A stretch of DNA of 60,837 nt, counting the filler, from Stramenopiles sp. TOSAG23-6 (taxonomy: Eukaryota), in assembly GCA_900128565.1 (NCBI GenBank). It is 3 parts of 3 records of this genome, joined end to end, with 100 filler letters (N's around TTAATTAATTAA, not from the genome) between each part and the next. Parts side by side here need not be neighbours in the genome. Positions count along the whole stretch, not along the records: positions 1 to 20,485 come from LT636037.1; positions 20,586 to 40,775 come from LT636040.1; positions 40,876 to 60,837 come from LT636042.1. One strand, given 5' to 3'. Under the pieces are notes generated by a model, which saw only the letters and a program-made list of their open reading frames with translations, ran no database searches and was not told where the DNA came from. Numbering within the stretch: the stretch's first letter is position 1; every line of letters begins with the position of its first letter. Below are positions 1 through 60,837 of the stretch, piece by piece. A program made the position numbers and the translations under genes.

Positions 1-53
1 AAAATTTCGTATGAAAAAAATAAATAAATTAGAAATTCATGATGAAAACGTAC
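1..53 (-). mobile_element. Introner-like intron, 5' part (fumarase)
   Basis: AGA CAT|GTACGTTTTCATCATGAATTTC...TTCATACGAAATTTT; interrupts the RLPRH-G motif; contig ends inside it. Confidence 0.85.
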
Positions 54-1100
54 ATGTCTTGGAAGTCTCACAACTCGGACATCATGACAAAAATATTTTC
101 CACCAAACTGGGCACCAATTCCCATCTGTTGAGTCAATTCATGCACACGAGACTCTAATTCCAAATCACGAAATGCACGACCACTCTCACTTCCAGTAGT
201 AGGTAAATTGTCTAAATATTTGATCGATGCCATTTTTACAGTTTTTAACGTAAGTTCAGCTGACAACCCTCCAATTACAATGGCTAAATGATAAGGTGGA
301 CATGCTGCTGTACCTAATGTTTTAATTTTTTCTTCAAGAAATTTCATCATCGAATCGGGATTGAGCAAAGCCTTTGTCTGCTGAAAAAGAAAAGTTTTGT
401 TTGCAGAACCACCACCTTTTGCGATAAATCCAAAATTATATTCCGAGCCTGGGACAGCATAGGTATCAATTTGTGCAGGAAGATTGCATCCCGTATTTTT
501 CTCGTCGTACATTGATAAAGGTGCAACTTGGCTATAACGTAAATTTGTTTCCGTATAGGTATCAAAAACTCCATGAGACAAAGCAGCTTCGTCATCAAAA
601 CCAGTGATGATATTATGACCACGTTTTCCAAAAACAATTCCCGTTCCCGTGTCTTGACAACCTGGTAATATAAAACCAGATGCAATGCATGCATTTTTTA
701 ATAACTCAAGAGCTACAAACTTGTCATTCGAAGTAGCCTCTGAATCATCTAAAATATTGCGAAGTTGCTGCAAGTGAGCCGGTCGAAGAAGATGTGCAAT
801 ATCACGCATAGCTGTAGAAGAAAGCAAACGCAAAGCTTCATATTCTATTTTGAGAAATTTCTCGCCATTTAAAATCAATGGAGTCACAAAGTCAGATGTG
901 AGCTTCCGATATGGCGTTGTTGAGGGTGCTGCCTTCTGAAATAGCGGTGAGTAATCAAATACTGGTACATTAGCACTTTTTGGTTGTGGAACTGCGTGAC
1001 GTCCATCGGAAGACTTCCTGGCTGAAAAAGAACGACTAGACTGAGATCTAGAACACAATTTTAATTGCCTAGAATAGCGCAAACAACTCCGTGGAAACAT
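54..1100 (-). CDS. Class I (Fe-S) fumarate hydratase, 5' exon (349 codons; gene continues off the window)
   Basis: Manual translation from ATG 1100 gives an R/S-rich presequence, then [61 protein letters not shown]. Missing from the ORF track because no stop is reached before the window edge. Confidence 0.95.
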
Positions 1101-1402
1101 TATTGTGGGTATTCTGTAGAAATAATGTTCTTCCGTACCCCTCGAAAAACACTATCCGAAAATAATCCAATGGCCAGAGGTACTACGCGAGTTGATTGTT
1201 TGTTTGACCGCAACCAGTTTTGAAACTTCGAATCGTATATTATACTAGGGTTAGGGATATACAGTATCATTGAAATGTAATAAAGATATTTCTATTTATT
1301 TTCTTTTTTATTCTGATGTTGTGAATTTGTGTTTGATGTTTCTATAAGCAGTCCATACAATGTCATGTGTTTTTCTTTTCTGAAAGAAATCAATTTTGTG
1401 TG

Positions 1403-2356
1403 TTATGCAAAATCTTTTATTGTTTCAAGTGGAATTCTTCTCACTTCAAATGGAACAGTCAGGAATTGTTCATCTACTTTTTGTTCTTTTTTTTGTTCTT
1501 TATGATTTCTTTTATTTCTAGGTTTTATTGAAAATGATACAGTATTTTTAGCCAAATCAATGACAGCTGAATGTCTCCATAACGCGTTCAATCCAATAAT
1601 AAAAGGAGAACATAGATTATGATCTACTATGAACAATGATATTGGAATAACCTTCAATTCACTCTGAGTTATACTAGGAAAGCTCAAGTTGGCTTTGTGT
1701 ACTTGACCAATTATTTCTGCACTCCCCATCCCATTACATTTTCCAGTAACTGATTTATCTATTATATCTGTCAAGAAACAATGTTTAGCACATTCTGAAG
1801 ACATCATGCACATCTCGGCCCCAGTATCAATTAGACCTTGGATGTGTCTTCCATTTATTGAACATGAAACATAAAGAGATGGCCTAGTTAAAGCGCTGCT
1901 ACCAAGAGATTGAATACGGCTGGCGTGTCTTTGTTTTAATATTGTATTCTCTGATTCATGTGATGCAATAATTTTATCAGCAGCTGTAACGGCGTCTCTT
2001 ATACCACTTGTTGCATCTTCCTCTTTTATGGAAGAGTGTGTAGCCTTTATTATTCTTGCTTCTTCTAATTGATTGCGATTCTTGGCTTCAGTTTTCATTT
2101 TTTCTGAAAACAATTCCGTAAGCGGTGCAACCGTATCAGCAAGGATAGCATTTGCCATTTGAGGGTCTGCATCCAGAAGATAAGCTAGTATTTCAGGTTG
2201 CGAAATTACCTGTCTCTGAAGCTCTCCAAGATCTAATAATAAAAAGTCCGGAAACACTAGTTTACCGTCTTCTAAATGAACTTGTGATAGCTTTTCGGGC
2301 GGATCAGGAGAAAATACAAGTGTGTTGACAGGTGTAGCAGACTGGCTTCTTTTCAT
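1403..2356 (-). CDS. DDI1-like retroviral-type aspartic protease
   Basis: LYVSCSINGRHIQGLIDTGAEMCMMS...GMGSAEIIGQVH...IIGLNALWRHSAVIDL matches the DDI1 RVP domain; no recognisable UBL or UBA domain. Confidence 0.8.
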   Translation of the reverse strand: MKRSQSATPVNTLVFSPDPPEKLSQVHLEDGKLVFPDFLLLDLGELQRQVISQPEILAYLLDADPQMANAILADTVAPLTELFSEKMKTEAKNRNQLEEARIIKATHSSIKEEDATSGIRDAVTAADKIIASHESENTILKQRHASRIQSLGSSALTRPSLYVSCSINGRHIQGLIDTGAEMCMMSSECAKHCFLTDIIDKSVTGKCNGMGSAEIIGQVHKANLSFPSITQSELKVIPISLFIVDHNLCSPFIIGLNALWRHSAVIDLAKNTVSFSIKPRNKRNHKEQKKEQKVDEQFLTVPFEVRRIPLETIKDFA

Positions 2357-2673
2357 TCTTCAATATAATATGAAGAATTAAAGTAATCTTTAGTACTGTA
2401 CACAACTAGTTAGGACAGCTGTATACCTACAGTATAAGTATAACTGTAGGCTAGCTGTTATACAGTATAGTAGTAGTGTGATGTTGAACATCAACATCAG
2501 TTTTTGTTTTTCTAACGGCTAAGTTCTCAAACGCAAAAATAAACGCGCTCAAACCGACAAACGAATTTCGGAATTTCTGTGCATTTTTGTAGAATATATA
2601 TTATATACATTTGAAAAAAAACATGCAAAAAGAATAAACATAACATTTTAAAATTTATTCAATAAAGAAGAAG

Positions 2674-5600
2674 TTATCCTTCTGAATCCATTAGCATTAC
2701 TACGCTAGCTAAAGTCCATTTTCCCGCAGGTAGTTTGGATCTTAAATTTGCTGTAAATACATAAGATGAACCACGATTTTTAGTTCTATATACAGGACAG
2801 TGGTACATGTTTCCTTTGCTTTCAATTGCAGATTTAAGTCCTGCTTTTAAATTAATGACTGGAAGTTCGCAAAACATTTCCTTTGGTTTAGATGAGGCAA
2901 GTGATGCAGCACTCTGATCCCATCTTGCACCTTGAAGAACCAGTCCAAATACATACGCGCCATCTCTTGATACTTTTGAAATATCGGCAGGTTGGCGCTT
3001 CATAATAATGGTATCAATTCCAAGCTTATCAAGTTCTCTGTGAGATTTTTTAGCAGAACGCTGGAGAATAGCAGTTAGGAAAGATTGTGGTGAAAATAAA
3101 CCCGGTAACCAAGTAACAGGGGGAAGTTCTAAATTCGAATCAACTATTTTATGCAATATTTCAATGCGCTTGTTCAGATCAACAATCCAGCCTGTCAGAG
3201 ATCTGAGAGATGCATATGCTAATACTTTCCATCGATTAGGCACGTCATTATTGTACAAATCTTCAATCATTTTGTCCATTGTAGAAGTCATTGTCAATTC
3301 TCCATTGAATGCCATTTCTAAAGATACAAGCGACTGTACTATTTCAGTGACGAGATTTTCAGCACGTACACATTCTTGAAAGAAAACTTGTGAAAAGGGG
3401 GAAATTTCTTTTGCTTTCTTTTTACCAGATTTTCCGATTGGGTTTACAAGGCTACGTAGATCCTCAATAGGAAATAAAGGTAAACTATCACGGTATATAT
3501 CTAGTATATCTTGCATTGTGCTCTCTGCAATGTATAATTTTGATATATTACTGTCATCACTACTAGAATTATCAATATTATCTTCTCCAACATTTGCATT
3601 TGGACTTTTCTTAGTTTCTTTTGGTCTGAGATCCAAAATACGTTTAAATAAATTTTCACATTGGGTTGTACGGAAGCCAATGGCTGCATTTGAGTGCAAT
3701 CCAAATGCGTATGGAGTTTCAGCAGGAATTGATTCAATGTGGTTTAAATAGTTGGCATATGTAGTTGGTCTAGGAGCTTTAAACGAAAGTGTTGCTAATT
3801 CTTCCTTACTCAAATAAGGTACTAATTCTAATTCATCAAGACATTTTGGTTGTATGAAGTATAGCAAATATGTGTTGCACAACTTTCTATCGAACTCATT
3901 GACTATATGTCCACCATACATAATCTCTCCAAATATATACCGAAGGTCTCTCCAGGGCAACTTATTCGCCCCGGCTTCCATGTAATGACGTAACATGGAC
4001 ACTGATGCGTGTAGATCTGAACTGGAGAAAGGATATTTCATATTAAATCCTTGTTTACCAAATTTCTTTCTTTCGACTAAAACTGCGTGAAAATAACACA
4101 AACTAAAGAGAATACCTCGTGTGGCATTATCCATATTATCAAGATCTTCTTTGCTAAACCCTCTAAAAGAACGACTAAGATTTGCTTTTAGACCCGAAGG
4201 AGGCTCATTTGATAGCTTAATCGAACGACAAAGTAAAGCCACAGGAATTGATTCAGATTGATCAGATGAAAGAAATAATCGAAAATCATTACTACTGCCA
4301 AATTTCGTTGCATCTACACTGCCATTAGAAGATTTTGTAATACTGTCACTATCAATGGTATTATCATTATCTACTGTTTCACTCGTTTCAGAAAGTGTTG
4401 CAGATTTTTGGGACATCTCTAACAATTTTTTTTCCAGTTTTTCTAGCCAACTTGGCATTAGATGAATATTATTAAGTAAAACCCAGTGACCTGATGCAAT
4501 TGCGTCGTCTAATTTGCGAATTGCACTTTTACCTTGACCTTGACCCAAAGATATATTAAAATACGTTTTCCCTGGAATTCTACCTTTAGTACCTGCAAAT
4601 CGATCAATCGCATTAACTATATCAACTCCAGGTGATAAGATGAAGAACATTGGTGTAATTGGAGTAGTGTAATTAAATGTTTCAGCGAGTATATCATCTG
4701 GACTTAGTTCAGCATCCGCTGAAGTATACTTCTCTGCACTAGGTAAAAACTCCATAATTAGATCAGTTATCGCTGATTGAATTCGATCAGGTCGAAGACA
4801 TCTTAGAACCAATAGTTTTTGAAATAATTTACCGTCTAATGATCGCCAACGCGATGGTAGTTTTTCCCGTTCGGGTGATATTTTATTGTACCATTCTTTA
4901 AACCGAGTAGAGTTTTCTTCCATGTCATTCCGTAAACCTTCAAAAGTTGACATCTTAGAAAGTTCTTCAATTGAGTTGAGTGCAGATTCTGGTAACCATT
5001 GTGACAATGCTTCGCTCGCCTCGTTTTCCTCATCTTTACTGCGAGGACAATTTATGAGAAAACGAAGACCCTCGGCAGAAAAACCACAGTCCGTACCAAT
5101 AATCCCAGCATTTAATAACTGAATAAAGAGTAATGTAAGAAATGTAAATTGATCTCTTTGGAAGAGGCCACGATTGATCCAATTAAAGATAATAAGGCGT
5201 ACATTTTCCCGAATATCCAGAACTCGCTCAGCTTTCTCTTCTTCGTCTAGTTCGTTTAGTTGAAGTCCCTCAGGTAGTGGCACAGTATTAATAGCATGAA
5301 AGAAGAATACCATGAATGAATTCAGAGAATAACGGTACATATGATTGACTCGATGCAATCGCGAAATAAGAAAGAACAAACTTGATCCTTCATTTGCAAC
5401 AATACGGTAGACTTCTCGTGCATTGTTTATACCCGCCTCTGTCTTTTTGCCCTCTTGTAATGCATCTTCTACTTCAACAGCAGTTGCCTTGGTCTCCTCT
5501 AGTCCTTCAATTAGACTTACATCACTAAGAATATCACTCGGTGCATTGGATAACCTTTCTAATAGATCATTCTCCAATGCTAACAGCTTAATTTTATATT

Positions 5601-8600
5601 TTGTGAATTTCTTGTGAAGTATTTCTTTTTGTTCTTCTAAATGTGGCTCTTCTTGTCTTACTACAGCAGCCATGAGTTGTTCTTCGAGGCCTTCACTAGT
5701 GACAATGCAATTAATTACTGTACATTGTGCAGTAACCTCGGGCTGGAAATGAGGATTAGATCGTTTAGTCTGCAAATACAAACGAAAGTCTTTATCATAC
5801 AATACATTATCAGATGAAGTTTCTCCCATGCTGATGTATAAATTGCGACCTTTACGATAAAAGCTTCTTTGCAGTACAGGAGTCATAGCTAAATCTATTT
5901 GATCCTCGACACCCTCAATGATGACAGTTGTACCATTGCTGATACAAGTAGTAAGCTTACTCAACCAACGTTTCTGTGTGAATTGAAGTAATACATGTGT
6001 ACCTCTATTCTTCAACCACGAAATCCCTTGCATTTGTGGATCAATGAGCAGCGGCCACCTCTGGCAATTAGTAATGATTGCACCATTTTGAAGACTCATT
6101 TGATCCGCTTTGAGTCCCTGTTGTGACCACTCAGCACGCACTGCTGCGGTTGATAAAATATTCACTGGAGAAATATTTTCTGTCAATGGAATATCCCTTG
6201 ACAATAAATCAGGCAACCATTTCTGTTTCAAAAGAATTTCTCTGAACGGACCATCAAATGCACCAATATACGATACAAAGGCTGCTCCTAATATACAATC
6301 ACCAACCAGAGATAATGCCGACTGCTTCAAATTCTCAACATCTTTACTCCATCGATCTTTCTCATCGGATAAACCCGATGTAAGCCTAGTGGCGAGTGAA
6401 AGGCGGTCTTTACATCGTTTAGCAGCTGATTCAACTTCCGCTTTATTCAGTGTCGCCCTTAGAAACAAATCTTTTAGTTTCTCAAGTTTGAGATTTACAT
6501 CACTTACTTGATTTTTTGCCATATTTAGATCGCGGTCTGCTTTGCGCTTCTTTTCCTGTGCAGATTTCAGTTCATTCATTAGAGGCTTTACGTTTTTATA
6601 TATTTCATGAAATTTTACAATATTAACAACCCAGTTACATAAGTTTGCAGCCGCTTCTGATTTCTTCTTCATCTTTCCTGGTGTAAAATCTTGATGAGAC
6701 ACAATAGGCATTAACTTATTAAGTATAACTTGAGGAATACTATCGCCAGAGAATGCTTCAAGCTGTTTTTTGAATTTATCAACTTTGGCCATCATTTTCT
6801 TGGCCTTGTCCCAAGTCAGATCTTTTGTCTGTTGTGTTAACAACATCATAACTGCATTAGTAACTTGATCGACGCCTTCCGGGGGAGTTGCTAAAGACTT
6901 TAACTCTACCAACATTGGTTTCGAAAGACAATACACTGCCTTTTTGGCTGCATCCATTGCTGGTTTTGCTGCAGCAAGTTCTACAATAGATTTATTTTCA
7001 ATTTCACCTGCACGCCTCGCTTGCTCAGCAGCAACTGTTTTTATTGTGTCCATACTAGCTAATAATTCTGTTGCCTCATTTTTTTGTTGGCCCATATCTG
7101 TGAGTAAGACCTCAACTTTTTCCCGTTTTTCAGTGACAATATCCATATTCTTTCTCAGATCTTCGCGAAGAATTCTAACATTTTTTTCTGTTTCGGCTAA
7201 AGTATTTAACCCCACTGCTAATCTATGTTCTTGTGAACGAAGATTTTCACCTTTATCTGTGAGCAAAGCCGTGTAACTTTTTATTAATTCTAGAAAAGAA
7301 GATGGAGTAACATAGTTGTGACGACGTTGTTGGGTATAATAGACTTCACACATATCAGACACGGATAAGTGAACAGTGGCCATGTGATGTGCCATGTTTT
7401 CTCTCATATCACGAACTCGCATTTTTGCTTCTTCGCTCTTCGCATCTTTTTCTCCAAAATCAATTCGCTTCAAGAAAGAATTAGCGACACTAACAAGTGC
7501 ATTAGAAGACCATGGGTGAAACCAATCCATTGTTGTGCAACTGATTATACCCGGAAATTGTCGAGCCCTAGTGCGGAACTTTGGCCCCATTGGTGAAAAC
7601 CCGAGTACGACGTGAAGATTTGATCTTACTCTAGTAATGAAAAAGTTCAATAGAGACGGCCACGTATCTTTTACCATTGCAGCCTTCGCTGCTGGTCTTA
7701 AATTTGAGAATAAATCCTCCAACTCTTCCTTTGAAAACAAACCAGGAAAGTATCCCGAAGTTAGTATTCCATTTATAAGTACGAGAAATTTTTCGTCTGT
7801 TATTTGGCTATCAGTTATCAAAAAGACCAATGGCACAGCTGGTTTGATTGCTGCTTTGAAGTATATTTTTTTCAAATATTCTCGAAGATCAGCTTCTCCA
7901 AATTGAGCCGATTGACTTAATTGAAAAATTTTGTAACCACAAATAAAAGCTGACAATTTACAAAGAGATTGCTTTCCAGATCCACCAACACCTACAAGTA
8001 ATGCATTTCCGCGCGGTCTGCTTAGAATACGACAAATGCGAGTTATGTGTTCAGCAGCTTGTTGGAATAACACAATATCCATAATATTATTACGATCATT
8101 ATAATTACTCAATAGTTTCTTCAGCGAACTATCAAGTTCAATCCAGCCTGATTTACCAGATGAAATCGGTGCATACAACATCTTTTCCTTACTGCCTTGT
8201 TTTTTAATGAAAGATGTGAAAATAAGTGGTTCTGCTTGCAGGATTTCTTGATTCATTTCATCAAATTTTTGCCGTGTGTGCTCAACGAGTAAGAGATAAA
8301 ACTGTTTTGTATCATATTCATCAATCATACGATCAGAAAATACTCGGTAGCATTCGTGGAGATATAAACGCACAAAAGATGCTGGTGAAGATATATGTTT
8401 CGGTGTTGCCAGACACAACCCTTCTACAACGGATGAAATTTCTCTCATTGAAAAGTTATAATGAAATTTTACAGCAGAAGCTAAGAATCGAACTTGAACA
8501 CTTTTGACCAGCTTGAAGAGTGCACCCAAAATTACATTACCCATAGATCGAACGTCATTGTTTACATTATTCTCTGTCAGGGATATATCCAAAATTTGGC

Positions 8601-11600
8601 CATAAATCGACATCAAATCTGACTCTGCCGGCAACTCTGTCGCAATAATAGCAAAATGCCTTTGGAGTCTTGGGTTAACAAAGAATGACCCTGCTTTCGG
8701 ATTCATACCACACATAAACTGAATATTGACAATATTCTTTTTAAGTTTTAAATCATCTCTATCATACCAAGATTGATAATCCATCCACTGTCTTAGTAGG
8801 GCACAAGGTGTTTGTGTACCATACTTTTCAACTTGAGGCATATTGAGATCATCAATAAAGTATAACATTTGTTTCGAAGCTGGGGGTCCATACGTGCTGC
8901 CAGATCTTTTATCTAATTTTGATTCGAGAGTTCGCTGCAACGATAGTGAAGTTGTATAAAAGTTTAAATTTACCACAGAGGATATCATTGTATCAGATTT
9001 CAAACTTTCTAGATACTGTTTAGCAATAGTAGTCTTTCCAGTTCCAGATACACCAGCGAGCATTACGGGCTTTTGGCTACTACCTACAAGTAAAGAGAGT
9101 AAGTAGTTCAATCTACAATTGTCAACTGTTGGAACAACAATTTCACTGAATATTTCATCATTCAAATCACCAGATGGTGAAAAGTCAGGAACCTCACTTT
9201 TCCACTCACATACATTTGGAATATTATTTTCAACTTTGAAGAAAAAATCAAATATTGTTTCTGCACCTTGTCGTAGTTTGAATTTTGTGATTTTGTATTC
9301 ACTAAATGTCTCAAGCCAAAGTTCAGAAAATTTGAGCCTTTGATCAACCCCTTTATCTATTACAAGATTTCCACCAAATCCCCACATACAAGCAAATAAA
9401 AACATGCTTTCGAGTACATCCTTATTTATCATATCAAATGGATATGTTGCGAATAGTGCATCTAGAATGGAGCATAGTGTAGTGACCATATTAAGTTCTG
9501 AGAGGGCAACACATGGCTTCAGTTTGTTATCTTTTATCATCTTTAAGATTGGTAAAATATATCGATCACAGAGAATAGTTAAGTATTCCTTGTCATCATC
9601 GCATTTGAGTGAACTAATCCATCTTTCCATAAAAGGTAACCAACCAACGTCCTCCGCATTAATGTATAATATTCCTACTCTAGAAACCGTAGCTGGTGTT
9701 GCATTATTCATGTTTTCCGTTTCCAATATCAGTCGCATCGATGACGTGACAGGAATTCGTTCATTTGATACTAGTGTAAGTACTTTATTGTCATCCATTA
9801 CTGTATTCATTGATTCAATCCACAATGCATCAATGTCGCCATCTAGAATTACCCATTTATTACGTATGCTTTTTGAGGAATATGGTGTCTTACTCTTGGA
9901 CATATTTCGTATCACATTAGATAAAGCGCCATCCTCCCAATCTCCCGTGCGTGAAATATACCCATACAATTCATGTGATTGTACCGCTTTTGGATTAATC
10001 GTTTCGTATACACAATGCCGCACGTTTTTCTTTTTATTGTGTCCAAAAGCTGATGACACAGATACATCTACCTTTTTGTCGTCTTCATCAGAAGTAGCAT
10101 TAGGGTTGGGGTTTTTGTCGTCTTCATCAGAAGTAGCATGGCCAGCTAATCGGTCCAATATCTTAGCATATTTTTCTTGGTTAAAACAATGAGCCAAACA
10201 CTTCCATATTTCCGTTTTTCCTGACCCCGGTGGGCCCATAACTACAACAGAATGTCTAACTTTAAGTAACTCGTCTAATTGTCCAACTTTATCGAAGAAC
10301 TCAGGATCGGGGGTCAAACCTGTCTCATCACAACATTGTTGCACAGCTCGCATTAGTTCTGGATTTTCTTTTGCACTAGCATCTACCCGCGGGAAAATGT
10401 CGCTAACCAATCTTCTGAATATTGCAACGTCACAATTAGGTATTTTTGCGATATTGAAGTCACGCAAAGCTCTCATTAAGATGACATCTTCAGATACCTC
10501 ATTTTCCGCTTCGCGTTTTAATCGCCCAGCTACCTGTAAAATACATTTCACGGCTCGGAGGCCCCAATCATAATGATGCTGCTTAGATAAAAGCTGTTCT
10601 GCAAGATTATATAATGTCACAAATTTGATTGATAACTCTCTAGCTTTCTGGAAACCTTCAGCCATTAGCATATTTTCACAAATCGGAGCAAGATCTGGGC
10701 GAATCATAGCACATGATCGAAAATGAGTTTTTACATTCTCAGGTAGTTCTGTCCTTCCTTCGTAGCCTGGATTCATCGTTATAAAAAAACCAACAGTTGG
10801 AACGAGTTTTACTCGAGTTCCATCCGTAAAATCAAATCTACCAATTACAACAGGCGGGCGACCTTCGGGTACATTTGCATATGCCTGTTCTCTTGCTTTT
10901 GGGTTTGATAATAGTCTTATTGCATTTAGCACACATTGAATTTGTGTGGCCACTACAGAAAGAACCTCTATTGGGATTCTATTAAACTCATCAAAACAAC
11001 CCCAAGCACCACATTGACTAAGCCCTTTAAATATACCTCCTATCGATATGTAACTCATTTGATCAGAGCAATTAAATACCATACATGGTAAACCTAATGC
11101 TCTTGCTAAGTCTTTCGTAGTCTCAGTCTTTCCTGTACCAGCTGGACCTGCCGGAGCACCTCCAAGTGTAAGTTGTAGGGCCATAGTTAGCGTAATATAA
11201 CATCGATCAGTCAATGGAGTAATGACTAATCTACTACAATTGCCAATGTATTCAAAAAAGTAAAGTGTTTCATAGTCACATAAATTACATGTTACTTGTC
11301 GAGATTCCATACGGCAATAAATTCGCAATTGAGATTGCCAAAGAAAATCATTTGCGTTTTCAGGTTTATAATCACATATCTTTTGGATAATATCTCTATT
11401 GTGAACGTCTTGTGTGATTAAAGCAACAATCTTTGTTCTACTTTGAAGACTTAAATCACCTAAAACTAGTTTTATCAATGCTTGAAGTCTAGAATTACAA
11501 ATTTCTAAATAATTCGTTGCAGAATCATCTTGGCCAGCTTCTAATTCATCGAGCACAGATTCCGTTTCCATAGTCCAATATACTTGCGCCGCAAGTAGCA

Positions 11601-14600
11601 CAATTTGAGCAGGAAATTTAAATAGCCAGTCTTGTCTAGACATATCTACATCCCAAGAAGCTGCTTTTTCGTGAGATTTCATAAGCACATCTTTTAAAGT
11701 TATTTTACTCAAATCATCAAGACTTTTTAACCACGATTCTGGGGCACCGCTAAGCTTTAAAGAACGTTGTAGTTCTATTGTTTCGCGATCTTCTGGATCG
11801 CCATTAGATGATGCACCAAGTATTGCAGTTGCTACATACGACCGTGGTAGTCGTGCTAGTTCTTCTTCCATTTTTTTATTTTTTTCTCTTATTTCTTCTT
11901 CTCTGCGCTCCTCTGCTTCTTTTTCTTCAAGTAATGCCCTCTTTGTTTTTTTAGCCACTGGAACAACAGGCATACCTCTCTTTGCATTCATTTCTAATGT
12001 ACGTGCTGCTGCTGCAGCTTCTACTTCTGCCGCAAGAGCCGCCTCTTTTTCTTCAAAACCTGGTGGGCGTTCAATAGTAATATCCAGTAAAAGCCCAGCG
12101 ATACCCGTGAAACAAGCAGGTAGATGTTCAGCGACTCTCGAGGGATCGGATGCATTAGATAGAATTTCAAGGAGAACATCATTTGATAAGAAATAAAATC
12201 GTGGAAATTTGTTTTTTTTCACATCAAGATAATCTTCAAGTGCTTTTTCACACCCCTCAAGTTTTGCTAGCATGTCCTTTATAATTTGACACCTCCCTTC
12301 AACACGACAAGCTTGTACAATATTCGGCTCAGCTTTCCCATCTTCGCATAAAATTTTGAACTTTTTATCAATACTTTCAAATATGCTTGTCTGTTCAGGT
12401 AGTTGAGTTTGAATGTCGCCTGATGAAGTGAAGATAGGCTGAAGTGAAATCCACTTCATAGACAACTGATTCCATAGAATCATTGTAGTTGCTACATCAG
12501 CAAATACGTGTTGCCAATGCTCGATTTCTCCGCGGAAAAAGTCTGCATAACGACCCATACTAATCATACCTTGGAGTTGCATTTGATGTTCTTCTAAACA
12601 CTCTATTTGCTCAGTGGTTACATTTAGTGTAAAAACATTTGAACCTTTGTACTTTACAAACTCTAATTCTGCGACTTCCCATACTTGTTCGATATTCAGT
12701 AATTCGGAATCGATATTTTGTTCTTTTTTCGCGAGGTCGACAATTTCACAAACATCGTCAGATCGGCGATGTAATTCTAATTCCAATGCCTCAGAAAGTG
12801 TGTTCACCTTATTGCCGACTCTTCCAGTGACGGCGAAAAGACTTTGCCAATGTCGGTCCTGCATGGCATTAGTCTGTAAATCTTCAATTAGTGGCATTAA
12901 TTTTTCGAACTCATGAAGCTTCATGGAAACTTGTTTAAATACTTTCCAATCATTAACGTGTTTTGGTAGACCTTTTAGTTGTTCTTGTATGAAACTAACA
13001 ATATCAATAACTTCAGATGAATCTATATTTTCCCATCGAAGCACCGACCAGTTTGATGCAAAACATTTTACCATTTCAGAGATATCCCAACATTGTTTGA
13101 GTAAGCCAATATCCGTACGGCTTTGCTCCAACGCTGCAAAGGATGACACAGGAAGTTCGAATAAGTCAGCAAGCTCTAGCAATTCTTCAGATTGTTCTTC
13201 AAGTTCTAATATGTGTGTATGGTATGCATGTATGGTTTCATATGCGGTTTGTGCGGTACAAGTATCCGCACTTTCATCAAAGGGAGCTTTTTTGTACATT
13301 TCATTATTAAAATCATCTAATTGTGAAGAAAATATTTTCATTTTTCTCTCTAACTCGTCAGAAGCTCTATTTTGAATAGGTTGTATGATTTCTCTACGCT
13401 TATACATTGCATTGACAGTGTCATCCCACTCATGGGGAACTATCGTTAAGTACTCTTCTACCGGCATTGGTGGCCGCATTTCAGGCATACCATTTTCCCC
13501 TCTACTGGTAATACTTTCATCACAAAAATTTACACCATGTTTACTCAACAGTTCAACACAGTTTCGTAGTGGTTCAAACATTCTAGAGGTTTCTGCCATA
13601 GATCGCCTCACATTTCGAATATGTCTCATTGTGGCAACCAGTAACGGTTCATCGTCATCTGGTACATCTATGGCAAGTCCTCGGTGTGAACGCACCATAA
13701 AATCGCACATTGACTGAAGTTTGGTTAAAACGTAATCGTACAAATACGATGTGTAGTTCATGATCCATTTTGCAATAAATGTTGCCAATGCTTGCTTGAT
13801 TGGTTGTGCATTGACACGGAGGAAGTATACATCTCTCCGATCTTCTAGTTTTTCAATTTCTGAAGCTTTTGCTCGAAGCCCAATGATTCTTTCGTCGAAT
13901 TGTTCAAGATCAAGTAGTTTCATTACCAACTTTTCAGTATTTTTCGGTGTCGATATACTTTGAACATTTTCTGTATTCTGCAAAACTTCAAGGTTATTAA
14001 TGTCATTACTTTTATTAGGAGCTTCTTGGGGGTTATTGGAGTCATCAATTGTATCAGAATTATCGTCACTATCGCTGGCTTTATCATCTTCTTCAAATGC
14101 ACTTTTTTTCTTTTTCAAATATACTATATGTTCTTTAGTAGCAGATTTCAAAAACTCATTAAATAAATGTATTGAATCTGTCTCCCATAAATATTGATAC
14201 TTCTGAAATTTATCACGAAAATGATAACATTTGACTCGCGCCTGTTCAACACTATCAGAAATATCACAAATAAGATGCCTGATTCCCGGGTCTTGTGACA
14301 TTCCCTTAATAAACGAAGCATTTTCAACAGAACTGTCTAATCTTTTCACACGTTTCCCAATGACAAGGAACCCTTCTACCCATTCTAATACAATGTTTAG
14401 TATACCATTCCTTTCTTTATTACTATGGATACTTGGTAGAAAAGCAATATCATCACCGTATAGATCCATTTCTATTTCAAGTAGAGGATATTTTTCTTGG
14501 CTCAAGAGTTGTTGCGATGAAAGTTGATCCGATAAGTATTTCAGTGACACTGTAGCTAGCTTACACAAGCCAGAATAAACCACTGCATTGATAAAATCAA

Positions 14601-17567
14601 CATATGCTTTCCAGTCACCAAGGCCTGTACTTACCTTGAGTTTTTTATTCGTTTCTCGAATCAGAAAGTGTATCCTTTTCCCCCCTTTGCGAATGAATCC
14701 ATATCGTTGTAATAAATACACATCATATTCGTCATTAAACTCTGTGACAGTTGCTGGTTTATTGCCATGTTGAAAAAGAGGTTCTAATGACCACTCATCT
14801 AATATTTCTTGTGTCAGTCTCAAATTAGTTTTCATTTTGTGAACAACGTCATTGCACTCAGATGTTTGATCCATACTTTGTGAGATAAAGTCATCTATAG
14901 CAGCACTCTTCCAATTTAAAGTCACTAGACCGGCTTCTAATTCCCGATCTACCTTTGAAAGTGCTGCTGCAACAAGGGGTCTCTCTACTGGGAGCAATGT
15001 CTTCTGCATCATATTATACATGTTAGCAACAAGTTGCAAATTACTAGTTTGTCGGCGAAATATTTCGGCTTTTTGGTGTATTTGCATGGCAGCAGATGGT
15101 ACGCTAAGTCCTAGTAAGAGAAAATACTTAATTTCACGAAGTATTTCAACTAAAGCAGGATCAAAGTTTACAAACAAATTTTTCAAATTGCGTTTAACCC
15201 CGTTCCCCCCGTGGCCATATATGGAATCAGTATCTACGTCATCATCGTCACAAACATAATCTCCCCATCTAAGAAGAGTATTTTTCAACATTTTCTGTGA
15301 AGACGATGCTACATTTGTGCCCCAATTTGCAAGACATTTATTCTCAAACTCTGATATGGAAGCAACTAAATTAGAATACAACTTCACAAGATTTAGCGCT
15401 TCATCTCGATCTAAAAGCTTCCCTCGCAATTGCCGTAATTGTGTCATAGGTCGCTCTATTCTATTTAACAATCCTTTTGACCATGCAAGTGCCCCAGCAA
15501 TCGGTGGATAATTATTTTCCACTGGAGGGGAGAGACGTTTATCAAAGAAGATTGTATTAACTAAACGCAAATCTGCATGGTATGAGTTAAGTAGCTCAAT
15601 ATAATTTGTCTCCATTTCTGTTTCAATTACAGGTCGACTCAAAAGCATAGAAAAACATTGCAACAGTTTAAACTTACTCATAATTGTATTTGTATCTTCG
15701 AACGACTTAGTCAACACACAACCAAGACGTTGCTCTAACTCCTTTACAGTCGTGCGGAATATGTAGAATGTATCATCGAAGGAACCACCATCAACATTAA
15801 GTAAGTCGGACGAAGCGACAGCTGAACTTGATTGCTCTCCAGATTTTGTACTATTTATTTCTGATTGATTATCATTATTCGCTTGTTCAGAATCATTTGT
15901 GTTACGTCCGAAGAAAGCAGATACACTTGATTGGAAATCGAGGTATATTTGATGAACTGATGTGGATAAAGTGTTTCCTCTAGAACCACCAATTTGAATC
16001 TCAGCCAATTCACTAAATTGAGCAACCGCCTGTACCAAATCTAGGACGTCATGGCATCTTTCCAAGAAGTCATCAAGACGCGTGAATAAAGCAGAATTGT
16101 TCATGATCCATGGATTCCGTGGACATTCGACCATTGATCGCGCCTTATAAGCAAAATAATCCGATTTAAATGTTCCGCAAATTTTGATTGTTTTTTTAAT
16201 ATCATCAATAGCTTTATGTTCCATTCGATTCTCTAACATATCAAATAGATTTGTGACATCTAGGAATATAGTAGCTTTTTCAATAATCATGTTACATATT
16301 TGTTTCACTATGACAACCATACGAGGAGGAGTATTGTAACATCGTGAATTCTTCCATATTAAAAGTAAAACGTGAACAACAGGTCTAAAATATGATGATA
16401 ACTCAGAAAAGTTGGATGTTTCCATTATACTAAACCATTTCTTTAGTGGTGACAAAAATCTAGCATTATCATTTGCTTCGGCACGAGATTTAAACACAGA
16501 CTTACAAAGTTTGGCAAATGATGAGTTGTAAGTACTCTTTGCATCATCCATGAAACGTAGAACTTTACGTATTCGGCTACTTTGTAACTGAACAAATATG
16601 GAATTTAAGTTTACAGCTTTATCTCGCCAAAAGTATAATTCAGTGAGTGGGCCAGGATGTGGATTATCTAAATCATTAAATGCATCTTCAGGATCTAAAG
16701 AAACATGTATTGCGGATATATATATAGATTTATATAAACGTTAGGTACGGAATTTGCTGCAAAAAGAATAAATTTGAAATATATGATGAAAACGTACAAC
16801 AATTTGCATTAATTTTGTCCATCGAATGACACATCCTTCAACTAAGTGTAGCATTTCTTTTTTGTCCATTCCCTTCAATTTTTTCGGAGGTTCTTTTGAT
16901 AGTAAAAATCCTGAGTTAGATATGTTTTCATTATATGTATTAGAATTGGTTGAATTTTTATGAGATGGACTTGATTTATTTTGATCCATGTCATTCTTTT
17001 TTTGTATGTAGTTCTAGCTGTCACATCTCCTTGTACAGCATCTAGTTGCGGTGGAAGTGGAAGACGAGTTTCCCCCAAAGTTCGACCAACAGTGACTTGT
17101 AAATCACCAGCAAACTTATGTGTATCTTCCATTACATTTTTGGCAATCATACTTGACCATTCTTCTTGATTTGCGGTGTTTTGTAGTAAAGGTACGAAAA
17201 TTTCTTGAACTTGTAAATCTAAGAATTGAAGTGTGTCCATGTTTTGAACGTCTCCATATAATACGAAGTTCTCCATATCCTTTAGCGTCGATACTTCTTC
17301 ACCCAAAATTTTATAGAATAACATAACTTTACCTCTGAAAAATGTACTTACTGTATCAATGACCTTTAGGTGACCTTTGCCGTCATAATCCACAATTTGG
17401 ATAAAACGCTGCTCTGCGTCGTCTAAGAAAGATGTCATGCGGGACTGAAAAGAATCGTTCTTTATAAAAGAAATGAATTTTTCATCGCGCATATACTTGA
17501 AAGTGTGCCGCATACGCATCGCCATCCAAGCAACTCTTTCATCTCCAGGATAATCTGGAAATGACAT
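2674..17567 (-). CDS. Axonemal dynein heavy chain, outer-arm beta-like; segments 17567-~16998 (frame break), ~16997-16798, 16704-2674
   Basis: P-loops GPAGTGKT, GPPGSGKT, GVSGTGKT, GVGGSGKQ; RLVITPLTDRCY, WGCFDEFNRI, coiled-coil stalk. The N-terminal tail VIRWTK..DPE..PGPLTELYFW is restored by removing 16705-16797. Confidence 0.95.
16705..16797 (-). mobile_element. Introner-like GT-AT intron, 93 nt (dynein)
   Basis: ATT GTT|GTACGTTTTCATCAT...TTCCGTACCTAAC...GCAATACAT|GTT TCT TTA GAT CCT GAA; the next AG is 10 nt downstream and out of frame. Confidence 0.85.
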
Positions 17568-18358
17568 TTTGGGTGGACTTGCGTTGAGGATATGTGTGAA
17601 AAGGTAAAAGAAACTTATTTTTCGACGGTTGAATGAATTTTGTAACCGTCGTCAGTCATGCACGCGGTAAACGTAAAAGAGTCGATCAAATCTCGAATAT
17701 TTATGAGTCTTGATTCTACGTCGTAAGCTTTGAACAAAACACAAAATACCAAATTCATTTTCAAAAGACAAAAACTACGAGTAATAAAAGATATACTCAT
17801 GTGCTATTTTTCTAAAGAATTATTCTACGCACTCGTGAATCTCAATTTCTATATCTCTGCATACAAAAATATTGGAGTGGAAACAGGATAGGTGAAAATT
17901 GAAGAATTCGCCTCTGATAGATTAATAGAAATACTAGCTAGAACAACAAATCTCTCTAAAGTTTCAGCTACGCTTAGAACAACACATAGAGTAACTACAA
18001 TATATGCTAAGATAAATACATCCATTCATGGAATGAGTGGCTTAAGTGGGCAAGGGAAAATACAAGATGGAGCTTTGGTGAACTCTTTCCATAACTGAAG
18101 CAGCCATGGCGAGACGTATTACAAAACAAAGTCAACGACCCGATGTGTAGCGTATATAGTATACAATTATATATATAAATGTAATAAGCATCGAAGTATC
18201 AAATAAAAATGTTTTGTCGTGTTTCGTTTACAATTTAGATAAGTTAACCTTGGATTGTTAAGAAATATTTGATCTAAAGTTACAGCTTTCGACTATACAA
18301 TATGATGCAAGCAACACAACTGCAATATGAAAAAATCAACACCACCCGCTTTTCCTAT

Positions 18359-18442
18359 ACATTCTTGGCGGAGTGGTCTATCGCGTAACGTTCAGGTCGT
18401 TATCCAGTTCTCTGGGCATGGGTTCGAATCCCATAGAATGCA
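18359..18442 (+). tRNA. tRNA-Leu(CAG)
   Basis: D arm TGGCGGAGTGGTCTATCGCG; anticodon stem TAACG/CGTTA with loop TT-CAG-GT; long variable arm; T arm ATGGG-TTCGAAT-CCCAT; acceptor CATTCT/AGAATG; discriminator A; T runs downstream. Confidence 0.9.
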
Positions 18443-18756
18443 TTTACTTTTCTCAGTTTGTTCGTCTTATTTTTACAAAGTTTTGTGGTGCGTATGCGCG
18501 AGGGTTCGAAGCTCTCGAATAAAATTCATTTAGTTTTTTATATATTTTATTCGAAACTCCCAGGCCACATTAATTTAGTTATATATATATATATTATTCC
18601 TAAAATCCTCTACTATAGAACAAATCATCAATGACGGGGACATAAAACAAAAAAAGGCATCAAATAACATTTTAAATGTAGCATTCAAACAAAAAATATA
18701 TTTTCTGTATAGCATCAAAAATCTTCTTTATATACAAAGTATAATTATAAAATCTA

Positions 18757-20430
18757 TTAACCAAGACATTTATCAATATCCGCAGAAATTTTAGTAGATT
18801 GAGATTTTTTTTCTTCTCTTTGGGAGTAAAAATTATTGAAATCCAACCTAAACGCTAAACTCAGAAGATTTCCTTGGCCAGCAGAAAATTTTACCTCTGT
18901 ACGAAGTGACGTTAGCAGAGCTTGCATTGATGCCAAATATTCTTTAGAAATTGTTTTCAATTGAATTCCTGTAGATTTCACACGCCCACGCAATGATTGT
19001 AAGGCATTCATTGATGCTTCATCTTCTGCATCTGTGGTTCCCCATCCACCCTTCGACTGTTTCATGCGAGATCGTTGACGTGCTCGCATTATATATTGGG
19101 TGGTAGAGCTTACGCTAGTAAACAACTGATCTTCAACAAAACAAAATCGTAGAATTAGAGCAAATATTGTTTCAAAAATTTGTCTAGCTCCATCACCTTG
19201 CGTATTCAGTAATAATCTTGAAATTACCCGATTTAAGTAGATATCATGCGAATCAATGACAACATCTAGATTATCCGCCTCTTCAACTTTCACCATTAGA
19301 TCTCTGCAAGGTCCTTCTAATACCTCATGCATAATATAGGAGTGTAAATTGCTGACAAAATGAATCATTTGAGCCTTGAGCAGTCGGCAACGATGTAATA
19401 CTTTACCAATTGTAATTTGCTTAGTTATACCATCTTCTAAAGCATTCACAGTTTTCATTATCGCTGAGTGACGTTTGAAATTACATGAAAGTCTAAAATC
19501 AACCCTACGTAGCTTCCAGAGCCAATGAAAAATTGTAAGATACCTTGACATACGTATTGTGAAAAAATATTTCAAATAAAAAAACTAAAATTTGTTAGGT
19601 ACAAAATTTCGTACGAAAAAAAACAAATTCGAAATTAAAATGAAAACGTACACAATCTTGAGTAATGACTGTCGATAAAGGAGATGTTATTCGATAATGT
19701 AACGAAAATGTATCCCAACCAGTGTCACCTGGTGAAGGTGTTAAAAGATGGACGTCCAAAAGATCAAGTAATGTGGAGAAATATCTGGTACAGTTTGCAA
19801 TTTGTTAGACACAAAATGTAAAACAAAAAAAATAAAAAAAAATTAGATAAAACCCTAACTCTAATTAATGATAAAAACATACAAGAATATCAGGATCTTC
19901 AAATTGTGCATTAGACGAACGAATTGCAGCTTCAAGTTTAGATCCCAATGTATGCGCATAAAGTTGTGATGCTCTTCTTCTCAAGTCAGTTTCAATTAAA
20001 TCAATCAGACATTGAATAAAATCGCCTTGTCCCATATATTGTGAAAAAATATTTTTTTTTTGTAAAAAAAATTGTTAGGTACAAAATTTACTATGAAAAA
20101 AATTCATAAAGCATAATGAAAACGTACATGAGAAGGTACTTCTTTAATGCTAATATATGGTCTTTTAGTTTATACTGATCAAGAAATACTCTAACGAGTT
20201 TTTTATTGACTTTTTCTGAAGTTCGACAAATTGCATCTCTTAGATAAGGTAATTGATCAAATCCAAAAGTAGATTCTGAATCATTTAAAGAAGTACTATG
20301 AAGATTTTTCACATCTGTAGAATTATTCTCATAAAATATAATTTTTGCATTTTCTTGGAGAAATTTGTCAAGCTCATCGTCATTTTCAGAACACACTCTT
20401 AAAAAGTTTATGCTTTTTCCTAGGGTTAAT
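18757..20430 (-). CDS. TUBGCP3: Gamma-tubulin complex component 3 (GCP3/Spc98), 3' part; exons 20430-20128, 20033-19883, 19765-19652, 19551-18757
   Basis: Spliced translation gives GKSINFLR, ALKKYLLMGQGDFIQ, AIRSSNAQFEDPDILDLLDV, PGDTGWDTFSL, CMSRYLTIFHWLW, MIHFVSNLHSYIMHEVLE, LAFRLDFNNFY. Confidence 0.9.
19552..19651 (-). mobile_element. Introner-like intron ending in GT, 100 nt (GCP3)
   Basis: GAT TGT|GTACGTTTTCAT...TTCGTACGAAATTTTGTACCTAAC...CACAATACGT|ATG TCA AGG TAT. Confidence 0.85.
19766..19882 (-). mobile_element. Introner-like intron ending in TT, 117 nt, diverged (GCP3)
   Basis: ATT CTT|GTATGTTTTTATCAT...TTTTGTGTCTAAC...CCACATTACTT|GAT CTT TTG; the internal CAG 19 nt upstream is out of frame. 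Confidence 0.75.
20034..20127 (-). mobile_element. Introner-like GT-AT intron, 94 nt (GCP3)
   Basis: CTT CTC AT|GTACGTTTTCAT...TTTTGTACCTAAC...CACAATATAT|G GGA CAA GGC GAT restores YLLMGQGDF. Confidence 0.9.
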
Positions 20431-20485
20431 ATGTATTGTAAAAAAAATTAAATTCGAAATTTGTTAGGTACAAAATTTCGTACGA
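20431..20485 (-). mobile_element. Introner-like intron, 3' part (GCP3)
   Basis: TCGTACGAAATTTTGTACCTAAC...ACAATACAT|A TTA ACC CTA GGA AAA AGC ATA AAC; truncated by the contig end. Confidence 0.85.
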
Positions 20486-20585
20486 NNNNNNNNNNNNNNN
20501 NNNNNNNNNNNNNNNNNNNNNNNNNNNNNTTAATTAATTAANNNNNNNNNNNNNNNNNNNNNNNNNNNNNNNNNNNNNNNNNNNN
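20486..20585. other. Artificial contig linker
   Basis: 100 nt: N run, TTAATTAATTAA (stops in all six frames), N run. Confidence 0.97.
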
Positions 20586-20640
20586 TCGTACGAAATTTTG
20601 TACCTAACAAATTTCGAATTTAATTTTTTTTACAATACAT
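20586..20640 (+). mobile_element. Introner-like intron, 3' part (ZW10)
   Basis: TCGTACGAAATTTTGTACCTAAC...ACAATACAT|G TCT CAC; identical to the reverse complement of 20431-20485. Confidence 0.85.
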
Positions 20641-22537
20641 GTCTCACTTTGTTAAACCTATAAAAGTTCGAGATATTTTTTCGGCATTTCGTGTTATTGG
20701 AATGCATTCTGAAGTACTCGAGTATATGGTGTCTGATCTTAGTACAAATCTACTTCAACCTTTGATAGAAAATTCATATTCCCGAAATAATAACCCAAAC
20801 CTTAATTCAATTCAAAGTTCTTGGCAACGTTCACAGGACCAACGTGATTCAATCGTATTTCGTTTAGTACCCGGAAATAATAATGTAAGAAAGGATAATA
20901 ATAATACTAATTGTACTTCAAATGAACAAGGAACTCAATTAGATCATAAAATGTCAAATACTATATCAGTTCCTTTTGACAATCTTTTACAATTATTCAC
21001 ATTTCTGAAAAATGATGTTCTTGGTTCGGATGGTGAAATGGTCACTGCTGTTGGTCAAGGAATTTTTACTGCACTACAACCGTTACTTTTGAAGCGAATG
21101 CGGCATGCACTACCCCAAAGTTCAAGCAATTTAGTTTCAGTTCAAAAGGTTTTAAAGGACCAAACGACAATTTTTCTCTCCAAACTGGCTAAACTAGGTT
21201 TTCTACCTTCATCGATGGACCTAAATACGGATAATAATAATTCCACTACTGCTGAAAATAATACTGCCACTGGTACAAGAAAGAATCATACAAATGATAT
21301 TCAAACTGGGTCTGAACTTTTATTGTTCTGTGAAAACTTTGAAGAACACTTTGCCGATTCTCGTCGTAATTTCTTATTATCAAAAGCGCGTGCTATTATT
21401 TTAGATCAGAGTAAGGTAGGGAAAACTTTATTTGTTTCAGAGAGATCTGATCCAAGCACATTAGCTACTACTACTCATGGTACTACGATGGGAGAATCAC
21501 ATGAAAATAATAATGATCTTAAAAATGCATATGACTTACGTAGTCATGATTGCGATGACACTTCGTTGAGAAATGAAAAGCAAAAAAATATGCCAATTAA
21601 TTGTTTTCGATTGCCTACATGCCTTGTGTCACAGGCTGCTGTGGATATTGTACGCTTAGCTCATTCTACACTCCAGGAAGCTTGTAACGATTGTCCTCCT
21701 TATAGCGCGGGTGTATTATTCCGTGCTGCTCGTGACATGTTCGATATCTTTCGATCATTATGCCCACTACTAATGCAAAGATCAGCCAAACAATTCCATG
21801 AAGGTGGCAGACGAAATTCCCTTCGCCTAGGAGTACTGTTTCATAATGATTGCATGTATTTATCTCATCATACCATGAATATTGGACATAAATATAGGGA
21901 TGGTTTACCCCTGTCCCTTCAATCAATTGCGACGTTTGTGGATCTTGCACCTCCACTTCGAGCGTTAGGTGAAGGAGCTCTGAATGGCCAGTTAAATTTT
22001 TTGGGTTCACAGATTAAACGTGTTGTGACTAATCTGGCGAAAGAACTAGCAACCAATGAAACACAACCTGGATTGAAAAATCGATTATCTATTGAAAACT
22101 TGTCCAAAGAAGCAATACAGATTGTTTCAAACTTTGTGAGTGTTTGCATTAAAAGCTTACCCAATGGCGTTTTTAAACGTTGTGTCAGTATTTTAATCAA
22201 TATGCTTGCAACGTCTATAATTACTATGGTAATAGATTTAGGTATTATTACACCCTCACAGGCAAAAACGATTAGTCTCGTACTTGAGTCTGTAATTAGT
22301 ATGGGGAAAAAGATAGAGACAGAAATAAAAGTATCACTATCTTCTATGAGGTTAACCCAGTGGCAACCTCTCGTAGAGATGTCAGGTGTTGTTGGTGAGC
22401 CATTTAGTAGTGTGCGAGATGCTTGGGAAGAAGGGAGATTGTCGTCCTTGGGTGGTAAACGAACAACGTCACTTATCAGTGCATTGTTTCCGCCATCACA
22501 TGAGTGCCAGAAATTACTTGACTCTATTTCGTATTAA
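20641..22537 (+). CDS. ZW10: ZW10/Dsl1 kinetochore and ER-tethering protein, 3' exon
   Basis: FRLPTCLVSQAA, LFRAARDMFDIFR, LFHNDCMYLSHH, TFVDLAPPLRALG and C-terminal LISALF. The ORF-track ATG at 20639 straddles the intron end. Confidence 0.85.
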
Positions 22538-22772
22538 ATTTCGTATAACCTACTTCTCATAATCAAAATGGTATAGGGAATATATTAAAAAATACAAAAT
22601 AGATAGTATTATTTTATTATTTTGTTAACTTGTGTTTCTTAATATTTTACGTCCTTATGTCTGTTCAAACTTCAAATACATTCATTTTCAAAGAAAAGTC
22701 CCATCGAAAGAGTTTTAAAAAACGGCAAACTTCTTTTTATTTTTTTTTCAAATATTTAATTTTAATAACATT

Positions 22773-24431
22773 TTAACGTCTCAAGTGATGCTCACCTTGT
22801 TCATATAAGGTCTTCAAAACATATGCTTCACCCAACAATTCCTCAATATCATCTATTGTCCAATTATCAGTAGGAATATCTTGAAGAAATGTTAACATTG
22901 ATTGGAACTCTAATTCTAGAAGATGTTTAGACCAACGCTTCAAAAAAGCAGCACAAAGAAATACATGGAATGATCGGAAGCCATTTTCTTCAGAAATGCA
23001 AGCGTCCCAAAGACGTATTATATGTGGCAAAGATAATTCTCGAAGTAAAAGACAATTCATCCAACGAAATGCAAATTGCATGTAATCGATTCCACATTTT
23101 TCAAAATGTGCATTTAACTTTGGGTCAATACGACACATTAGTTCTTTCAATTTGTATACCATTTTTTGTAATCCAGGTTGAGCAAATGTATAGTGATCTT
23201 GTATTCCATCAATTAACTTAGTTAAGCACCAAAATGTATCAGCTTCTACTTCCGTACAACAATCCTTACCTAAACTCTCAACATCACAACATAAAGGATT
23301 TTCAGAATCTTTTAAACGTTGTGCGAGAAATGCTACAATAAATGGAGTAGCCAGATCATTAATACCTTGTACATAACCACTAGCAGGATGTCGCAGTGCC
23401 CATATATATAAAACACGTTCAAGCAAACGGCGAATAATCGGTTGGTGAAATAATGGCACATTTGGTCTAGTTCGAGGCACATCTACTAAAATTTGACGAA
23501 GAATTTGTTGTTCATGTTTTGTTCTTCTTTCTCCGGGTGTTTTGTAATATTTTCGTACAAATTCTGCATATTCTTTTCGTTTTCGATCAATTGTTGCTTC
23601 ACGTCGTCGTCGGTTATATGGAAGGTACCCCAATAACATTTGCCATGACATTGCACGATATTTTTGTGGACAGCCATTCCAAGTTTGTTTTTGAAGTATT
23701 TTTATATCAACATTGTCTGCAGAAAAAAGTTTCTCGAATTTTTCGTATTTGTATTCTTTTTGACTAAAATTTAATTTTTCGCGTTTTGTTTGATCAGCAA
23801 CGTCAGCTGAAATAGCCAAGGCTGTCACACTAGAGCTTGGTGAATCTGATACATCATTTAGAGAACTAGAACGTGGAGTATTACTCACTGAAGTAGCTGG
23901 GCGAATAGATGATTCCGAGGTTGACGCACTTTTCAATATCACTGGTCTTGGAAATGTATCTGGATTTGAATTACTAGGCTCCGCGGCAACCACTCTGACA
24001 CCAGGACTACTACTCTCAGTACCAGTTTTAACAATCTTGGAAGTAGGACTTGCCCCCCTTCTTGGCGGAAACGCTGCACCTCGATACTTAACAACACCTG
24101 GTGTAGCTGTACCTTTACCCCTACCAAATCGAGAAAAGAAACCAGAACCGAGTCGTGTTTTACTAGCACTTCCCTTTCTAGGTATCGTATTCTTTGGTGT
24201 TTGTGAAGGGGACGTTGGCAATTCAAATGGATTATCCATTTTGGATTTTGGTTGTGCTACTGCCGAATCCGACGTTGATGTATTCATCGGTCTTTGTTCA
24301 ATTTCTACGTTTGCTTCTGTTGCAGTCGAAGTATCCATAGCTTTAATGTTTTCCGGTTCATCAACATCACCAATTACAACACTACGAACTCTCTTAAAAG
24401 CATTCATAAAGAAACCATCTCCTTTTGACAT
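22773..24431 (-). CDS. TBC1D22: TBC-domain Rab GTPase-activating protein, TBC1D22/Gyp1 type
   Basis: RQILVDVPRT, RHPASGYVQGINDL, EADTFWC, IQDHYTFAQPG, MQFAFRWMNCLLLRE. Start placed at MSKGD (24431); an upstream ATG at 24464 is possible. Confidence 0.9.
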   Translation of the reverse strand: MSKGDGFFMNAFKRVRSVVIGDVDEPENIKAMDTSTATEANVEIEQRPMNTSTSDSAVAQPKSKMDNPFELPTSPSQTPKNTIPRKGSASKTRLGSGFFSRFGRGKGTATPGVVKYRGAAFPPRRGASPTSKIVKTGTESSSPGVRVVAAEPSNSNPDTFPRPVILKSASTSESSIRPATSVSNTPRSSSLNDVSDSPSSSVTALAISADVADQTKREKLNFSQKEYKYEKFEKLFSADNVDIKILQKQTWNGCPQKYRAMSWQMLLGYLPYNRRRREATIDRKRKEYAEFVRKYYKTPGERRTKHEQQILRQILVDVPRTRPNVPLFHQPIIRRLLERVLYIWALRHPASGYVQGINDLATPFIVAFLAQRLKDSENPLCCDVESLGKDCCTEVEADTFWCLTKLIDGIQDHYTFAQPGLQKMVYKLKELMCRIDPKLNAHFEKCGIDYMQFAFRWMNCLLLRELSLPHIIRLWDACISEENGFRSFHVFLCAAFLKRWSKHLLELEFQSMLTFLQDIPTDNWTIDDIEELLGEAYVLKTLYEQGEHHLRR

Positions 24432-24823
24432 TTCAAAGAATGAACAATAGTAGACTATATACAACCTATAGACGCAATTTTCTTTCTAACCATACCTCGT
24501 TATTTATTTTTATCAACTGTTGCTATACTCTAAGGGGTAACCTCGATTCCGAGTCGATTTTTTTCTTCTTTTTTCCAAACTTCGTCAAACAAACAACAAC
24601 AAAACGCAAAAGATAAAAAAAAAAAGAAAAAAAAAAGACTAACCCTAACCCTAGCGCTAGCTGCCCAATCATCTTCTAAAATTAAAATAAATTGGATGAC
24701 TTGACTTGACTGGCTACTAAATATTTCTGTGTACACCTCCAAAGTTCTACCTTTCTTCCACAATAATCTTAACAAAACAACCTCTTTTATACTTTTCTCC
24801 TCGTGGTGCGCTTCAAGATACCG

Positions 24824-27015
24824 ATGATTCCGACATCCACTCAAGTTGACGAGAGTGTGATTTTAAATCGGAGCGTTGACAAAGTATGGTGTCTTGTTCG
24901 AAAATTAGATTTTGCTACGTTATTTCCTGGTTTGGTATCAAAAAGCGTTAGAAACAATGACAAGGTCAACTCAAATGTTATCGTAACTTTTGTTGACGGA
25001 ACAATCTGGGAAATTCGTATGACAGGCATGAATGATTTATCACATAGTGTAAGTTGGGAGCTAGTTTCTGCGAATCCACCCACGTCATATTTGTCCCGTG
25101 TTGATACTATCTCTGTGCAACGCGTTACTGCGAAGTCATTGGAGTCTTCTTTTCTCAAGTGGTCGACGACGTTCTCGTCTGATTCAGGCGTATCTGTTAT
25201 ACAAGATTGCAAGCTAAAGAAACGCGAAGCCCTACAAAAGCTGCGTTTACTTTTTAGTTGTGATATGCAATTATCAAATATTGATTTGATGGATGGTGCT
25301 GCGTGCGGCTTTGACATTGTTATTGTCTGCACTTCTAATACTGACATGGAAAACTTCTGGCAACTTCGTTTAAACCTTGCACGCGGAAGTATTATTCCAA
25401 TTAATACTATTGTTGTAGTAGTAACCGAGGATTGGGATGGTGGTGCAGGAAATGGACTAGGAACTTTGTATGCATTTCAAAAAGCTGTGAAAAAAGCTGA
25501 AACTGTAAATGGAGTAAATCTCAATACCTTATTGAGTGAAGGCGCTTCTGCAGCTTTGTACCACACTGCTGGCAAAGGTACCCGTCTCGCCCCTCTTCCT
25601 GGTAGTGAATGTAACAATAAACCTGCAGTAAAACTTCCTGGTCTTGTGCGTTTACAGGGAGTTACTACTAATATACCTACTAAAACCCCGGTCACAATAT
25701 TAGAGTCTGTTATTCGACAAACGGGAGTATGTATGTTTTGATTTTTTTTCAATTTCGAATTTATTTTTCGTACGAAATTTCGTACCTAACGCTTTTAATG
25801 TTTGAAATATTTTTTCATAATCCATATTCTACATCAAGACCTGGCAGACTTTCTGTATTTTGGGGTGATCAATTATTTATTCCATCAGTTAAAATGGATT
25901 ATACTCCAGTTCATCATGCAGATATTTTGTGTATGTTGGGACCAATGCCAAGTGCTAATGAGTGGAAATCTCGTGGTCTCTCTGCTTTTGGTCTGATTGC
26001 AGTCAATTCCAATGGCGATGTACAATTTCATGATGAATTTCAAATTCAAGTTTTTTTTTCGTACGAAATTCCGTACCTAACGATTTTTTTCATAAAATAT
26101 TTTTTCACAATACATGCAGCTCAAGTAGAAAAAGTAGATTATCGTACTGCAACAAACTTATTACAAAATATGGGAAAAGTTGTTTCTGTTGGTACCAGTC
26201 TTGGATCCTTTTCTGTATCGTTTGCGTTATTAAATGAGTTAATGATGGAATTTAAGAAGGAATTATCTACAAAAATTGGTAAATTAGATTCTGATCCTCA
26301 TTGGTGGATGCCTCTAACACTTCCACGCAGTGGTTATATAACGTTGATGCAACGAAAAGGAATGTCTAATGCTGGTGAACATTGGGACAGAATTGCAGTA
26401 ATGAAAAAACGTTTCATGAATAAAGAATTATTGAGTAATTCTCAACACTTTGGATTGTTTGGTGCGGTAGACGTTGGCTCTGAACCATTTTGGTGGGATT
26501 ATGGACAGCTGCATAGCTACATGAGTAATAACATAAAACTCACACAATGCAGTATTGAGTCAGATGCTATGAAAAAGTTTTTTGGTGTTGATAGTAGTGT
26601 AGGTGGTTCTGTTGAACTTATCTCGTCAAAATCTAAGGGCTTATCTCTCAACTCAGTTGTTGTGGACTCTACAGTAGGTAACTTAAATGTTGAAAATTGC
26701 GTTTTATTCAACGTCTCAGCAACTTCATTGCGAGGTAAAAATTGTCTTGTATATAATCTGTACGATTCTTCACTCGAAGGGCTTGATCTTCCAGATGGTA
26801 CCGTATTGTGTGACATTCCTATTCCAAATGAAAAGAGGTTTATACGTATGCAAAGTACGATAAGTGTCAATGCTGGAACAATTTGGAAGGAAATTGTTCA
26901 CGACAATGAAAAGTCTTTTGAAGAGATCTATTTGACAAATAACAATGTGTCTTTAGCAGATGCCGAAAAATTATGTGAAATAAAACGCAAGGCTATAAGG
27001 GCAAAGTTGATGTAA
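24824..27015 (+). CDS. Bet v1/polyketide-cyclase-like domain fused to a nucleotidyltransferase-like domain; exons 24824-25730, 25826-26019, 26116-27015
   Basis: N-terminal ~145 aa SRPBCC-like pattern (ESVILNRSVDKVW...WELVSANPP...FLKWSTTFSSD), then GAGNGLGTLYAF, HTAGKGTRLAPL..NNKP, spliced QTGVYSTSRPGRLSVFWGDQ and GDAAQVEKV. Confidence 0.7.
25731..25825 (+). mobile_element. Introner-like GT-AT intron, 95 nt
   Basis: GGA GTA T|GTATGTTTTG...TTTCGTACGAAATTTCGTACCTAAC...CATAATCCAT|AT TCT ACA; joins ORFs 24803 and 25729 in frame. Confidence 0.88.
26020..26115 (+). mobile_element. Introner-like GT-AT intron, 96 nt, in frame and stop-free
   Basis: GGC GAT|GTACAATTTCATGATG...TTCGTACGAAATTCCGTACCTAAC...CACAATACAT|GCA GCT CAA. 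Confidence 0.85.
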
Positions 27016-27155
27016 AAATACTGTACTTTATAGTACATAGTAGAAATATTTTTAAGGTTGAAAAAACAGTTGCCGCGATTTAACTTGAATAAAAGCATTT
27101 TATTTTTTATACTCTACCAAAACATACTTGAAGTCATATATCATACACTAAAGAA

Positions 27156-27761
27156 CTAGATGGCCTCAAAATCAAACGCACAATCAACTGCGTCATCATT
27201 ACCATCACCTGGAATACCATTCAGTTCACCAATCTTAGCTGAGTCAGGAAGCTCACCATACAATTTGAGGTTACGTGCCTCATCAGCGGAATATTTCTGA
27301 ATTACATCTGCTTTTGAATCTTGAAATTCACGAAGCCCAATAAGTATAATATCACCAACTCCTACCCAAACACGCTTTCTCATTTTACCTCTGATGTGAC
27401 ACAAACGTTTCTTTCCGTCAAAGCAATAAGCTTCAAGACGACCATTTCCAAGCATTTTCAATACTTGTGCGTATTCTGTAATAAGTGAAGGTAAATTTCA
27501 AAAATATAGGTTAGCATATAAAGAAAGGGTAAATGACGTTTCATTAAAGAAGATGAGATGAAATTTAAAGAATATTTCATCCAAAATTCATGTGAAAGTA
27601 CAAACAAAAAAATTTGGACAGTACTGATGGAAGAAGGACTAGATGTGTATATGTGACGTACCTTGACCGTGTTCTTTGAATTCTAATTCACGCCTTTCAT
27701 CCTCGTTTTCATTCTTTCCACGACGTCTGTTCTTACCGCCTTTTCCTTTGTTTTTTGGCAT
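27156..27761 (-). CDS. EIF1A: Translation initiation factor eIF1A; exons 27761-27662, 27475-27156
   Basis: [53 protein letters not shown]; canonical GTACGT...TTACAG intron at 27476-27661. Confidence 0.97.
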
Positions 27762-28099
27762 TGTGGGTGGGAAAAGTAATAATAAAATTAGTCGCAGACA
27801 ACACAAGCGCACCAATACACAGAGGTGAATCAAGACGATCAAGTCAGAGTCTCAGAGACTGACCGGTTTCGCAAATTTGTGACACGTGGCATTACAAAGG
27901 AAAAAGGTCAACTACTACAAATAGCAAAAAGAGGTGATCAGGACTGAGGAGGTAGTATATTCTAACAAATTGAAATTTTGAGATTCATTGAATTTTATCG
28001 AAAAGAGTCAACAACTCGCTTTTCAGTGAGCATTGTGAGAAACTACTCATCAAAAGATCAAAAACTACAACGCATTTTCCACGCTGAGAACAAAAAAGT

Positions 28100-29150
28100 A
28101 TGACAGAACTTCAAGATATTTCAACTGTACGATCTGAAGGCAATGTTGCTTTCAAGGGTGGTGAATATGCAAAGGCGCTAACGAAGTATACAAAAGCGCT
28201 TGAACTTGCTACCAACGACAAATTATTTGAAGACAGACACAAATTATTAAGCAACCGAGCTGCTACCCATATGAAATTGAGGCAATACAATGAAGCTTTA
28301 GCGGATGCAACAGCAGCAGTATTAGAAAAGCCTACATGGGTAAAAGCATACCATAGAAAAGCACTCGCCTACTTAGCTTTGGAAGAACCAGGAAATGCTC
28401 GCGAAGTGTATCTCGAATTTCAGAGATTAGCAGGAGATTCTGAAAATATATTTGTTAAAAAACAGTTGCAAAAGCTTCAAGATAAAGTGCCAATACAATC
28501 CGTAGATGAATTTCTCGACCTATTCAAGTCAATTCGTTCAGAGACACGTCTTCGATTATTTACATTAGCCTCTTTCTGGAATCGCTCAAAGCGTCATGAG
28601 CGTTTAGCTATATTAAAAAGAATTATGACTTTAATCGGTGGAGAGAGTGGACCATCACCAGCTGTGGAAAAATTTCGTTCGGAGGAAATGAATCGTATGT
28701 TTTATATGAATTTCTAATTTAATTGTTTTTTCATACGAAATTTCGTACCTAACGATTTTTTTTGAAATATTTTTTCACAATACATGTCTTCCTCTTGAAA
28801 TTTATAAAGACTTGACCTTGCCCTCAACTTGGTTAAAATGGTATCAGTTATGCACGAAATCTGAAAAGGTGACTATATTGGATATGATATGGCGTGAGTG
28901 TACTGCCGAAGAGCACAATTTCATCATTGTTGATCTCCAGGCATTTTTTAGTGTAACAGGGTCTACAAAAAAATCAGTTGTTCAAAGGAAAAACATGAAA
29001 TTGAAAAATCCAAAAGTTCTTTCAAAAAAAGAAGTTATCGTGCCATGCAGCAACCCTAACCCTAATCCAAAAGTTCTTTCAAAAAAAGAAGTTATCGTGC
29101 CATGCAGCAACCCTAAGGAGAAATCTAATAAAATTAACTCAAATAGATGA
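28100..29150 (+). CDS. TPR-repeat protein; exons 28100-28694, 28786-29150
   Basis: Three TPR motifs (EGNVAFKGGEYAKALTKYTKAL, LLSNRAATHMKL, WVKAYHRKALA); removing 28695-28785 joins the two ORFs in frame. Confidence 0.8.
28695..28785 (+). mobile_element. Introner-like GT-AT intron, 91 nt (TPR gene)
   Basis: AAT C|GTATGTTTTATATG...TTCATACGAAATTTCGTACCTAAC...CACAATACAT|GT CTT CCT. Confidence 0.85.
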
Positions 29151-29360
29151 TTGGAAGGGTTACAAAGAAATTTTAATTTGAGTTTTAATTTGAGTTTTGT
29201 GTAAGTTGAATAATTTTATAACAGTTTTCAACATAAAAACAAAGAAAATATTCCTGATAATTTTGTGTTGAAGCTCTCAAACGAAACAGATGATGCTGTA
29301 GTCTGTAATAGCGGAACTTCAAATAAATTTATAGTAAAGTAGCTATATATAGTATTGTTT

Positions 29361-29969
29361 CTATTGTACCACACAATTTTCTGACATGGCAGTGACAAGT
29401 GAATGACAACCATCACTAAATATTTTCTCCTGCTTTTCTTCATGTTTTTTGCATGGAACACTTTCTACACTCAAAATATTGCCAGTGCTGTTTTTGATTC
29501 TTTGATTTTTATTACAAAGGATATTTTCCCCAGCCTCGCGAGTTGAGTTATTCATATTATTGTTTGAAAATACAAGTTGTGTAGTTGAACTGTCTATAGT
29601 AGTTTGCCAGCGATGAAGCAGTTCTAATTCTTGGGACTTTGGTGAAAGTGAAGCAAGTGATATAGGAGAAGCCAAACGCTCACGTTTACGTACTCGGTGA
29701 ATTAGTCGCTCAAGTCGGGTTTTGCGTCTTATTTCTGCTTCTTCATCAAAAGTGGAATTTTCTACTTGTTCAAAAAGTTCCGTCTCACTAGATGCACAAT
29801 AATCAAAATCTTCTATCTCTCTATCAGAATATGTAGGTCTATCAATATCATGTTTCGGAGTTCCTCCAGCTATCACTCCCTGATTCTCATCTAAATCAGG
29901 CAATGTTTTCGTAATTGTTGGAACAATATGTGGAACCTGAATATTCCCTGAAACTTCTCGAAGTGCCAT
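29361..29969 (-). CDS. Hypothetical protein
   Basis: Open frame from MALREVSGNI in an otherwise empty slot; no recognised domain. Confidence 0.5.
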   Translation of the reverse strand: MALREVSGNIQVPHIVPTITKTLPDLDENQGVIAGGTPKHDIDRPTYSDREIEDFDYCASSETELFEQVENSTFDEEAEIRRKTRLERLIHRVRKRERLASPISLASLSPKSQELELLHRWQTTIDSSTTQLVFSNNNMNNSTREAGENILCNKNQRIKNSTGNILSVESVPCKKHEEKQEKIFSDGCHSLVTAMSENCVVQ

Positions 29970-30216
29970 TTTGATTGAGAAGTCAAATATAATAATATTA
30001 TTACGCAGGAATAGACTAGAAGAAATAAAAAAATTTGATGTGTGGTGCGGTACCCGGTACTGTACTTTAAAAAAAAAAATCAATCTGAAATCGCGCGGAT
30101 GATGGACACTTGACTTGATGATGATATTTTATCCAATATAATATAATATTGTAGAGAGAAGAAGAAGAAGAAGAAAGAGCTAAAAAAAGCAACCAATAAT
30201 AAGTGCTTCCTTTAAA

Positions 30217-32127
30217 ATGAGCATAGCTGAAATTGACCCTCCTATAGATTGTTGTTTCATATTTGATAGAAGCCTTTCTCCTGAAGGAGAAAATGCAAGC
30301 ATTTTGGAACAGTCTGCTCAGCTTTTGTTTTATACTCCCAAAGAGACACCTTTGAAGGACAAGTTAGGGCGAGTGAACCTTGCTGCAGGTTTTATAGATT
30401 TCCATCGAACTTTTGCCGACTCTTCTGCTTGTATTCACACGGTGGAAACGTCAAATCTTTGTTGGGGCTTTTTAAAATCTGAGCCTGGTGTCTGGCTTGT
30501 AATGGTTTTACAAAAAACTTATTTTNTTAGTATCAGTCAATTTAGTAAAAACTCTGGAAGACTTTCTTATCGTTCAGACAAAACTGCGGATAATTCTTTA
30601 AAATCATTCATTGGAGGGTTAGGAATATCAGTGGCGAAATCTAGTGAAAGCCACAGTAAAAAAAAATCGCTTAGGACTAGTTCTGCCAACAGTCGTCGTG
30701 GGGCTGTTCTTGCCAAATCTGATGATGCAACAGAAACCAGATTTTCTCCTCGAATTCTCAGTGCAGTTTTGAAAAGTTTATATTCACGTTACACCCTTCT
30801 CCATGGAAGTATAACATCAGCCGTTCATGTTCCAAATATATTAAATAGTCAAGTAATTGCTCTGCAACGTTTACGGAAAATCGTTCGGAAAGCTAAAGAA
30901 GCAAAAAGTGCAGTTCTATTAGCAACTGCGACGAAAACGGAACAGCGAACCAAGCAAATTGAAAACTTACCATCTAAGATTAAGGAATTAGAAATAGCCG
31001 AAATGGCATCACCTCTAATACCACTTCGAAGTAGTTTATTTTCTTCATTTTGTTCAAGTATCAATGATTTAGTCTTCCCATTGCATTTTGTGCATGGGCT
31101 TTCAACATGCAAATACTTTTCACTGAACAGAGTGACATATTTAGCATCACAATATCTCATTTATCAAATGAAAACAACATTTACAAGTATAAAACACTAC
31201 GCATTCTTGTATGACCTCCATTTAGTACATAATGACGTACCTGATGTGTTTTTTGGTACTGAAACTGACAGTGAAACGTATAATACTATGAATATTTTAT
31301 ATCATTATTTACACTCTCCATATTTAAAAAATTTAATACACCATGCCCAACAAATGTCATTACCGTTTCTATTAAATTCTAATGGACTTATTTACTCACA
31401 TCCGGTGTTCCATCGTGAGCTATGTTCACCCAGTAAAATACCAAAGTATACGGAACTTGGTAATTTATTGATTTATCAGGAATCTCGCATAACTATAGTA
31501 CTTATTGTTGATAAGATGATTGATTTTAAAGTAAATAATAGAAATAGTGTTGACTTTTGTAACCAAATTACAAATTTCCTTAGAAAAGATACGAAGCAGC
31601 TAAATTCTATGATTGTTGATGAATTAGATAGACAAAGTCATCAACATTCTGCTCCATTTTCATCATTTATATCAGCAAATTCAGCCAATGCTTCTTTAGC
31701 TCATCATGGATTTCAGTCTCCTGAACTTGTTTCATTGATGCCACACCCAAAGAAAGACATAACAAAAAAGCCAGCTTACATATACTTTAGTGGTAGCAAT
31801 TGTGCTATTAAGATGGTCGGGTTTTCAACTCCGAAAAGTAGAAAAATAGATAATGGCAAATTAGTAACAATATCAATGAAGGATTTAAATTTAGGTATAA
31901 AGCAGTGGCAGTTTGAAGGGTTTGATGCAATATTTAATGGAATAAGTGAAGATTTAGTAGGAACCTATATAAAGATTGAAGGTACAGGTTGGATTATTTT
32001 TCGAATGTGTGGTAGACGTTTGTTATATACAGTTTTTGGTAAAGATAGTAAAACCGAGTCTCTTTATAATGCCGAAAAACAACTAATTAATTTATGCCAG
32101 AATTGTTTTTTGAATATATTCTTGTAA
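30217..32127 (+). CDS. CCZ1: CCZ1-like longin-domain vacuolar fusion protein
   Basis: N-terminal CFIFDRSL.PEGE..LLFYTP....KLGRVNLAAGFIDFHRTF..SEPGVWLVMV and C-terminal GWIIFRMCGRRLLY..F.NIFL. Confidence 0.75.
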   Translation: MSIAEIDPPIDCCFIFDRSLSPEGENASILEQSAQLLFYTPKETPLKDKLGRVNLAAGFIDFHRTFADSSACIHTVETSNLCWGFLKSEPGVWLVMVLQKTYFXSISQFSKNSGRLSYRSDKTADNSLKSFIGGLGISVAKSSESHSKKKSLRTSSANSRRGAVLAKSDDATETRFSPRILSAVLKSLYSRYTLLHGSITSAVHVPNILNSQVIALQRLRKIVRKAKEAKSAVLLATATKTEQRTKQIENLPSKIKELEIAEMASPLIPLRSSLFSSFCSSINDLVFPLHFVHGLSTCKYFSLNRVTYLASQYLIYQMKTTFTSIKHYAFLYDLHLVHNDVPDVFFGTETDSETYNTMNILYHYLHSPYLKNLIHHAQQMSLPFLLNSNGLIYSHPVFHRELCSPSKIPKYTELGNLLIYQESRITIVLIVDKMIDFKVNNRNSVDFCNQITNFLRKDTKQLNSMIVDELDRQSHQHSAPFSSFISANSANASLAHHGFQSPELVSLMPHPKKDITKKPAYIYFSGSNCAIKMVGFSTPKSRKIDNGKLVTISMKDLNLGIKQWQFEGFDAIFNGISEDLVGTYIKIEGTGWIIFRMCGRRLLYTVFGKDSKTESLYNAEKQLINLCQNCFLNIFL

Positions 32128-32329
32128 TAATATAAAAAAGTGAATGCTTGTATTGTAGGTTTAAAATTTAACAATCAAAAGTTGTATATCATTAGAGATT
32201 TTGAAGTAAATATATTTATTTCCATTGTGCAATTTTTATTTTCTATGTAAGAAACATTATCTGTACGTCTAATTAATAGTATAATTAAAAATATTATCAT
32301 GTCCTAAATTTCAATATTCATCATGAAGT

Positions 32330-33595
32330 TTACAGTTCATTTTCTTCATTCCAGTATGCTTCAGCTTCTTCATATATTTTGTTGACCATAGCTAGGCGTG
32401 TTGAATGCCCAGAAGTTGATTTAGACGGATCATGTAGCAAAAGTAATTGATTGTACCGTTCTTTTCGCGCTGCGGCATCTTCGGGCCATTCTTCAATCAG
32501 TGTTGTAGTCTCTATCGAGTCCCAATCACTAGCCATCACATCCGTTGATTTAAGTTTGATTTGAATTCCACTCTTTGCCATGTCTTTAAGCTCTTCTCCA
32601 GCAGATTTACCAATCATTGCAGTAAATATTGTGACTTCATCTTCGAGTATATCCCCACCAGCCATTGTAACAAGAACATCACTGTTATTCACTACTAATA
32701 CCCCAATTGCTCCAGCAGCTTCCGCGTATTCAGATTTTTTTGTAAACGAACAACCTCCTCGCCAAATTAGAGCAACCTTACCTTTCAAGTCACTCGAGTT
32801 CGTCAACTCTTCACAACCATTCATTGGTTCAGAACGAACAAGTTCGACCGCATGTGTAGGATAGTTTGGAATAGGTCCACCAAATTCAGCTCGGAGATAT
32901 TCGAAACTGGAATTTTCTGCTGTTGTGAGGAGACCTCCGTCAGCAGAGAGCATTTCAACACCATCATAGTGGACTTTTTCATCTATGTTATGTTTATCAT
33001 TGTATTGCTGACTACATGGACCTGTCAGATATGTTCCTTCTTTAGACCACTTTTTAGCAACGACTGCGCCTAAGACAATTGTTTCTCTGGATAAAATTTT
33101 CTTTAGCGCCGAGCCTGCGGATTGTCGTATGGCCGTAACGGGAATTGTAATTTCCGGTTCATGTTCCTCAGTGACATTCATAAATGCTGCCGGTAAACGA
33201 GGAATAGCTTGATCGCTATTTATAAGTATCATACCAACAGCGCCGGCGGATTGTGCATAAAAAGCTTTGTCTGCAAAAGAACACTTCCCACGGTCTACAA
33301 GAAGGATCGCACCTGAGGCAACAGCAGGGTCTGGCTTTTCACAACAATTAACTGGCTCAGACATTCGAATTGGTTCGTACTTACAATGTAATGATGAACC
33401 GAATAACGCCTTAACAAATTCATATGAACTTCCTCCACCAAGAAGCTCTATTGATCCCCATGCTTCACTGCGGTCCTTATTAGCAAGTGTACTAATACGT
33501 ACAGCCGGGGTCTCTGCTTGTTCATTATCTTCAGCGGAAACAACCATATTTCGTCGCACAATAACAATTGCTAATAAATAGCTCAACTTTAACAT
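32330..33595 (-). CDS. Secreted protein with two protease-associated (PA) domains
   Basis: Signal-like N-terminus; ILLVDRGKCSFADKAFYAQSAGAVGMILIN and VALIWRGGCSFTKKSEYAEAAGAIGVLVVN. Confidence 0.85.
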   Translation of the reverse strand: MLKLSYLLAIVIVRRNMVVSAEDNEQAETPAVRISTLANKDRSEAWGSIELLGGGSSYEFVKALFGSSLHCKYEPIRMSEPVNCCEKPDPAVASGAILLVDRGKCSFADKAFYAQSAGAVGMILINSDQAIPRLPAAFMNVTEEHEPEITIPVTAIRQSAGSALKKILSRETIVLGAVVAKKWSKEGTYLTGPCSQQYNDKHNIDEKVHYDGVEMLSADGGLLTTAENSSFEYLRAEFGGPIPNYPTHAVELVRSEPMNGCEELTNSSDLKGKVALIWRGGCSFTKKSEYAEAAGAIGVLVVNNSDVLVTMAGGDILEDEVTIFTAMIGKSAGEELKDMAKSGIQIKLKSTDVMASDWDSIETTTLIEEWPEDAAARKERYNQLLLLHDPSKSTSGHSTRLAMVNKIYEEAEAYWNEENEL

Positions 33596-34112
33596 TTTCT
33601 AGCAAGCCTTGTATATATTTATTAATTCTCTGTTGGGACTTTCAAGAAAAAGTAATTGGAGAAAATGAAATCTCTCTCAGAGTATCTTCTTCTATATTTA
33701 TCGAGGAAAAAAAACGTATCCTCTGGATTCCTCTCTCTCGAATTTCGAAATCTTCGATGGCGATAAGCAGGTTTGTAATTTTCACTGTCAAATTTGAATT
33801 TTTTCGAAAAGCAAATTTGAAAATTCATTTCCAGATTCCCAAATTTTGTTACAGAATTTTGTACCAATCGGCAATAATTCAAATCATTCAAATCTGGCCA
33901 TAAAGCCAATTCTTTCAATTCAAACAAAAAAGAAAGTGAAGAGAGAATTTCTTCAAAACGACATTCATAATTTCGTTCTTTCAGATTTGTCCAACAAATT
34001 TTCGCATTTGAAGCATTAGAAACTCAAATAGACAACAAAGTATCACTGTCGTTGATCCAGGTGGTTGAATTTGTTGTTTTTTGTGTTTGCATAACGATAG
34101 CTAATACTCAAT

Positions 34113-35867
34113 ATGTCTTCTGAAGTTCAAACTCCAATCTGCTCGAATACTTCTTGTCTCCACCAGTTGGTACTTCGAGATAACAATTCAAAAGTTGAAC
34201 CAAAGATCATTCATCTTCATAGTAGTGGGAAAAGTTCATTTAAAGTAAGTTATTGTTTTCATACAAATAATCATTTTTCTCCTTCATTCTTGTTTATCTT
34301 AAACTTTTTTTTATCTTCATTTGTTGTTACTTCGATTACACTTCGTTTCTGTACCTATTTTTTCAGATAATTTGTGTAACTTAACGAAGCAAGTAATTTT
34401 AAAAAAATTCATTCAATACAGCTTGGAAGGAGTCGGTCTTCAGCTGATGTTGTCTTTAGTTCTAAAGGAGGTCCCCTAATGATTTCTAGAGTTCACGCAA
34501 TACTTTCTCGGTCTAAAGCATCTGAAAAGATTTCCGAGAATAATACTTTAATTGGCAATAGTATCAACAGTTTAAATAGTAAATCATCACTGGAAGTTTC
34601 TAAGAGTACTGTATGGTGGAAGATTGAAGATAATAATAGTAGAAATGGTATGTTTGTCAACTCTATTAAGTTAGCTGAGGCGACTCTGTCTCATGGAGAC
34701 ATAGTGACTTTTGGTGGGGGAGGCACTCTCCCTTACGGTACCCATAAAAACAACATTGAATCTGATTATCAGTATGTATTTTTAAAAGTTTGCTCTAATC
34801 AAGATGAAGATAATATATCAACAAACGAATATAAGGAAAAGAATAGCAAGAAAAATATGTTTCAAAGAAATTCTTTCCCGACAACGGGCTCTTCAAGTCG
34901 TCGGAAGCGGCCACTTACTGAAAAGATTGATCTTTCCTCGAAGCGTCCTAGACTTGATACATCATGCATTGTTTCAAATACGATGAATATACATAAAAAA
35001 CATGAAATACCAATAACGAAGGAAGGTGATAACGCGATAGCTACAGGGATTTGCGGGGATGGAGTCTCACTAAATTCACAGAAAAATGTTGATTTATCAA
35101 CTAAAAGCACTGCATTAGTTCCTTTTTCTTCTGTGCTTCCCCAAGGTACTGTCAAAGTTAATTGTTTGCAAGAAGAATTGACGTGCCCGATATGTTTGGA
35201 TTATTTACTTCAAGCTCACACCCTAGGATGTGGTCATTCACTATGTATGCTTTCAAAATTGAATTTCAAATTTTTCAAATTTATTTATTTTCGTACCAAA
35301 TTTTGTACCTAACATTATTTTTTGGAAATATTTTTCCACAATATATGTGCTCCGTGTATTGTAAAAACGCTTGAAAACAAACGAGCTTGTCCTTGTTGTC
35401 GTGCACCAACAACCAAGCCACCTATACGTTCACGTGTTCTAGATAATGCAATTAACAAATTATTGAAACAAGAAGGATGCGAGTCAAAATATTCTGAGTA
35501 CCTACACCGATTAAAAAAATGGGAAAAAGATATCAGTTTGAGAAAAGCCCAAGCAAAACAATTGAAAAGAGTTATATGTAACGCAAAGCGAGAAGGAAAG
35601 CATTTCCTCTGTATCACTGATAAATGGACAAGTAATGAACAACAAGTTTTTCAAAAAGGTGTTGCTCTTTATCATGGTGTTGCTCGAGTTGTATACTGCA
35701 ACACCACAAGTTTGACAGCAGAGTATATAGAAAGTGCTTCAAAAGAAGAATTAAAGCTCGCTAGTTTAAATGTCGGTGTGGTAAATAAGAAATCAGTATC
35801 AACCTTAGATGCATCAACAATGCGATCATTGTTACACATGTTCAGATTATATGGTGGCCGTGAATAA
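34113..35867 (+). CDS. FHA + RING E3 ubiquitin ligase (RNF8/CHFR-like); exons 34113-34244, 34422-35244, 35347-35867
   Basis: FHA motifs LGRS..ISRVHA..SRNGMFVN; RING CPIC..CGHSLC|APC..CPCCR. Intron 34245-34421 is canonical GTAAGT...AATACAG. Confidence 0.88.
35245..35346 (+). mobile_element. Introner-like GT-AT intron, 102 nt, splitting a RING cysteine codon
   Basis: TCA CTA T|GTATGCTTTC...TTTCGTACCAAATTTTGTACCTAAC...CACAATATAT|GT GCT CCG TGT; contains an in-frame TAA. Confidence 0.92.
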
Positions 35868-36006
35868 TAGTTGTTCTCTATGTGTAAAAGCTCGGGACAT
35901 TTTTATTGAGGCACTATTGACGATTTCAGTATTGAGTTTATAGTGAAAGAATAAAAATTGTATTTTACTTATTCCCACTCAGAACTAAACTTTTATTTAT
36001 TTATTA

Positions 36007-36429
36007 TTATAAGCCCTTTCTCTGTAGAAGAGCAGGTGATGTTGGTGGAGAGTCCTGCATTGCAGTACTGTGTAAGTTTCTTCCTGCGACTGCAGCAGCT
36101 GTTGGGGGATTTCGCAAAGAGTTGCCATTTTGGGTATTCGTGGTCCAATTCTGGTGGAATACCTCAACTGGTACACTATGTGTATCAACCCGTGAAAATT
36201 GAGTTGGTTTATCATATATTTCGCTTGACGGGGCGCGTTTGCGTCTTGTTACATCAGTTTCTGGTGCATAAAAGTTTGGTTGTGACGGAGGATTCCAAGA
36301 CTGCTGACCTCCCCACACTTGCGTTGTATTACCCTGTGCAGCCGCTCTTCTGGCTGCAACAGCATCCATGTGTACTTGAAGTTTCCAGGCTTGCTCTGCA
36401 AGTGAAGTATGGCTTTTACCTGGATTCAT
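36007..36429 (-). CDS. Small hypothetical protein
   Basis: GC-richer island with an open frame from MNPGKSH; no recognised domain. Confidence 0.4.
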   Translation of the reverse strand: MNPGKSHTSLAEQAWKLQVHMDAVAARRAAAQGNTTQVWGGQQSWNPPSQPNFYAPETDVTRRKRAPSSEIYDKPTQFSRVDTHSVPVEVFHQNWTTNTQNGNSLRNPPTAAAVAGRNLHSTAMQDSPPTSPALLQRKGL

Positions 36430-36952
36430 TGAACAACTATTCAATGAAATTTCACCGTGGATACTATTAGATTGTAGAGAGAGAAAGAAGAATAATTTAT
36501 AATCTTTGCTCTCTCTCTCTCTGTCCTGTTCCTGTGCTTAAATTTTTTTTTTGGTCTTTTTTTTTGGTCTTTTTTTTTGGGTTTTTGGTATTACAATTTG
36601 CGTTTACAGCCATAGATTACACATATTATTTTCTTTATACTAGCTAGGTCTAGACACTAAAAATTCAAAATTGTCCCAACCATGATGACTAGAACTTTTT
36701 ATTTAACTATTAAAGTACGTGTAGTAATATATATAGAAAAACCGCGTAATATGAATTTATTGAAGAAAATTTTGCCTAATTCATCAAAAATGTAACTTCT
36801 ACTTGATTGGATTCACTTACTACTAAAAAATCTATGACTATTCAATTTACTGATAAATATAAACCAAAATGTTAAACTTATTATCTTAGCACTATGTGTA
36901 TATATTGTACTCGAGATTCAAAAATGACACTAAAAAATTTCAGCCGTTGNCT

Positions 36953-37399
36953 TCAAGTTCTCAATACAGATTGTCCATTCTGTGACGCCGGAATACTCTT
37001 CACATAATCATCTAGTAATCTCGCAAAACGACTGGAAGTCACCTCACCGCCAGCATATAGTGGATTTTTTGCGACATTCTCTACATATATTTTACCATAA
37101 ATATACTGAAGATTTGACTGCATATTTACATTTTCATTGCTAGAGTTTAGCACAAAGCGAAGTCCTGAAGGGGTGTGTAATAAATGCATTGTGTATTTAC
37201 TTGTACGAAGTGTGCGCATACCAGTTAGAGGTGGCACAGGCGCAATTTTTTCCACAAAATTTTTGAACGAAAATAGTAGACCATAAAGCATTTTTTTATC
37301 CTGCTCAGGCTCATCACGAAACGCAAACTTGGGTCGATTCCATTCTTTGTAATAAAGACAATCTCCAAGTCGGTTAAAGATATAGAAATTGTACAGCAT
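36953..37399 (-). CDS. TRAPPC1: TRAPP complex subunit 1 (Bet5)
   Basis: MLYNFYIFNRLGDCLYYKEW..KMLYGLLFS..RTSKYTMH..TPSGLRFVL..IYVENVAKNPL. Confidence 0.92.
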   Translation of the reverse strand: MLYNFYIFNRLGDCLYYKEWNRPKFAFRDEPEQDKKMLYGLLFSFKNFVEKIAPVPPLTGMRTLRTSKYTMHLLHTPSGLRFVLNSSNENVNMQSNLQYIYGKIYVENVAKNPLYAGGEVTSSRFARLLDDYVKSIPASQNGQSVLRT

Positions 37400-37826
37400 A
37401 CTTGAGCGCTGTATCCAAGCAATTTTATGACTTACACTAATTTGTAATGCTATTGATTATCATAGGCTCTATGATTATTACTAACAAGCTAGCTATTAAA
37501 AGTAGATAGGTTACCAGGTCGAAGCTACAGTGTGTGTATTAATAGTATTCACTTCAACTTCTTCAGGTAGGCTTCAGGTAGTACGTTTTATGATTGTCAA
37601 AATATTCATGACAAATCGCGATCGATCTGAAGTCAAGGATTTCGTGTCGTGTGTTTAATTTATGGACAGGTTTGCGCGCCGCTGGTGTCCTTTCTTCACT
37701 TGTCAAAAAATCTGCCCAACGGCTACTTTTCAAGGAAACGGAAGTCAAAGTGATAGGTGGTCGTTACAGAACACCAACGGCAACTTGTTTTTATACTTGT
37801 TTTTATACATAAAAACAAGATTTACG

Positions 37827-40283
37827 ATGCAGAAATTTCTTTTTCTTTTGATATCATTGCTTAGTACTCCAACCAGTCTCGGGTGCTACGTAAACAAGGA
37901 ATCGGGTCTTCTTTGTTCTCATAATGGATATTGCGACAGACAGGTCTGTAAATGCTGGGAAGGTTACGAAGGTCCAGCATGCGAGTATCGAACGTGCCCA
38001 AAAGGGAAAGCCTGGTCTGATTATGCAATTGGTCCTGATAATGCTCACAATCTTTCCGTCTGCTCGGGCAGGGGCACCTGTGACACAAACACAGGACAGT
38101 GTATATGCCTTCCTAATTTTGAAGGTGTAGCGTGTGACAAACTTAGGTGCCCTGGTGCGCCTTTGTGTGGTGGACACGGTAGATGTCTATCGCAAGAAGA
38201 TAACTCTCTTAATATATATGGTATGCAGTATTCGCACTGGGATAAAGATATGATTTTTGGTTGTGTCTGTGATGAAGGTTGGTTCGGTTCTGACTGTTTA
38301 CTTCGTATATGCCCTACAGGTGATGACAAAATGACAACTGGACAAGTCAATGAAAAGCAGTTAATCAAGTGTGATGGTGATATGGACCCAAGCGCAGAGA
38401 CGTATTTTTATGTTGGGTTCATGGGTGAGTGGACTCGAAAAATATATTTTAAAGATACAAAGGATGAATTTACCAAAAAATTGGAAGAGCTCAAAACAAT
38501 TGGCTCAGTTGGAGTTGTGTTCAAGAATACAGAAATGAACCAAATCTGTTCACATGATGACCCTAATGGATTTGGAGCATCTCAAGAAGCACAAATTGCC
38601 GAAATCGAGTTCACCGAACAGTATGGAGATCTACCGCCCCTTCGAGTTATAGTGCCAGAAGGTGGTCCTATAGTTGAAGTTGCGTGTGATACACAAAACG
38701 AGTGGAGCCAATGTACAAGCACGACACTTGATATTAAGGGGCAAAGTGGTAATACTCAGACATCTTCGGCTGTAATGGGAACAAAGGAGGAATCTCAATG
38801 TGCAGGACGCGGAACATGTGATTATACAACTGGAATTTGTACGTGTTTTTATCCCTTTATATCTTCCGGTACTCGAGGTGATTGTGGCGATACACAAACA
38901 GGTATATCACCTTATGATTGTCCAGGAGAGACGCGATGTTCAGGACATGGACAATGTAGTGATTCACCCCAGTATGTATGTACTTGTCAAAATGGTTGGA
39001 CTAGTGCGTCTTGTCACGAGCGTACATGTCCTCAGGGACCGGCTTGGTTTGGTGCACCGGAAGGAGTCGATAATTCACACAGACAAATGGAGTGTTCTAA
39101 TAGAGGAATTTGTGACATAACTACAGGAACGTGCTCATGTTTCGATGGCTTTGAAGGAGATGCATGCCAAACTATGGCTTGTGCGGTCAGTGAAGACAAT
39201 TCCGAACTTGGTATGTGTAGTGGTCATGGTACCTGTCTAACAATGAAAGATGTAGCAAAATTTTCAGACAACAATGGTGACTTAATTGAAAATGCTTCAT
39301 ATGGTTTAGTGCCAAATAATGAAAGTACTTGGGACTTTGATCAAATCAAACATTGTCATTGTGACGCTGGTTACACTGGCATTGGTTGTGCCGATCGTGA
39401 ATGTCCAAGAACAGATGACATTAATACCCTTGGAGAAAATGAAGTACAAAAAATTACATGTGGAACGCAAAGCAGCAGAGGCTGCTTCAGCGAAGAATCA
39501 GGTAAACGTCTTGGCAGTTCCGATCTTGTGGTGGGTAGTGCCATAAACACATCATCCCTGGCGACATCAACCGATGATCTGTACGATACCCTTCATGAAG
39601 CCTTGCATGAATGCCACAGTAATTCCAGTTGCACGGGTGTATTGAAAGCCCGGAATGGTGTTTATCAAAATTCAAGTTGGACGGAGAACCCAAGGGTTAA
39701 TGGTGTATATGAATATAAATATGGCTTACGAACAAATCCTCCAAGTGAAACAAACACTTTGATAGATTCGGCAGGCCAAACTTCATATGTGTTGGAGGAC
39801 TGTAAATTTAAACTTACTTTTCGGCAGCAAAGTACACCCTTTTTCACTAAAACTAGCACAGCTCAAAATGTCATAGATGAGTTTAACAAACTATCAACAG
39901 TTGTTACAGACGGTGTCAAAATTTCAGTTCATACAACCAACGATAAATTATGCCCCGAAGAAGCTATCAGCAGTTTTAGTCTGACATTTGAACGCGATTA
40001 TGGTGACTTGCCTGATGTAAAGTTTGAAGGTTCCAAATTTGGATGGGTATCAATTAGAGACTCGAATTTTGTTAATTCAACAAGTGTACTTGTCGAAGAG
40101 ACTACTAAAGGAACCAAGGAAAATGTTATTTGTGGTAACCATGGCCTTTGCGATTACACCACTGGCGAGTGTGATTGCGCTGTTGGTTATGCCGCATCAG
40201 ATGGTGCTGGGAAAAAAGGTAATATTCGTGACTGTGGATATCGACTCCCAACAGTAGGTGGAGGTGGTGGCGAAGGTGAATAA
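37827..40283 (+). CDS. Secreted EGF-repeat protein, Sig1/mastigoneme- or tenascin-like
   Basis: Signal peptide MQKFLFLL; two copies of RTCPxGxAW..CSxRGxCD..TGxCxC..WD....CxCDxG..GxxC..RxCP..DD, each followed by NEKQ/NEVQ. Confidence 0.8.
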   Translation: MQKFLFLLISLLSTPTSLGCYVNKESGLLCSHNGYCDRQVCKCWEGYEGPACEYRTCPKGKAWSDYAIGPDNAHNLSVCSGRGTCDTNTGQCICLPNFEGVACDKLRCPGAPLCGGHGRCLSQEDNSLNIYGMQYSHWDKDMIFGCVCDEGWFGSDCLLRICPTGDDKMTTGQVNEKQLIKCDGDMDPSAETYFYVGFMGEWTRKIYFKDTKDEFTKKLEELKTIGSVGVVFKNTEMNQICSHDDPNGFGASQEAQIAEIEFTEQYGDLPPLRVIVPEGGPIVEVACDTQNEWSQCTSTTLDIKGQSGNTQTSSAVMGTKEESQCAGRGTCDYTTGICTCFYPFISSGTRGDCGDTQTGISPYDCPGETRCSGHGQCSDSPQYVCTCQNGWTSASCHERTCPQGPAWFGAPEGVDNSHRQMECSNRGICDITTGTCSCFDGFEGDACQTMACAVSEDNSELGMCSGHGTCLTMKDVAKFSDNNGDLIENASYGLVPNNESTWDFDQIKHCHCDAGYTGIGCADRECPRTDDINTLGENEVQKITCGTQSSRGCFSEESGKRLGSSDLVVGSAINTSSLATSTDDLYDTLHEALHECHSNSSCTGVLKARNGVYQNSSWTENPRVNGVYEYKYGLRTNPPSETNTLIDSAGQTSYVLEDCKFKLTFRQQSTPFFTKTSTAQNVIDEFNKLSTVVTDGVKISVHTTNDKLCPEEAISSFSLTFERDYGDLPDVKFEGSKFGWVSIRDSNFVNSTSVLVEETTKGTKENVICGNHGLCDYTTGECDCAVGYAASDGAGKKGNIRDCGYRLPTVGGGGGEGE

Positions 40284-40332
40284 TATGGAAAAATATCTCG
40301 TAGGTAGAATGATAAATAATATATAACTTATC

Positions 40333-40775
40333 TTTTGAATAAAAACAAAAATACTGCAAATAATCTGTACAATATGTCAATGGTATTTGAAATAAATAAA
40401 CATTATTATTCTCGTAAAAGCAAACATCATTCATCTTTTGAATAAAAACAAAAATACAAGCAATAATATGTACAATATGTCAATAGTATTTGGAATAAAT
40501 AAACATCTTTATCACATAAAAGCAAACATCATTCATTGTTTGAATAAAAACAAAAATACGTTAAATAATCTGTACAACATGTCAATAGTATTTGAAATAA
40601 ATATACATTTTTTTCATATAAAAGCAAACATCATTCATTGTTTGAATAAAAACAAAAATACTGTAAATAATCTGCACAATATGTCCATAGTATTTAAAAT
40701 AAATAAACACATTTATCACGTAAAAGTAAACATCATTCATCTTTTGAATAAAAACAAAAATACCACCAATAATCT
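40333..40775 (+). repeat. Tandem repeat, ~102-nt unit, more than 4 copies, truncated by the contig end
   Basis: TTTGAATAAAAACAAAAATAC recurs near 40333, 40436, 40538, 40640 and 40742, with similar sequence between. Confidence 0.92.
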
Positions 40776-40875
40776 NNNNNNNNNNNNNNNNNNNNNNNNN
40801 NNNNNNNNNNNNNNNNNNNTTAATTAATTAANNNNNNNNNNNNNNNNNNNNNNNNNNNNNNNNNNNNNNNNNNNN
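40776..40875. other. Artificial contig linker
   Basis: 100 nt: N run, TTAATTAATTAA, N run. Confidence 0.97.
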
Positions 40876-40960
40876 TGAAAAAATATTTCAAAAAAAAAAA
40901 CTTAAATTTGTTAGGTACAAAATTTCGTACAAAAACAAATTGAAAAAAAATAAAACATAC
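40876..40960 (-). mobile_element. Introner-like intron, 3'-truncated (VPS16)
   Basis: GCA GGT AT|GTATGTTTTAT...TTTGTACGAAATTTTGTACCTAAC...GAAATATTTTTTCA. Confidence 0.85.
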
Positions 40961-42625
40961 ATACCTGCGCCATCAGGATCTCGAATTGCATTTAGTACTC
41001 TAAGTTTCTTACACGATGCTACAAATTTTTCTGATAATTTCATAGAATCTATTGCTCTGCCACAAAATGATTTCCCATATGTAGCGGCCCGTAAAAGACA
41101 TTTTTGATCAGACACACAAAATTCTGATAATGCCGCCATAGTACATGTCTCCACAGCATGAGGCAAGGAACCATTTGCTTTGATATCTCTTATATTATCG
41201 TCCGCTTTAGCATCTGTAGCTAAAAAAGCATTCATTGCGTCATAAAGCAAGGCACCAGGAAAAATTGAACCAATTTTTCGCACATCTTCCAACGGTGCAG
41301 GTAATCTCTGTAAAATACTTAATTTTAAGTTAGATATAATACGAACACAATCAACTTCTTGAATAAGATGTAATGGTATACCATTAGGGCTAGGATTCTG
41401 ATTCGGTGATTCTTTTTGTAGTGTTTTAGAAGGCAACGCTACGCTGTCAAGACTTAATTGAGAATATTTATTAGAATATTTTAACCAATCTCCAAAGGGT
41501 CCAACCATTAATATCCCTAACTCAGGCCAATGTATTTTGGAAAAATATTTCAAAAAAAAAATAATAATTTTTGTTAGGTACAAAATTTCGTACGAAAACA
41601 AAATTCATACAAAAAAAAAAAAAACATACATGCAATACGACGGAATCTTCCCCACACCATATTATTGGAAAAATATGTGAAATTCGAAATTTGTTAGGTG
41701 TAACAAAACATAAGATTACGAACAACAATAATACCTACAAAAATAATGATGAACACGTACAAGCAACTTGCGAAGGACGCCGAGTTGATTTTGTATTAAA
41801 ATCTAAAACTTTTTTTTTAAATGAAGTTGACAGTACAGATAATACACCTTGAGCTGTAAAACATGCGACGAAACGACCATTCGGTGCAACTACCATGTCT
41901 ACAATAGGTGCAGAAAGTTTAGCATGAAGCTTCTGATCCTCTATCTTACCATCAGAAGTCACAACAATTATAGAACATTCAGTAGTTGCAACAAAGATTT
42001 CAGTGCCTCCTCCAGTAAATTGTTCCTCTAATACAGAAATTGCCGTCGGCATCTCGCCACCCAGCATATGTTGAAGTGAGTGCACTGGGTCCGCATTATC
42101 ACTAAGAAAAATAGGAAGTGGACTTTTAAAGTTATCAATGAGGACTAGTCGTAAATCTGCAGTAAGTGCAACTATGCCAGTACCCCAAATTTTAGCCTCT
42201 ACTATCGTGAGGCCAGATGAATTGTTCATTTCAAATAAAGAGAAAGTTAATAAACGCTCGCCGTAAATACTATATAATTCTACTAAACCGTCTTCTAATA
42301 CAACAACCAGTTGTTCTTGTGAAGTCCAACCCAATTTTACCACTACTTCATTTTTTTCCCAAGGAACCTTNGATATTTGTTTCCCAGCAGAAGTATATAT
42401 ACGTAAGAAATTATTATCTGTCCCAAATTTTTTTAAAGGTATAAACTTAGTTTTATCGGGTAGGAGAGCAACAGGTCCTCCAAACGGAGATCCAACCACA
42501 CGAAAATCATCAATATTGATTCCTTCATCTTGCCACAACATATCATACACATCAAATTTCCGGTATTGAACCTCTTCAGCTCCCTCACCCAGACACCTCC
42601 AATGAGACACATCTGAGTAAGACAT
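40961..42625 (-). CDS. VPS16: VPS16 (HOPS/CORVET subunit), 5' part; exons 42625-41761, 41658-41630, 41529-40961
   Basis: YRKFDVYDMLW, PFGGPVAL, IYTSAG, APNGRFVA, spliced RPSQVAWCGEDSVVLHWPELGILMVGPFG, EVDCVRI, QKCLLRAATYGKSF, KLRVLNAIR. Confidence 0.93.
41530..41629 (-). mobile_element. Introner-like GT-AT intron, 100 nt (VPS16)
   Basis: TTG CAT|GTATGTTTTT...TTTCGTACGAAATTTTGTACCTAAC...CCAAAATACAT|TGG CCT GAG. An in-frame AG 9 nt downstream would delete the conserved Trp. Confidence 0.85.
41659..41760 (-). mobile_element. Introner-like GT-AT intron, 102 nt, diverged (VPS16)
   Basis: GTT GCT T|GTACGTGTTCATCAT...TTACACCTAAC...CCAATAATAT|GG TGT GGG restores AWCG. Confidence 0.85.
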
Positions 42626-42928
42626 ATCGATCAGCTAATAGAAAGGTCCCTGGCAATTATTTATCTAATTAGAAGAGATATTTTTCATTCGAGATATTGA
42701 TTTGTGGTACGAGACGACCCTGTCAAATTTCCAAATGCCATTAAATTTTTGACTGCCTCAAGTTTTTTTTTTGTATTTTACGATCCGTATCCTTTTATTC
42801 TTAAGTACGGAATTTGGTACGAATTTTGTAGAGACGATCTGTGCCCATATCGATATTGATTCGTCAAATTTCAAAGATCTTACATTTTATTAAAGTTCCC
42901 CCCTTGCAATTGCATTTGTTTCAAACCG

Positions 42929-44719
42929 ATGGTGGTTTGTAAGTGCCCTCGAGGGAAGTGTAGTACTTGTTGCTGTGCAAAAGCTAAGTCGTATTGCTCT
43001 TCTGAATGTGACTGCAATTCAGGTTGTATGAACACAGAGGCAATTCAAAAGGTGAGGAAAATGAAAACGTCTGATGTAAAGAAAATGCTTTTATCCAACG
43101 GTCTTAGTCCGATAGGAATAAAGGATGAACTTGTGATGCGCCTTGTTGCACACATAAAATCTGAGACAGAGTCTTCTGGTGGTATATCAGATGAAGAAGC
43201 TGTATCAAAACCTACATCTTCAACAGACTTCCCTGGAGCTTCCCTAATAAAAGATATTATAGATAACGGGGGTAGTGACAACGCTGCCATTCTTTCGCTT
43301 AGTAAATCTACTATAACAGCAAACTCTAGTAAACCAGAAATGCGTAAAGCATATTTAAAGCTTTCTCTTAAGATTCACCCTGACAAAAATGGTGGGAGTT
43401 CAGATTCAAAAGCTGCTTTTCAAATATTGGTTCAAGCTCTAGAACTATTAAGCAATCCGCCAAGCGATGATGATGAGGGAGGACCACGTAGAAAACGACG
43501 CAAACCAACCCGTGTATCTCGAGGTAACACTGGGTGTTACGTAACTCGTGTAGAATGTCCTCGTTGTAGCATGGAGTGGAACAGACCTGAACTGGGTTTA
43601 GAGAAGGGTGCCTATAATTTTTTCATGCAAGGTATAAAACAATATTGTTGTGGACGATGTTCGATGAAATTTGGATGCATGACCGCAGTGCACAAATGTC
43701 CAATATGTAAGAAAACCTTTGATTATGACCCTGATGACTACCATCGAAAAATTACTTGTGGAAACAAAACAGGAAAATGTTCGAAAATGAAGAAACCTTT
43801 TGGATTTTGGTATGCAAAAGTTTCTGAAAGAAGAGAAATGGAGGTTAGAAGGGAAGCAAAAGCGGAGCAGGAAGCCATTGCCAAGGCGCGTGCTGCTAAG
43901 CTTCGTCGTCAACAGCGCGCTAAAAAGAAAGCAATGCGAAGCCGGAGCTCGGAAACTATTGCGCAACAAATGAAGAAGGATAAATGGAGTCGTGCTGTCG
44001 ATGATGACTTTGATATGAAAGAAAAAGCGAAAAAACAATCTGATGAACGTATGTTTCAACTTGGTCTAGTAGACTATTGTCCTCGTTGTGGTACTACTGG
44101 CGGTATCCCACCTGGGGCATCGGGTGAAAGAAGAGAACGACTTGCGATTGAGCATCTTTCACAATGCAATAATGCAGAAATTCACGAAGCATATCGAGCA
44201 AAACTTAAGGCCCAAAAAGCTAAAAAGTTGGAAAAAAAAAATAAAGAGCTTCAACAGAATGAAAAGATGATGCTTCTCCAATGGAGATATGGTGGCCGAC
44301 AAGTTGGGCAGTTATGGATGTTAAGTGTATCTCAATTACGAATACTGTGTAAGGAGCATGAATTATCTCTTGACGACATTACCGCTAATGAAGAAGATTT
44401 GAAAAAATCTGATAGTCTTAAAACTGAAATTATCACTGTACTCGCAAAACATCTACGTAGCAAGAAAGTATTCCTTCTTACCGATGGCTCTGCAGCTGCC
44501 AATGCTGATGCTAAAGCTCAGTATGATACTTCTGGTATTGCCCATGTAGACGAAGAAGATTTGCCGTCTAACTTGTGGACTTTGGAACGATCTGAACTTG
44601 CTAATGTCGCAGCCAGTTATGGTGTGAAAATTAAATCGGGGGATGTGAAAGAAACTTTAATACACAAATTGGAGAAGGCTAGATTCAAGGGAACAGGTCA
44701 ATTACTTCTTGAGTCGTGA
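42929..44719 (+). CDS. J-domain (DnaJ) protein with Cys-rich N-terminus, SAP-like motif and CxxC clusters
   Basis: EMRKAYLKLSLKIHPDKNGG..AFQILVQALELL; VKKMLLSNGLSPIGIKDELVMRL; several CPxC/CGxC motifs. Confidence 0.8.
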   Translation: MVVCKCPRGKCSTCCCAKAKSYCSSECDCNSGCMNTEAIQKVRKMKTSDVKKMLLSNGLSPIGIKDELVMRLVAHIKSETESSGGISDEEAVSKPTSSTDFPGASLIKDIIDNGGSDNAAILSLSKSTITANSSKPEMRKAYLKLSLKIHPDKNGGSSDSKAAFQILVQALELLSNPPSDDDEGGPRRKRRKPTRVSRGNTGCYVTRVECPRCSMEWNRPELGLEKGAYNFFMQGIKQYCCGRCSMKFGCMTAVHKCPICKKTFDYDPDDYHRKITCGNKTGKCSKMKKPFGFWYAKVSERREMEVRREAKAEQEAIAKARAAKLRRQQRAKKKAMRSRSSETIAQQMKKDKWSRAVDDDFDMKEKAKKQSDERMFQLGLVDYCPRCGTTGGIPPGASGERRERLAIEHLSQCNNAEIHEAYRAKLKAQKAKKLEKKNKELQQNEKMMLLQWRYGGRQVGQLWMLSVSQLRILCKEHELSLDDITANEEDLKKSDSLKTEIITVLAKHLRSKKVFLLTDGSAAANADAKAQYDTSGIAHVDEEDLPSNLWTLERSELANVAASYGVKIKSGDVKETLIHKLEKARFKGTGQLLLES

Positions 44720-45063
44720 GTTGATCTAGTAAAAGGAAGTTTGTTTTGGAATTTGAATTTGGTTGTGTAGTATTGAACAAATAAATAAATTTTTTGATTT
44801 TTTACATTTGAAAAAAATTTTTCAATCGCGGACAAAACTGCTTTGTTTTTCCGTTTTTAAAAAGTAAATTTTGAAATAGTTTCAAAAAAAAACACAACAC
44901 ACACACGCTCTCTCTCTCTCTCTCCTAAACACGTAGTAGTACTGTACAGTATAGTGTATACTAACTATCTATTCAAATATATCCTCAAACCTAGTTCATG
45001 AAATCACTACGCCTGTGAATAAATAAATTATCACAATAGTATGCATACTCTTTTACACGCAGA

Positions 45064-48000
45064 ATGACAAGTAAAAATACTCTAAAACATTCTCAAGAAG
45101 AAGAAAAAGAAGAAAAAGAGGATATACAACTGCCCTATACTGTCGTCCACCAGTGTTTTTTCCCCGGCACAGCAGATTGGATTGATCAGTTTCTTGTCAT
45201 TGCAACATATGGCCATGATTCAAGCCAGCTAATGTTAGCTCTATTCGATCATCAGTCAGACTGGACTGAAGGAGTTATAGGTGCAATAACGTTAAAGAGG
45301 CGACTCTGTCATATATTTCGTATCACGCCGTTCTCATCTATTCGCTTTGTGAAGGACATGAGAAAATGTCTTGAATTTTCATCTGTTGACATTAAGGGTG
45401 TTCATAGACATGTAAGACTGAAGTCAACTGCAGAGACAGTGCTCCATGATACTCTGCGCGTGATAGATACAGCAATTCACATGACAATTAAATTTGAAAA
45501 CAAAAGAAATAAATTTTTAAAAGATTCGACAAATTGGATGCCGAATTTAACATATAAATCTGTTTTAGATGCTGATGAAGACAAAGAAGTCATATCTTAT
45601 CGCAAACTAGCAAAAGATTCGCCAATTTTCTATCATGATACTTTTTTTCATTTAGACGAAGGAACACAAAAACTGAGCCGATATATATATGTTTTATTTT
45701 TTTTCAAATTCGATTTTTTTCGTACGAAATTTCGTACCTAACGATTTTTTTTTGAAATATTTTTCCAAAATACATGAATATACCAGGAATGTGTTGCAAA
45801 TTAATATTTAATACTTTTCTTATCTTACTTTATATGTATCTTGCTATAGATTATTTTTCCCCAGTTATTTATGGTATTCACGCCGAATTTGCCTTGGCAA
45901 CGGCAACGTTTCTTAATGAAGCTTTTGGCGATATCCCAAAACTACATGATACTCAGAAGCATTCATCGCATCCACAAGAACAAAACTGGCCCCATGAAAC
46001 ACTTGAAATTCATACGATTGAAGATTTTTGGTATGATTTTGTCTGTACGTTTTCATTGTGTTTTTTTTTTTGTACCAAATTTTGTACCAAATTTTGTACC
46101 TAACATTTTTTTTAACCAAAAAAAAAAAATATATGATTCCACAATATATATTCGAGCTTTTACAAGCACACATTCTGGGCCGATATTGGCGAATATCCGT
46201 ATAGTGGGATGACTCGAAAGCAATTTTCGGATTTAATTCACTCTGTTGATTATCACAGCTTTTTTGCTTTCAACAATAAGCTTGTTGGTCGGGTTTTACT
46301 ACAACAACACAGACGACCATTAAAAGAGTGCCATCTTAAAATTGCTAGAAGATCACAATATGTACATTTTCATAATGAATTTCAAATTAATTTTTTTTTC
46401 ATAGTAAATTTCGTACCTAACAAAAAAATCAAATGTGTGACATATTTTTTCACAATACATGAAACTTGTCTAGAAAATGTAGATGATACAAGCCCTTATG
46501 GTAAAAATTTGAAATCTGCAGGAACATATTCAGAATATTTGAATTATGCCTATATGAACACAGCTTTCACGTTTACACACGCTGCAGAAGAAACCGATTC
46601 GTCTTTTTTTTATTGGTTCACACATTTATTTCTTTCAAGCCATTCTCATGGCTATATGATTGCACTCAATGTGACTGATTCCAATGCCGTGACTGGTAAT
46701 TATATACATGATGTAAAGCTAAAACATGGTAGTGCAAAAGTTCCATTGTTAGAGCAGTTACAATACTTGGAAGAAAATTTATGGGTCGATATTCAAACAT
46801 CTTTGATTACTATTAAGATGCCATTTAGAAATATTAATACAGGCATCACATCATACCTTGAAGTCATATTTGAATGGGATGAAGCAGGAAACTTGCACCC
46901 CATTATTAATGTAGCGCCATTTGTTGATCATGGACATGCAGAAAATCTGCAATTTTTTGCATGGACTCTATGCTGTATTATGATAACAATCAAATTCATT
47001 TGTATTTTATATTTTGAAATTCCTCGTGCATTCAATGCTAGTTTTAATTCACGCTATACACCAGGGGGGAGAATGAAAAATAAGGAGCCAGTAGTATTGG
47101 GTTCTCTAAGCATATTGATTTCTTTAATATATACCATGATTGTTATTTTATGTCTCTTTTTTTTACGAAGAAATTATGTAACAAACGACACACTATTACC
47201 TTTTAGTGATGCATATGAATGTAAATCCTTAGATCAAATTTGTGGTGATCCTCATAAAGTTGATAAGAATATATTCACGCATACCAGTGGTTCGAATTCA
47301 TATACACAAGTACATGTTGACTTAGAGGGACACGCAAGGACACAAAAAATTCAGTTTACAATGTTTGCAGTAGGTATTAGCATGTCATGTATATACATAA
47401 TGTTGTATGTGTATAAGATATTCGGGGCGTTTTTACTATTGTGGACTTTAGCACAGGCAAAATGGTTTTTTTTAATTGCATTGTGTATGATTGGTGTTGC
47501 ATTTGTGCCTATTAAAATATATACTGCAGAGTATGGAAAGCATTTACTATTTGAAGAACCTAGTTTTCATTCAGTAGGAATATTAGCAGATGGATTAGTG
47601 ACTAATGTTTCAGAGTTCACGGAACTTCATCCTGGAGATCCGATGAACTACATTATGATATATGCATTAGTTGTACTTACTATTGGAAGATTTTTAATCT
47701 TTGCGATAATGTATCGATCATATAGGCTGGCATCACGTAAAGCTAGTGAAATATCTACTACGCATTGGTATGCAGAAGACGAAAATGGGAAATATTCAAC
47801 GCTAATAGCTCTGAGAACATGTTTAGTTACACTGTTTTACTTTCCTCTCTTGAAACAAATTTTAGTACATCTAGTCCATGACCCGACTCTCAATATGAGT
47901 CAGTATATCAGCTATAGTCAACTAAAAAATATTGTTTTTGATTACGCAAGTGAGTGGTCACCAATATCATCATCATGTGGGATATTAAATCTTCAATTAT

Positions 48001-49382
48001 CTGTTACAACATTGACAAACTTAATAATGAAAGTTATGCCAGTAAAATTGAGTGCCGTACCTGGTGTTGTGGCATATCAAAAACTTCCCTTGAATAGCGA
48101 AAATGAACGTCGAACATTTACAATGTCATTAGAATCGGAACTACCTCTAAAATATAGCGCTCGAGAATTTGGAATTACTGATGATGTTCCAAACCCAGAA
48201 ATACGTGCAGTCTACAGTAGTAGAACTTTGAGCGGTTCCATTTTACATTCTGCAATGTATATTACTGAGATTGAGAGTGCCAAGAGAGTCAGAGAACTCC
48301 GTAAAACTGTTGACTTTCTATTGAGGCAGCATCAGCAGCAAAATTTCATGCTTAATTCAATACTTGAAAAATTAGGAAGAATACGAAAGAGATATATGAT
48401 GGATGAGAAAAATATTCCCTCATTGGTTACAAATAAATCGAGTGAAGTTGTTACAACAAAAGAATATGTTGAAGAGCATGATGTTCAAAGCAAAAGTAAA
48501 GAGAGAGCTATAAAACAAAGGTCAACCAAATATAATCCAAAGCAACTATCCAAGGATGTGAAAACGGAAGTTCAGGCAATGAATAATGATGGGACTGATA
48601 ACACAGAGGATATACTGATGGGTTATGAGCCGAGCAGAAATCAAATCACGAATGAATCAAAGAGTAGTACACCCAAATGTGTAAATAACAAAAGATTACA
48701 GTTTAATAAAGACAAGCAATATTCAGTAATACGTGAAAATAATGTCAGTAAACAATATCCAAAACATATTTCTACACGTCTTCCGGGTGACCAATATCGC
48801 CATCATAAATTAAAGAGTTATAAAAATGAATCAAGTCTACATTCTCCCCTGTCGGTGCAAAACAAGTGGAATGATTTTAGATACGATTCTGCATTTTTTG
48901 ATACGGCATGGCCTTTAATTGAAAAATCAAAACCATCAGAGAAAAATTGGGATAATTTATCAAAATATGTTACACTTACATCAACTGTAGGCGATTCCAC
49001 AAGCAATAATACAGATGCCATTGAAGAATTAAGTAAAACTGAGGGATTTCCTGTAAAACAAAAGAGTAAAAATGTTGCCACTTCGCTATGGAAAACAAAA
49101 AAAAGAAAGCAAATATCAGTTGAAGATTGGAAGAAACTTCCAAACGAACAACGCAGATTAATTATTTATGGAATACCTGAGATATTAATTGATTCTGTCA
49201 TAGATGTCCTATTTGATCTTGGATGGTATCGAGGTAGAGTTTCTACGTATAATCCATCCAAGACCAAATATGTAGTTGCATATTTTGATGGAGAGCAGCG
49301 AGAATTTGATATGAGAAATAATCGTTGGAAGTTTCAGTGTAAAAATGAAACCTGTACCAAAAAATGTATCTGTCCGCAATAG
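45064..49382 (+). CDS. Polycystin-2/TRP-like multipass membrane protein with C-terminal Tudor-like domain; exons 45064-45686, 45776-46044, 46150-46361, 46461-49382
   Basis: TM segment, IHTIEDFW, NKLVGRVLLQQHR, LQYLEENLWVDIQT..N.NTGITS....FE...AG, further TM helices; C-terminal GWYRGRVSTYNP..YVVAYFDGE. Confidence 0.65.
45687..45775 (+). mobile_element. Introner-like intron with AT donor, 89 nt
   Basis: CGA TAT AT|ATATGTTTTAT...TTTCGTACGAAATTTCGTACCTAAC...CCAAAATACAT|G AAT ATA. Confidence 0.75.
46045..46149 (+). mobile_element. Introner-like GT-AT intron, 105 nt, with triplicated 12-nt core
   Basis: GTC T|GTACGTTTTCAT...(TTTTGTACCAAA)2TTTTGTACCTAAC...CACAATATAT|AT TCG AGC. Confidence 0.83.
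46362..46460 (+). mobile_element. Introner-like GT-AT intron, 99 nt, in frame and stop-free
   Basis: CAA TAT|GTACATTTTCATAATG...TTTCGTACCTAAC...CACAATACAT|GAA ACT TGT. Confidence 0.85.
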
Positions 49383-49590
49383 TTAGTATTGATTTGTATT
49401 TTCGAAACTAAATAATGTAGTAGAAAATACTATGAAACCAAATAAATCAGAAAACGTAAAAAAACATTTTTACTTCATTTGTTTTATTTCTATATTGCAG
49501 CCTAAAAAGATGAACCAATAATCATACTTCTGAATACTGAAAATGGCACTTTTTGTTTCAAAATATTTTCGTATACAGGAAAATTATAGT

Positions 49591-51012
<1,422 letters not shown>

Positions 51013-51422
51013 CTAAAATGTAAATCTAATACCAGTACAACAAGAGTGTCTCGTCCCTAACTTGAATACTTTTTCAATTGTACGTACAAGGTTTATACAC
51101 ACTCGTTGTTCAACGTATCATCGTCGTACCATGCGCCCGGATTTTGGTACGAAATTTCGTACCTAAACCTTGGCTTGGCTTGCGCTTGAGTATACCTGCA
51201 AAAAATTGCGATGAATTCATGAACTCGAATGAACTTCGTCCCGCTAGAAGTGAAAACACTCATATTATTCGTATAGAAGTGTCATTGTTCTATAGCTGGA
51301 CAAAGTTATTGTTATATACTTTATTCAGAGTTCTTTTTGTATTGTTCATTTGAGGAGTAGTATCCTATTATTTGTTAATAATAGAATTAGCTTTAGAAAT
51401 TTAAAACAATCTTTTTGGAATC

Positions 51423-51807
51423 ATGGTAAGTCAACACTAACTTTTACAATCTAAAACCGCGTTATTGTAACTCATATTTGACACACGCATTACTAACAAT
51501 AACACAGTTTTATGAAATTCATTTTACATCACAGGCTTCAACAGAGCGTTTCAATGTAAATATCTCGCTTTCTAAAAACTGGGAGCACCTTCAGTCAAAG
51601 TATGTAGGAACGGGGCATCCAGATATAACGAAGTTTGAATGGGCAGTAAACCACCATAGAGATAGTGCTGCCTCTCACATCGGACACTCAGACTTATTAG
51701 CATATTTTTCTGTCGCTGAGAATGAGTCTATTAGTCGTATTAGGTACCGTCTCCTTGAGAAGATGGTTCAACCATGTGGTCCACCACCAGAAAAGGAAGA
51801 CGATTGA
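51423..51807 (+). CDS. SF3B5: Splicing factor 3B subunit 5; exons 51423-51425, 51535-51807
   Basis: ERFN..WEHLQSKYVGTGHPDITKFEWAVNHHRDS..MVQPCGPPP; canonical ATG|GTAAGT...TACTAAC...CACAG intron (an alternative in-frame AG lies at 51507). Confidence 0.93.
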
Positions 51808-52251
51808 GGACAAACGGCATGTCAAGAAGATTGTGCGCCGTACATTTTTATAAAACTATAGTATTTTTTCGTTAGTATGAAATTATTATTATTGATTTTA
51901 GTGTTATTAAAAAATATTACATAGAAGATACTGAGTTGTGAAGCAAATTATGCCCTTAAAAGGAATATATTGAACTATCAATACTTTTTGCATTATCAAT
52001 AAATATTTTCAGTACCCGTTACCGGGTAATTTGCCTTGGTGCTCGTTTGGTGTATTCTAAAGTACTACTAATAATTTTACATAAGAATCAAATCAACGTT
52101 ACATTTTTGTCCGAAAGTACGAATCTTTAGTTATACAGGTAACTCGAAGTATTTTATCTACCTATTAAAGTAAAACACGAGCTGCAAAATAAATTAAACT
52201 TGGCTTCTATTAGTATATTACTGCTTTATAACTTACACATTTAACGTTGGT

Positions 52252-54626
52252 ATGAAAAAAAAGAAAATAGTTAAACCTATTCAAGGTTCTGCTGCATGGA
52301 ATCGACGGAAGAACGGAGGAACCCCACAAAACTCTTCAAATACGAAAAAAAGGTTACTTCGTCCAAGTACATCACATGCAGCTACAAAAGCTAATCCTTT
52401 TAGTAATAATGTTCGACCACATACAGCAAATTCACGAGTATCCAAACATGGTGGGATTAAAGAGAAAAAGCGGCTAAAACTTTTACCTTGTAAATCTAAT
52501 GGAAACAATTCGAAATCAAAAGGTAAGCAATACTTTGAAGGTGAAGAAGAACTTCGGACCAAAATATATGACCTACAGAACGAACTGAAGGAAGTTTTAG
52601 TTAAAATGCGTCGAAGTGAGGTTGCCCGTAAGTGGCTTGAAAATGAATTGAAGCAAAGTGATTTACAGTTACAATCCGAAAAATATTCTGCAGGTGACAA
52701 ACAATTTGCTGAAATAATTGGAACTTTGGTAAAAGCACGAGCACGAATTAAAAAACAGGAAGTTGTTTTGGAACAACGTGATACTGAAATCCGTGATTTG
52801 AAAAATACTGATGCTTTCACACATCCTCGTGAACTAGAGATGTATGTTTTATTTTGTTTCAATTTCGAATTTATTTTTCGTAAGAAATTTTGTACCTAAC
52901 AAATTTTTTTTGAAATATTGTACCAAAATAAATTATTGCTGCAGAATATTTAAATGAAAATAAGAGACTCCTGGGACAATTAGCAGAAGCTCATTTAGAA
53001 ATAAATACATTGGAAAAGGAGTCAGATCAGCTTGTTGATCATATTAAAAGTCTTCAGTCAAAAGTTGCTATGTCAGAAGAACGTATTAAGTCATTCGAAA
53101 TTTCGGAACAAAATTCGAAACAAACTGCGAAATTTGCTTCAAAATCAAAAACATTTGTGACTCAAGAAAAATCTGGTGCATCCCCAGCTAAGATTTGGGC
53201 CGAAGTTACTGATTGTCGCAATGCTATTGCAGTTGCGGTAGAGTGTGAAGATTTCGCAGAGGCAGCTAGATTAAAAGAACGAATTTTAGAGTTATCTGGT
53301 GCCGAAGGAGAACAAATAATGCGTCTTAAAGAAGACGCTCTAGAGAAGCAGACAATAATTGAAAAGCAAAATAAGGAAATAACTTCACTTCGTCGTAAAG
53401 CTCTATCTCATCGAATGCAATTAGAAGAATATCAACGTACTGAAAGATTGGTTAAGGGTGAAAAATCTCCGGATACTGCCGAGATTCTAGATCAACAATT
53501 ACGCCAAAAAAAGCTTCTTCGTACATCACCTCTGAATGGAAATTCTGAGGCCGCTCGGCAACGTTTTAGAGAGGAACAAGAAAGACGTAAGAAATCAATT
53601 GCTGATTTTCAAAAGCAGAAAAAAAAAAGTCAAGCTGCCGAGCGTAAGCTGATAAAGGATGGCAATAAACGTCGCCGTAAGATGGAAAAACGATGGGCAG
53701 AATTTGAAAGAGAGAAACAAATGAAAATACAAGCAGCATTGGATGAGCGAGAACAACAAAATAAGATGCGCTTTGGGGAACATAAAAGCCGTTTCCAGAG
53801 GGCTAAACAAGAGCAGGAAGCATGGGGGAAAAAAGCTGAAGAAGATTTTATTGAAGCCCAAAAACGAGTGTCTGATATATCACAGATAAAGATGCGTCGT
53901 GCAAAGGAAGCATTAAAGGAACCTGATGCTTTAGATGTCTATGCACTCAAAGCGAATGGAAAACGTTTAAGTAATGATCAGGAAAAACTGTTTGATTTGT
54001 TAGAGGAGAAAAAACAAATTACTATGCTAATGACATCAGATGCAGTGACAGTTGCAATGAAAAGAATGAAAATATTGAAATCACCAAAAGGCAATCAAAC
54101 TTCTGAAAAATCAAGTGCGTGGAATATAGTGAAACATCAAATCAACGATAGGATAAATCAAGCTTCTATAAGTGAAGTGGCCAAGAAACGTGCCCAAAGA
54201 AGACGTGATATCGTAATGCATATATCAGATATACAAGATCGTATTGAGAGACAAATGTGGCATGAAAAACATAATAAAAACCTGTCAGCTCTTCAGTGTA
54301 AACAGCAAAATGAGAGAAGAGCAACATCATTAAAAATTTCTAAGTTGAAAGCAGAGACAGAGCGTAACCTAAAACAAGAAGAAATTCTTGAAGAGAAAAG
54401 GAGGCAACAAAAGGTCATTGCAAAAAGACGATCTGATGAACGCGATAAGCGTAAACTACAACGTTTAAAGGAAGAGGAACAAAGAAAATTAGCTGAGAAT
54501 AAAATGAGACATTCATTAGTTCTAAGGAAACAGCAAGCAATGCGTGATAGAGATGCCCATTTAATGAAACCATTTCCAAAGAGAATGGAAACTAAAAGAA
54601 ATGGAAAACGTGTGAAACAGAAGTGA
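52252..54626 (+). CDS. Coiled-coil protein with a UVR-like motif; exons 52252-52841, 52934-54626
   Basis: K/E/R/Q-rich heptads; AVECEDFAEAARLKERI; removing 52842-52933 joins the ORFs in frame. Confidence 0.7.
52842..52933 (+). mobile_element. Introner-like GT-AT intron, 92 nt
   Basis: GAG AT|GTATGTTTTAT...TTTCGTAAGAAATTTTGTACCTAAC...CCAAAATAAAT|T ATT GCT; the CAG at 52944 leads to an early stop. Confidence 0.8.
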
Positions 54627-54704
54627 TAAAATTAACAATTCTTTTTTTTATTTGTTTTTTATTTTTTATAAAATCTCCTGAAAAGAATTTTTACAATTGA
54701 AATG

Positions 54705-56258
54705 TTATGGTTCATTCGAAAATTCATCCTCGAGATCTAAATCTTCATCAATGGATATCTCTCTAATGCTACCATACCTCCTCCTTAATCTAATAGGATC
54801 AACTTCCTGATTATCCTCATCAATAGCAGTGGTTCTTTCTTTTATATTATCAGTATCTTTCACATTATCAGATTTATTCAACGGTTGCACATTAGGGTTA
54901 GGGCTACTAGCATCCGCTTCTTCTAATACTATTTCATCAACTAAAGGGGGTTCATATTCAAATATTGGATGAGATGATGTCAAATGTTTAGTACCCGCAA
55001 TAAGAGAATTTAGTCTAGATTCAGCTATTACTATATCATCTGGTTGTTTTGGTTCTTGTAGTTCTTGTGGTGTAGGGTTAGGGTTTTGCTTTTCTTTGTT
55101 AGTATTTTCTGTAGTATTTACTATACTATTTTGCGGTGTAGAGTTTTGTTTTTCTTCATCACTATTTTCTATTATATTTTCAATACTATTTTTTTCATTC
55201 GAAGAAGTTGGAATGATTTGAGTTGACTCTCCCCTATTTTGAATCCTCAATTCATCCCCAATTCGCCAATCATTATACCAACCACATTCCTGAAGTTTAG
55301 AAGTGACATTAGCTTTTGCTATTTCTAATTTATTCAGTTTTGCTTCGACGTCACTTTGTGGCAAATTTGTAATTTTCTCTTCTAGCATTTTGCACATCTT
55401 TAGTAAAGAAACAACTTTCTTGACCTTATTTGTTGCGCATGTGTCGCTCGTCATTAATCCATTACTTTCTTCTTCTTCAGTAGCGACAGTATTCTGTGTT
55501 GTTGATGTTTCTTTTTCTTCAGTAGCGGCAGTCTTCTGTGTTGCTGATGATTCCCTCCCGGAGTAAGGATAAGCAGGAGGAGGAAGTTCTTTCTTTTTCA
55601 TTGTATGTTTATAGAGTGGTGGTGGGGGTAGTGTTTTATTCAATTCCCTTTTTGTAGGATTTACTTGAAGTTTTTTTTCTAAAGCACCTCCAACTGCTGG
55701 ATCTGAGAGTGCAGCACGAAGCTGTGATGTTGCTTCTAAAGCTAACTCTGAATTCTTTTTTCCAGTTGGAGGCGAGGAAGGTTCATCTGTGTCAGAATTC
55801 CCATGATCAGACGTTGTTTTAGCTTTTGGAATATTTTTATTTTGCATCAATATCATGCGCTTGAGACCTCGAACACTTTCCTCAAGTACCTTAGAGCGCT
55901 TAGTCCAATATGATAGTAAACCTTGTTGTTTACGCGACGCTTCCTCAAGTCCACGAATTCTATCAAGCATTAACTGAAATATTTCTTCATTATCCCCTTC
56001 AGCTATAGATATACTATTATTACCTTTCCCACCAAACCCTAAGAGACCTTTATCCCGAGCACGTAATTTTACTTTGCCTTGTCTCACTTTTGTTTTAAAA
56101 CCTATTTCACTAAGAGAATTTGTTTCGATGAGGTGTACTAAAAGTTCACCATCTACCTTATTCTTACGAATAGCAGCCGCCACAGTTCGATCATGCCTAG
56201 CGTTAACACCTAAACCCTTTAGCATTTGAACAATGTCTTCCACATCATACGTTGTCAT
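54705..56258 (-). CDS. Protein with N-terminal SAM-like domain and low-complexity tail
   Basis: YDVEDIVQMLKGLGV....IRKNKVDGELLVHL....LSEIGF. Confidence 0.65.
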   Translation of the reverse strand: MTTYDVEDIVQMLKGLGVNARHDRTVAAAIRKNKVDGELLVHLIETNSLSEIGFKTKVRQGKVKLRARDKGLLGFGGKGNNSISIAEGDNEEIFQLMLDRIRGLEEASRKQQGLLSYWTKRSKVLEESVRGLKRMILMQNKNIPKAKTTSDHGNSDTDEPSSPPTGKKNSELALEATSQLRAALSDPAVGGALEKKLQVNPTKRELNKTLPPPPLYKHTMKKKELPPPAYPYSGRESSATQKTAATEEKETSTTQNTVATEEEESNGLMTSDTCATNKVKKVVSLLKMCKMLEEKITNLPQSDVEAKLNKLEIAKANVTSKLQECGWYNDWRIGDELRIQNRGESTQIIPTSSNEKNSIENIIENSDEEKQNSTPQNSIVNTTENTNKEKQNPNPTPQELQEPKQPDDIVIAESRLNSLIAGTKHLTSSHPIFEYEPPLVDEIVLEEADASSPNPNVQPLNKSDNVKDTDNIKERTTAIDEDNQEVDPIRLRRRYGSIREISIDEDLDLEDEFSNEP

Positions 56259-56479
56259 TTTATTTACTATATTTGCTGTGTAGAAAAATGTTGCATTTCG
56301 GTTTTCTCAACAAGAATTTTTAGAGTTTTTCGAAGTTCCAGCAAATGCCAAAATTTTAAATTTAGGTCCTAGTACACGAAATAAATCAAGGAATTTAGAA
56401 TTCCTAAATTTTGAGGTGAAAAAGAAAGGACAATTATTTTTCAAATTTATTTGAAACTTTGTCTTCTTAAAAAAACTGA

Positions 56480-57778
56480 CTAACTGCAATGAAGGTCTAC
56501 CCTCTCCATACCTCGTTTACTATATGCTTGTGCCTTTCTAATATAATAATTCCCAATCACTCTTTGAGCATAGTATTGCGCATTTACATTGAAAAATATG
56601 ACAAAATCGAATTTTTTTTAATGAAGTCTCAAAACGTTGGAAGGAGTATTAGGTTATATAGGAATTTAAACAAATCTGAAAATTAAAAAACGTACATTGA
56701 AGTTAACCACAAATAAAGAAGGGAAAAATAGATAAAATGGCATAATATCCGACTCGGGGGTTCCTGGATATGGACTTGACCAACACATTGCTGCAATAGT
56801 ACAAAACATTGTAATACCTATTATGAAAAAATATGTCAAATTTGAAATTCGTTAGTTACAGAATTTTCATAGTAAAACAATTAAAATTCATGGGAAAACA
56901 TACCCGGTCCCCTAATCCAGGTATTAATACTACAGTTAATGCGCTTCTCTGTCATTGTATTAATAGTGCCTTTTTTTACAGCTGCAAGCAAAAAGTAGCT
57001 GATCCCACCCGATGTAATATGAACAATATGTTGGCAGTTTTTGAAAAAGTTAATATGGAAAAAACAAACTTCAAAAGCACTGTATGATTTGTAATAAATA
57101 TTAAATAAGTAACCCAGAAATGAAGAAACAGAGGAGATTTCCACAAGTACCCCAAGGGTAACAAAATCGAACTAACCCAATCGTTGGTACAAAGAGAGCA
57201 TGGTGAAATATATCGTTTGCATCTAAATTGAATCCTAAAACATGATAGATATGAATTGCAATTATCATAGAGGGAGCCCAGTCTGTGCAAGCAGGAAAAC
57301 TCAAAGTCTCACAACGTGCAGCACTAAGTGCTTGACCAGGTTCTTCAAATACCCAATAAAAATCGGGTAATGATAAACCTGCAGCGATCATGTTTCCTAG
57401 TGCGTGTAGTAGAAACCAACGGCCGCTAGAATTATTACGAAAAATGGGTTTGCAGATACACAAGTCCATCAAGAAAAGTGGAAGCATAGAAAAAGCAACT
57501 GCAACTGCTACTCCAGCTACGTCCTGTGATGAGATTGGCAATCTATAGAATGTGCCAATATCATAAAACATATTTGGAATCGATGAAGGAGGAACACCAA
57601 ACACAAAAATGGTTGAAAATACCGTCAACAAAAAATACGACACTATTCCAAAAATTATTCCAAACAATGACTTTTGACTCTTGGAGTCACGGAAAGTTAT
57701 GGGCTTCAAAAAAGTGCGACTCTGGGTAGGACCCATCATTGTCTTTGCCAAACGGTCATAACTGGAAACTCTTTTCAT
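56480..57778 (-). CDS. TLC (TRAM/LAG1/CLN8)-like membrane protein; exons 57778-57109, 57011-56904, 56817-56696, 56581-56480
   Basis: RWFLLHALGN, IAIHIYH, DIFHHALF, spliced FFISGLPGGISY, EKRIN..INTWIRGPG, FNAQYYAQRV. Start uncertain (57778 or 57964). Confidence 0.8.
56582..56695 (-). mobile_element. Introner-like GT-AT intron, 114 nt, diverged (TLC gene)
   Basis: TTC AAT|GTACGTTTTTT...AACCTAAT...CATATTTTTCAATGTAAAT|GCG CAA TAC TAT. Confidence 0.75.
56818..56903 (-). mobile_element. Family member with canonical GT-AG ends, 86 nt (TLC gene)
   Basis: CCG G|GTATGTTTTCCCATGAATTT...CTGTAACTAAC...CATATTTTTTCATAATAG|GT ATT. Confidence 0.8.
57012..57108 (-). mobile_element. Highly diverged family intron, probable TT-AT ends, 97 nt (TLC gene)
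   Basis: GGG TTA C|TTATTTAAT...ATATTAAC...CATATTACAT|CG GGT GGG gives SGLPGGI. Confidence 0.55.
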
Positions 57779-58086
57779 TGTGATGAAATAGAGAGTCTGT
57801 CTCTGAGTAATTTGAATGGATTTACCTAATAAGATCGACCTGCCAATTGAAAATATGATATTATCATTTAGGATGAAGGCCGAAGGTAGTTTTCTTTGTC
57901 GTGTCAGTTCCCTTGGTGCCAGCGCGAGCGATGACACGTGGCTGTCAAAAACATCATGATTCATATTTATTATGTCAAAAGGTCAAAAGGTAGTGCAGAC
58001 TGTCGCACCACTACACGTTATTAAACTTTGAAGGATGCGATATATTGTATAGCCTCTGTTGCTACAGGTGTTTCCTTTATAAAATA

Positions 58087-60512
58087 ATGAACAATACTAG
58101 TATAATTTCACCAAATTGGTGTCCTGGATTATGGCCGGAACAGAAGGTTATGTATCTTTGTTGCTGTCTCCCACTCAATAGCTTCTTTACTTTTGCTGAA
58201 GTTAATGGCATGAAGCGAAAGGTTGCACTTCAACTTCGTGTTGATCTTCTTCGGAGATGTCCGAATGTTTCTTCAATGATATCAGCAGAGGGTGCTCAAC
58301 GTGTTTTACATAGTGAGTTCTACGAGAAGGTTTCTTTGTTGTTGTCGTCACTATTAAAAGTTGACAACCTCAAAACATTTGGACCTTCAAAGATTTCCAT
58401 GTGTCTCGCACTTGAACTCGTTATGAAATACTCCGTCAATGTCAAGGGTGAAATCATTGAAAAGGATATAGATTTTTCACAAAATATATTCTCTATGATA
58501 TTTTGCGATTCAAATATCCTACTTGAAGCTACTTCCGAAAAAGACCGAAACATTAGAACAATTAGAAAACTTCATTGCTTATTCCTAGGTACTAGTAGAT
58601 CTGATATTGCTCTCATACTTGCTCATACAATGCCATGTATGTTTTTATTCCGAGTTTTCTTTATTGCTTACATTGTAGTATCCTTTTCTGTAGCTAACGA
58701 ATCTCAAATTTGACATTTTTTCACAATACATGCAACATTTTACGTATAATGATACGATATTTTTGTCGTGATGAGGTCAGTGTAAGTGATGACGTACATA
58801 TTTCTTCCAAATTTGCATCTATTCAAATCGACGATTCTGTTGAAACTGTATGTTCTTTAGAAAGAAAGAGGAAATTTATCGCCGCGGTTCATTTTGGTAC
58901 GGTTCATCTCCGCAAACTGAAATGTGATATATGTACGTTTTCATTATCATTTCAAATTTATTTTTTTTTTCGTACGCAATTTTGTACCTAAGAAATTGAA
59001 TTGTTTTTTTGAGTTTTTATTCGATACGTTTTTCATTATTCATTTCAAATTTATTATTTTTGTACTACATTTTGTACCTAACGAATTTCTTTTATATCAA
59101 AACAGAAATACTTTTTTACAAAACTGCTCGTTTAGAAACTGATGCTATTTCACACATGAAAGATAGTAAGAATGACAGTGCAGATGTTGATATCCGAAGT
59201 CGCCAAAGGAATACTACAAATAAAGCGTTAGAGGTATTAGAAGCATCACGTTCTATAGGAGCAAGTCTTTCAGAAACACTCGCAGGTTTGTTCATGCGAA
59301 ATCCATACCTAATTTTTGTACATAATAGATATAATGTAAATAATGAAAATAATGAAAGTGAATTATATGTCTCTGATACAAATGATACAAAACAGATATC
59401 TGCTTCTCTCAATTTTGAGCAGTCAATTTTATCTGAAAAAAATATAGAAATGTATAAGAAAAAAGAGTGTAAGAAAGACGCAGCGATCATTGCTGTTGAA
59501 CTTTTAAAGTATTCTATTGTATGTATGTTTTATTTTTTTTTTTAACAAAAAAATCGAATTTTTTTTCGTACGAAATTTTGTACCTAATGATTTTTTTTTC
59601 AAATATTTTTCCAAAATACATACTACCAAAATTCTGTATCCCAGGCAATGAAGTCTGGTGGTCGTGTATATCGTGCGTCATATGCGCGCTTAGATTTAAC
59701 TCGGCGAGAACTTTGTCGTTGGGTCAAAGAGAATCTCCCTTCGAAACTTCAGTCAGCTTTGGAACAACTTTCAATTGCATATATTCATGCAGGTTGTCCA
59801 GATGAAGCTGAAGAGGCGAGAGCGCGTGCAATTGATATTGCTAAAATAGAATATGTATGTTTTATATTTTTTTTTTTAACGAAAAAATCGAATTTATTTT
59901 TCGTACGGAAATTTGTACCTAACAATTTTGTTTTATATTTTTTTTGAAATATTTTTCCAAAATACATGAACGGAGTTGTTTAAAAGCTGGCGACTCTGTT
60001 GAAGCCCGAGTCAATTATGATATGTTGTATTACACAGCTATAATAAAGCGACGTTTTTCCGATGGATGTTTTGAACTCCTTTTTGAAGATGATGTAATTG
60101 AAATGACTCCACCTCAATGGGTGAAGCCTTTGGGACGCTCTATCATTTGGGAAGGTGATGAAGTACAGGTATTAAATGGAACATATGCCATGTGCGTTTT
60201 CATCATGAATTTCTAATTTATTTATGTTTTTCATACGAAATTTTGTACCTAACATTTTTTTGATTTTTTTTTTTTTTTGCCATGTGCGTTTTCATCATGA
60301 ATTTTTGAATTTATTTTTTTTGTATGAAATTTTGTACCTACTCTGTCTTTTGTAACATATCTAACGAATTTTGAATTTGAAATATTTTTCTACAAAATAT
60401 GGATGGCCTTCCGAGTCCTGCTAGACTTTTAGTATTTCAATCTTCACCCCAATTATATCAAAGTGCAGTTGTGCTCGATAAAGCAGGAAAGAATCCTATT
60501 TTACCTAGTCAT
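58087..60512 (+). CDS. Multi-exon hypothetical protein with a Tudor/Agenet-like domain; 3' end uncertain
   Basis: ORFs 58045, 58710, 59009, 59648 and 59944 join in frame after removing family inserts; LKAGDSVEARVNYDMLYYTAIIKRRFSDGCFELLFEDD. Confidence 0.55.
58637..58731 (+). mobile_element. Introner-like GT-AT intron, 95 nt
   Basis: CCA T|GTATGTTTTTAT...CTGTAGCTAAC...CACAATACAT|GC AAC. Confidence 0.8.
58933..59126 (+). mobile_element. Tandem dimer of the element; 3' end unresolved
   Basis: ATA T|GTACGTTTTCATTAT...TTTTGTACCTAAG, then ATACGTTTTTCATTAT...TTTTGTACCTAAC...TTTTACAAAACTG. Confidence 0.65.
59523..59621 (+). mobile_element. Introner-like GT-AT intron, 99 nt
   Basis: GTA T|GTATGTTTTAT...TTTCGTACGAAATTTTGTACCTAAT...CCAAAATACAT|AC TAC CAA. 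Confidence 0.85.
59855..59967 (+). mobile_element. Introner-like GT-AT intron, 113 nt
   Basis: GAA TAT|GTATGTTTTAT...TTTCGTACGGAAATTTGTACCTAAC...CCAAAATACAT|GAA CGG. Confidence 0.85.
60192..60400 (+). mobile_element. Tandem dimer of the element (60192-60283 and 60284-60400)
   Basis: GCC AT|GTGCGTTTTCATCATG...CCTAAC...TTTGCCAT|GTGCGTTTTCATCATG...CTAAC...CAAAATAT|G GAT. Confidence 0.75.
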
Positions 60513-60613
60513 GTACGTTTTATTTTTTTTCAAATTCGAATTTTTTTTTATAGTAAATTTTGTACCTAACGATTTTTTTAGAATTTTTTTTGAAATATTT
60601 TTCCAAAATACAT
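60513..60613 (+). mobile_element. Introner-like element, 101 nt; flanking frames do not join
   Basis: AGT CAT|GTACGTTTTAT...TTTTGTACCTAAC...CCAAAATACAT|TAGGT. Confidence 0.8.
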
Positions 60614-60822
60614 TAGGTCGACGACTTGCCGCAATTGGACATGTAAATGGAACTGTTGATATATTCGATCTTGACCGAATTGAATATAAAAATGAAAAAC
60701 CAATTCCTCGACAAACATTTTCGTTAAAAACGTGGTATTTTAATGATTCTGTCACAGGAGCTGTAAGTGCATTAGACTGGACTTTCGACCAATCTGCGCT
60801 CGTAGTAGGTTTTGAAAAACGT
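60614..60822 (+). CDS. Exon of a WD40 protein resembling RIC1
   Basis: RRLAAIGHVNGTVDIFDL..FSLKTWYF..TGAVSALDWTFDQSALVVGFEKR. Confidence 0.55.
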
Positions 60823-60837
60823 GTATGTTTTATATGA
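60823..60837 (+). mobile_element. Start of another family intron at the window end
   Basis: AAA CGT|GTATGTTTTATATGA, the same first 15 nt as the copy at 28695. Confidence 0.7.

Follow-up and report, generated by a model that had tools for sequence, protein, structure and literature searches.

How do the genes of a marine protist stay readable when they are interrupted by a repeat whose copies begin as spliceosomal introns do and mostly end in AT? Few signals in eukaryotic gene expression are as constant as the AG of the 3′ splice site, and the question arises across the whole 60,837-nt stretch of DNA analysed here (the window), which consists of three pieces of Stramenopiles sp. TOSAG23-6 (GCA_900128565.1) joined by spacers. 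An nhmmer profile built from 14 window copies returned 28 matches at E<1e-3, of which 27 fall within family copies, the other being a 25-nt fragment at 51142-51166. Adding a 15-nt 5′ stub that stops with the window, and one degenerate copy that the profile missed, brings the census to 27 loci, spread over about 12 genes. Of these, 19 are complete and single, 2 are tandem or compound, 1 is degenerate and 5 are truncated at piece or window ends. Copies measure about 90-117 nt, all 27 loci lie in the sense orientation relative to the surrounding open frames, and the median pairwise identity among copies is 0.69; the family copies are old and their host genes are nonetheless intact. The first-pass annotation had counted 28 inserts, a figure that becomes 27 loci here, and its estimate of about 12 genes and its sense-only rule both held, as did the GTAYGT-like start, CCTAAC motif and CAMAATACAT end that it described, which are borne out by a family alignment.

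The family departs from the canonical intron at its 3′ end. Of the 19 complete copies, 18 start with GT and one with AT, and the 3′ dinucleotide is AT in 16, with GT, TT and AG in the remaining three. Family alignment exposes 24 3′ ends, 20 of them AT, and the exceptions are GT (19552), TT (19766), AG (56818) and an ambiguous compound copy (58933); an AT majority had been claimed at 21/25, and the majority stands with the count revised. The motif CTAAC is found in 18/19 complete copies, CCTAAC in 15/19, and the distance from this branch motif to the 3′ end is 33-45 nt, a stretch free of AG in 15/19 copies (one of these 15 has CTAAT and an unscanned tail). An AATAC, usually followed by AT, closes the element. 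The family combines the GTRNGT-type donor and upstream YNYTRAY-type branch motif of canonical U2-type introns with an end at which the canonical AG occurs in 1/19 copies. Ordinary GT-AG introns coexist with it, as previously proposed, and are confirmed by frame in eIF1A (27476..27661, minus strand), as intron 1 of an FHA-RING gene (34245..34421, plus strand) and in SF3B5 (51426..51534, plus strand), where the intron directly follows the start codon and carries a TACTAAC branch motif. The family donor hexamer and CTAAC match their counterparts in these three introns, and the difference lies at the 3′ end, where FHA-RING intron 1 reads CAATACAG and the family reads CAATACAT.

We asked of each complete single copy whether a given cut joins the two longest flanking frames. 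Cutting at the family-defined ends does so in 18/19 copies (binomial 3e-8 against an expectation of 1/3), cutting at the first AG past the branch motif does so in 6/19, which is chance level, and retention of the insert breaks the frame or introduces a stop in 17/19. Conserved proteins allow a finer reading. In VPS16 on the minus strand, exact removal of two GT..AT copies of 100 nt (41530..41629) and 102 nt (41659..41760) leaves a 29-nt micro-exon between them (41630..41658), and the product aligns without gaps to 12 relatives across both inserts and the micro-exon; a further VPS16 copy is represented by its 5′ part (40876..40960), clipped by the piece end. In GCP3, also on the minus strand, removal of three inserts gives gapless alignment to two plant relatives: a GT..GT copy of 100 nt (19552..19651) that follows an exon ending in GT, a diverged GT..TT copy of 117 nt (19766..19882) that follows an exon ending in TT, and a GT..AT copy of 94 nt (20034..20127) with no in-frame GT-AG alternative in the searched range. 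The 3′ part of a fourth GCP3 copy (20431..20485), ending AT, is clipped by the piece end. In the FHA-RING gene, removal of a 102-nt GT..AT copy (35245..35346, plus strand) restores the H-x2-C-x2-C spacing of the RING, and use of the next AG would delete 13 residues. The in-frame GT-AG alternatives listed at VPS16 and GCP3 junctions all alter protein length by at least 2 residues. Two claims made at the outset thus survive, namely that exact removal restores conserved motifs in GCP3, VPS16 and the RING, and that nearby AGs are unsuitable, given the chance-level performance of the first-AG model and alternatives at the homology and motif junctions that delete or add 2-22 residues. In the predicted proteins, continuity is established at six junctions, alongside the frame rule, the family and its sense orientation, and these data support the view that frames and conserved protein sequence require removal at the family-defined ends and not at nearby AGs.

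The remaining loci are as follows. On the minus strand, a 93-nt GT..AT copy in an outer-arm dynein heavy chain gene (16705..16797; exon end TT) joins frames of 72 and 4676 codons, and the PDB alignments begin 4-13 residues past this junction. A class I fumarate hydratase gene holds the 5′ part of a copy (1..53, minus strand) that is clipped by the window start, and ZW10 holds the 3′ part of another (20586..20640, plus strand), which ends AT and is clipped by a piece end. Plus-strand GT..AT copies comprise one of 95 nt (25731..25825) that joins frames of 319 and 395 codons, one of 96 nt (26020..26115) that is stop-free on read-through, one of 91 nt in a TPR protein gene (28695..28785; exon end TC), one of 105 nt (46045..46149; exon end CT), one of 99 nt (46362..46460) that is stop-free on read-through, and others of 92 nt (52842..52933), 95 nt (58637..58731), 99 nt (59523..59621) and 113 nt (59855..59967). 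The 89-nt copy at 45687..45775 (plus strand) has A as its first intron base and reads AT..AT, or AT..AC with a 2-base shift. Two compound plus-strand copies contain a tandem duplication: in one (58933..59126) the duplication is internal, an internal AG leads to a stop codon and an in-frame end reads TG, and in the other (60192..60400, GT..AT, 209 nt) the duplication takes in 5 exon bases and the cut is in frame. A minus-strand copy of 86 nt (56818..56903) has a canonical AG 2 bases ahead of the family end, and its use is tentative because all three downstream frames are open; a degenerate, family-like GT..AT intron of 126 nt on the same strand (56570..56695) is in frame only if copy 56818 uses this AG. 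At 60513..60613 (plus strand) the family-defined cut loses the frame, which is kept by a GT-AG pair placed 5 nt upstream and 3 nt downstream of it; a PDB search with the surrounding gene found no relative. The window closes with the 5′ stub of a further plus-strand copy (60823..60837). One more copy, in frame, is present on L003, a metagenome contig that is unrelated.

Comparison of the borders suggests an origin for the variable 3′ end. The last two bases of the insert equal the last two of the upstream exon in 14/19 copies, including the GT/GT and TT/TT pairs (Fisher 0.036), and the match probably reflects a 2-nt target-site duplication, one that is not clean because the dinucleotides differ in 5/19 copies. 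The first-pass annotation had missed this tracking of the exon by the terminal dinucleotide. On this basis the family is probably an introner of transposon type, with the duplication as the source of its acceptor. It shares with introners the presence of many similar copies in unrelated genes, here in the window and on contig L003, and splice signals carried by the element itself in a uniform sense orientation. Inverted terminal repeats amount to at most 4-6 bases, and no transposase is known for the family. A JGI metagenome protein scan yielded no empty sites or relatives, a motif scan for relatives gave 4 loci of which only 1 is a true copy, and viral contigs contained 0 family matches.

We therefore favor, with a probability of roughly two in three, a reading of the family as introner-type mobile introns with non-canonical ends, a probable variant on the theme of non-canonical introns derived from introners. 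The element, short, non-autonomous and MITE-like, would have spread into many genes, bringing along a U2-type donor of standard form (GTAYGT), an equally standard branch site (..CTAAC) and a T-rich tail whose last bases are AATAC, and it would survive only in the sense orientation because, as we propose, the spliceosome removes it. The two bases past AATAC, usually AT, would then be one copy of the 2-nt target duplication, and splicing would take out the element together with that copy, so that the 3′ junction would fall after T (in CAT or TAT, and in one copy each CGT and CTT) and not after AG. We infer three things here: the spliceosome carries out the removal, the cut falls at GT...AT and not at an equivalent shifted position, and the end dinucleotide represents the target duplication; relaxed or dual 3′ splice-site recognition, as first suggested, would follow. 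An explicit form of this model, to which we assign even odds, is that the major spliceosome routinely ligates exons after U in GU...AU introns, with G+1 facing U-1, that a conserved AAUAC context makes this site preferred over downstream AGs, and that the acceptor is supplied by the 2-nt duplication of the transposon target, which would make any NT target spliceable. To our knowledge, exon ligation after U has no precedent among U2-type GT introns, and a literature search covering the main texts of openly accessible papers returned no description of a GT-AT introner family. Two copies count against the favored reading, 60513 by being out of frame at the family cut and 56818 by its apparent use of AG.

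The label GT-AT, put forward in the first-pass annotation together with the sense-only repeated intron family, needs a caveat, as 12/19 copies can equally be read as AT...AC. Placing both cuts two bases upstream yields introns that start with an exon-side AT and end in AATAC; the exon ends in AT in these 12 copies, and the AT...AC cut therefore produces an identical mRNA there. At copies 41659 and 46045 the two-base shift alters synonymous bases only, and A-C is a known pairing of intron ends in AT-AC introns. Such introns share non-AG acceptors with the family in both their U12-type and U2-type forms, but the assignment is impossible in 7/19 copies, which would start with TT (three copies), TC, CT, GT or GG; copy 41659, whose exon ends in TT, has no AT-AC or GT-AG cut that yields the same mRNA. 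The shift would leave a 3′ AC in only about 12/19 copies and would move GTAYGT to positions +3 to +8, where it could not pair in register with U1 and U6. U12-type introns have an RTATCCTT donor and, some 10-20 nt before the 3′ end, a TCCTTRAC branch site, unlike the GTAYGT donor and CTAAC motif of the family, whose branch motif is too distant from its end. We consider AT-AC introns quite unlikely, and the preference for GT...AT over AT...AC comes down to the 7 copies without an upstream AT and the position of GTAYGT.

Another possibility is that nearby ordinary GT-AG sites are used, or that the inserts stay in place, either as recent transposon insertions in dying genes or as retained inserts. 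An open frame can be kept in 16/19 copies by some GT...AG pair no more than 30-45 nt away, copy 60513 needs its flanking GT-AG pair, copy 56818 has its AG, and copies 26020 and 46362 are stop-free multiples of three. Against this stand the chance-level result of the first-AG model, changes of 2-22 residues at the six homology and motif junctions that include RING cysteines and conserved VPS16 and GCP3 residues, sense orientation at every locus, presence of the same inserts in an independent sample, and the divergence of the copies inside host frames that remain intact up to 4676 codons, and we regard this explanation as improbable. We hold removal outside the spliceosome, by structure-guided RNA excision as in euglenids or by DNA elimination, to be similarly improbable. 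Ciliate internal eliminated sequences are TA-bounded and absent from somatic DNA, and many ciliates reassign stop codons; here the inserts lack TA...TA ends and occur in bulk environmental DNA, and a 4688-codon frame is open under standard stops. A non-canonical 3′ end with short direct border repeats does recall such systems, as PMC11282704 describes them, and the two insert ends share a short GTAT/ATAC complementarity. The consensus fold reaches -0.05 kcal/mol with 3 pairs, none of them linking the ends, no conserved secondary structure emerges, and ordinary introns share the fully canonical 5′ end and branch motif; the paired ends and two non-canonical borders of euglenid nonconventional introns are thus absent. 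An Rfam search returned tRNA only. It is very improbable that the repeats arose as artefacts when the source genome was amplified or assembled: the window is made of spacer-joined pieces whose ends fall inside copies, and the two copies bordering the first spacer share identical 3′ halves, but contigs from an independent DNA run cover all or part of four inserts at the same positions, another DNA contig carries insert 28695 inside a read-through ORF call, and L003 has a further copy.

Reads from other samples were compared with positions 40876-60837, using three metatranscriptome runs and one metagenome run. The independent metagenome contigs (X3) span one insert and enter three others at the same sites; one contig spans the whole copy at 58637, and another begins inside the copy at 52842. 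The repeat attracted thousands of contigs, the joints listed are cross-copy joins, and among these listed joints from an output swamped by the repeat there is no exon-exon joint across an insert. RNA contigs over exons are short (151-374 nt) and thin (depth 2-15). Insert sequence also occurs in the RNA runs at high summed depth, which could be unspliced RNA, DNA carry-over or other copies. A search for cDNA-derived protein with the VPS16 exons found only distant relatives.

Among known systems, the introners of Micromonas and Aureococcus and the wider introner class come close, as PMC11282704 and PMC12130899 describe them: there too, many similar short copies lie in unrelated genes of marine protist hosts, splice signals are borne by the element, and one splice site apparently derives from target-site duplication. 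The co-opted duplication gives a canonical AG in those introners, whereas it would give AT, GT or TT in the Stramenopiles family, which also differs in its putative 2-nt duplication and barely detectable inverted repeats. The MITE-derived introns of Fritillaria borealis likewise combine mass gain, a 3′ end from duplicated target and AT acceptors, in the form AG-AT (PMC11282704, PMC13326754); there the 5′ end departs from the canonical form as well, and most introns do not follow GT/AG, in contrast to the present family, which pairs a yeast-like donor and branch site with a deviation in the last base only and coexists with ordinary GT-AG introns. Non-canonical introners of Amoebophrya and nonconventional introns of euglenids are also repeated intronic elements with direct border repeats and non-AG ends (PMC11282704). 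They have variable ends on both sides and clear inverted repeats or end-pairing structures, with Amoebophrya lacking detectable U1, unlike the family described here with its canonical donor and its lack of conserved structure.

If exons are indeed ligated after U in GU...AU introns, the family would constitute a third natural class of intron termini for the U2-type machinery, created and spread by a mobile element, and it would reveal how far a transposon can lean on target duplication for spliceability. With hundreds of AT ends served by one canonical donor and branch site, beside AG introns, the rules for choosing a 3′ site and for the second catalytic step would become open to direct test. 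Introner surveys that start from annotated introns, as in PMC12130899, would overlook families of this kind, and gene finders that require AG would mis-annotate every host gene. The TPR gene provides an example, as a search for cDNA-derived protein with its exons returned a single 99% match, which is itself a read-through ORF call (P0171) on DNA.

The three pieces of about 20 kb in the window are AT-rich (GC about 0.30–0.42) eukaryotic DNA, densely packed with genes. Stop codons are the standard ones, and one frame stays open over 4688 codons. Between the pieces lie spacers at 20486–20585 and 40776–40875, each of 100 bases, in which a twelve-base linker with stops in all frames is flanked by 44 N on either side. 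Pfam and PDB matches identify genes for class I fumarate hydratase, a DDI1-like aspartyl protease, ZW10, RabGAP, a TPR protein, FHA-RING, a sybindin-family protein, an EGF-repeat protein, a DnaJ/SAP protein, TIP49, outer-arm dynein beta heavy chain, VPS16 and GCP3. The closest VPS16 relative is a EukProt protein at 62% identity, and the named relatives, one pelagophyte and one cryptophyte, share about 41%, which makes the host a marine protist whose placement is unsettled. A tRNA gene (18359–18442, plus strand; Rfam, 48 bits) sits between the dynein and GCP3 genes. The dynein frame contains a one-base shift in an A run between two long open frames (about 16990–17010, minus strand), which is probably an assembly homopolymer error or a real frameshift because intron signals are absent there.

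A profile built from 14 copies of the insert family gave 28 matches at E<1e-3 in the window. Counted together with one degenerate copy (56570–56695) and a 5′ stub where the window stops, they make up 27 loci. Of these, 19 are complete single copies (86–117 nt), two are compound and carry internal tandem duplications (58933–59126 and 60192–60400), one is the degenerate copy, and five are truncated where a piece or the window ends. Every one of the 27 is in sense relative to the surrounding frames. The alignment consensus runs GTAYGTTTT, a variable T-rich stretch, TTTTTCGTACGAAATTTYGTACCTAAC, a T-run and GAAATATTTTTYCAMAATACAT. The word CCTAAC is only slightly in excess (19 and 15 on the two strands versus about 12 expected), and its contexts reveal an obvious sequence family. 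Median pairwise identity is 0.69 (range 0.55–0.93), and the copies are therefore not young. Both window ends and three of the four spacer-adjoining piece ends fall within copies, a pattern expected where a high-copy repeat interrupts assembly. The 3′ halves of the copies on either side of the first spacer are identical but oppositely oriented. Alignment columns 89 and 102, which flank GTACCTAAC, covary (T-A in nine copies, C-G in six, T-G in four), marking either a subfamily or a 3-bp stem around the branch motif.

Insert ends were set by the family alignment first, and each cut was then scored by whether it joins the longest upstream to the longest downstream open frame. It does so in 18 of the 19 complete copies (binomial 3e-8 versus one in three), and compound copy 60192–60400 and a copy on the metagenome contig L003 are likewise in frame. 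Choosing the first AG past the branch motif, as in yeast, leaves the frame intact and free of stops in 6/19, the chance level, and retention would shift the frame or hit a stop in all but two copies (26020 and 46362, named by start position). The first-pass annotation had claimed that removal restores conserved motifs in VPS16, GCP3 and a RING domain, and these restorations hold: the VPS16 protein, which includes a 29-nt micro-exon between its two copies, is gapless against 12 relatives across both junctions, GCP3 is gapless against two plant GCP3 proteins across three, and the cut in the FHA-RING gene gives back the invariant RING spacing. A GT…AG pair within 30–45 nt also keeps an open frame in 16/19 copies; at these six junctions every such frame-keeping pair alters protein length by 2–22 residues. 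As read from sequence, the frames (18/19) and homology (five junctions) would require removal from mRNA at the family ends.

Cut at the family ends, the inserts begin with GT in 18/19 copies and with AT in 45687. They finish with AT in 16/19, the other three closing with GT (19552), TT (19766) and AG (56818); across all copies with a visible end, the alignment places AT at 20/24. The cut position can slide because the upstream exon mostly ends in AT, and cutting two bases upstream to give AT…AC introns yields identical mRNA in 12/19 copies; in 41659 and 46045 this shift alters synonymous bases only, so protein data cannot discriminate there. Copies 28695, 41659 and 46045 each permit only some shifts, and zero is the sole offset common to them. 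As AT…AC introns, seven copies would begin TT, TC, CT, GT or GG, and the GTAYGT hexamer, a donor type shared with the ordinary introns, would be out of register. In addition, the end CAATACAG of the ordinary FHA-RING intron corresponds to the family end CAATACAT, and on these three points the GT…AT register is favored and AT…AC disfavored. Coexisting GT–AG introns, also part of the first-pass annotation, were confirmed by frame in eIF1A (27476–27661; GTACGT, TGCTAAC, end ACAG), SF3B5 (51426–51534; GTAAGT, TACTAAC, end ACAG) and FHA-RING intron 1 (34245–34421; GTAAGT, end ACAG), and removal of each retains a conserved protein start or domain.

Four copies merit separate description. The family cut at 60513–60613 is out of frame; moving the donor to a GT five bases upstream and the acceptor to an AG three bases downstream restores the frame. 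A PDB search found no protein relative of the surrounding gene. At 56818–56903 a G replaces the C of AATAC, creating an AG that seems to serve as acceptor; all three downstream frames are open, so this reading depends on the following intron keeping the frame. An internal AG in compound copy 58933–59126 would produce a stop. In 60192–60400 the duplicated unit takes in the five terminal bases of the exon together with a rare GTGCGT donor, which gives that compound intron two candidate donors.

The final two bases of the insert equal those of the upstream exon in 14/19 copies and mismatch in 5/19. The GT end and the TT end each match an exon that closes with the same dinucleotide, and non-AT insert ends accompany non-AT exon ends (Fisher 0.036). 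A 2-nt target-site duplication is the simplest reading of this border repeat; the element proper would then run from GTAYGT through AATAC, and the intron would comprise this element together with one of the two duplicate dinucleotides. The final base is T in 18/19 copies, which suggests that only insertions yielding a T end can be spliced. Inverted terminal repeats are very short, and metagenome protein and motif scans found no empty sites. By copy number, sense orientation and predicted splice signals, all in keeping with membership, the family behaves like an introner, and we assign a probability of about 0.65 to the proposed mechanism of introner-derived introns with a non-canonical acceptor. 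Known introners gain a splice site through target duplication, but theirs yields AG, according to passages of PMC11282704. Those passages and published abstracts describe mass non-canonical introns with border repeats in Fritillaria, Amoebophrya and euglenids, a likeness to this family, but in each of the three the 5′ ends are aberrant too. Full-text literature searches and passages of PMC12130899, PMC11282704, PMC5778133 and bioRxiv 2020.10.15.341214 turned up no family that combines a canonical donor and a canonical branch site with a T-ending acceptor.

The alignment yielded no conserved fold (consensus energy −0.05 kcal/mol, three pairs around the branch motif), the branch motif lies 33–45 nt from the intron end, and 15/19 copies showed no AG in between. 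These features do not match U12-type introns, euglenid nonconventional introns or ciliate eliminated sequences.

Sixteen public sequencing runs contain part of the stretch. Contigs from an independent seawater metagenome span insert 58637–58731 whole and enter 45687, 52842 and 58933 at the same sites, which shows the inserts to be genuine genomic DNA. Insert-bearing bins exceed unique bins in summed depth by factors of hundreds to thousands, in DNA and RNA runs alike, which fits a high-copy family, the ratio not itself being a copy number. Exon-matching RNA contigs measure 151–374 nt at depth 2–15, and none of the RNA joints listed crosses an insert. Protein searches found no cDNA-derived proteins of the host organism; protein P0171 comes from a DNA contig containing insert 28695, through which the gene call reads. 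A 25-nt family-core fragment at 51142–51166 (plus strand; region 51080–51200), downstream of a GTACGT and between TIP49 and SF3B5, could represent either a decayed copy or a 5′ untranslated region intron. Contig L003 (positions 1–3221, 3.2 kb) has a similar GC of 0.35, and its one in-frame copy has GT..AT ends and is followed about 70 nt downstream by the GTAAGT donor of a probable ordinary intron.

Follow-up and report, generated by a model that had tools for sequence, protein, structure and literature searches.

The stretch of DNA analyzed here (60,837 bases in all, called the window below) carries one family of introns, found at 27 loci in genes unrelated to one another (dynein, GCP, ZW10, TPR, RING, Vps16, fumarase). 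Its copies, 90-125 nt long, share one anatomy and one preferred target site, and their removal in most cases restores reading frames without a scar. I propose that this would be a family of GT-AT introners, spliced in vivo, and that the acceptor of each intron would be a duplicate of two nucleotides of the target, made when the element integrated at the level of DNA. The proposal as a whole stands at about even chances of being right. Within it, duplication of the target is the best single explanation of how intron ends relate to exon ends, suggestively supported by the agreement of the two in two copies (p about 0.01).

The window and its intron family

The window has a G+C content of 30-42% and consists of three contigs, joined artificially at 20486-20585 and 40776-40875 by linkers of 100 bases each (44 N, TTAATTAATTAA, and 44 N). 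Open reading frames of at least 100 codons cover about 85% of it and encode ordinary eukaryotic proteins, among them a dynein heavy chain of 4,688 residues, a gamma-tubulin complex component (GCP), ZW10, RabGAP, Vps16, RuvBL2, eIF1A, SF3b10, fumarate hydratase, and an FHA-RING protein. The best named matches to RuvBL2 are stramenopiles (Hondaea, Aphanomyces, Saprolegnia, and Phytophthora, at 82-83% identity), and the stretch is present in seawater metagenomes, so the host is probably an AT-rich marine stramenopile, as judged by best matches and not by phylogeny. The genes for eIF1A and SF3b10 contain canonical GT-AG introns with CTAAC branch sites, and the splicing machinery therefore seems to be conventional.

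A search with nhmmer gave 27 matches at E ≤1e-6, representing 25 loci, and two more loci were added by eye (56570-56695 and the final 15 bases of the window). The loci are listed below, with the last two bases of the upstream exon before the slash and the last two of the intron after it.

2-53, minus strand: 5' part of a family intron in the gene for fumarate hydratase, with an AT flank, broken off at the edge of the window
16705-16797, minus strand: family intron with a TT/AT mismatch in the dynein heavy chain gene, behind a first coding exon of 12 nt
19552-19651, minus strand: family intron in the GCP gene, exon end GT and intron end GT, with continuity of the Pfam domain GCP_C_terminal
19766-19882, minus strand: most diverged family intron, exon end (C)TT and intron end (C)TT, its boundary set by family alignment and frame only
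20034-20127, minus strand: family intron AT/AT in the GCP gene, placed within a Met codon that directly precedes the GQGDF motif
20425-20485, minus strand: family intron of the GCP gene, 3' half only, at a contig end
20586-20640, plus strand: 3' half of a family intron in the ZW10 gene, at a contig end
25731-25825, plus strand: family intron AT/AT
26020-26115, plus strand: family intron AT/AT, 96 nt, open in frame
28695-28785, plus strand: family intron with a TC/AT mismatch in a TPR (TTC1-like) gene
35245-35346, plus strand: family intron AT/AT that interrupts a Cys codon in a C3HC4 RING finger
40876-40960, minus strand: 5' part of a family intron with an AT flank in Vps16, at a contig end
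41530-41629, minus strand: family intron AT/AT in Vps16
41659-41760, minus strand: family intron TT/AT in Vps16, with T for A at a synonymous third position
45687-45775, plus strand: family intron AT/AT, with A and not G at intron position +1
46045-46149, plus strand: family intron CT/AT, with C for A at a synonymous third position
46362-46460, plus strand: family intron AT/AT
52842-52933, plus strand: family intron AT/AT
56570-56695, minus strand: diverged family-like intron AT/AT, spotted by eye and missed by nhmmer
56816-56903, minus strand: family copy in which ...ATAC has turned into ...ATAG, the exon frames fitting an AG 2 nt upstream of the family end
58637-58731, plus strand: family intron AT/AT
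58933-59102, plus strand: tandem dimer of two copies, the frame agreeing with a CAG acceptor inside it, with the second copy's tail exonic
59523-59621, plus strand: family intron AT/AT of a young subfamily
59855-59967, plus strand: family intron AT/AT of the young subfamily
60192-60400, plus strand: intron AT/AT with a tandem duplication that includes 5 exon bases
60513-60613, plus strand: family intron AT/AT, family-type removal being off by one base
60823-60837, plus strand: 5' end of a family intron with a GT flank, cut by the edge of the window

In alignment, the copies begin with GTAYGTTTT (21 occurrences in the window, where 2.2 are expected), continue with a variable T-rich stretch, the 16-nt palindrome GTACGAAATTTYGTAC, CTAAC directly after it, and a T-tract, and end in CA(C/A)AATAC followed by two bases. 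Position +1 of the intron is G in 20 of 21 copies, and all 21 contain a CTAAY branch motif, whose distance from the 3' end has a median of 36 nt and is 33-46 nt in most copies. The median pairwise identity is 0.68, and the maximum, 0.93, occurs in the young subfamily. Many similar copies acting as introns in unrelated genes, with splice signals of their own and with coding sequence restored when they are taken out, are two of the marks of an introner, and the window shows both.

Beyond the window, element-matching contigs of a DNA metagenome total a depth of 27,829-42,188, which is not a copy number, against 5.6-11.4 in flanking single-copy bins. The excess shows heavy repetition. A 16-base core pattern found 117 loci in a collection of metagenome contigs, where BLAST with six copies from the window returned chance partial matches and no full copy, and a 21-base pattern had zero matches in collections of viral contigs and of genome contigs. 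The peptide read through the open 96-nt intron gave no candidate in a word-based protein search and 0 hits in a full HMMER scan of 1.84 billion representatives. In the published literature there was no report of the family or of GT-AT introners in stramenopiles, though supplementary tables of introner surveys may list it.

Removal of the copies and the register of splicing

Removal was tested from the G of GTAYG through the second base after ATAC. In 19 of 22 copies this brings the reading frames on the two sides into one, which bears out the scarless removal claimed in the original prediction. The Pfam profile GCP_C_terminal, for example, runs through positions 80-111 before the intron at 19552-19651 and restarts at 113 with residue 1 of the next exon. 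Excision of 35245-35346 rebuilds the Cys codon and with it the H-x2-C-x2-C spacing of the C3HC4 RING finger, and at the Vps16 junction a Trp codon is reassembled when 41659-41760 is taken out. The three copies in which the frames are not linked are 56816-56903, 58933-59102, and 60513-60613. As judged by frames and homology, then, the family is a real introner, with what appear to be scarless, non-AG (GT-AT) boundaries.

Might the copies be no introns at all but artefacts of assembly, segments eliminated from the DNA, or insertions in dead genes? Contig breaks do fall inside copies. Furthermore, four read runs over 16000-20485 revealed no exon-exon joint among those listed for four introns, at a gene coverage that was a few-fold at most, uncovered parts of the region being counted neither for nor against splicing. 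The joints that are listed in these runs connect different repeat copies, and two RNA-library contigs cross an intron boundary unspliced (16589-16779 and 19734-19966), the library being one that may hold DNA or pre-mRNA. Nonetheless, independent contigs of a DNA metagenome bridge family copies in place, exact removal and nothing else restores the frames together with three conserved domains, and a donor, a branch site, and a T-tract are found in every copy. It would strain belief that these are anything but introns. A ciliate-type elimination of DNA at TA was considered in its own right and rejected: it would leave six extra bases behind and break the RING spacing.

Less easily answered is where the cuts fall. 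Were splicing to take place two bases to the left, the introns would run ATGTAY...ATAC, the downstream AT would be exonic, and the ends would be of the AT-AC kind that the spliceosome is known to accept. Where AT lies on both sides, the two registers yield the same mRNA, and 13 of 21 copies would end in AC if read in the left register. AT and AC are indeed among the non-canonical ends described as accepted in the available text of PMC12130899. The donor GTAYGT, however, suits the right register and is shared with the window's canonical introns. Conservation is stronger in the terminal AT (T in 21 of 21 copies, A in 18 of 21) than in the preceding AC (C in 13 of 21), and the 5' flank varies in 7 of 21 copies, compared to 3 of 21 for the 3' AT, as one would expect if the 5' copy were the exonic one. 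For these three reasons GT-AT is the register to be preferred. The branch site at its median of 36 nt from the end and a 5' end unlike ATATCC speak the same way, and the leftward register must be considered improbable. A comparison of registers was tried at 28695 (TC/AT), where just 3 proteins passed: one is 99% identical and short, and the two others, TTC1-like at 38-39% identity, are unaligned at the junction.

Introns of the U12 type have an ATATCC-type donor and a TCCTTAAC branch site near the 3' end. The family, with its 5' consensus of (AT)GTAYGTTTT and its CTAAC branch at that median distance, does not fit this description, and identity as a U12-type AT-AC intron was rejected.

Exon ends, intron ends, and the target site

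The upstream exon ends in AT at 17 of 25 visible 5' junctions and in T at 23 of them. The original prediction had the same two counts right but set them against 26 junctions, the 26th of which is an internal duplicate at 60284. The background frequency of the dinucleotide AT is 0.096, giving a binomial probability of 2e-12 for 17 or more out of 25. Downstream, the exon opens with G in 13 of 21 cases (P = 9e-6). From the two excesses it follows that the preferred site is AT^G (the caret marking the point of insertion), and the predicted preference for AT targets is thereby upheld and extended by a base.

Two copies end in neither AT nor AG, and each of them, as had been claimed, copies the end of its own upstream exon. 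In the first (19552-19651, minus strand), the exon ends in TGT, the intron runs from GTACGTTTT to CACAATAC followed by GT, and the next exon begins with ATG. In the second (19766-19882, minus strand), the exon ends in CTT, the intron runs from GTATGTTTT to CACATTAC followed by TT, and the next exon begins with GAT. A CAG lies 19 nt upstream of the latter's 3' boundary, out of frame.

Covariation was judged by comparing the 5' and 3' positions within each locus to shuffled pairs, after the test of Gozashti et al. as given in the available text of PMC9860276. If 21 pairs are considered, 17 match at position -2 where 12.4 are expected (p = 0.0009). One of these, however, the GG at 56903, was not kept as a third match: codon usage and an ATG agree with an AG acceptor lying 2 nt upstream, and this copy is better read as a GT-AG intron. 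The remaining 20 pairs include 16 matches. Only two of the 20 have a base other than A in the penultimate position of the intron (GT and TT), and both match (permutation p = 0.010, exact p = 0.0105). Covariation between exon end and intron end, anticipated by the original prediction, thus appears among the window's pairs at position -2 but not at -3 or +1. At position -1 the 3' base is always T, which leaves nothing to compare.

The four mismatches in 20 are instructive as well. Two had been pointed out as exceptions, 16797 (TT/AT) and 28695 (TC/AT), and they are real; to them are added 41760 (TT/AT) and 46045 (CT/AT). In the added pair the exonic base departs from A at a synonymous third codon position, while 16797 is one non-synonymous change away from AT, at residue 4 of dynein, and 28695 requires two non-synonymous changes. 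The young subfamily (85-93% identity) is AT/AT in all 7 of its members. Such a pattern of matches and mismatches is as expected if a 2-nt target (AT, or in rare cases GT or TT) was duplicated and the exonic copy then drifted, and in the two copies on which it turns it suggests that the acceptor was duplicated from the target.

The model I have in mind is a short mobile element that would be born as a spliceosomal intron and reach high copy number. Each copy would supply the donor GTAYGT, the CTAAC branch site that follows the 16-nt palindrome, the T-rich tract, and the ...ATAC tail, and would insert into coding DNA at AT^G. Integration at the level of DNA would duplicate 2 nt of the target, which would become the last two bases of the intron, so that the acceptor dinucleotide would come from the host and be other than AG. 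In the pre-mRNA, one cut would then fall just ahead of the G of GTAYG and the other behind the two bases that trail ATAC (almost always AT, once GT, once TT), and cuts at these places would return the coding sequence to its original state with no scar. Later, the exonic AT would be free to drift, while the intronic copy would be held by splicing. Counting against duplication are that the informative copies number two, that one of them (19766-19882) has a 3' boundary placed by alignment and frame only, and that 4 of 20 pairs mismatch.

It may be instead that the same introner, GTAYG...ATACAT, brings its own AT and inserts precisely after an AT, duplicating nothing, so that GT/GT and TT/TT would be coincidences in old copies. 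It could do so by a DNA mechanism that makes no staggered cut or by reverse splicing into mRNA, reverse transcription, and recombination, as has been proposed for fungal introner-like elements. I regard this as possible though short of probable. It has in its favor that the 3' AT is kept even where the exon ends in TC, TT, or CT, and that both matching copies are old, with nearest relatives 83% and 65% identical to them, and their 3' changes could be drift. Moreover, a flank that is common to all or nearly all copies cannot distinguish a target site duplication from a preference for the target, a point made by Gozashti et al. in the available text of PMC9860276. But insertion of this sort leaves both matches to chance, at about 0.01, and the mismatches resemble the ordinary drift of an exonic AT, two of the four being synonymous.

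The class of the element and its known counterparts

If integration duplicated the target, one might look for the marks of a DNA transposon, and the original prediction spoke of a MITE-like element. In 21 copies, perfect inversion inside the AT extends over 0 nt in nine, 1 nt in one, 3 nt in six, and 4 nt in five, and it attains 5-6 nt only if the self-complementary AT is counted. The imperfect inverted repeat that had been described, ATGTAYGTTTT / AAAATACAT, does exist in one subfamily, but as a trait of the copies at large it gives way to these runs of 0-4 nt. Since terminal inverted repeats (TIRs) are recognized at 6 nt or more (PMC9860276, in the available text), those of 3-4 nt are too short, and the name of MITE or of non-autonomous TIR transposon is therefore not earned. 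MITEs are also expected in both orientations and outside of genes, whereas all 27 loci lie within genes and in the sense orientation, and full copies that are intergenic or antisense were absent from the 60.8-kb window. No transposase domain was present in the 37 window ORFs scanned, and no empty sites were seen in the four read runs over 16000-20485. The case for a MITE is weak. The intergenic DNA of the window contains just three isolated core palindromes.

Negligible TIRs, the absence of a transposase among those ORFs, and placement in genes and in sense at 27 of 27 loci would all be congenial to insertion without duplication. Sense-only placement, however, is predicted by selection as well, because the reverse complement lacks CTAAC and some 85% of the window is open reading frame. 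Most introner families outside of the fungi, for their part, are judged to be DNA-based in the available text of PMC9860276.

Other identities were tried and rejected. A hairpin model did not survive the folding of 19 copies, which gave z from -3.1 to +1.6, mostly from -1.6 to +0.7, with a terminal stem of 5-6 bp in about half of them. A supposed palindromic dimer at 20425-20640, set aside in the original prediction, proved to be an artificial join: two contigs end inside the 3' halves of introns (in GCP, minus strand, and in ZW10, plus strand), a linker lies between them, and both genes are truncated at the contig ends. Helitrons insert between A and T, have 5' TC and 3' CTRR ends, and carry a hairpin about 10-12 nt from the 3' end. 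They insert with no target site duplication, according to the available text of PMC12130899. The family has ends of GTAYG and ATAC(AT) and a palindrome just 5' of the branch site, which itself lies mostly 33-46 nt from the 3' end, and derivation from a Helitron was rejected.

Further observations that go against duplication-derived GT-AT introners are the removal at 60513-60613 that is off by one, the A at position +1 of the copy at 45687, the lack of a transposase among the ORFs scanned, and the weak folding.

Introner elements of Micromonas pusilla and Aureococcus anophagefferens were reportedly described by Huff et al. in 2016. Introns born from transposons, with one splice site taken from the duplicated target, are established for Micromonas, Aureococcus, Symbiodinium, and Chrysochromulina in the available portions of PMC9860276 and PMC11282704. 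The introners of M. pusilla and A. anophagefferens, as presented in these same portions, resemble the family in being short non-autonomous elements that make thousands of similar introns and leave the length of the mRNA unchanged when removed. They differ in having target site duplications of at least 3 bp, clear TIRs, and canonical GY-AG ends, where the family of the window has a 2-nt repeat, TIRs of 3-4 nt, and an AT acceptor.

A closer likeness in the acceptor is offered by the tunicate Fritillaria borealis, whose MITE-derived introns have a non-AG acceptor that comes from target duplication, an exonic TAC giving rise to an AC end (Henriet et al. 2019, as summarized in the available part of PMC11282704). 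These introns are removed by an adapted major spliceosome (PMC11282704; bioRxiv 10.1101/2025.08.15.670264, both in available part). Introns of Fritillaria mostly start with AG and have no GT donor, however, and 95% of all introns in the animal escape the GT/AG rule, whereas the family has a canonical donor and branch site and resides in a protist in which GT-AG introns coexist with it. Amoebophrya is the other lineage for which non-AG acceptors derived from the duplication are described. Among its non-canonical introns there are direct repeats over exon/intron boundaries, variable acceptors, and repeated elements in which the available text of PMC7789003 reports no transposase. There, according to the same text, the direct repeats are 3-5 nt, inverted repeats of 8-20 nt form hairpins, the donor is not fixed, and U1 was undetected; the window, by contrast, has one family, which keeps to a GT donor, carries a 2-nt repeat, and folds weakly. 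The fungal introner-like elements portrayed in the available text of PMC9860276 have much in common with it: they measure about 100 nt, lie in genes and only in sense, and show neither TIRs nor a clear target site duplication. They end in canonical GT-AG, however, where the family has an AT acceptor and a hint of a locus-specific repeat. Taken together, the canonical donor and branch site, the 2-nt repeat with almost no inverted termini, and the AT end set the family apart from the cases of Fritillaria and Amoebophrya.

Introners are the best-documented route of mass intron gain, and the family touches on how new insertions come by both of their splice sites and on the latitude that the spliceosome allows them. 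I would tentatively go further, to a possibility that has more against it than for it: that the major spliceosome of this organism has no need for AG, taking as acceptor the duplicated NT (usually AT) of a mobile element in thousands of introns, the site being placed by a fixed distance from CTAAC and from the ATAC tail, so that GT-AT introns would dominate while normal GT-AG introns are kept. A family that pairs an ordinary donor and branch site with an AT acceptor would be a clean natural system in which to study the choice of acceptor without AG, all the more as its genes would contain usual GT-AG introns too. Splice sites of a non-canonical kind, written by transposons, would then be known from a free-living stramenopile as well as from a tunicate and a parasitic dinoflagellate. 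In genomes of this kind, most genes would be mis-annotated by gene callers built on the GT-AG rule.

Doubled copies

Family sequence, that is, sequence of the repeated introner of 90-125 nt with inferred GT-AT boundaries, is doubled within the following stretches:

60187-60400, tandem duplication with a unit of about 92 nt, in which the last five exon bases (GCCAT) and the 5' part of the intron are duplicated
58933-59124, dimer of two family copies, head-to-tail

In the first of these, the exon bases GCCAT were duplicated and the two units have in common an unusual donor, GTGCG, which points to duplication in place and not to another transposition event. In the dimer, the second copy begins with ATACG, not GTACG. 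The reading frame is compatible with a CAG acceptor at 59100-59102, so that this second copy now has its ATAC tail in the exon.

Two atypical young copies

There is a young copy at 60513-60613, 92% identical to its nearest relative. Family-type removal, from the G of GTAYG through the two bases after ATAC, results in an in-frame TAG, and it would excise 101 nt, whereas the exon frames require 100 or 103. Either the assembly contains an indel or the acceptor has shifted. In the young copy at 45687, the G of intron position +1 is replaced by A (ATATGTTTT), and despite this the family boundaries are still frame-compatible.

Host genes and contig ends

The genes and joins concerned include:

41630-41658, Vps16 micro-exon of 29 nt, with a family intron on each side
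51426-51535, canonical GT-AG intron of the gene for the splicing factor SF3b10, with a TACTAAC branch site
18359-18442, tRNA gene (Rfam, 48.4 bits), between the gamma-tubulin complex component (GCP) gene and its neighbour
20486-20585 and 40776-40875, two 100-base linkers (N44, TTAATTAATTAA, N44) between separate contigs

The dynein heavy chain (2674-16809) is one exon of 4,688 codons with a family intron in front of it; the coding exon that opens the gene seems to measure just 12 nt. The SF3b10 intron offers two AG acceptors, 27 nt apart and both in-frame. All three contig ends in the window that abut family sequence are broken within a copy. Since the linkers join separate contigs, and GCP, ZW10, and Vps16 are truncated at the joins, linkage cannot be inferred from gene order across them.

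Palindromic cores outside introns

The element's palindromic core of 16-18 nt (GGTACGAAATTTCGTACC-like, at most three mismatches) also stands alone in three intergenic regions, each flanked by divergently transcribed genes:

33848-33865, isolated core
42804-42821, isolated core
51146-51163, isolated core

By chance, 0.25 hits would be expected in the whole window. The isolated cores may be a promoter motif, or they may be relics of decayed insertions.

What the first reader, a model, noticed from the sequence alone, without database searches (positions are those of the whole stretch)
25766..25790. Conserved internal palindrome fused to the branch-like motif
Seen: the best-conserved part of the family is TTTCGTACGAAA (a perfect 12-nt palindrome) directly followed by TTTYGTACCTAAC, an imperfect second copy of the same 12-mer that ends in the CTAAC branch-like sequence. 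A second palindrome, AAATATTT, sits about 12-20 nt before the acceptor. Inference: these may be transposase-binding sites or RNA elements that fix the acceptor by position or structure in place of AG.
Basis: partly seen in the sequence, partly recalled or inferred. Interest (0 to 1): 0.7.

Follow-up and report, generated by a model that had tools for sequence, protein, structure and literature searches.

The report
Branch core of AT-ending mobile introns
The motif is the branch-site core of a short intron copied into thousands of places in a marine protist's genes; these introns appear to end in AT instead of AG, and the one U1 splicing RNA gene found has a changed end that exactly matches their start.

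Summary
The motif is real. It is the core of a ~95-110-nt intron family (2,522 exact 25-mer matches in a redundant assembly) in a MAST-3-type stramenopile. This copy is 25731-25825, GT...AT; removing it restores a Tyr kept in 117 of 119 homologues.

The palindrome is not the best-conserved part: exact in 62 of 187 copies, against 144 for GTACCTAAC. The hairpin next to the branch shows no compensatory change. The branch does not fix the acceptor (31-54 nt away); the AATATTT block does sit at a fixed 19-20 nt.

The last two intron bases copy the last two exon bases (22 of 38 non-AT ends, 2.6 expected), a 2-bp target duplication.

The only U1 snRNA found begins AAACGUACAUG, the exact complement of the family donor CAT|GTACGTTT, including the exonic T. 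It fits better than standard U1 in 183 of 185 copies.

RNA contigs did not test splicing, and no partner transposase was found. The scan reported this intron family before on other pieces of this genome; look-ups for a U1 note found none.

The parts
24824..25730 (+). Host gene exon 1 (first ATG of the frame to the donor); weak START-like N-terminal domain, then a protein family widespread in stramenopiles
25729..25730 (+). Left copy of the 2-bp duplication (AT), exonic; pairs with U1 positions 10 and 9
25731..25825 (+). The intron element that holds the finding, 95 nt, GT...AT
25731..25738 (+). Donor GTATGTTT; with the three exon bases before it, it forms an 11-bp duplex with the own U1 5' end
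25766..25777 (+). 12-bp palindrome, first half-site of the core; weakly conserved at its C/G positions
25770..25785 (+). 16-bp palindrome centred on AAATTT; predicted 6-bp hairpin, no compensatory change
25782..25790 (+). GTACCTAAC branch box; inferred branch A at 25789, 36 nt before the intron end
   Evidence: U2
25805..25823 (+). 3' terminal block beginning AAATATTT, at a fixed distance from the end
25824..25825 (+). Right copy of the 2-bp duplication, used as acceptor (CAT in place of CAG)
25826..26019 (+). Host gene exon 2
26020..26115 (+). Second family copy in the same gene, 96 nt, GT...AT, in frame without a stop
26116..27015 (+). Host gene exon 3
16705..16797 (-). Family copy in a dynein heavy chain gene
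19552..19651 (-). Family copy with GT duplicated at both ends (GT...GT)
19766..19882 (-). Diverged copy with TT duplicated at both ends (GT...TT)
20034..20127 (-). Family copy
28695..28785 (+). Family copy with no left AT; next exon starts GT
35245..35346 (+). Family copy splitting a RING motif (coordinates counted; frame from the duplicate on C1)
41530..41629 (-). Family copy
45687..46460 (+). Three copies in one gene: 45687-45775, 46045-46149, 46362-46460
58637..60613 (+). Cluster of copies: 58637-58731, about 58933 onward (compound), 59523-59621, 59855-59967, a tandem pair near 60190-60400, 60513-60613
51146..51163 (.). Stand-alone core (perfect 18-bp palindrome) between divergent RuvBL2-like and SF3B5-like genes, no element ends
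42800..42823 (-). Stand-alone core between divergent genes, no element ends

Best explanation
The 25-mer is the core of a non-autonomous mobile DNA of about 100 nt that has become the main intron class of this stramenopile. The element runs GTAY...TAC and inserts with a 2-bp target duplication, mostly AT. In the sense strand of a gene the major spliceosome removes the element plus one duplicate, so the mRNA is unchanged. The donor is read by a U1 snRNA whose 5' end has changed at three positions to pair CAT|GTACGTTT. The second half of the core (GTACCTAAC) is the U2 branch site. The acceptor is the duplicated dinucleotide, placed by the fixed 3' block at least 31 nt past the branch, with a preference for YAT. 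The first half-site, the palindrome of the finding, is inherited element sequence, possibly a DNA-binding site for mobilisation; it decays after insertion and does not steer splicing. Shown from DNA: copy number, sense-only frame rescue, duplication, conservation pattern, U1 complementarity. Inferred: splicing itself, branch use, U1 function, mobilisation mechanism.
For: Frame rescue in 105 of 114 motif-anchored copies, against 26 and 28 for 1-nt shifts and 20 antisense. At this copy, registers -2..0 give Tyr304 (117 of 119 homologues); the public AG-forced model loses Tyr, Ser and Arg. A cathepsin copy without duplication gives His only in the GT...AT register (catalytic role of that His is established knowledge). 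Locus-specific duplication: 22 of 38 non-AT ends, 2.6 expected, maximum 10 in 20,000 permutations; the nearest sequence neighbour usually carries another dinucleotide. U1 pairs 9.5 of 11 positions on average against 7.0 for standard U1, better in 183 of 185, and best at the GT register in 183. The same word GTAC is kept 57-90% in the first half-site and 92-100% next to the branch (rows chosen by the branch box, which inflates the second figure). Of mismatched duplicates, 40 keep AT at the acceptor and 7 in the exon. 33 of 179 copies have a YAG between branch and end, 25 of which would shift the frame.
Against: No RNA joint was observed. No autonomous partner; both DDE_Tnp_4 loci examined show no element-like ends. 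The inverted repeat inside the duplication is only 3-4 bp. At least 105 of 114 copies lie in coding sense DNA although about 24% of the DNA is non-coding, which is high for a DNA transposon. The U1 scores 54.1 bits, below the 69.5 cut-off, with changed SL1 and SL2 loops. Nine of 10 hand-picked GT-AG donors fit standard U1 better, so a standard U1 may lie outside the incomplete assembly (8 of 14 proteasome subunits found). Pairs of the 12-mer palindrome co-occur above independence (107 vs 81, 97 vs 70), probably from shared ancestry and homopolymer slippage but not proven so. Some contigs are mis-joined through the element (C1 versus window; CCT6 on L163), and a third of such chimeras would pass the frame filter.
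Confidence: 0.75

Rival explanations
1. The palindrome or the 16-bp hairpin is an RNA structure that presents the branch or measures the distance to the acceptor.
For: A 6-bp hairpin abutting the branch is in the centroid fold of this copy. The AAATTT spacer is 92-97% conserved, and the common T variant keeps a G-U pair.
Against: Pairing equals the independence expectation at all 8 pairs; no two-sided change. The hairpin would hide the bases that pair with U2. Spacing to the acceptor varies by 23 nt.
Confidence: 0.08
2. The family spreads through RNA (reverse splicing, or capture of intron RNA/cDNA at breaks by microhomology) rather than by a cut-and-paste transposase; the palindrome is then a passenger.
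For: Strong coding-sense bias, near-absent inverted repeats, no partner found. About seven copies have 3-8 nt of the intron start matching the next exon where it departs from consensus (25 matches vs null mean 14.8, maximum 29).
Against: The 2-bp duplication is target-derived, not inherited, as a staggered DNA cut predicts. Stand-alone cores are enriched in non-coding DNA (14 of 19, 4.6 expected) and could be eroded intergenic insertions. Exon lengths between copies peak at 120-160 and 320-400 nt (n=80, no formal null).
Confidence: 0.25
3. The 12-bp-periodic core is a binding site for a host DNA-binding protein, carried by the element, whose second half doubles as branch site.
For: 19 stand-alone cores, some between divergent genes and some as tandem 12-mers, on either strand; 0 hits in 462 kb of shuffled DNA at the same threshold.
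Against: Among non-coding cases 7 of 14 are upstream of a start, the share expected by chance (p 0.54). The first half-site decays inside introns.
Confidence: 0.12
4. The introns are removed by the minor (U12) spliceosome or as AT-AC introns.
For: TACCTAAC resembles the U12 branch consensus (recalled), and the duplication allows an AT...AC reading in many copies.
Against: Donors are GTAYGTTT and match the own U1. The cathepsin and DENN-like copies exclude the -2 register. No U12 snRNA was found (incomplete genome).
Confidence: 0.03

Closest known systems
Introners that carry the donor and take the acceptor from the target duplication (Chrysochromulina, Micromonas IE1; PMC9860276 passages, PMC11282704 parts 1-3 read)
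   Same: Multi-copy look-alike introns in unrelated genes; duplication supplies the acceptor; mRNA length unchanged.
   Different: Duplication is 2 bp and mostly AT, so the acceptor is not AG; the element carries a near-invariant branch box; the U1 5' end is changed.
Non-canonical introns of Fritillaria borealis and F. pellucida (PMC13326754; abstract, one results section and most of the discussion read)
   Same: Genome dominated by transposon-derived non-AG introns; YAY before the donor and at the intron end; 3' AT common (44% and 34%).
   Different: Tunicate donors are non-GT and U1 5' ends are unchanged, with duplicated U2AF and m6A changes. Here donors are GT, U1 is changed in sequence, and U2AF35 was not found (incomplete assembly).
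Co-evolved U1 of Entamoeba and Mastigamoeba (10.1101/2022.06.08.495308; passages read)
   Same: U1 5' end complementary to an unusual donor; Mastigamoeba has the same ACGUAC core.
   Different: The passages read describe changes facing intron positions only. Here position 9, facing the last exon base, is also changed (C to A) and matches the target duplication of a mobile intron.
Amoebophrya introner elements (PMC7789003; passages read)
   Same: Marine protist with mostly non-canonical, repeated introns and short direct repeats at the borders.
   Different: Those have 8-20 nt terminal inverted repeats, no common splice motif and no detected U1; here donor and branch are strict and U1 is present.

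Membership tests
U2-type spliceosomal intron | GT donor complementary to U1 | tested here: met
   GT start in about 95%; variant U1 best in the GT register in 183 of 185
U2-type spliceosomal intron | Branch box able to pair U2 GUAGUA | tested here: met
   CTAAY in 174 of 187; own U2 standard; duplex predicted
U2-type spliceosomal intron | AG acceptor | tested here: not met
   GT-AT 135, GT-GT 10, GT-TT 9, GT-AG 9 of 187; the end model was trained on family copies
U2-type spliceosomal intron | Removal from mRNA | tested here: inconclusive
   No joint across any element, nor across the control eIF1A intron
U2-type spliceosomal intron | Lariat at the branch A | not testable with these tools
   needs lariat reads
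U12-type intron | RTATCCTT donor (consensus recalled) | tested here: not met
   donor GTAYGTTT
U12-type intron | U12 snRNA in the genome | tested here: inconclusive
   0 matches, incomplete assembly
Introner (transposon-derived intron family) | Many sequence-similar introns in unrelated genes | tested here: met
   nearest-neighbour identity median 84%, at least 90% in 41 of 185
Introner (transposon-derived intron family) | Locus-specific target duplication | tested here: met
   22 of 38 vs 2.6 expected
Introner (transposon-derived intron family) | Terminal inverted repeat of 6 nt or more | tested here: inconclusive
   3-4 bp inside the duplication, 6 bp only if the AT duplicates are counted
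Introner (transposon-derived intron family) | Presence/absence between close relatives | not testable with these tools
   no close relative held; one metagenome contig and no viral contig matched
PHIS transposons (Harbinger, Pangu; PMC4482050 passages) | 3-bp duplication and longer inverted repeats (Pangu: ANT, 11-40 bp, starting AG or GG) | tested here: not met
   own DDE_Tnp_4 loci show no element-like ends
Fritillaria-type non-canonical introns | YAY before the donor and at the end | tested here: met
   AT before the donor in 116 of 187; end C/T-A-T in most copies
Fritillaria-type non-canonical introns | Non-GT donors | tested here: not met
Fritillaria-type non-canonical introns | Duplicated, divergent U2AF | tested here: inconclusive
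   one U2AF65-like ORF; U2AF35 not found
Hairpin-defined introns (euglenid, Amoebophrya) | Stable pairing of the two intron ends | tested here: not met
   fold z -0.92 for this copy, median -0.78 over 185

The most novel reading that the evidence does not exclude
A mobile intron and the spliceosome have co-evolved at the RNA level: a U1 snRNA, either the sole one or a paralogue dedicated to this family, was rewritten to read the element's donor and its AT target duplicate. Because the acceptor junction (CAT|G, often CAT|GT) is complementary to the same U1 positions 7-11, this U1 may also mark the 3' end in place of U2AF35, which would explain a genome-wide switch from AG to AT. U1 pairing at an acceptor has a recalled precedent in fission yeast that searches did not locate.
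Probability: 0.2. Interest if true: 0.92.

Novelty: new variant of a known kind. Interest (0 to 1): 0.72.

Why it matters
The AG acceptor is among the most conserved rules of splicing. Here an abundant marine lineage seems to have replaced it for most introns after invasion by one element, with a matching change in U1 at the base that faces the exon. That would be a second, mechanistically different route beside the tunicates, and a direct system for asking how an acceptor is chosen without AG. In practice, gene models that force AG are wrong for this organism (P0001).

Tried and rejected
RNA test: contigs of 4 of 11 listed runs were laid on window 20600-40590. Cover was patchy and no exon-exon joint appeared, not even at the canonical eIF1A intron, so this says nothing about splicing. 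Element sequence piled up far above exon depth in the non-poly(A) run and not in three poly(A) runs, but contig depth is no copy number, so I do not count it as evidence.

Partner transposase: only PF13359 was searched (5 matches, 2 distinct loci). One is a two-ORF Harbinger-like element whose visible end does not resemble the family; the other shows no matching ends. Other transposase families were not searched.

Standard U1: not found by model or patterns. U12, U2AF35, U1C and U1-70K were not found either; all inconclusive in a partial assembly. U6, U5 loop 1, the U2 branch region and the Prp8 alpha-finger look standard.

Promoter-motif reading of stand-alone cores: attractive, not supported by the controlled count. 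One search was confounded by antisense hits and is not used.

Fixed ruler from the branch: rejected (31-54 nt). A rule that the next exon starts GT when the left AT is missing: strong in 114 copies (p 0.0004), weaker in 185 (p 0.015).

No match in viral contigs; one in metagenome contigs.

Literature: searches found no report of GT-AT introns, introners or an altered U1 in MAST-3. The library lacks most subscription papers, and the supplements of PMC9860276 and PMC12130899, which list introner families, were not read and may bear on novelty. Papers seen only as passages: PMC12130899, 10.64898/2026.04.17.719054, PMC8624252, PMC4482050.

Full report
Observation. The 25-mer is at 25766-25790 as described. 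The 12-mer occurs 15 times in the window at up to one mismatch against 0.22 expected, and the 25-mer 2,522 times exactly in the own genome with no hit for the reversed control. That count is inflated by fold-back and duplicate contigs, and the assembly sometimes joins different genes through the repeat. In 849 kb of de-duplicated DNA, partly chosen for holding hits, there were 371 core clusters, one per 2.3 kb. The top protein hit carries a MAST-3-type label and the next hits are other stramenopiles or unnamed.

What it sits in. Each core lies in a 76-130 nt element that starts GTAYGTTTT and ends in a T-rich block and ACAT. Removing it rescues a frame of 30 or more codons on both sides in 105 of 114 copies, against 26 and 28 for one-base shifts and 20 for the other strand. 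At the finding, removal of 25731-25825 gives an ungapped match to homologues with Tyr at a column that is Tyr in 117 of 119; later registers give Cys; the public model that forces AG loses conserved residues. The flanking AT leaves three equivalent registers here. A cathepsin copy without duplication, bridged over two contigs by copy-specific sequence, gives His before the PDB-matched C-terminal segment only in the GT...AT register.

Conservation. To avoid circularity I re-collected copies by their two ends and frame rescue in 651 kb: 187 of 255 candidates passed, and two mis-calls were dropped later (185). The 12-mer is exact in 62 of 187, GTACCTAAC in 144, CTAAY in 174, AAATATTT in 134. The word GTAC appears twice in the core: 57-90% conserved in the palindrome, 92-100% beside the branch, the latter inflated somewhat by row selection. 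The hairpin beside the branch pairs exactly as often as independence predicts and shows no two-sided change in 13 window copies. The inner pairs of the 12-mer co-occur above independence, most simply through shared ancestry. So the palindrome is not the best-conserved part and is not supported as an RNA structure.

The acceptor. Ends are GT-AT in 135 of 187 and GT-AG in 9. Branch to end is 31-54 nt, so the branch is no fixed ruler, but AATATTT starts 19-20 nt from the end in 134 of 135 copies. In 33 of 179 copies a YAG lies between branch and end, mostly 10-13 nt after the branch; using it would shift the frame in 25, and 8 stay ambiguous. A few canonical introns with a clear branch box also have it 36-38 nt before AG. 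The last two intron bases repeat the last two exon bases in a locus-specific way: 22 of 38 non-AT ends against 2.6 expected, and sister copies usually carry another dinucleotide. Where the duplicates differ, the intron keeps AT 40 times and the exon 7 times, which suggests the acceptor is read by sequence as well as position; chimeric joins and synonymous exon changes may contribute.

The spliceosome. U5, U2, U1 and U4 genes lie head to tail on one contig. U2, U5 loop 1, U6 and the Prp8 alpha-finger look standard. U1 begins AAACGUACAUG where the model has AUACUUACCUG. This is the exact complement of CAT|GTACGTTT. It pairs 9.5 of 11 positions on average against 7.0, is better in 183 of 185 copies, and is best at the GT register; this copy forms an 11-bp duplex. 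Against this: the gene scores below the Rfam cut-off, and 9 of 10 hand-picked GT-AG donors, mostly AG|GTAAGT in housekeeping genes, fit standard U1 better. No standard U1, U12, U2AF35, U1C or U1-70K was found, but only 8 of 14 proteasome subunits were, so these blanks are inconclusive.

Mobility. The 2-bp duplication points to a staggered DNA cut. The inverted repeat is minimal and the two DDE_Tnp_4 loci do not share the ends. The strong coding-sense bias and a handful of longer junction repeats keep an RNA or repair route alive. The core also stands alone in 19 places, 14 non-coding against 4.6 expected but not biased to gene starts.

RNA. The single read-laying run gave patchy cover and no joint even at the control intron. 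Splicing remains inferred.

Comparison and verdict. It works like a donor-carrying introner with a target-derived acceptor and converges on the tunicate YAY/AT pattern; the changed U1 recalls Entamoeba and Mastigamoeba but extends to the exon-facing base. Searches found no report for this lineage. Earlier scan notes on other pieces of this genome describe the GT-AT family and also doubt the hairpin; look-ups for U1 returned nothing. New variant of a known kind; interest 0.72, carried by the non-AG system and the U1 match, not by the palindrome.

Noticed in passing
L053:9-645 (G000:C1146): U5, U2, U1 and U4 snRNA genes head to tail with 2-23 nt spacers, possibly one transcription unit; U1 loops for U1-70K and U1A are diverged.
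   Followed up: partly
window 51146-51163 and 42800-42823; also L067, L068, L076, L102, L149, C28: Stand-alone cores without element ends, some as tandem 12-mers or 27-mers, in non-coding DNA.
   Followed up: partly
L061 about 1050-1100 (G000:C2432): A two-ORF Harbinger-like element holds a shortened ~50-nt version of the intron element between its convergent genes.
   Followed up: partly
L085 (Prp8), region matching human 1439-1450: A short stretch differs strongly from human in an otherwise near-identical region.
   Followed up: no
L092 and window 56816-56903 minus: A subtype ending TTTTTTCATAATAG appears to use an AG two bases earlier than the usual family end.
   Followed up: partly
L012 (C1 17482-17678); window about 58933-59120 and 60190-60400: Head-to-tail or nested copies with no exon between, possibly twin introns or assembly artefacts.
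   Followed up: no
window 27475-27660 minus (eIF1A); L123, L157, L163, L164, L174: Canonical GT-AG introns persist in housekeeping genes, mostly with AG|GTAAGT donors; several conserved genes checked (EF2 region, CCT2, Prp8 region) show no family copy.
   Followed up: partly
window 20486-20585 and 40776-40875; G000 C1, C2, C4, C13/C14, L163: The window is three contigs joined by spacers; contigs break at the core, some are fold-backs, and some join different genes through the element.
   Followed up: yes
window 24824-25125: The host gene has a weak START/polyketide-cyclase-like domain in front of the conserved domain; most homologues are shorter.
   Followed up: no
L114:664-2628 minus: U2AF65-like ORF whose second RRM resembles the first.
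   Followed up: no
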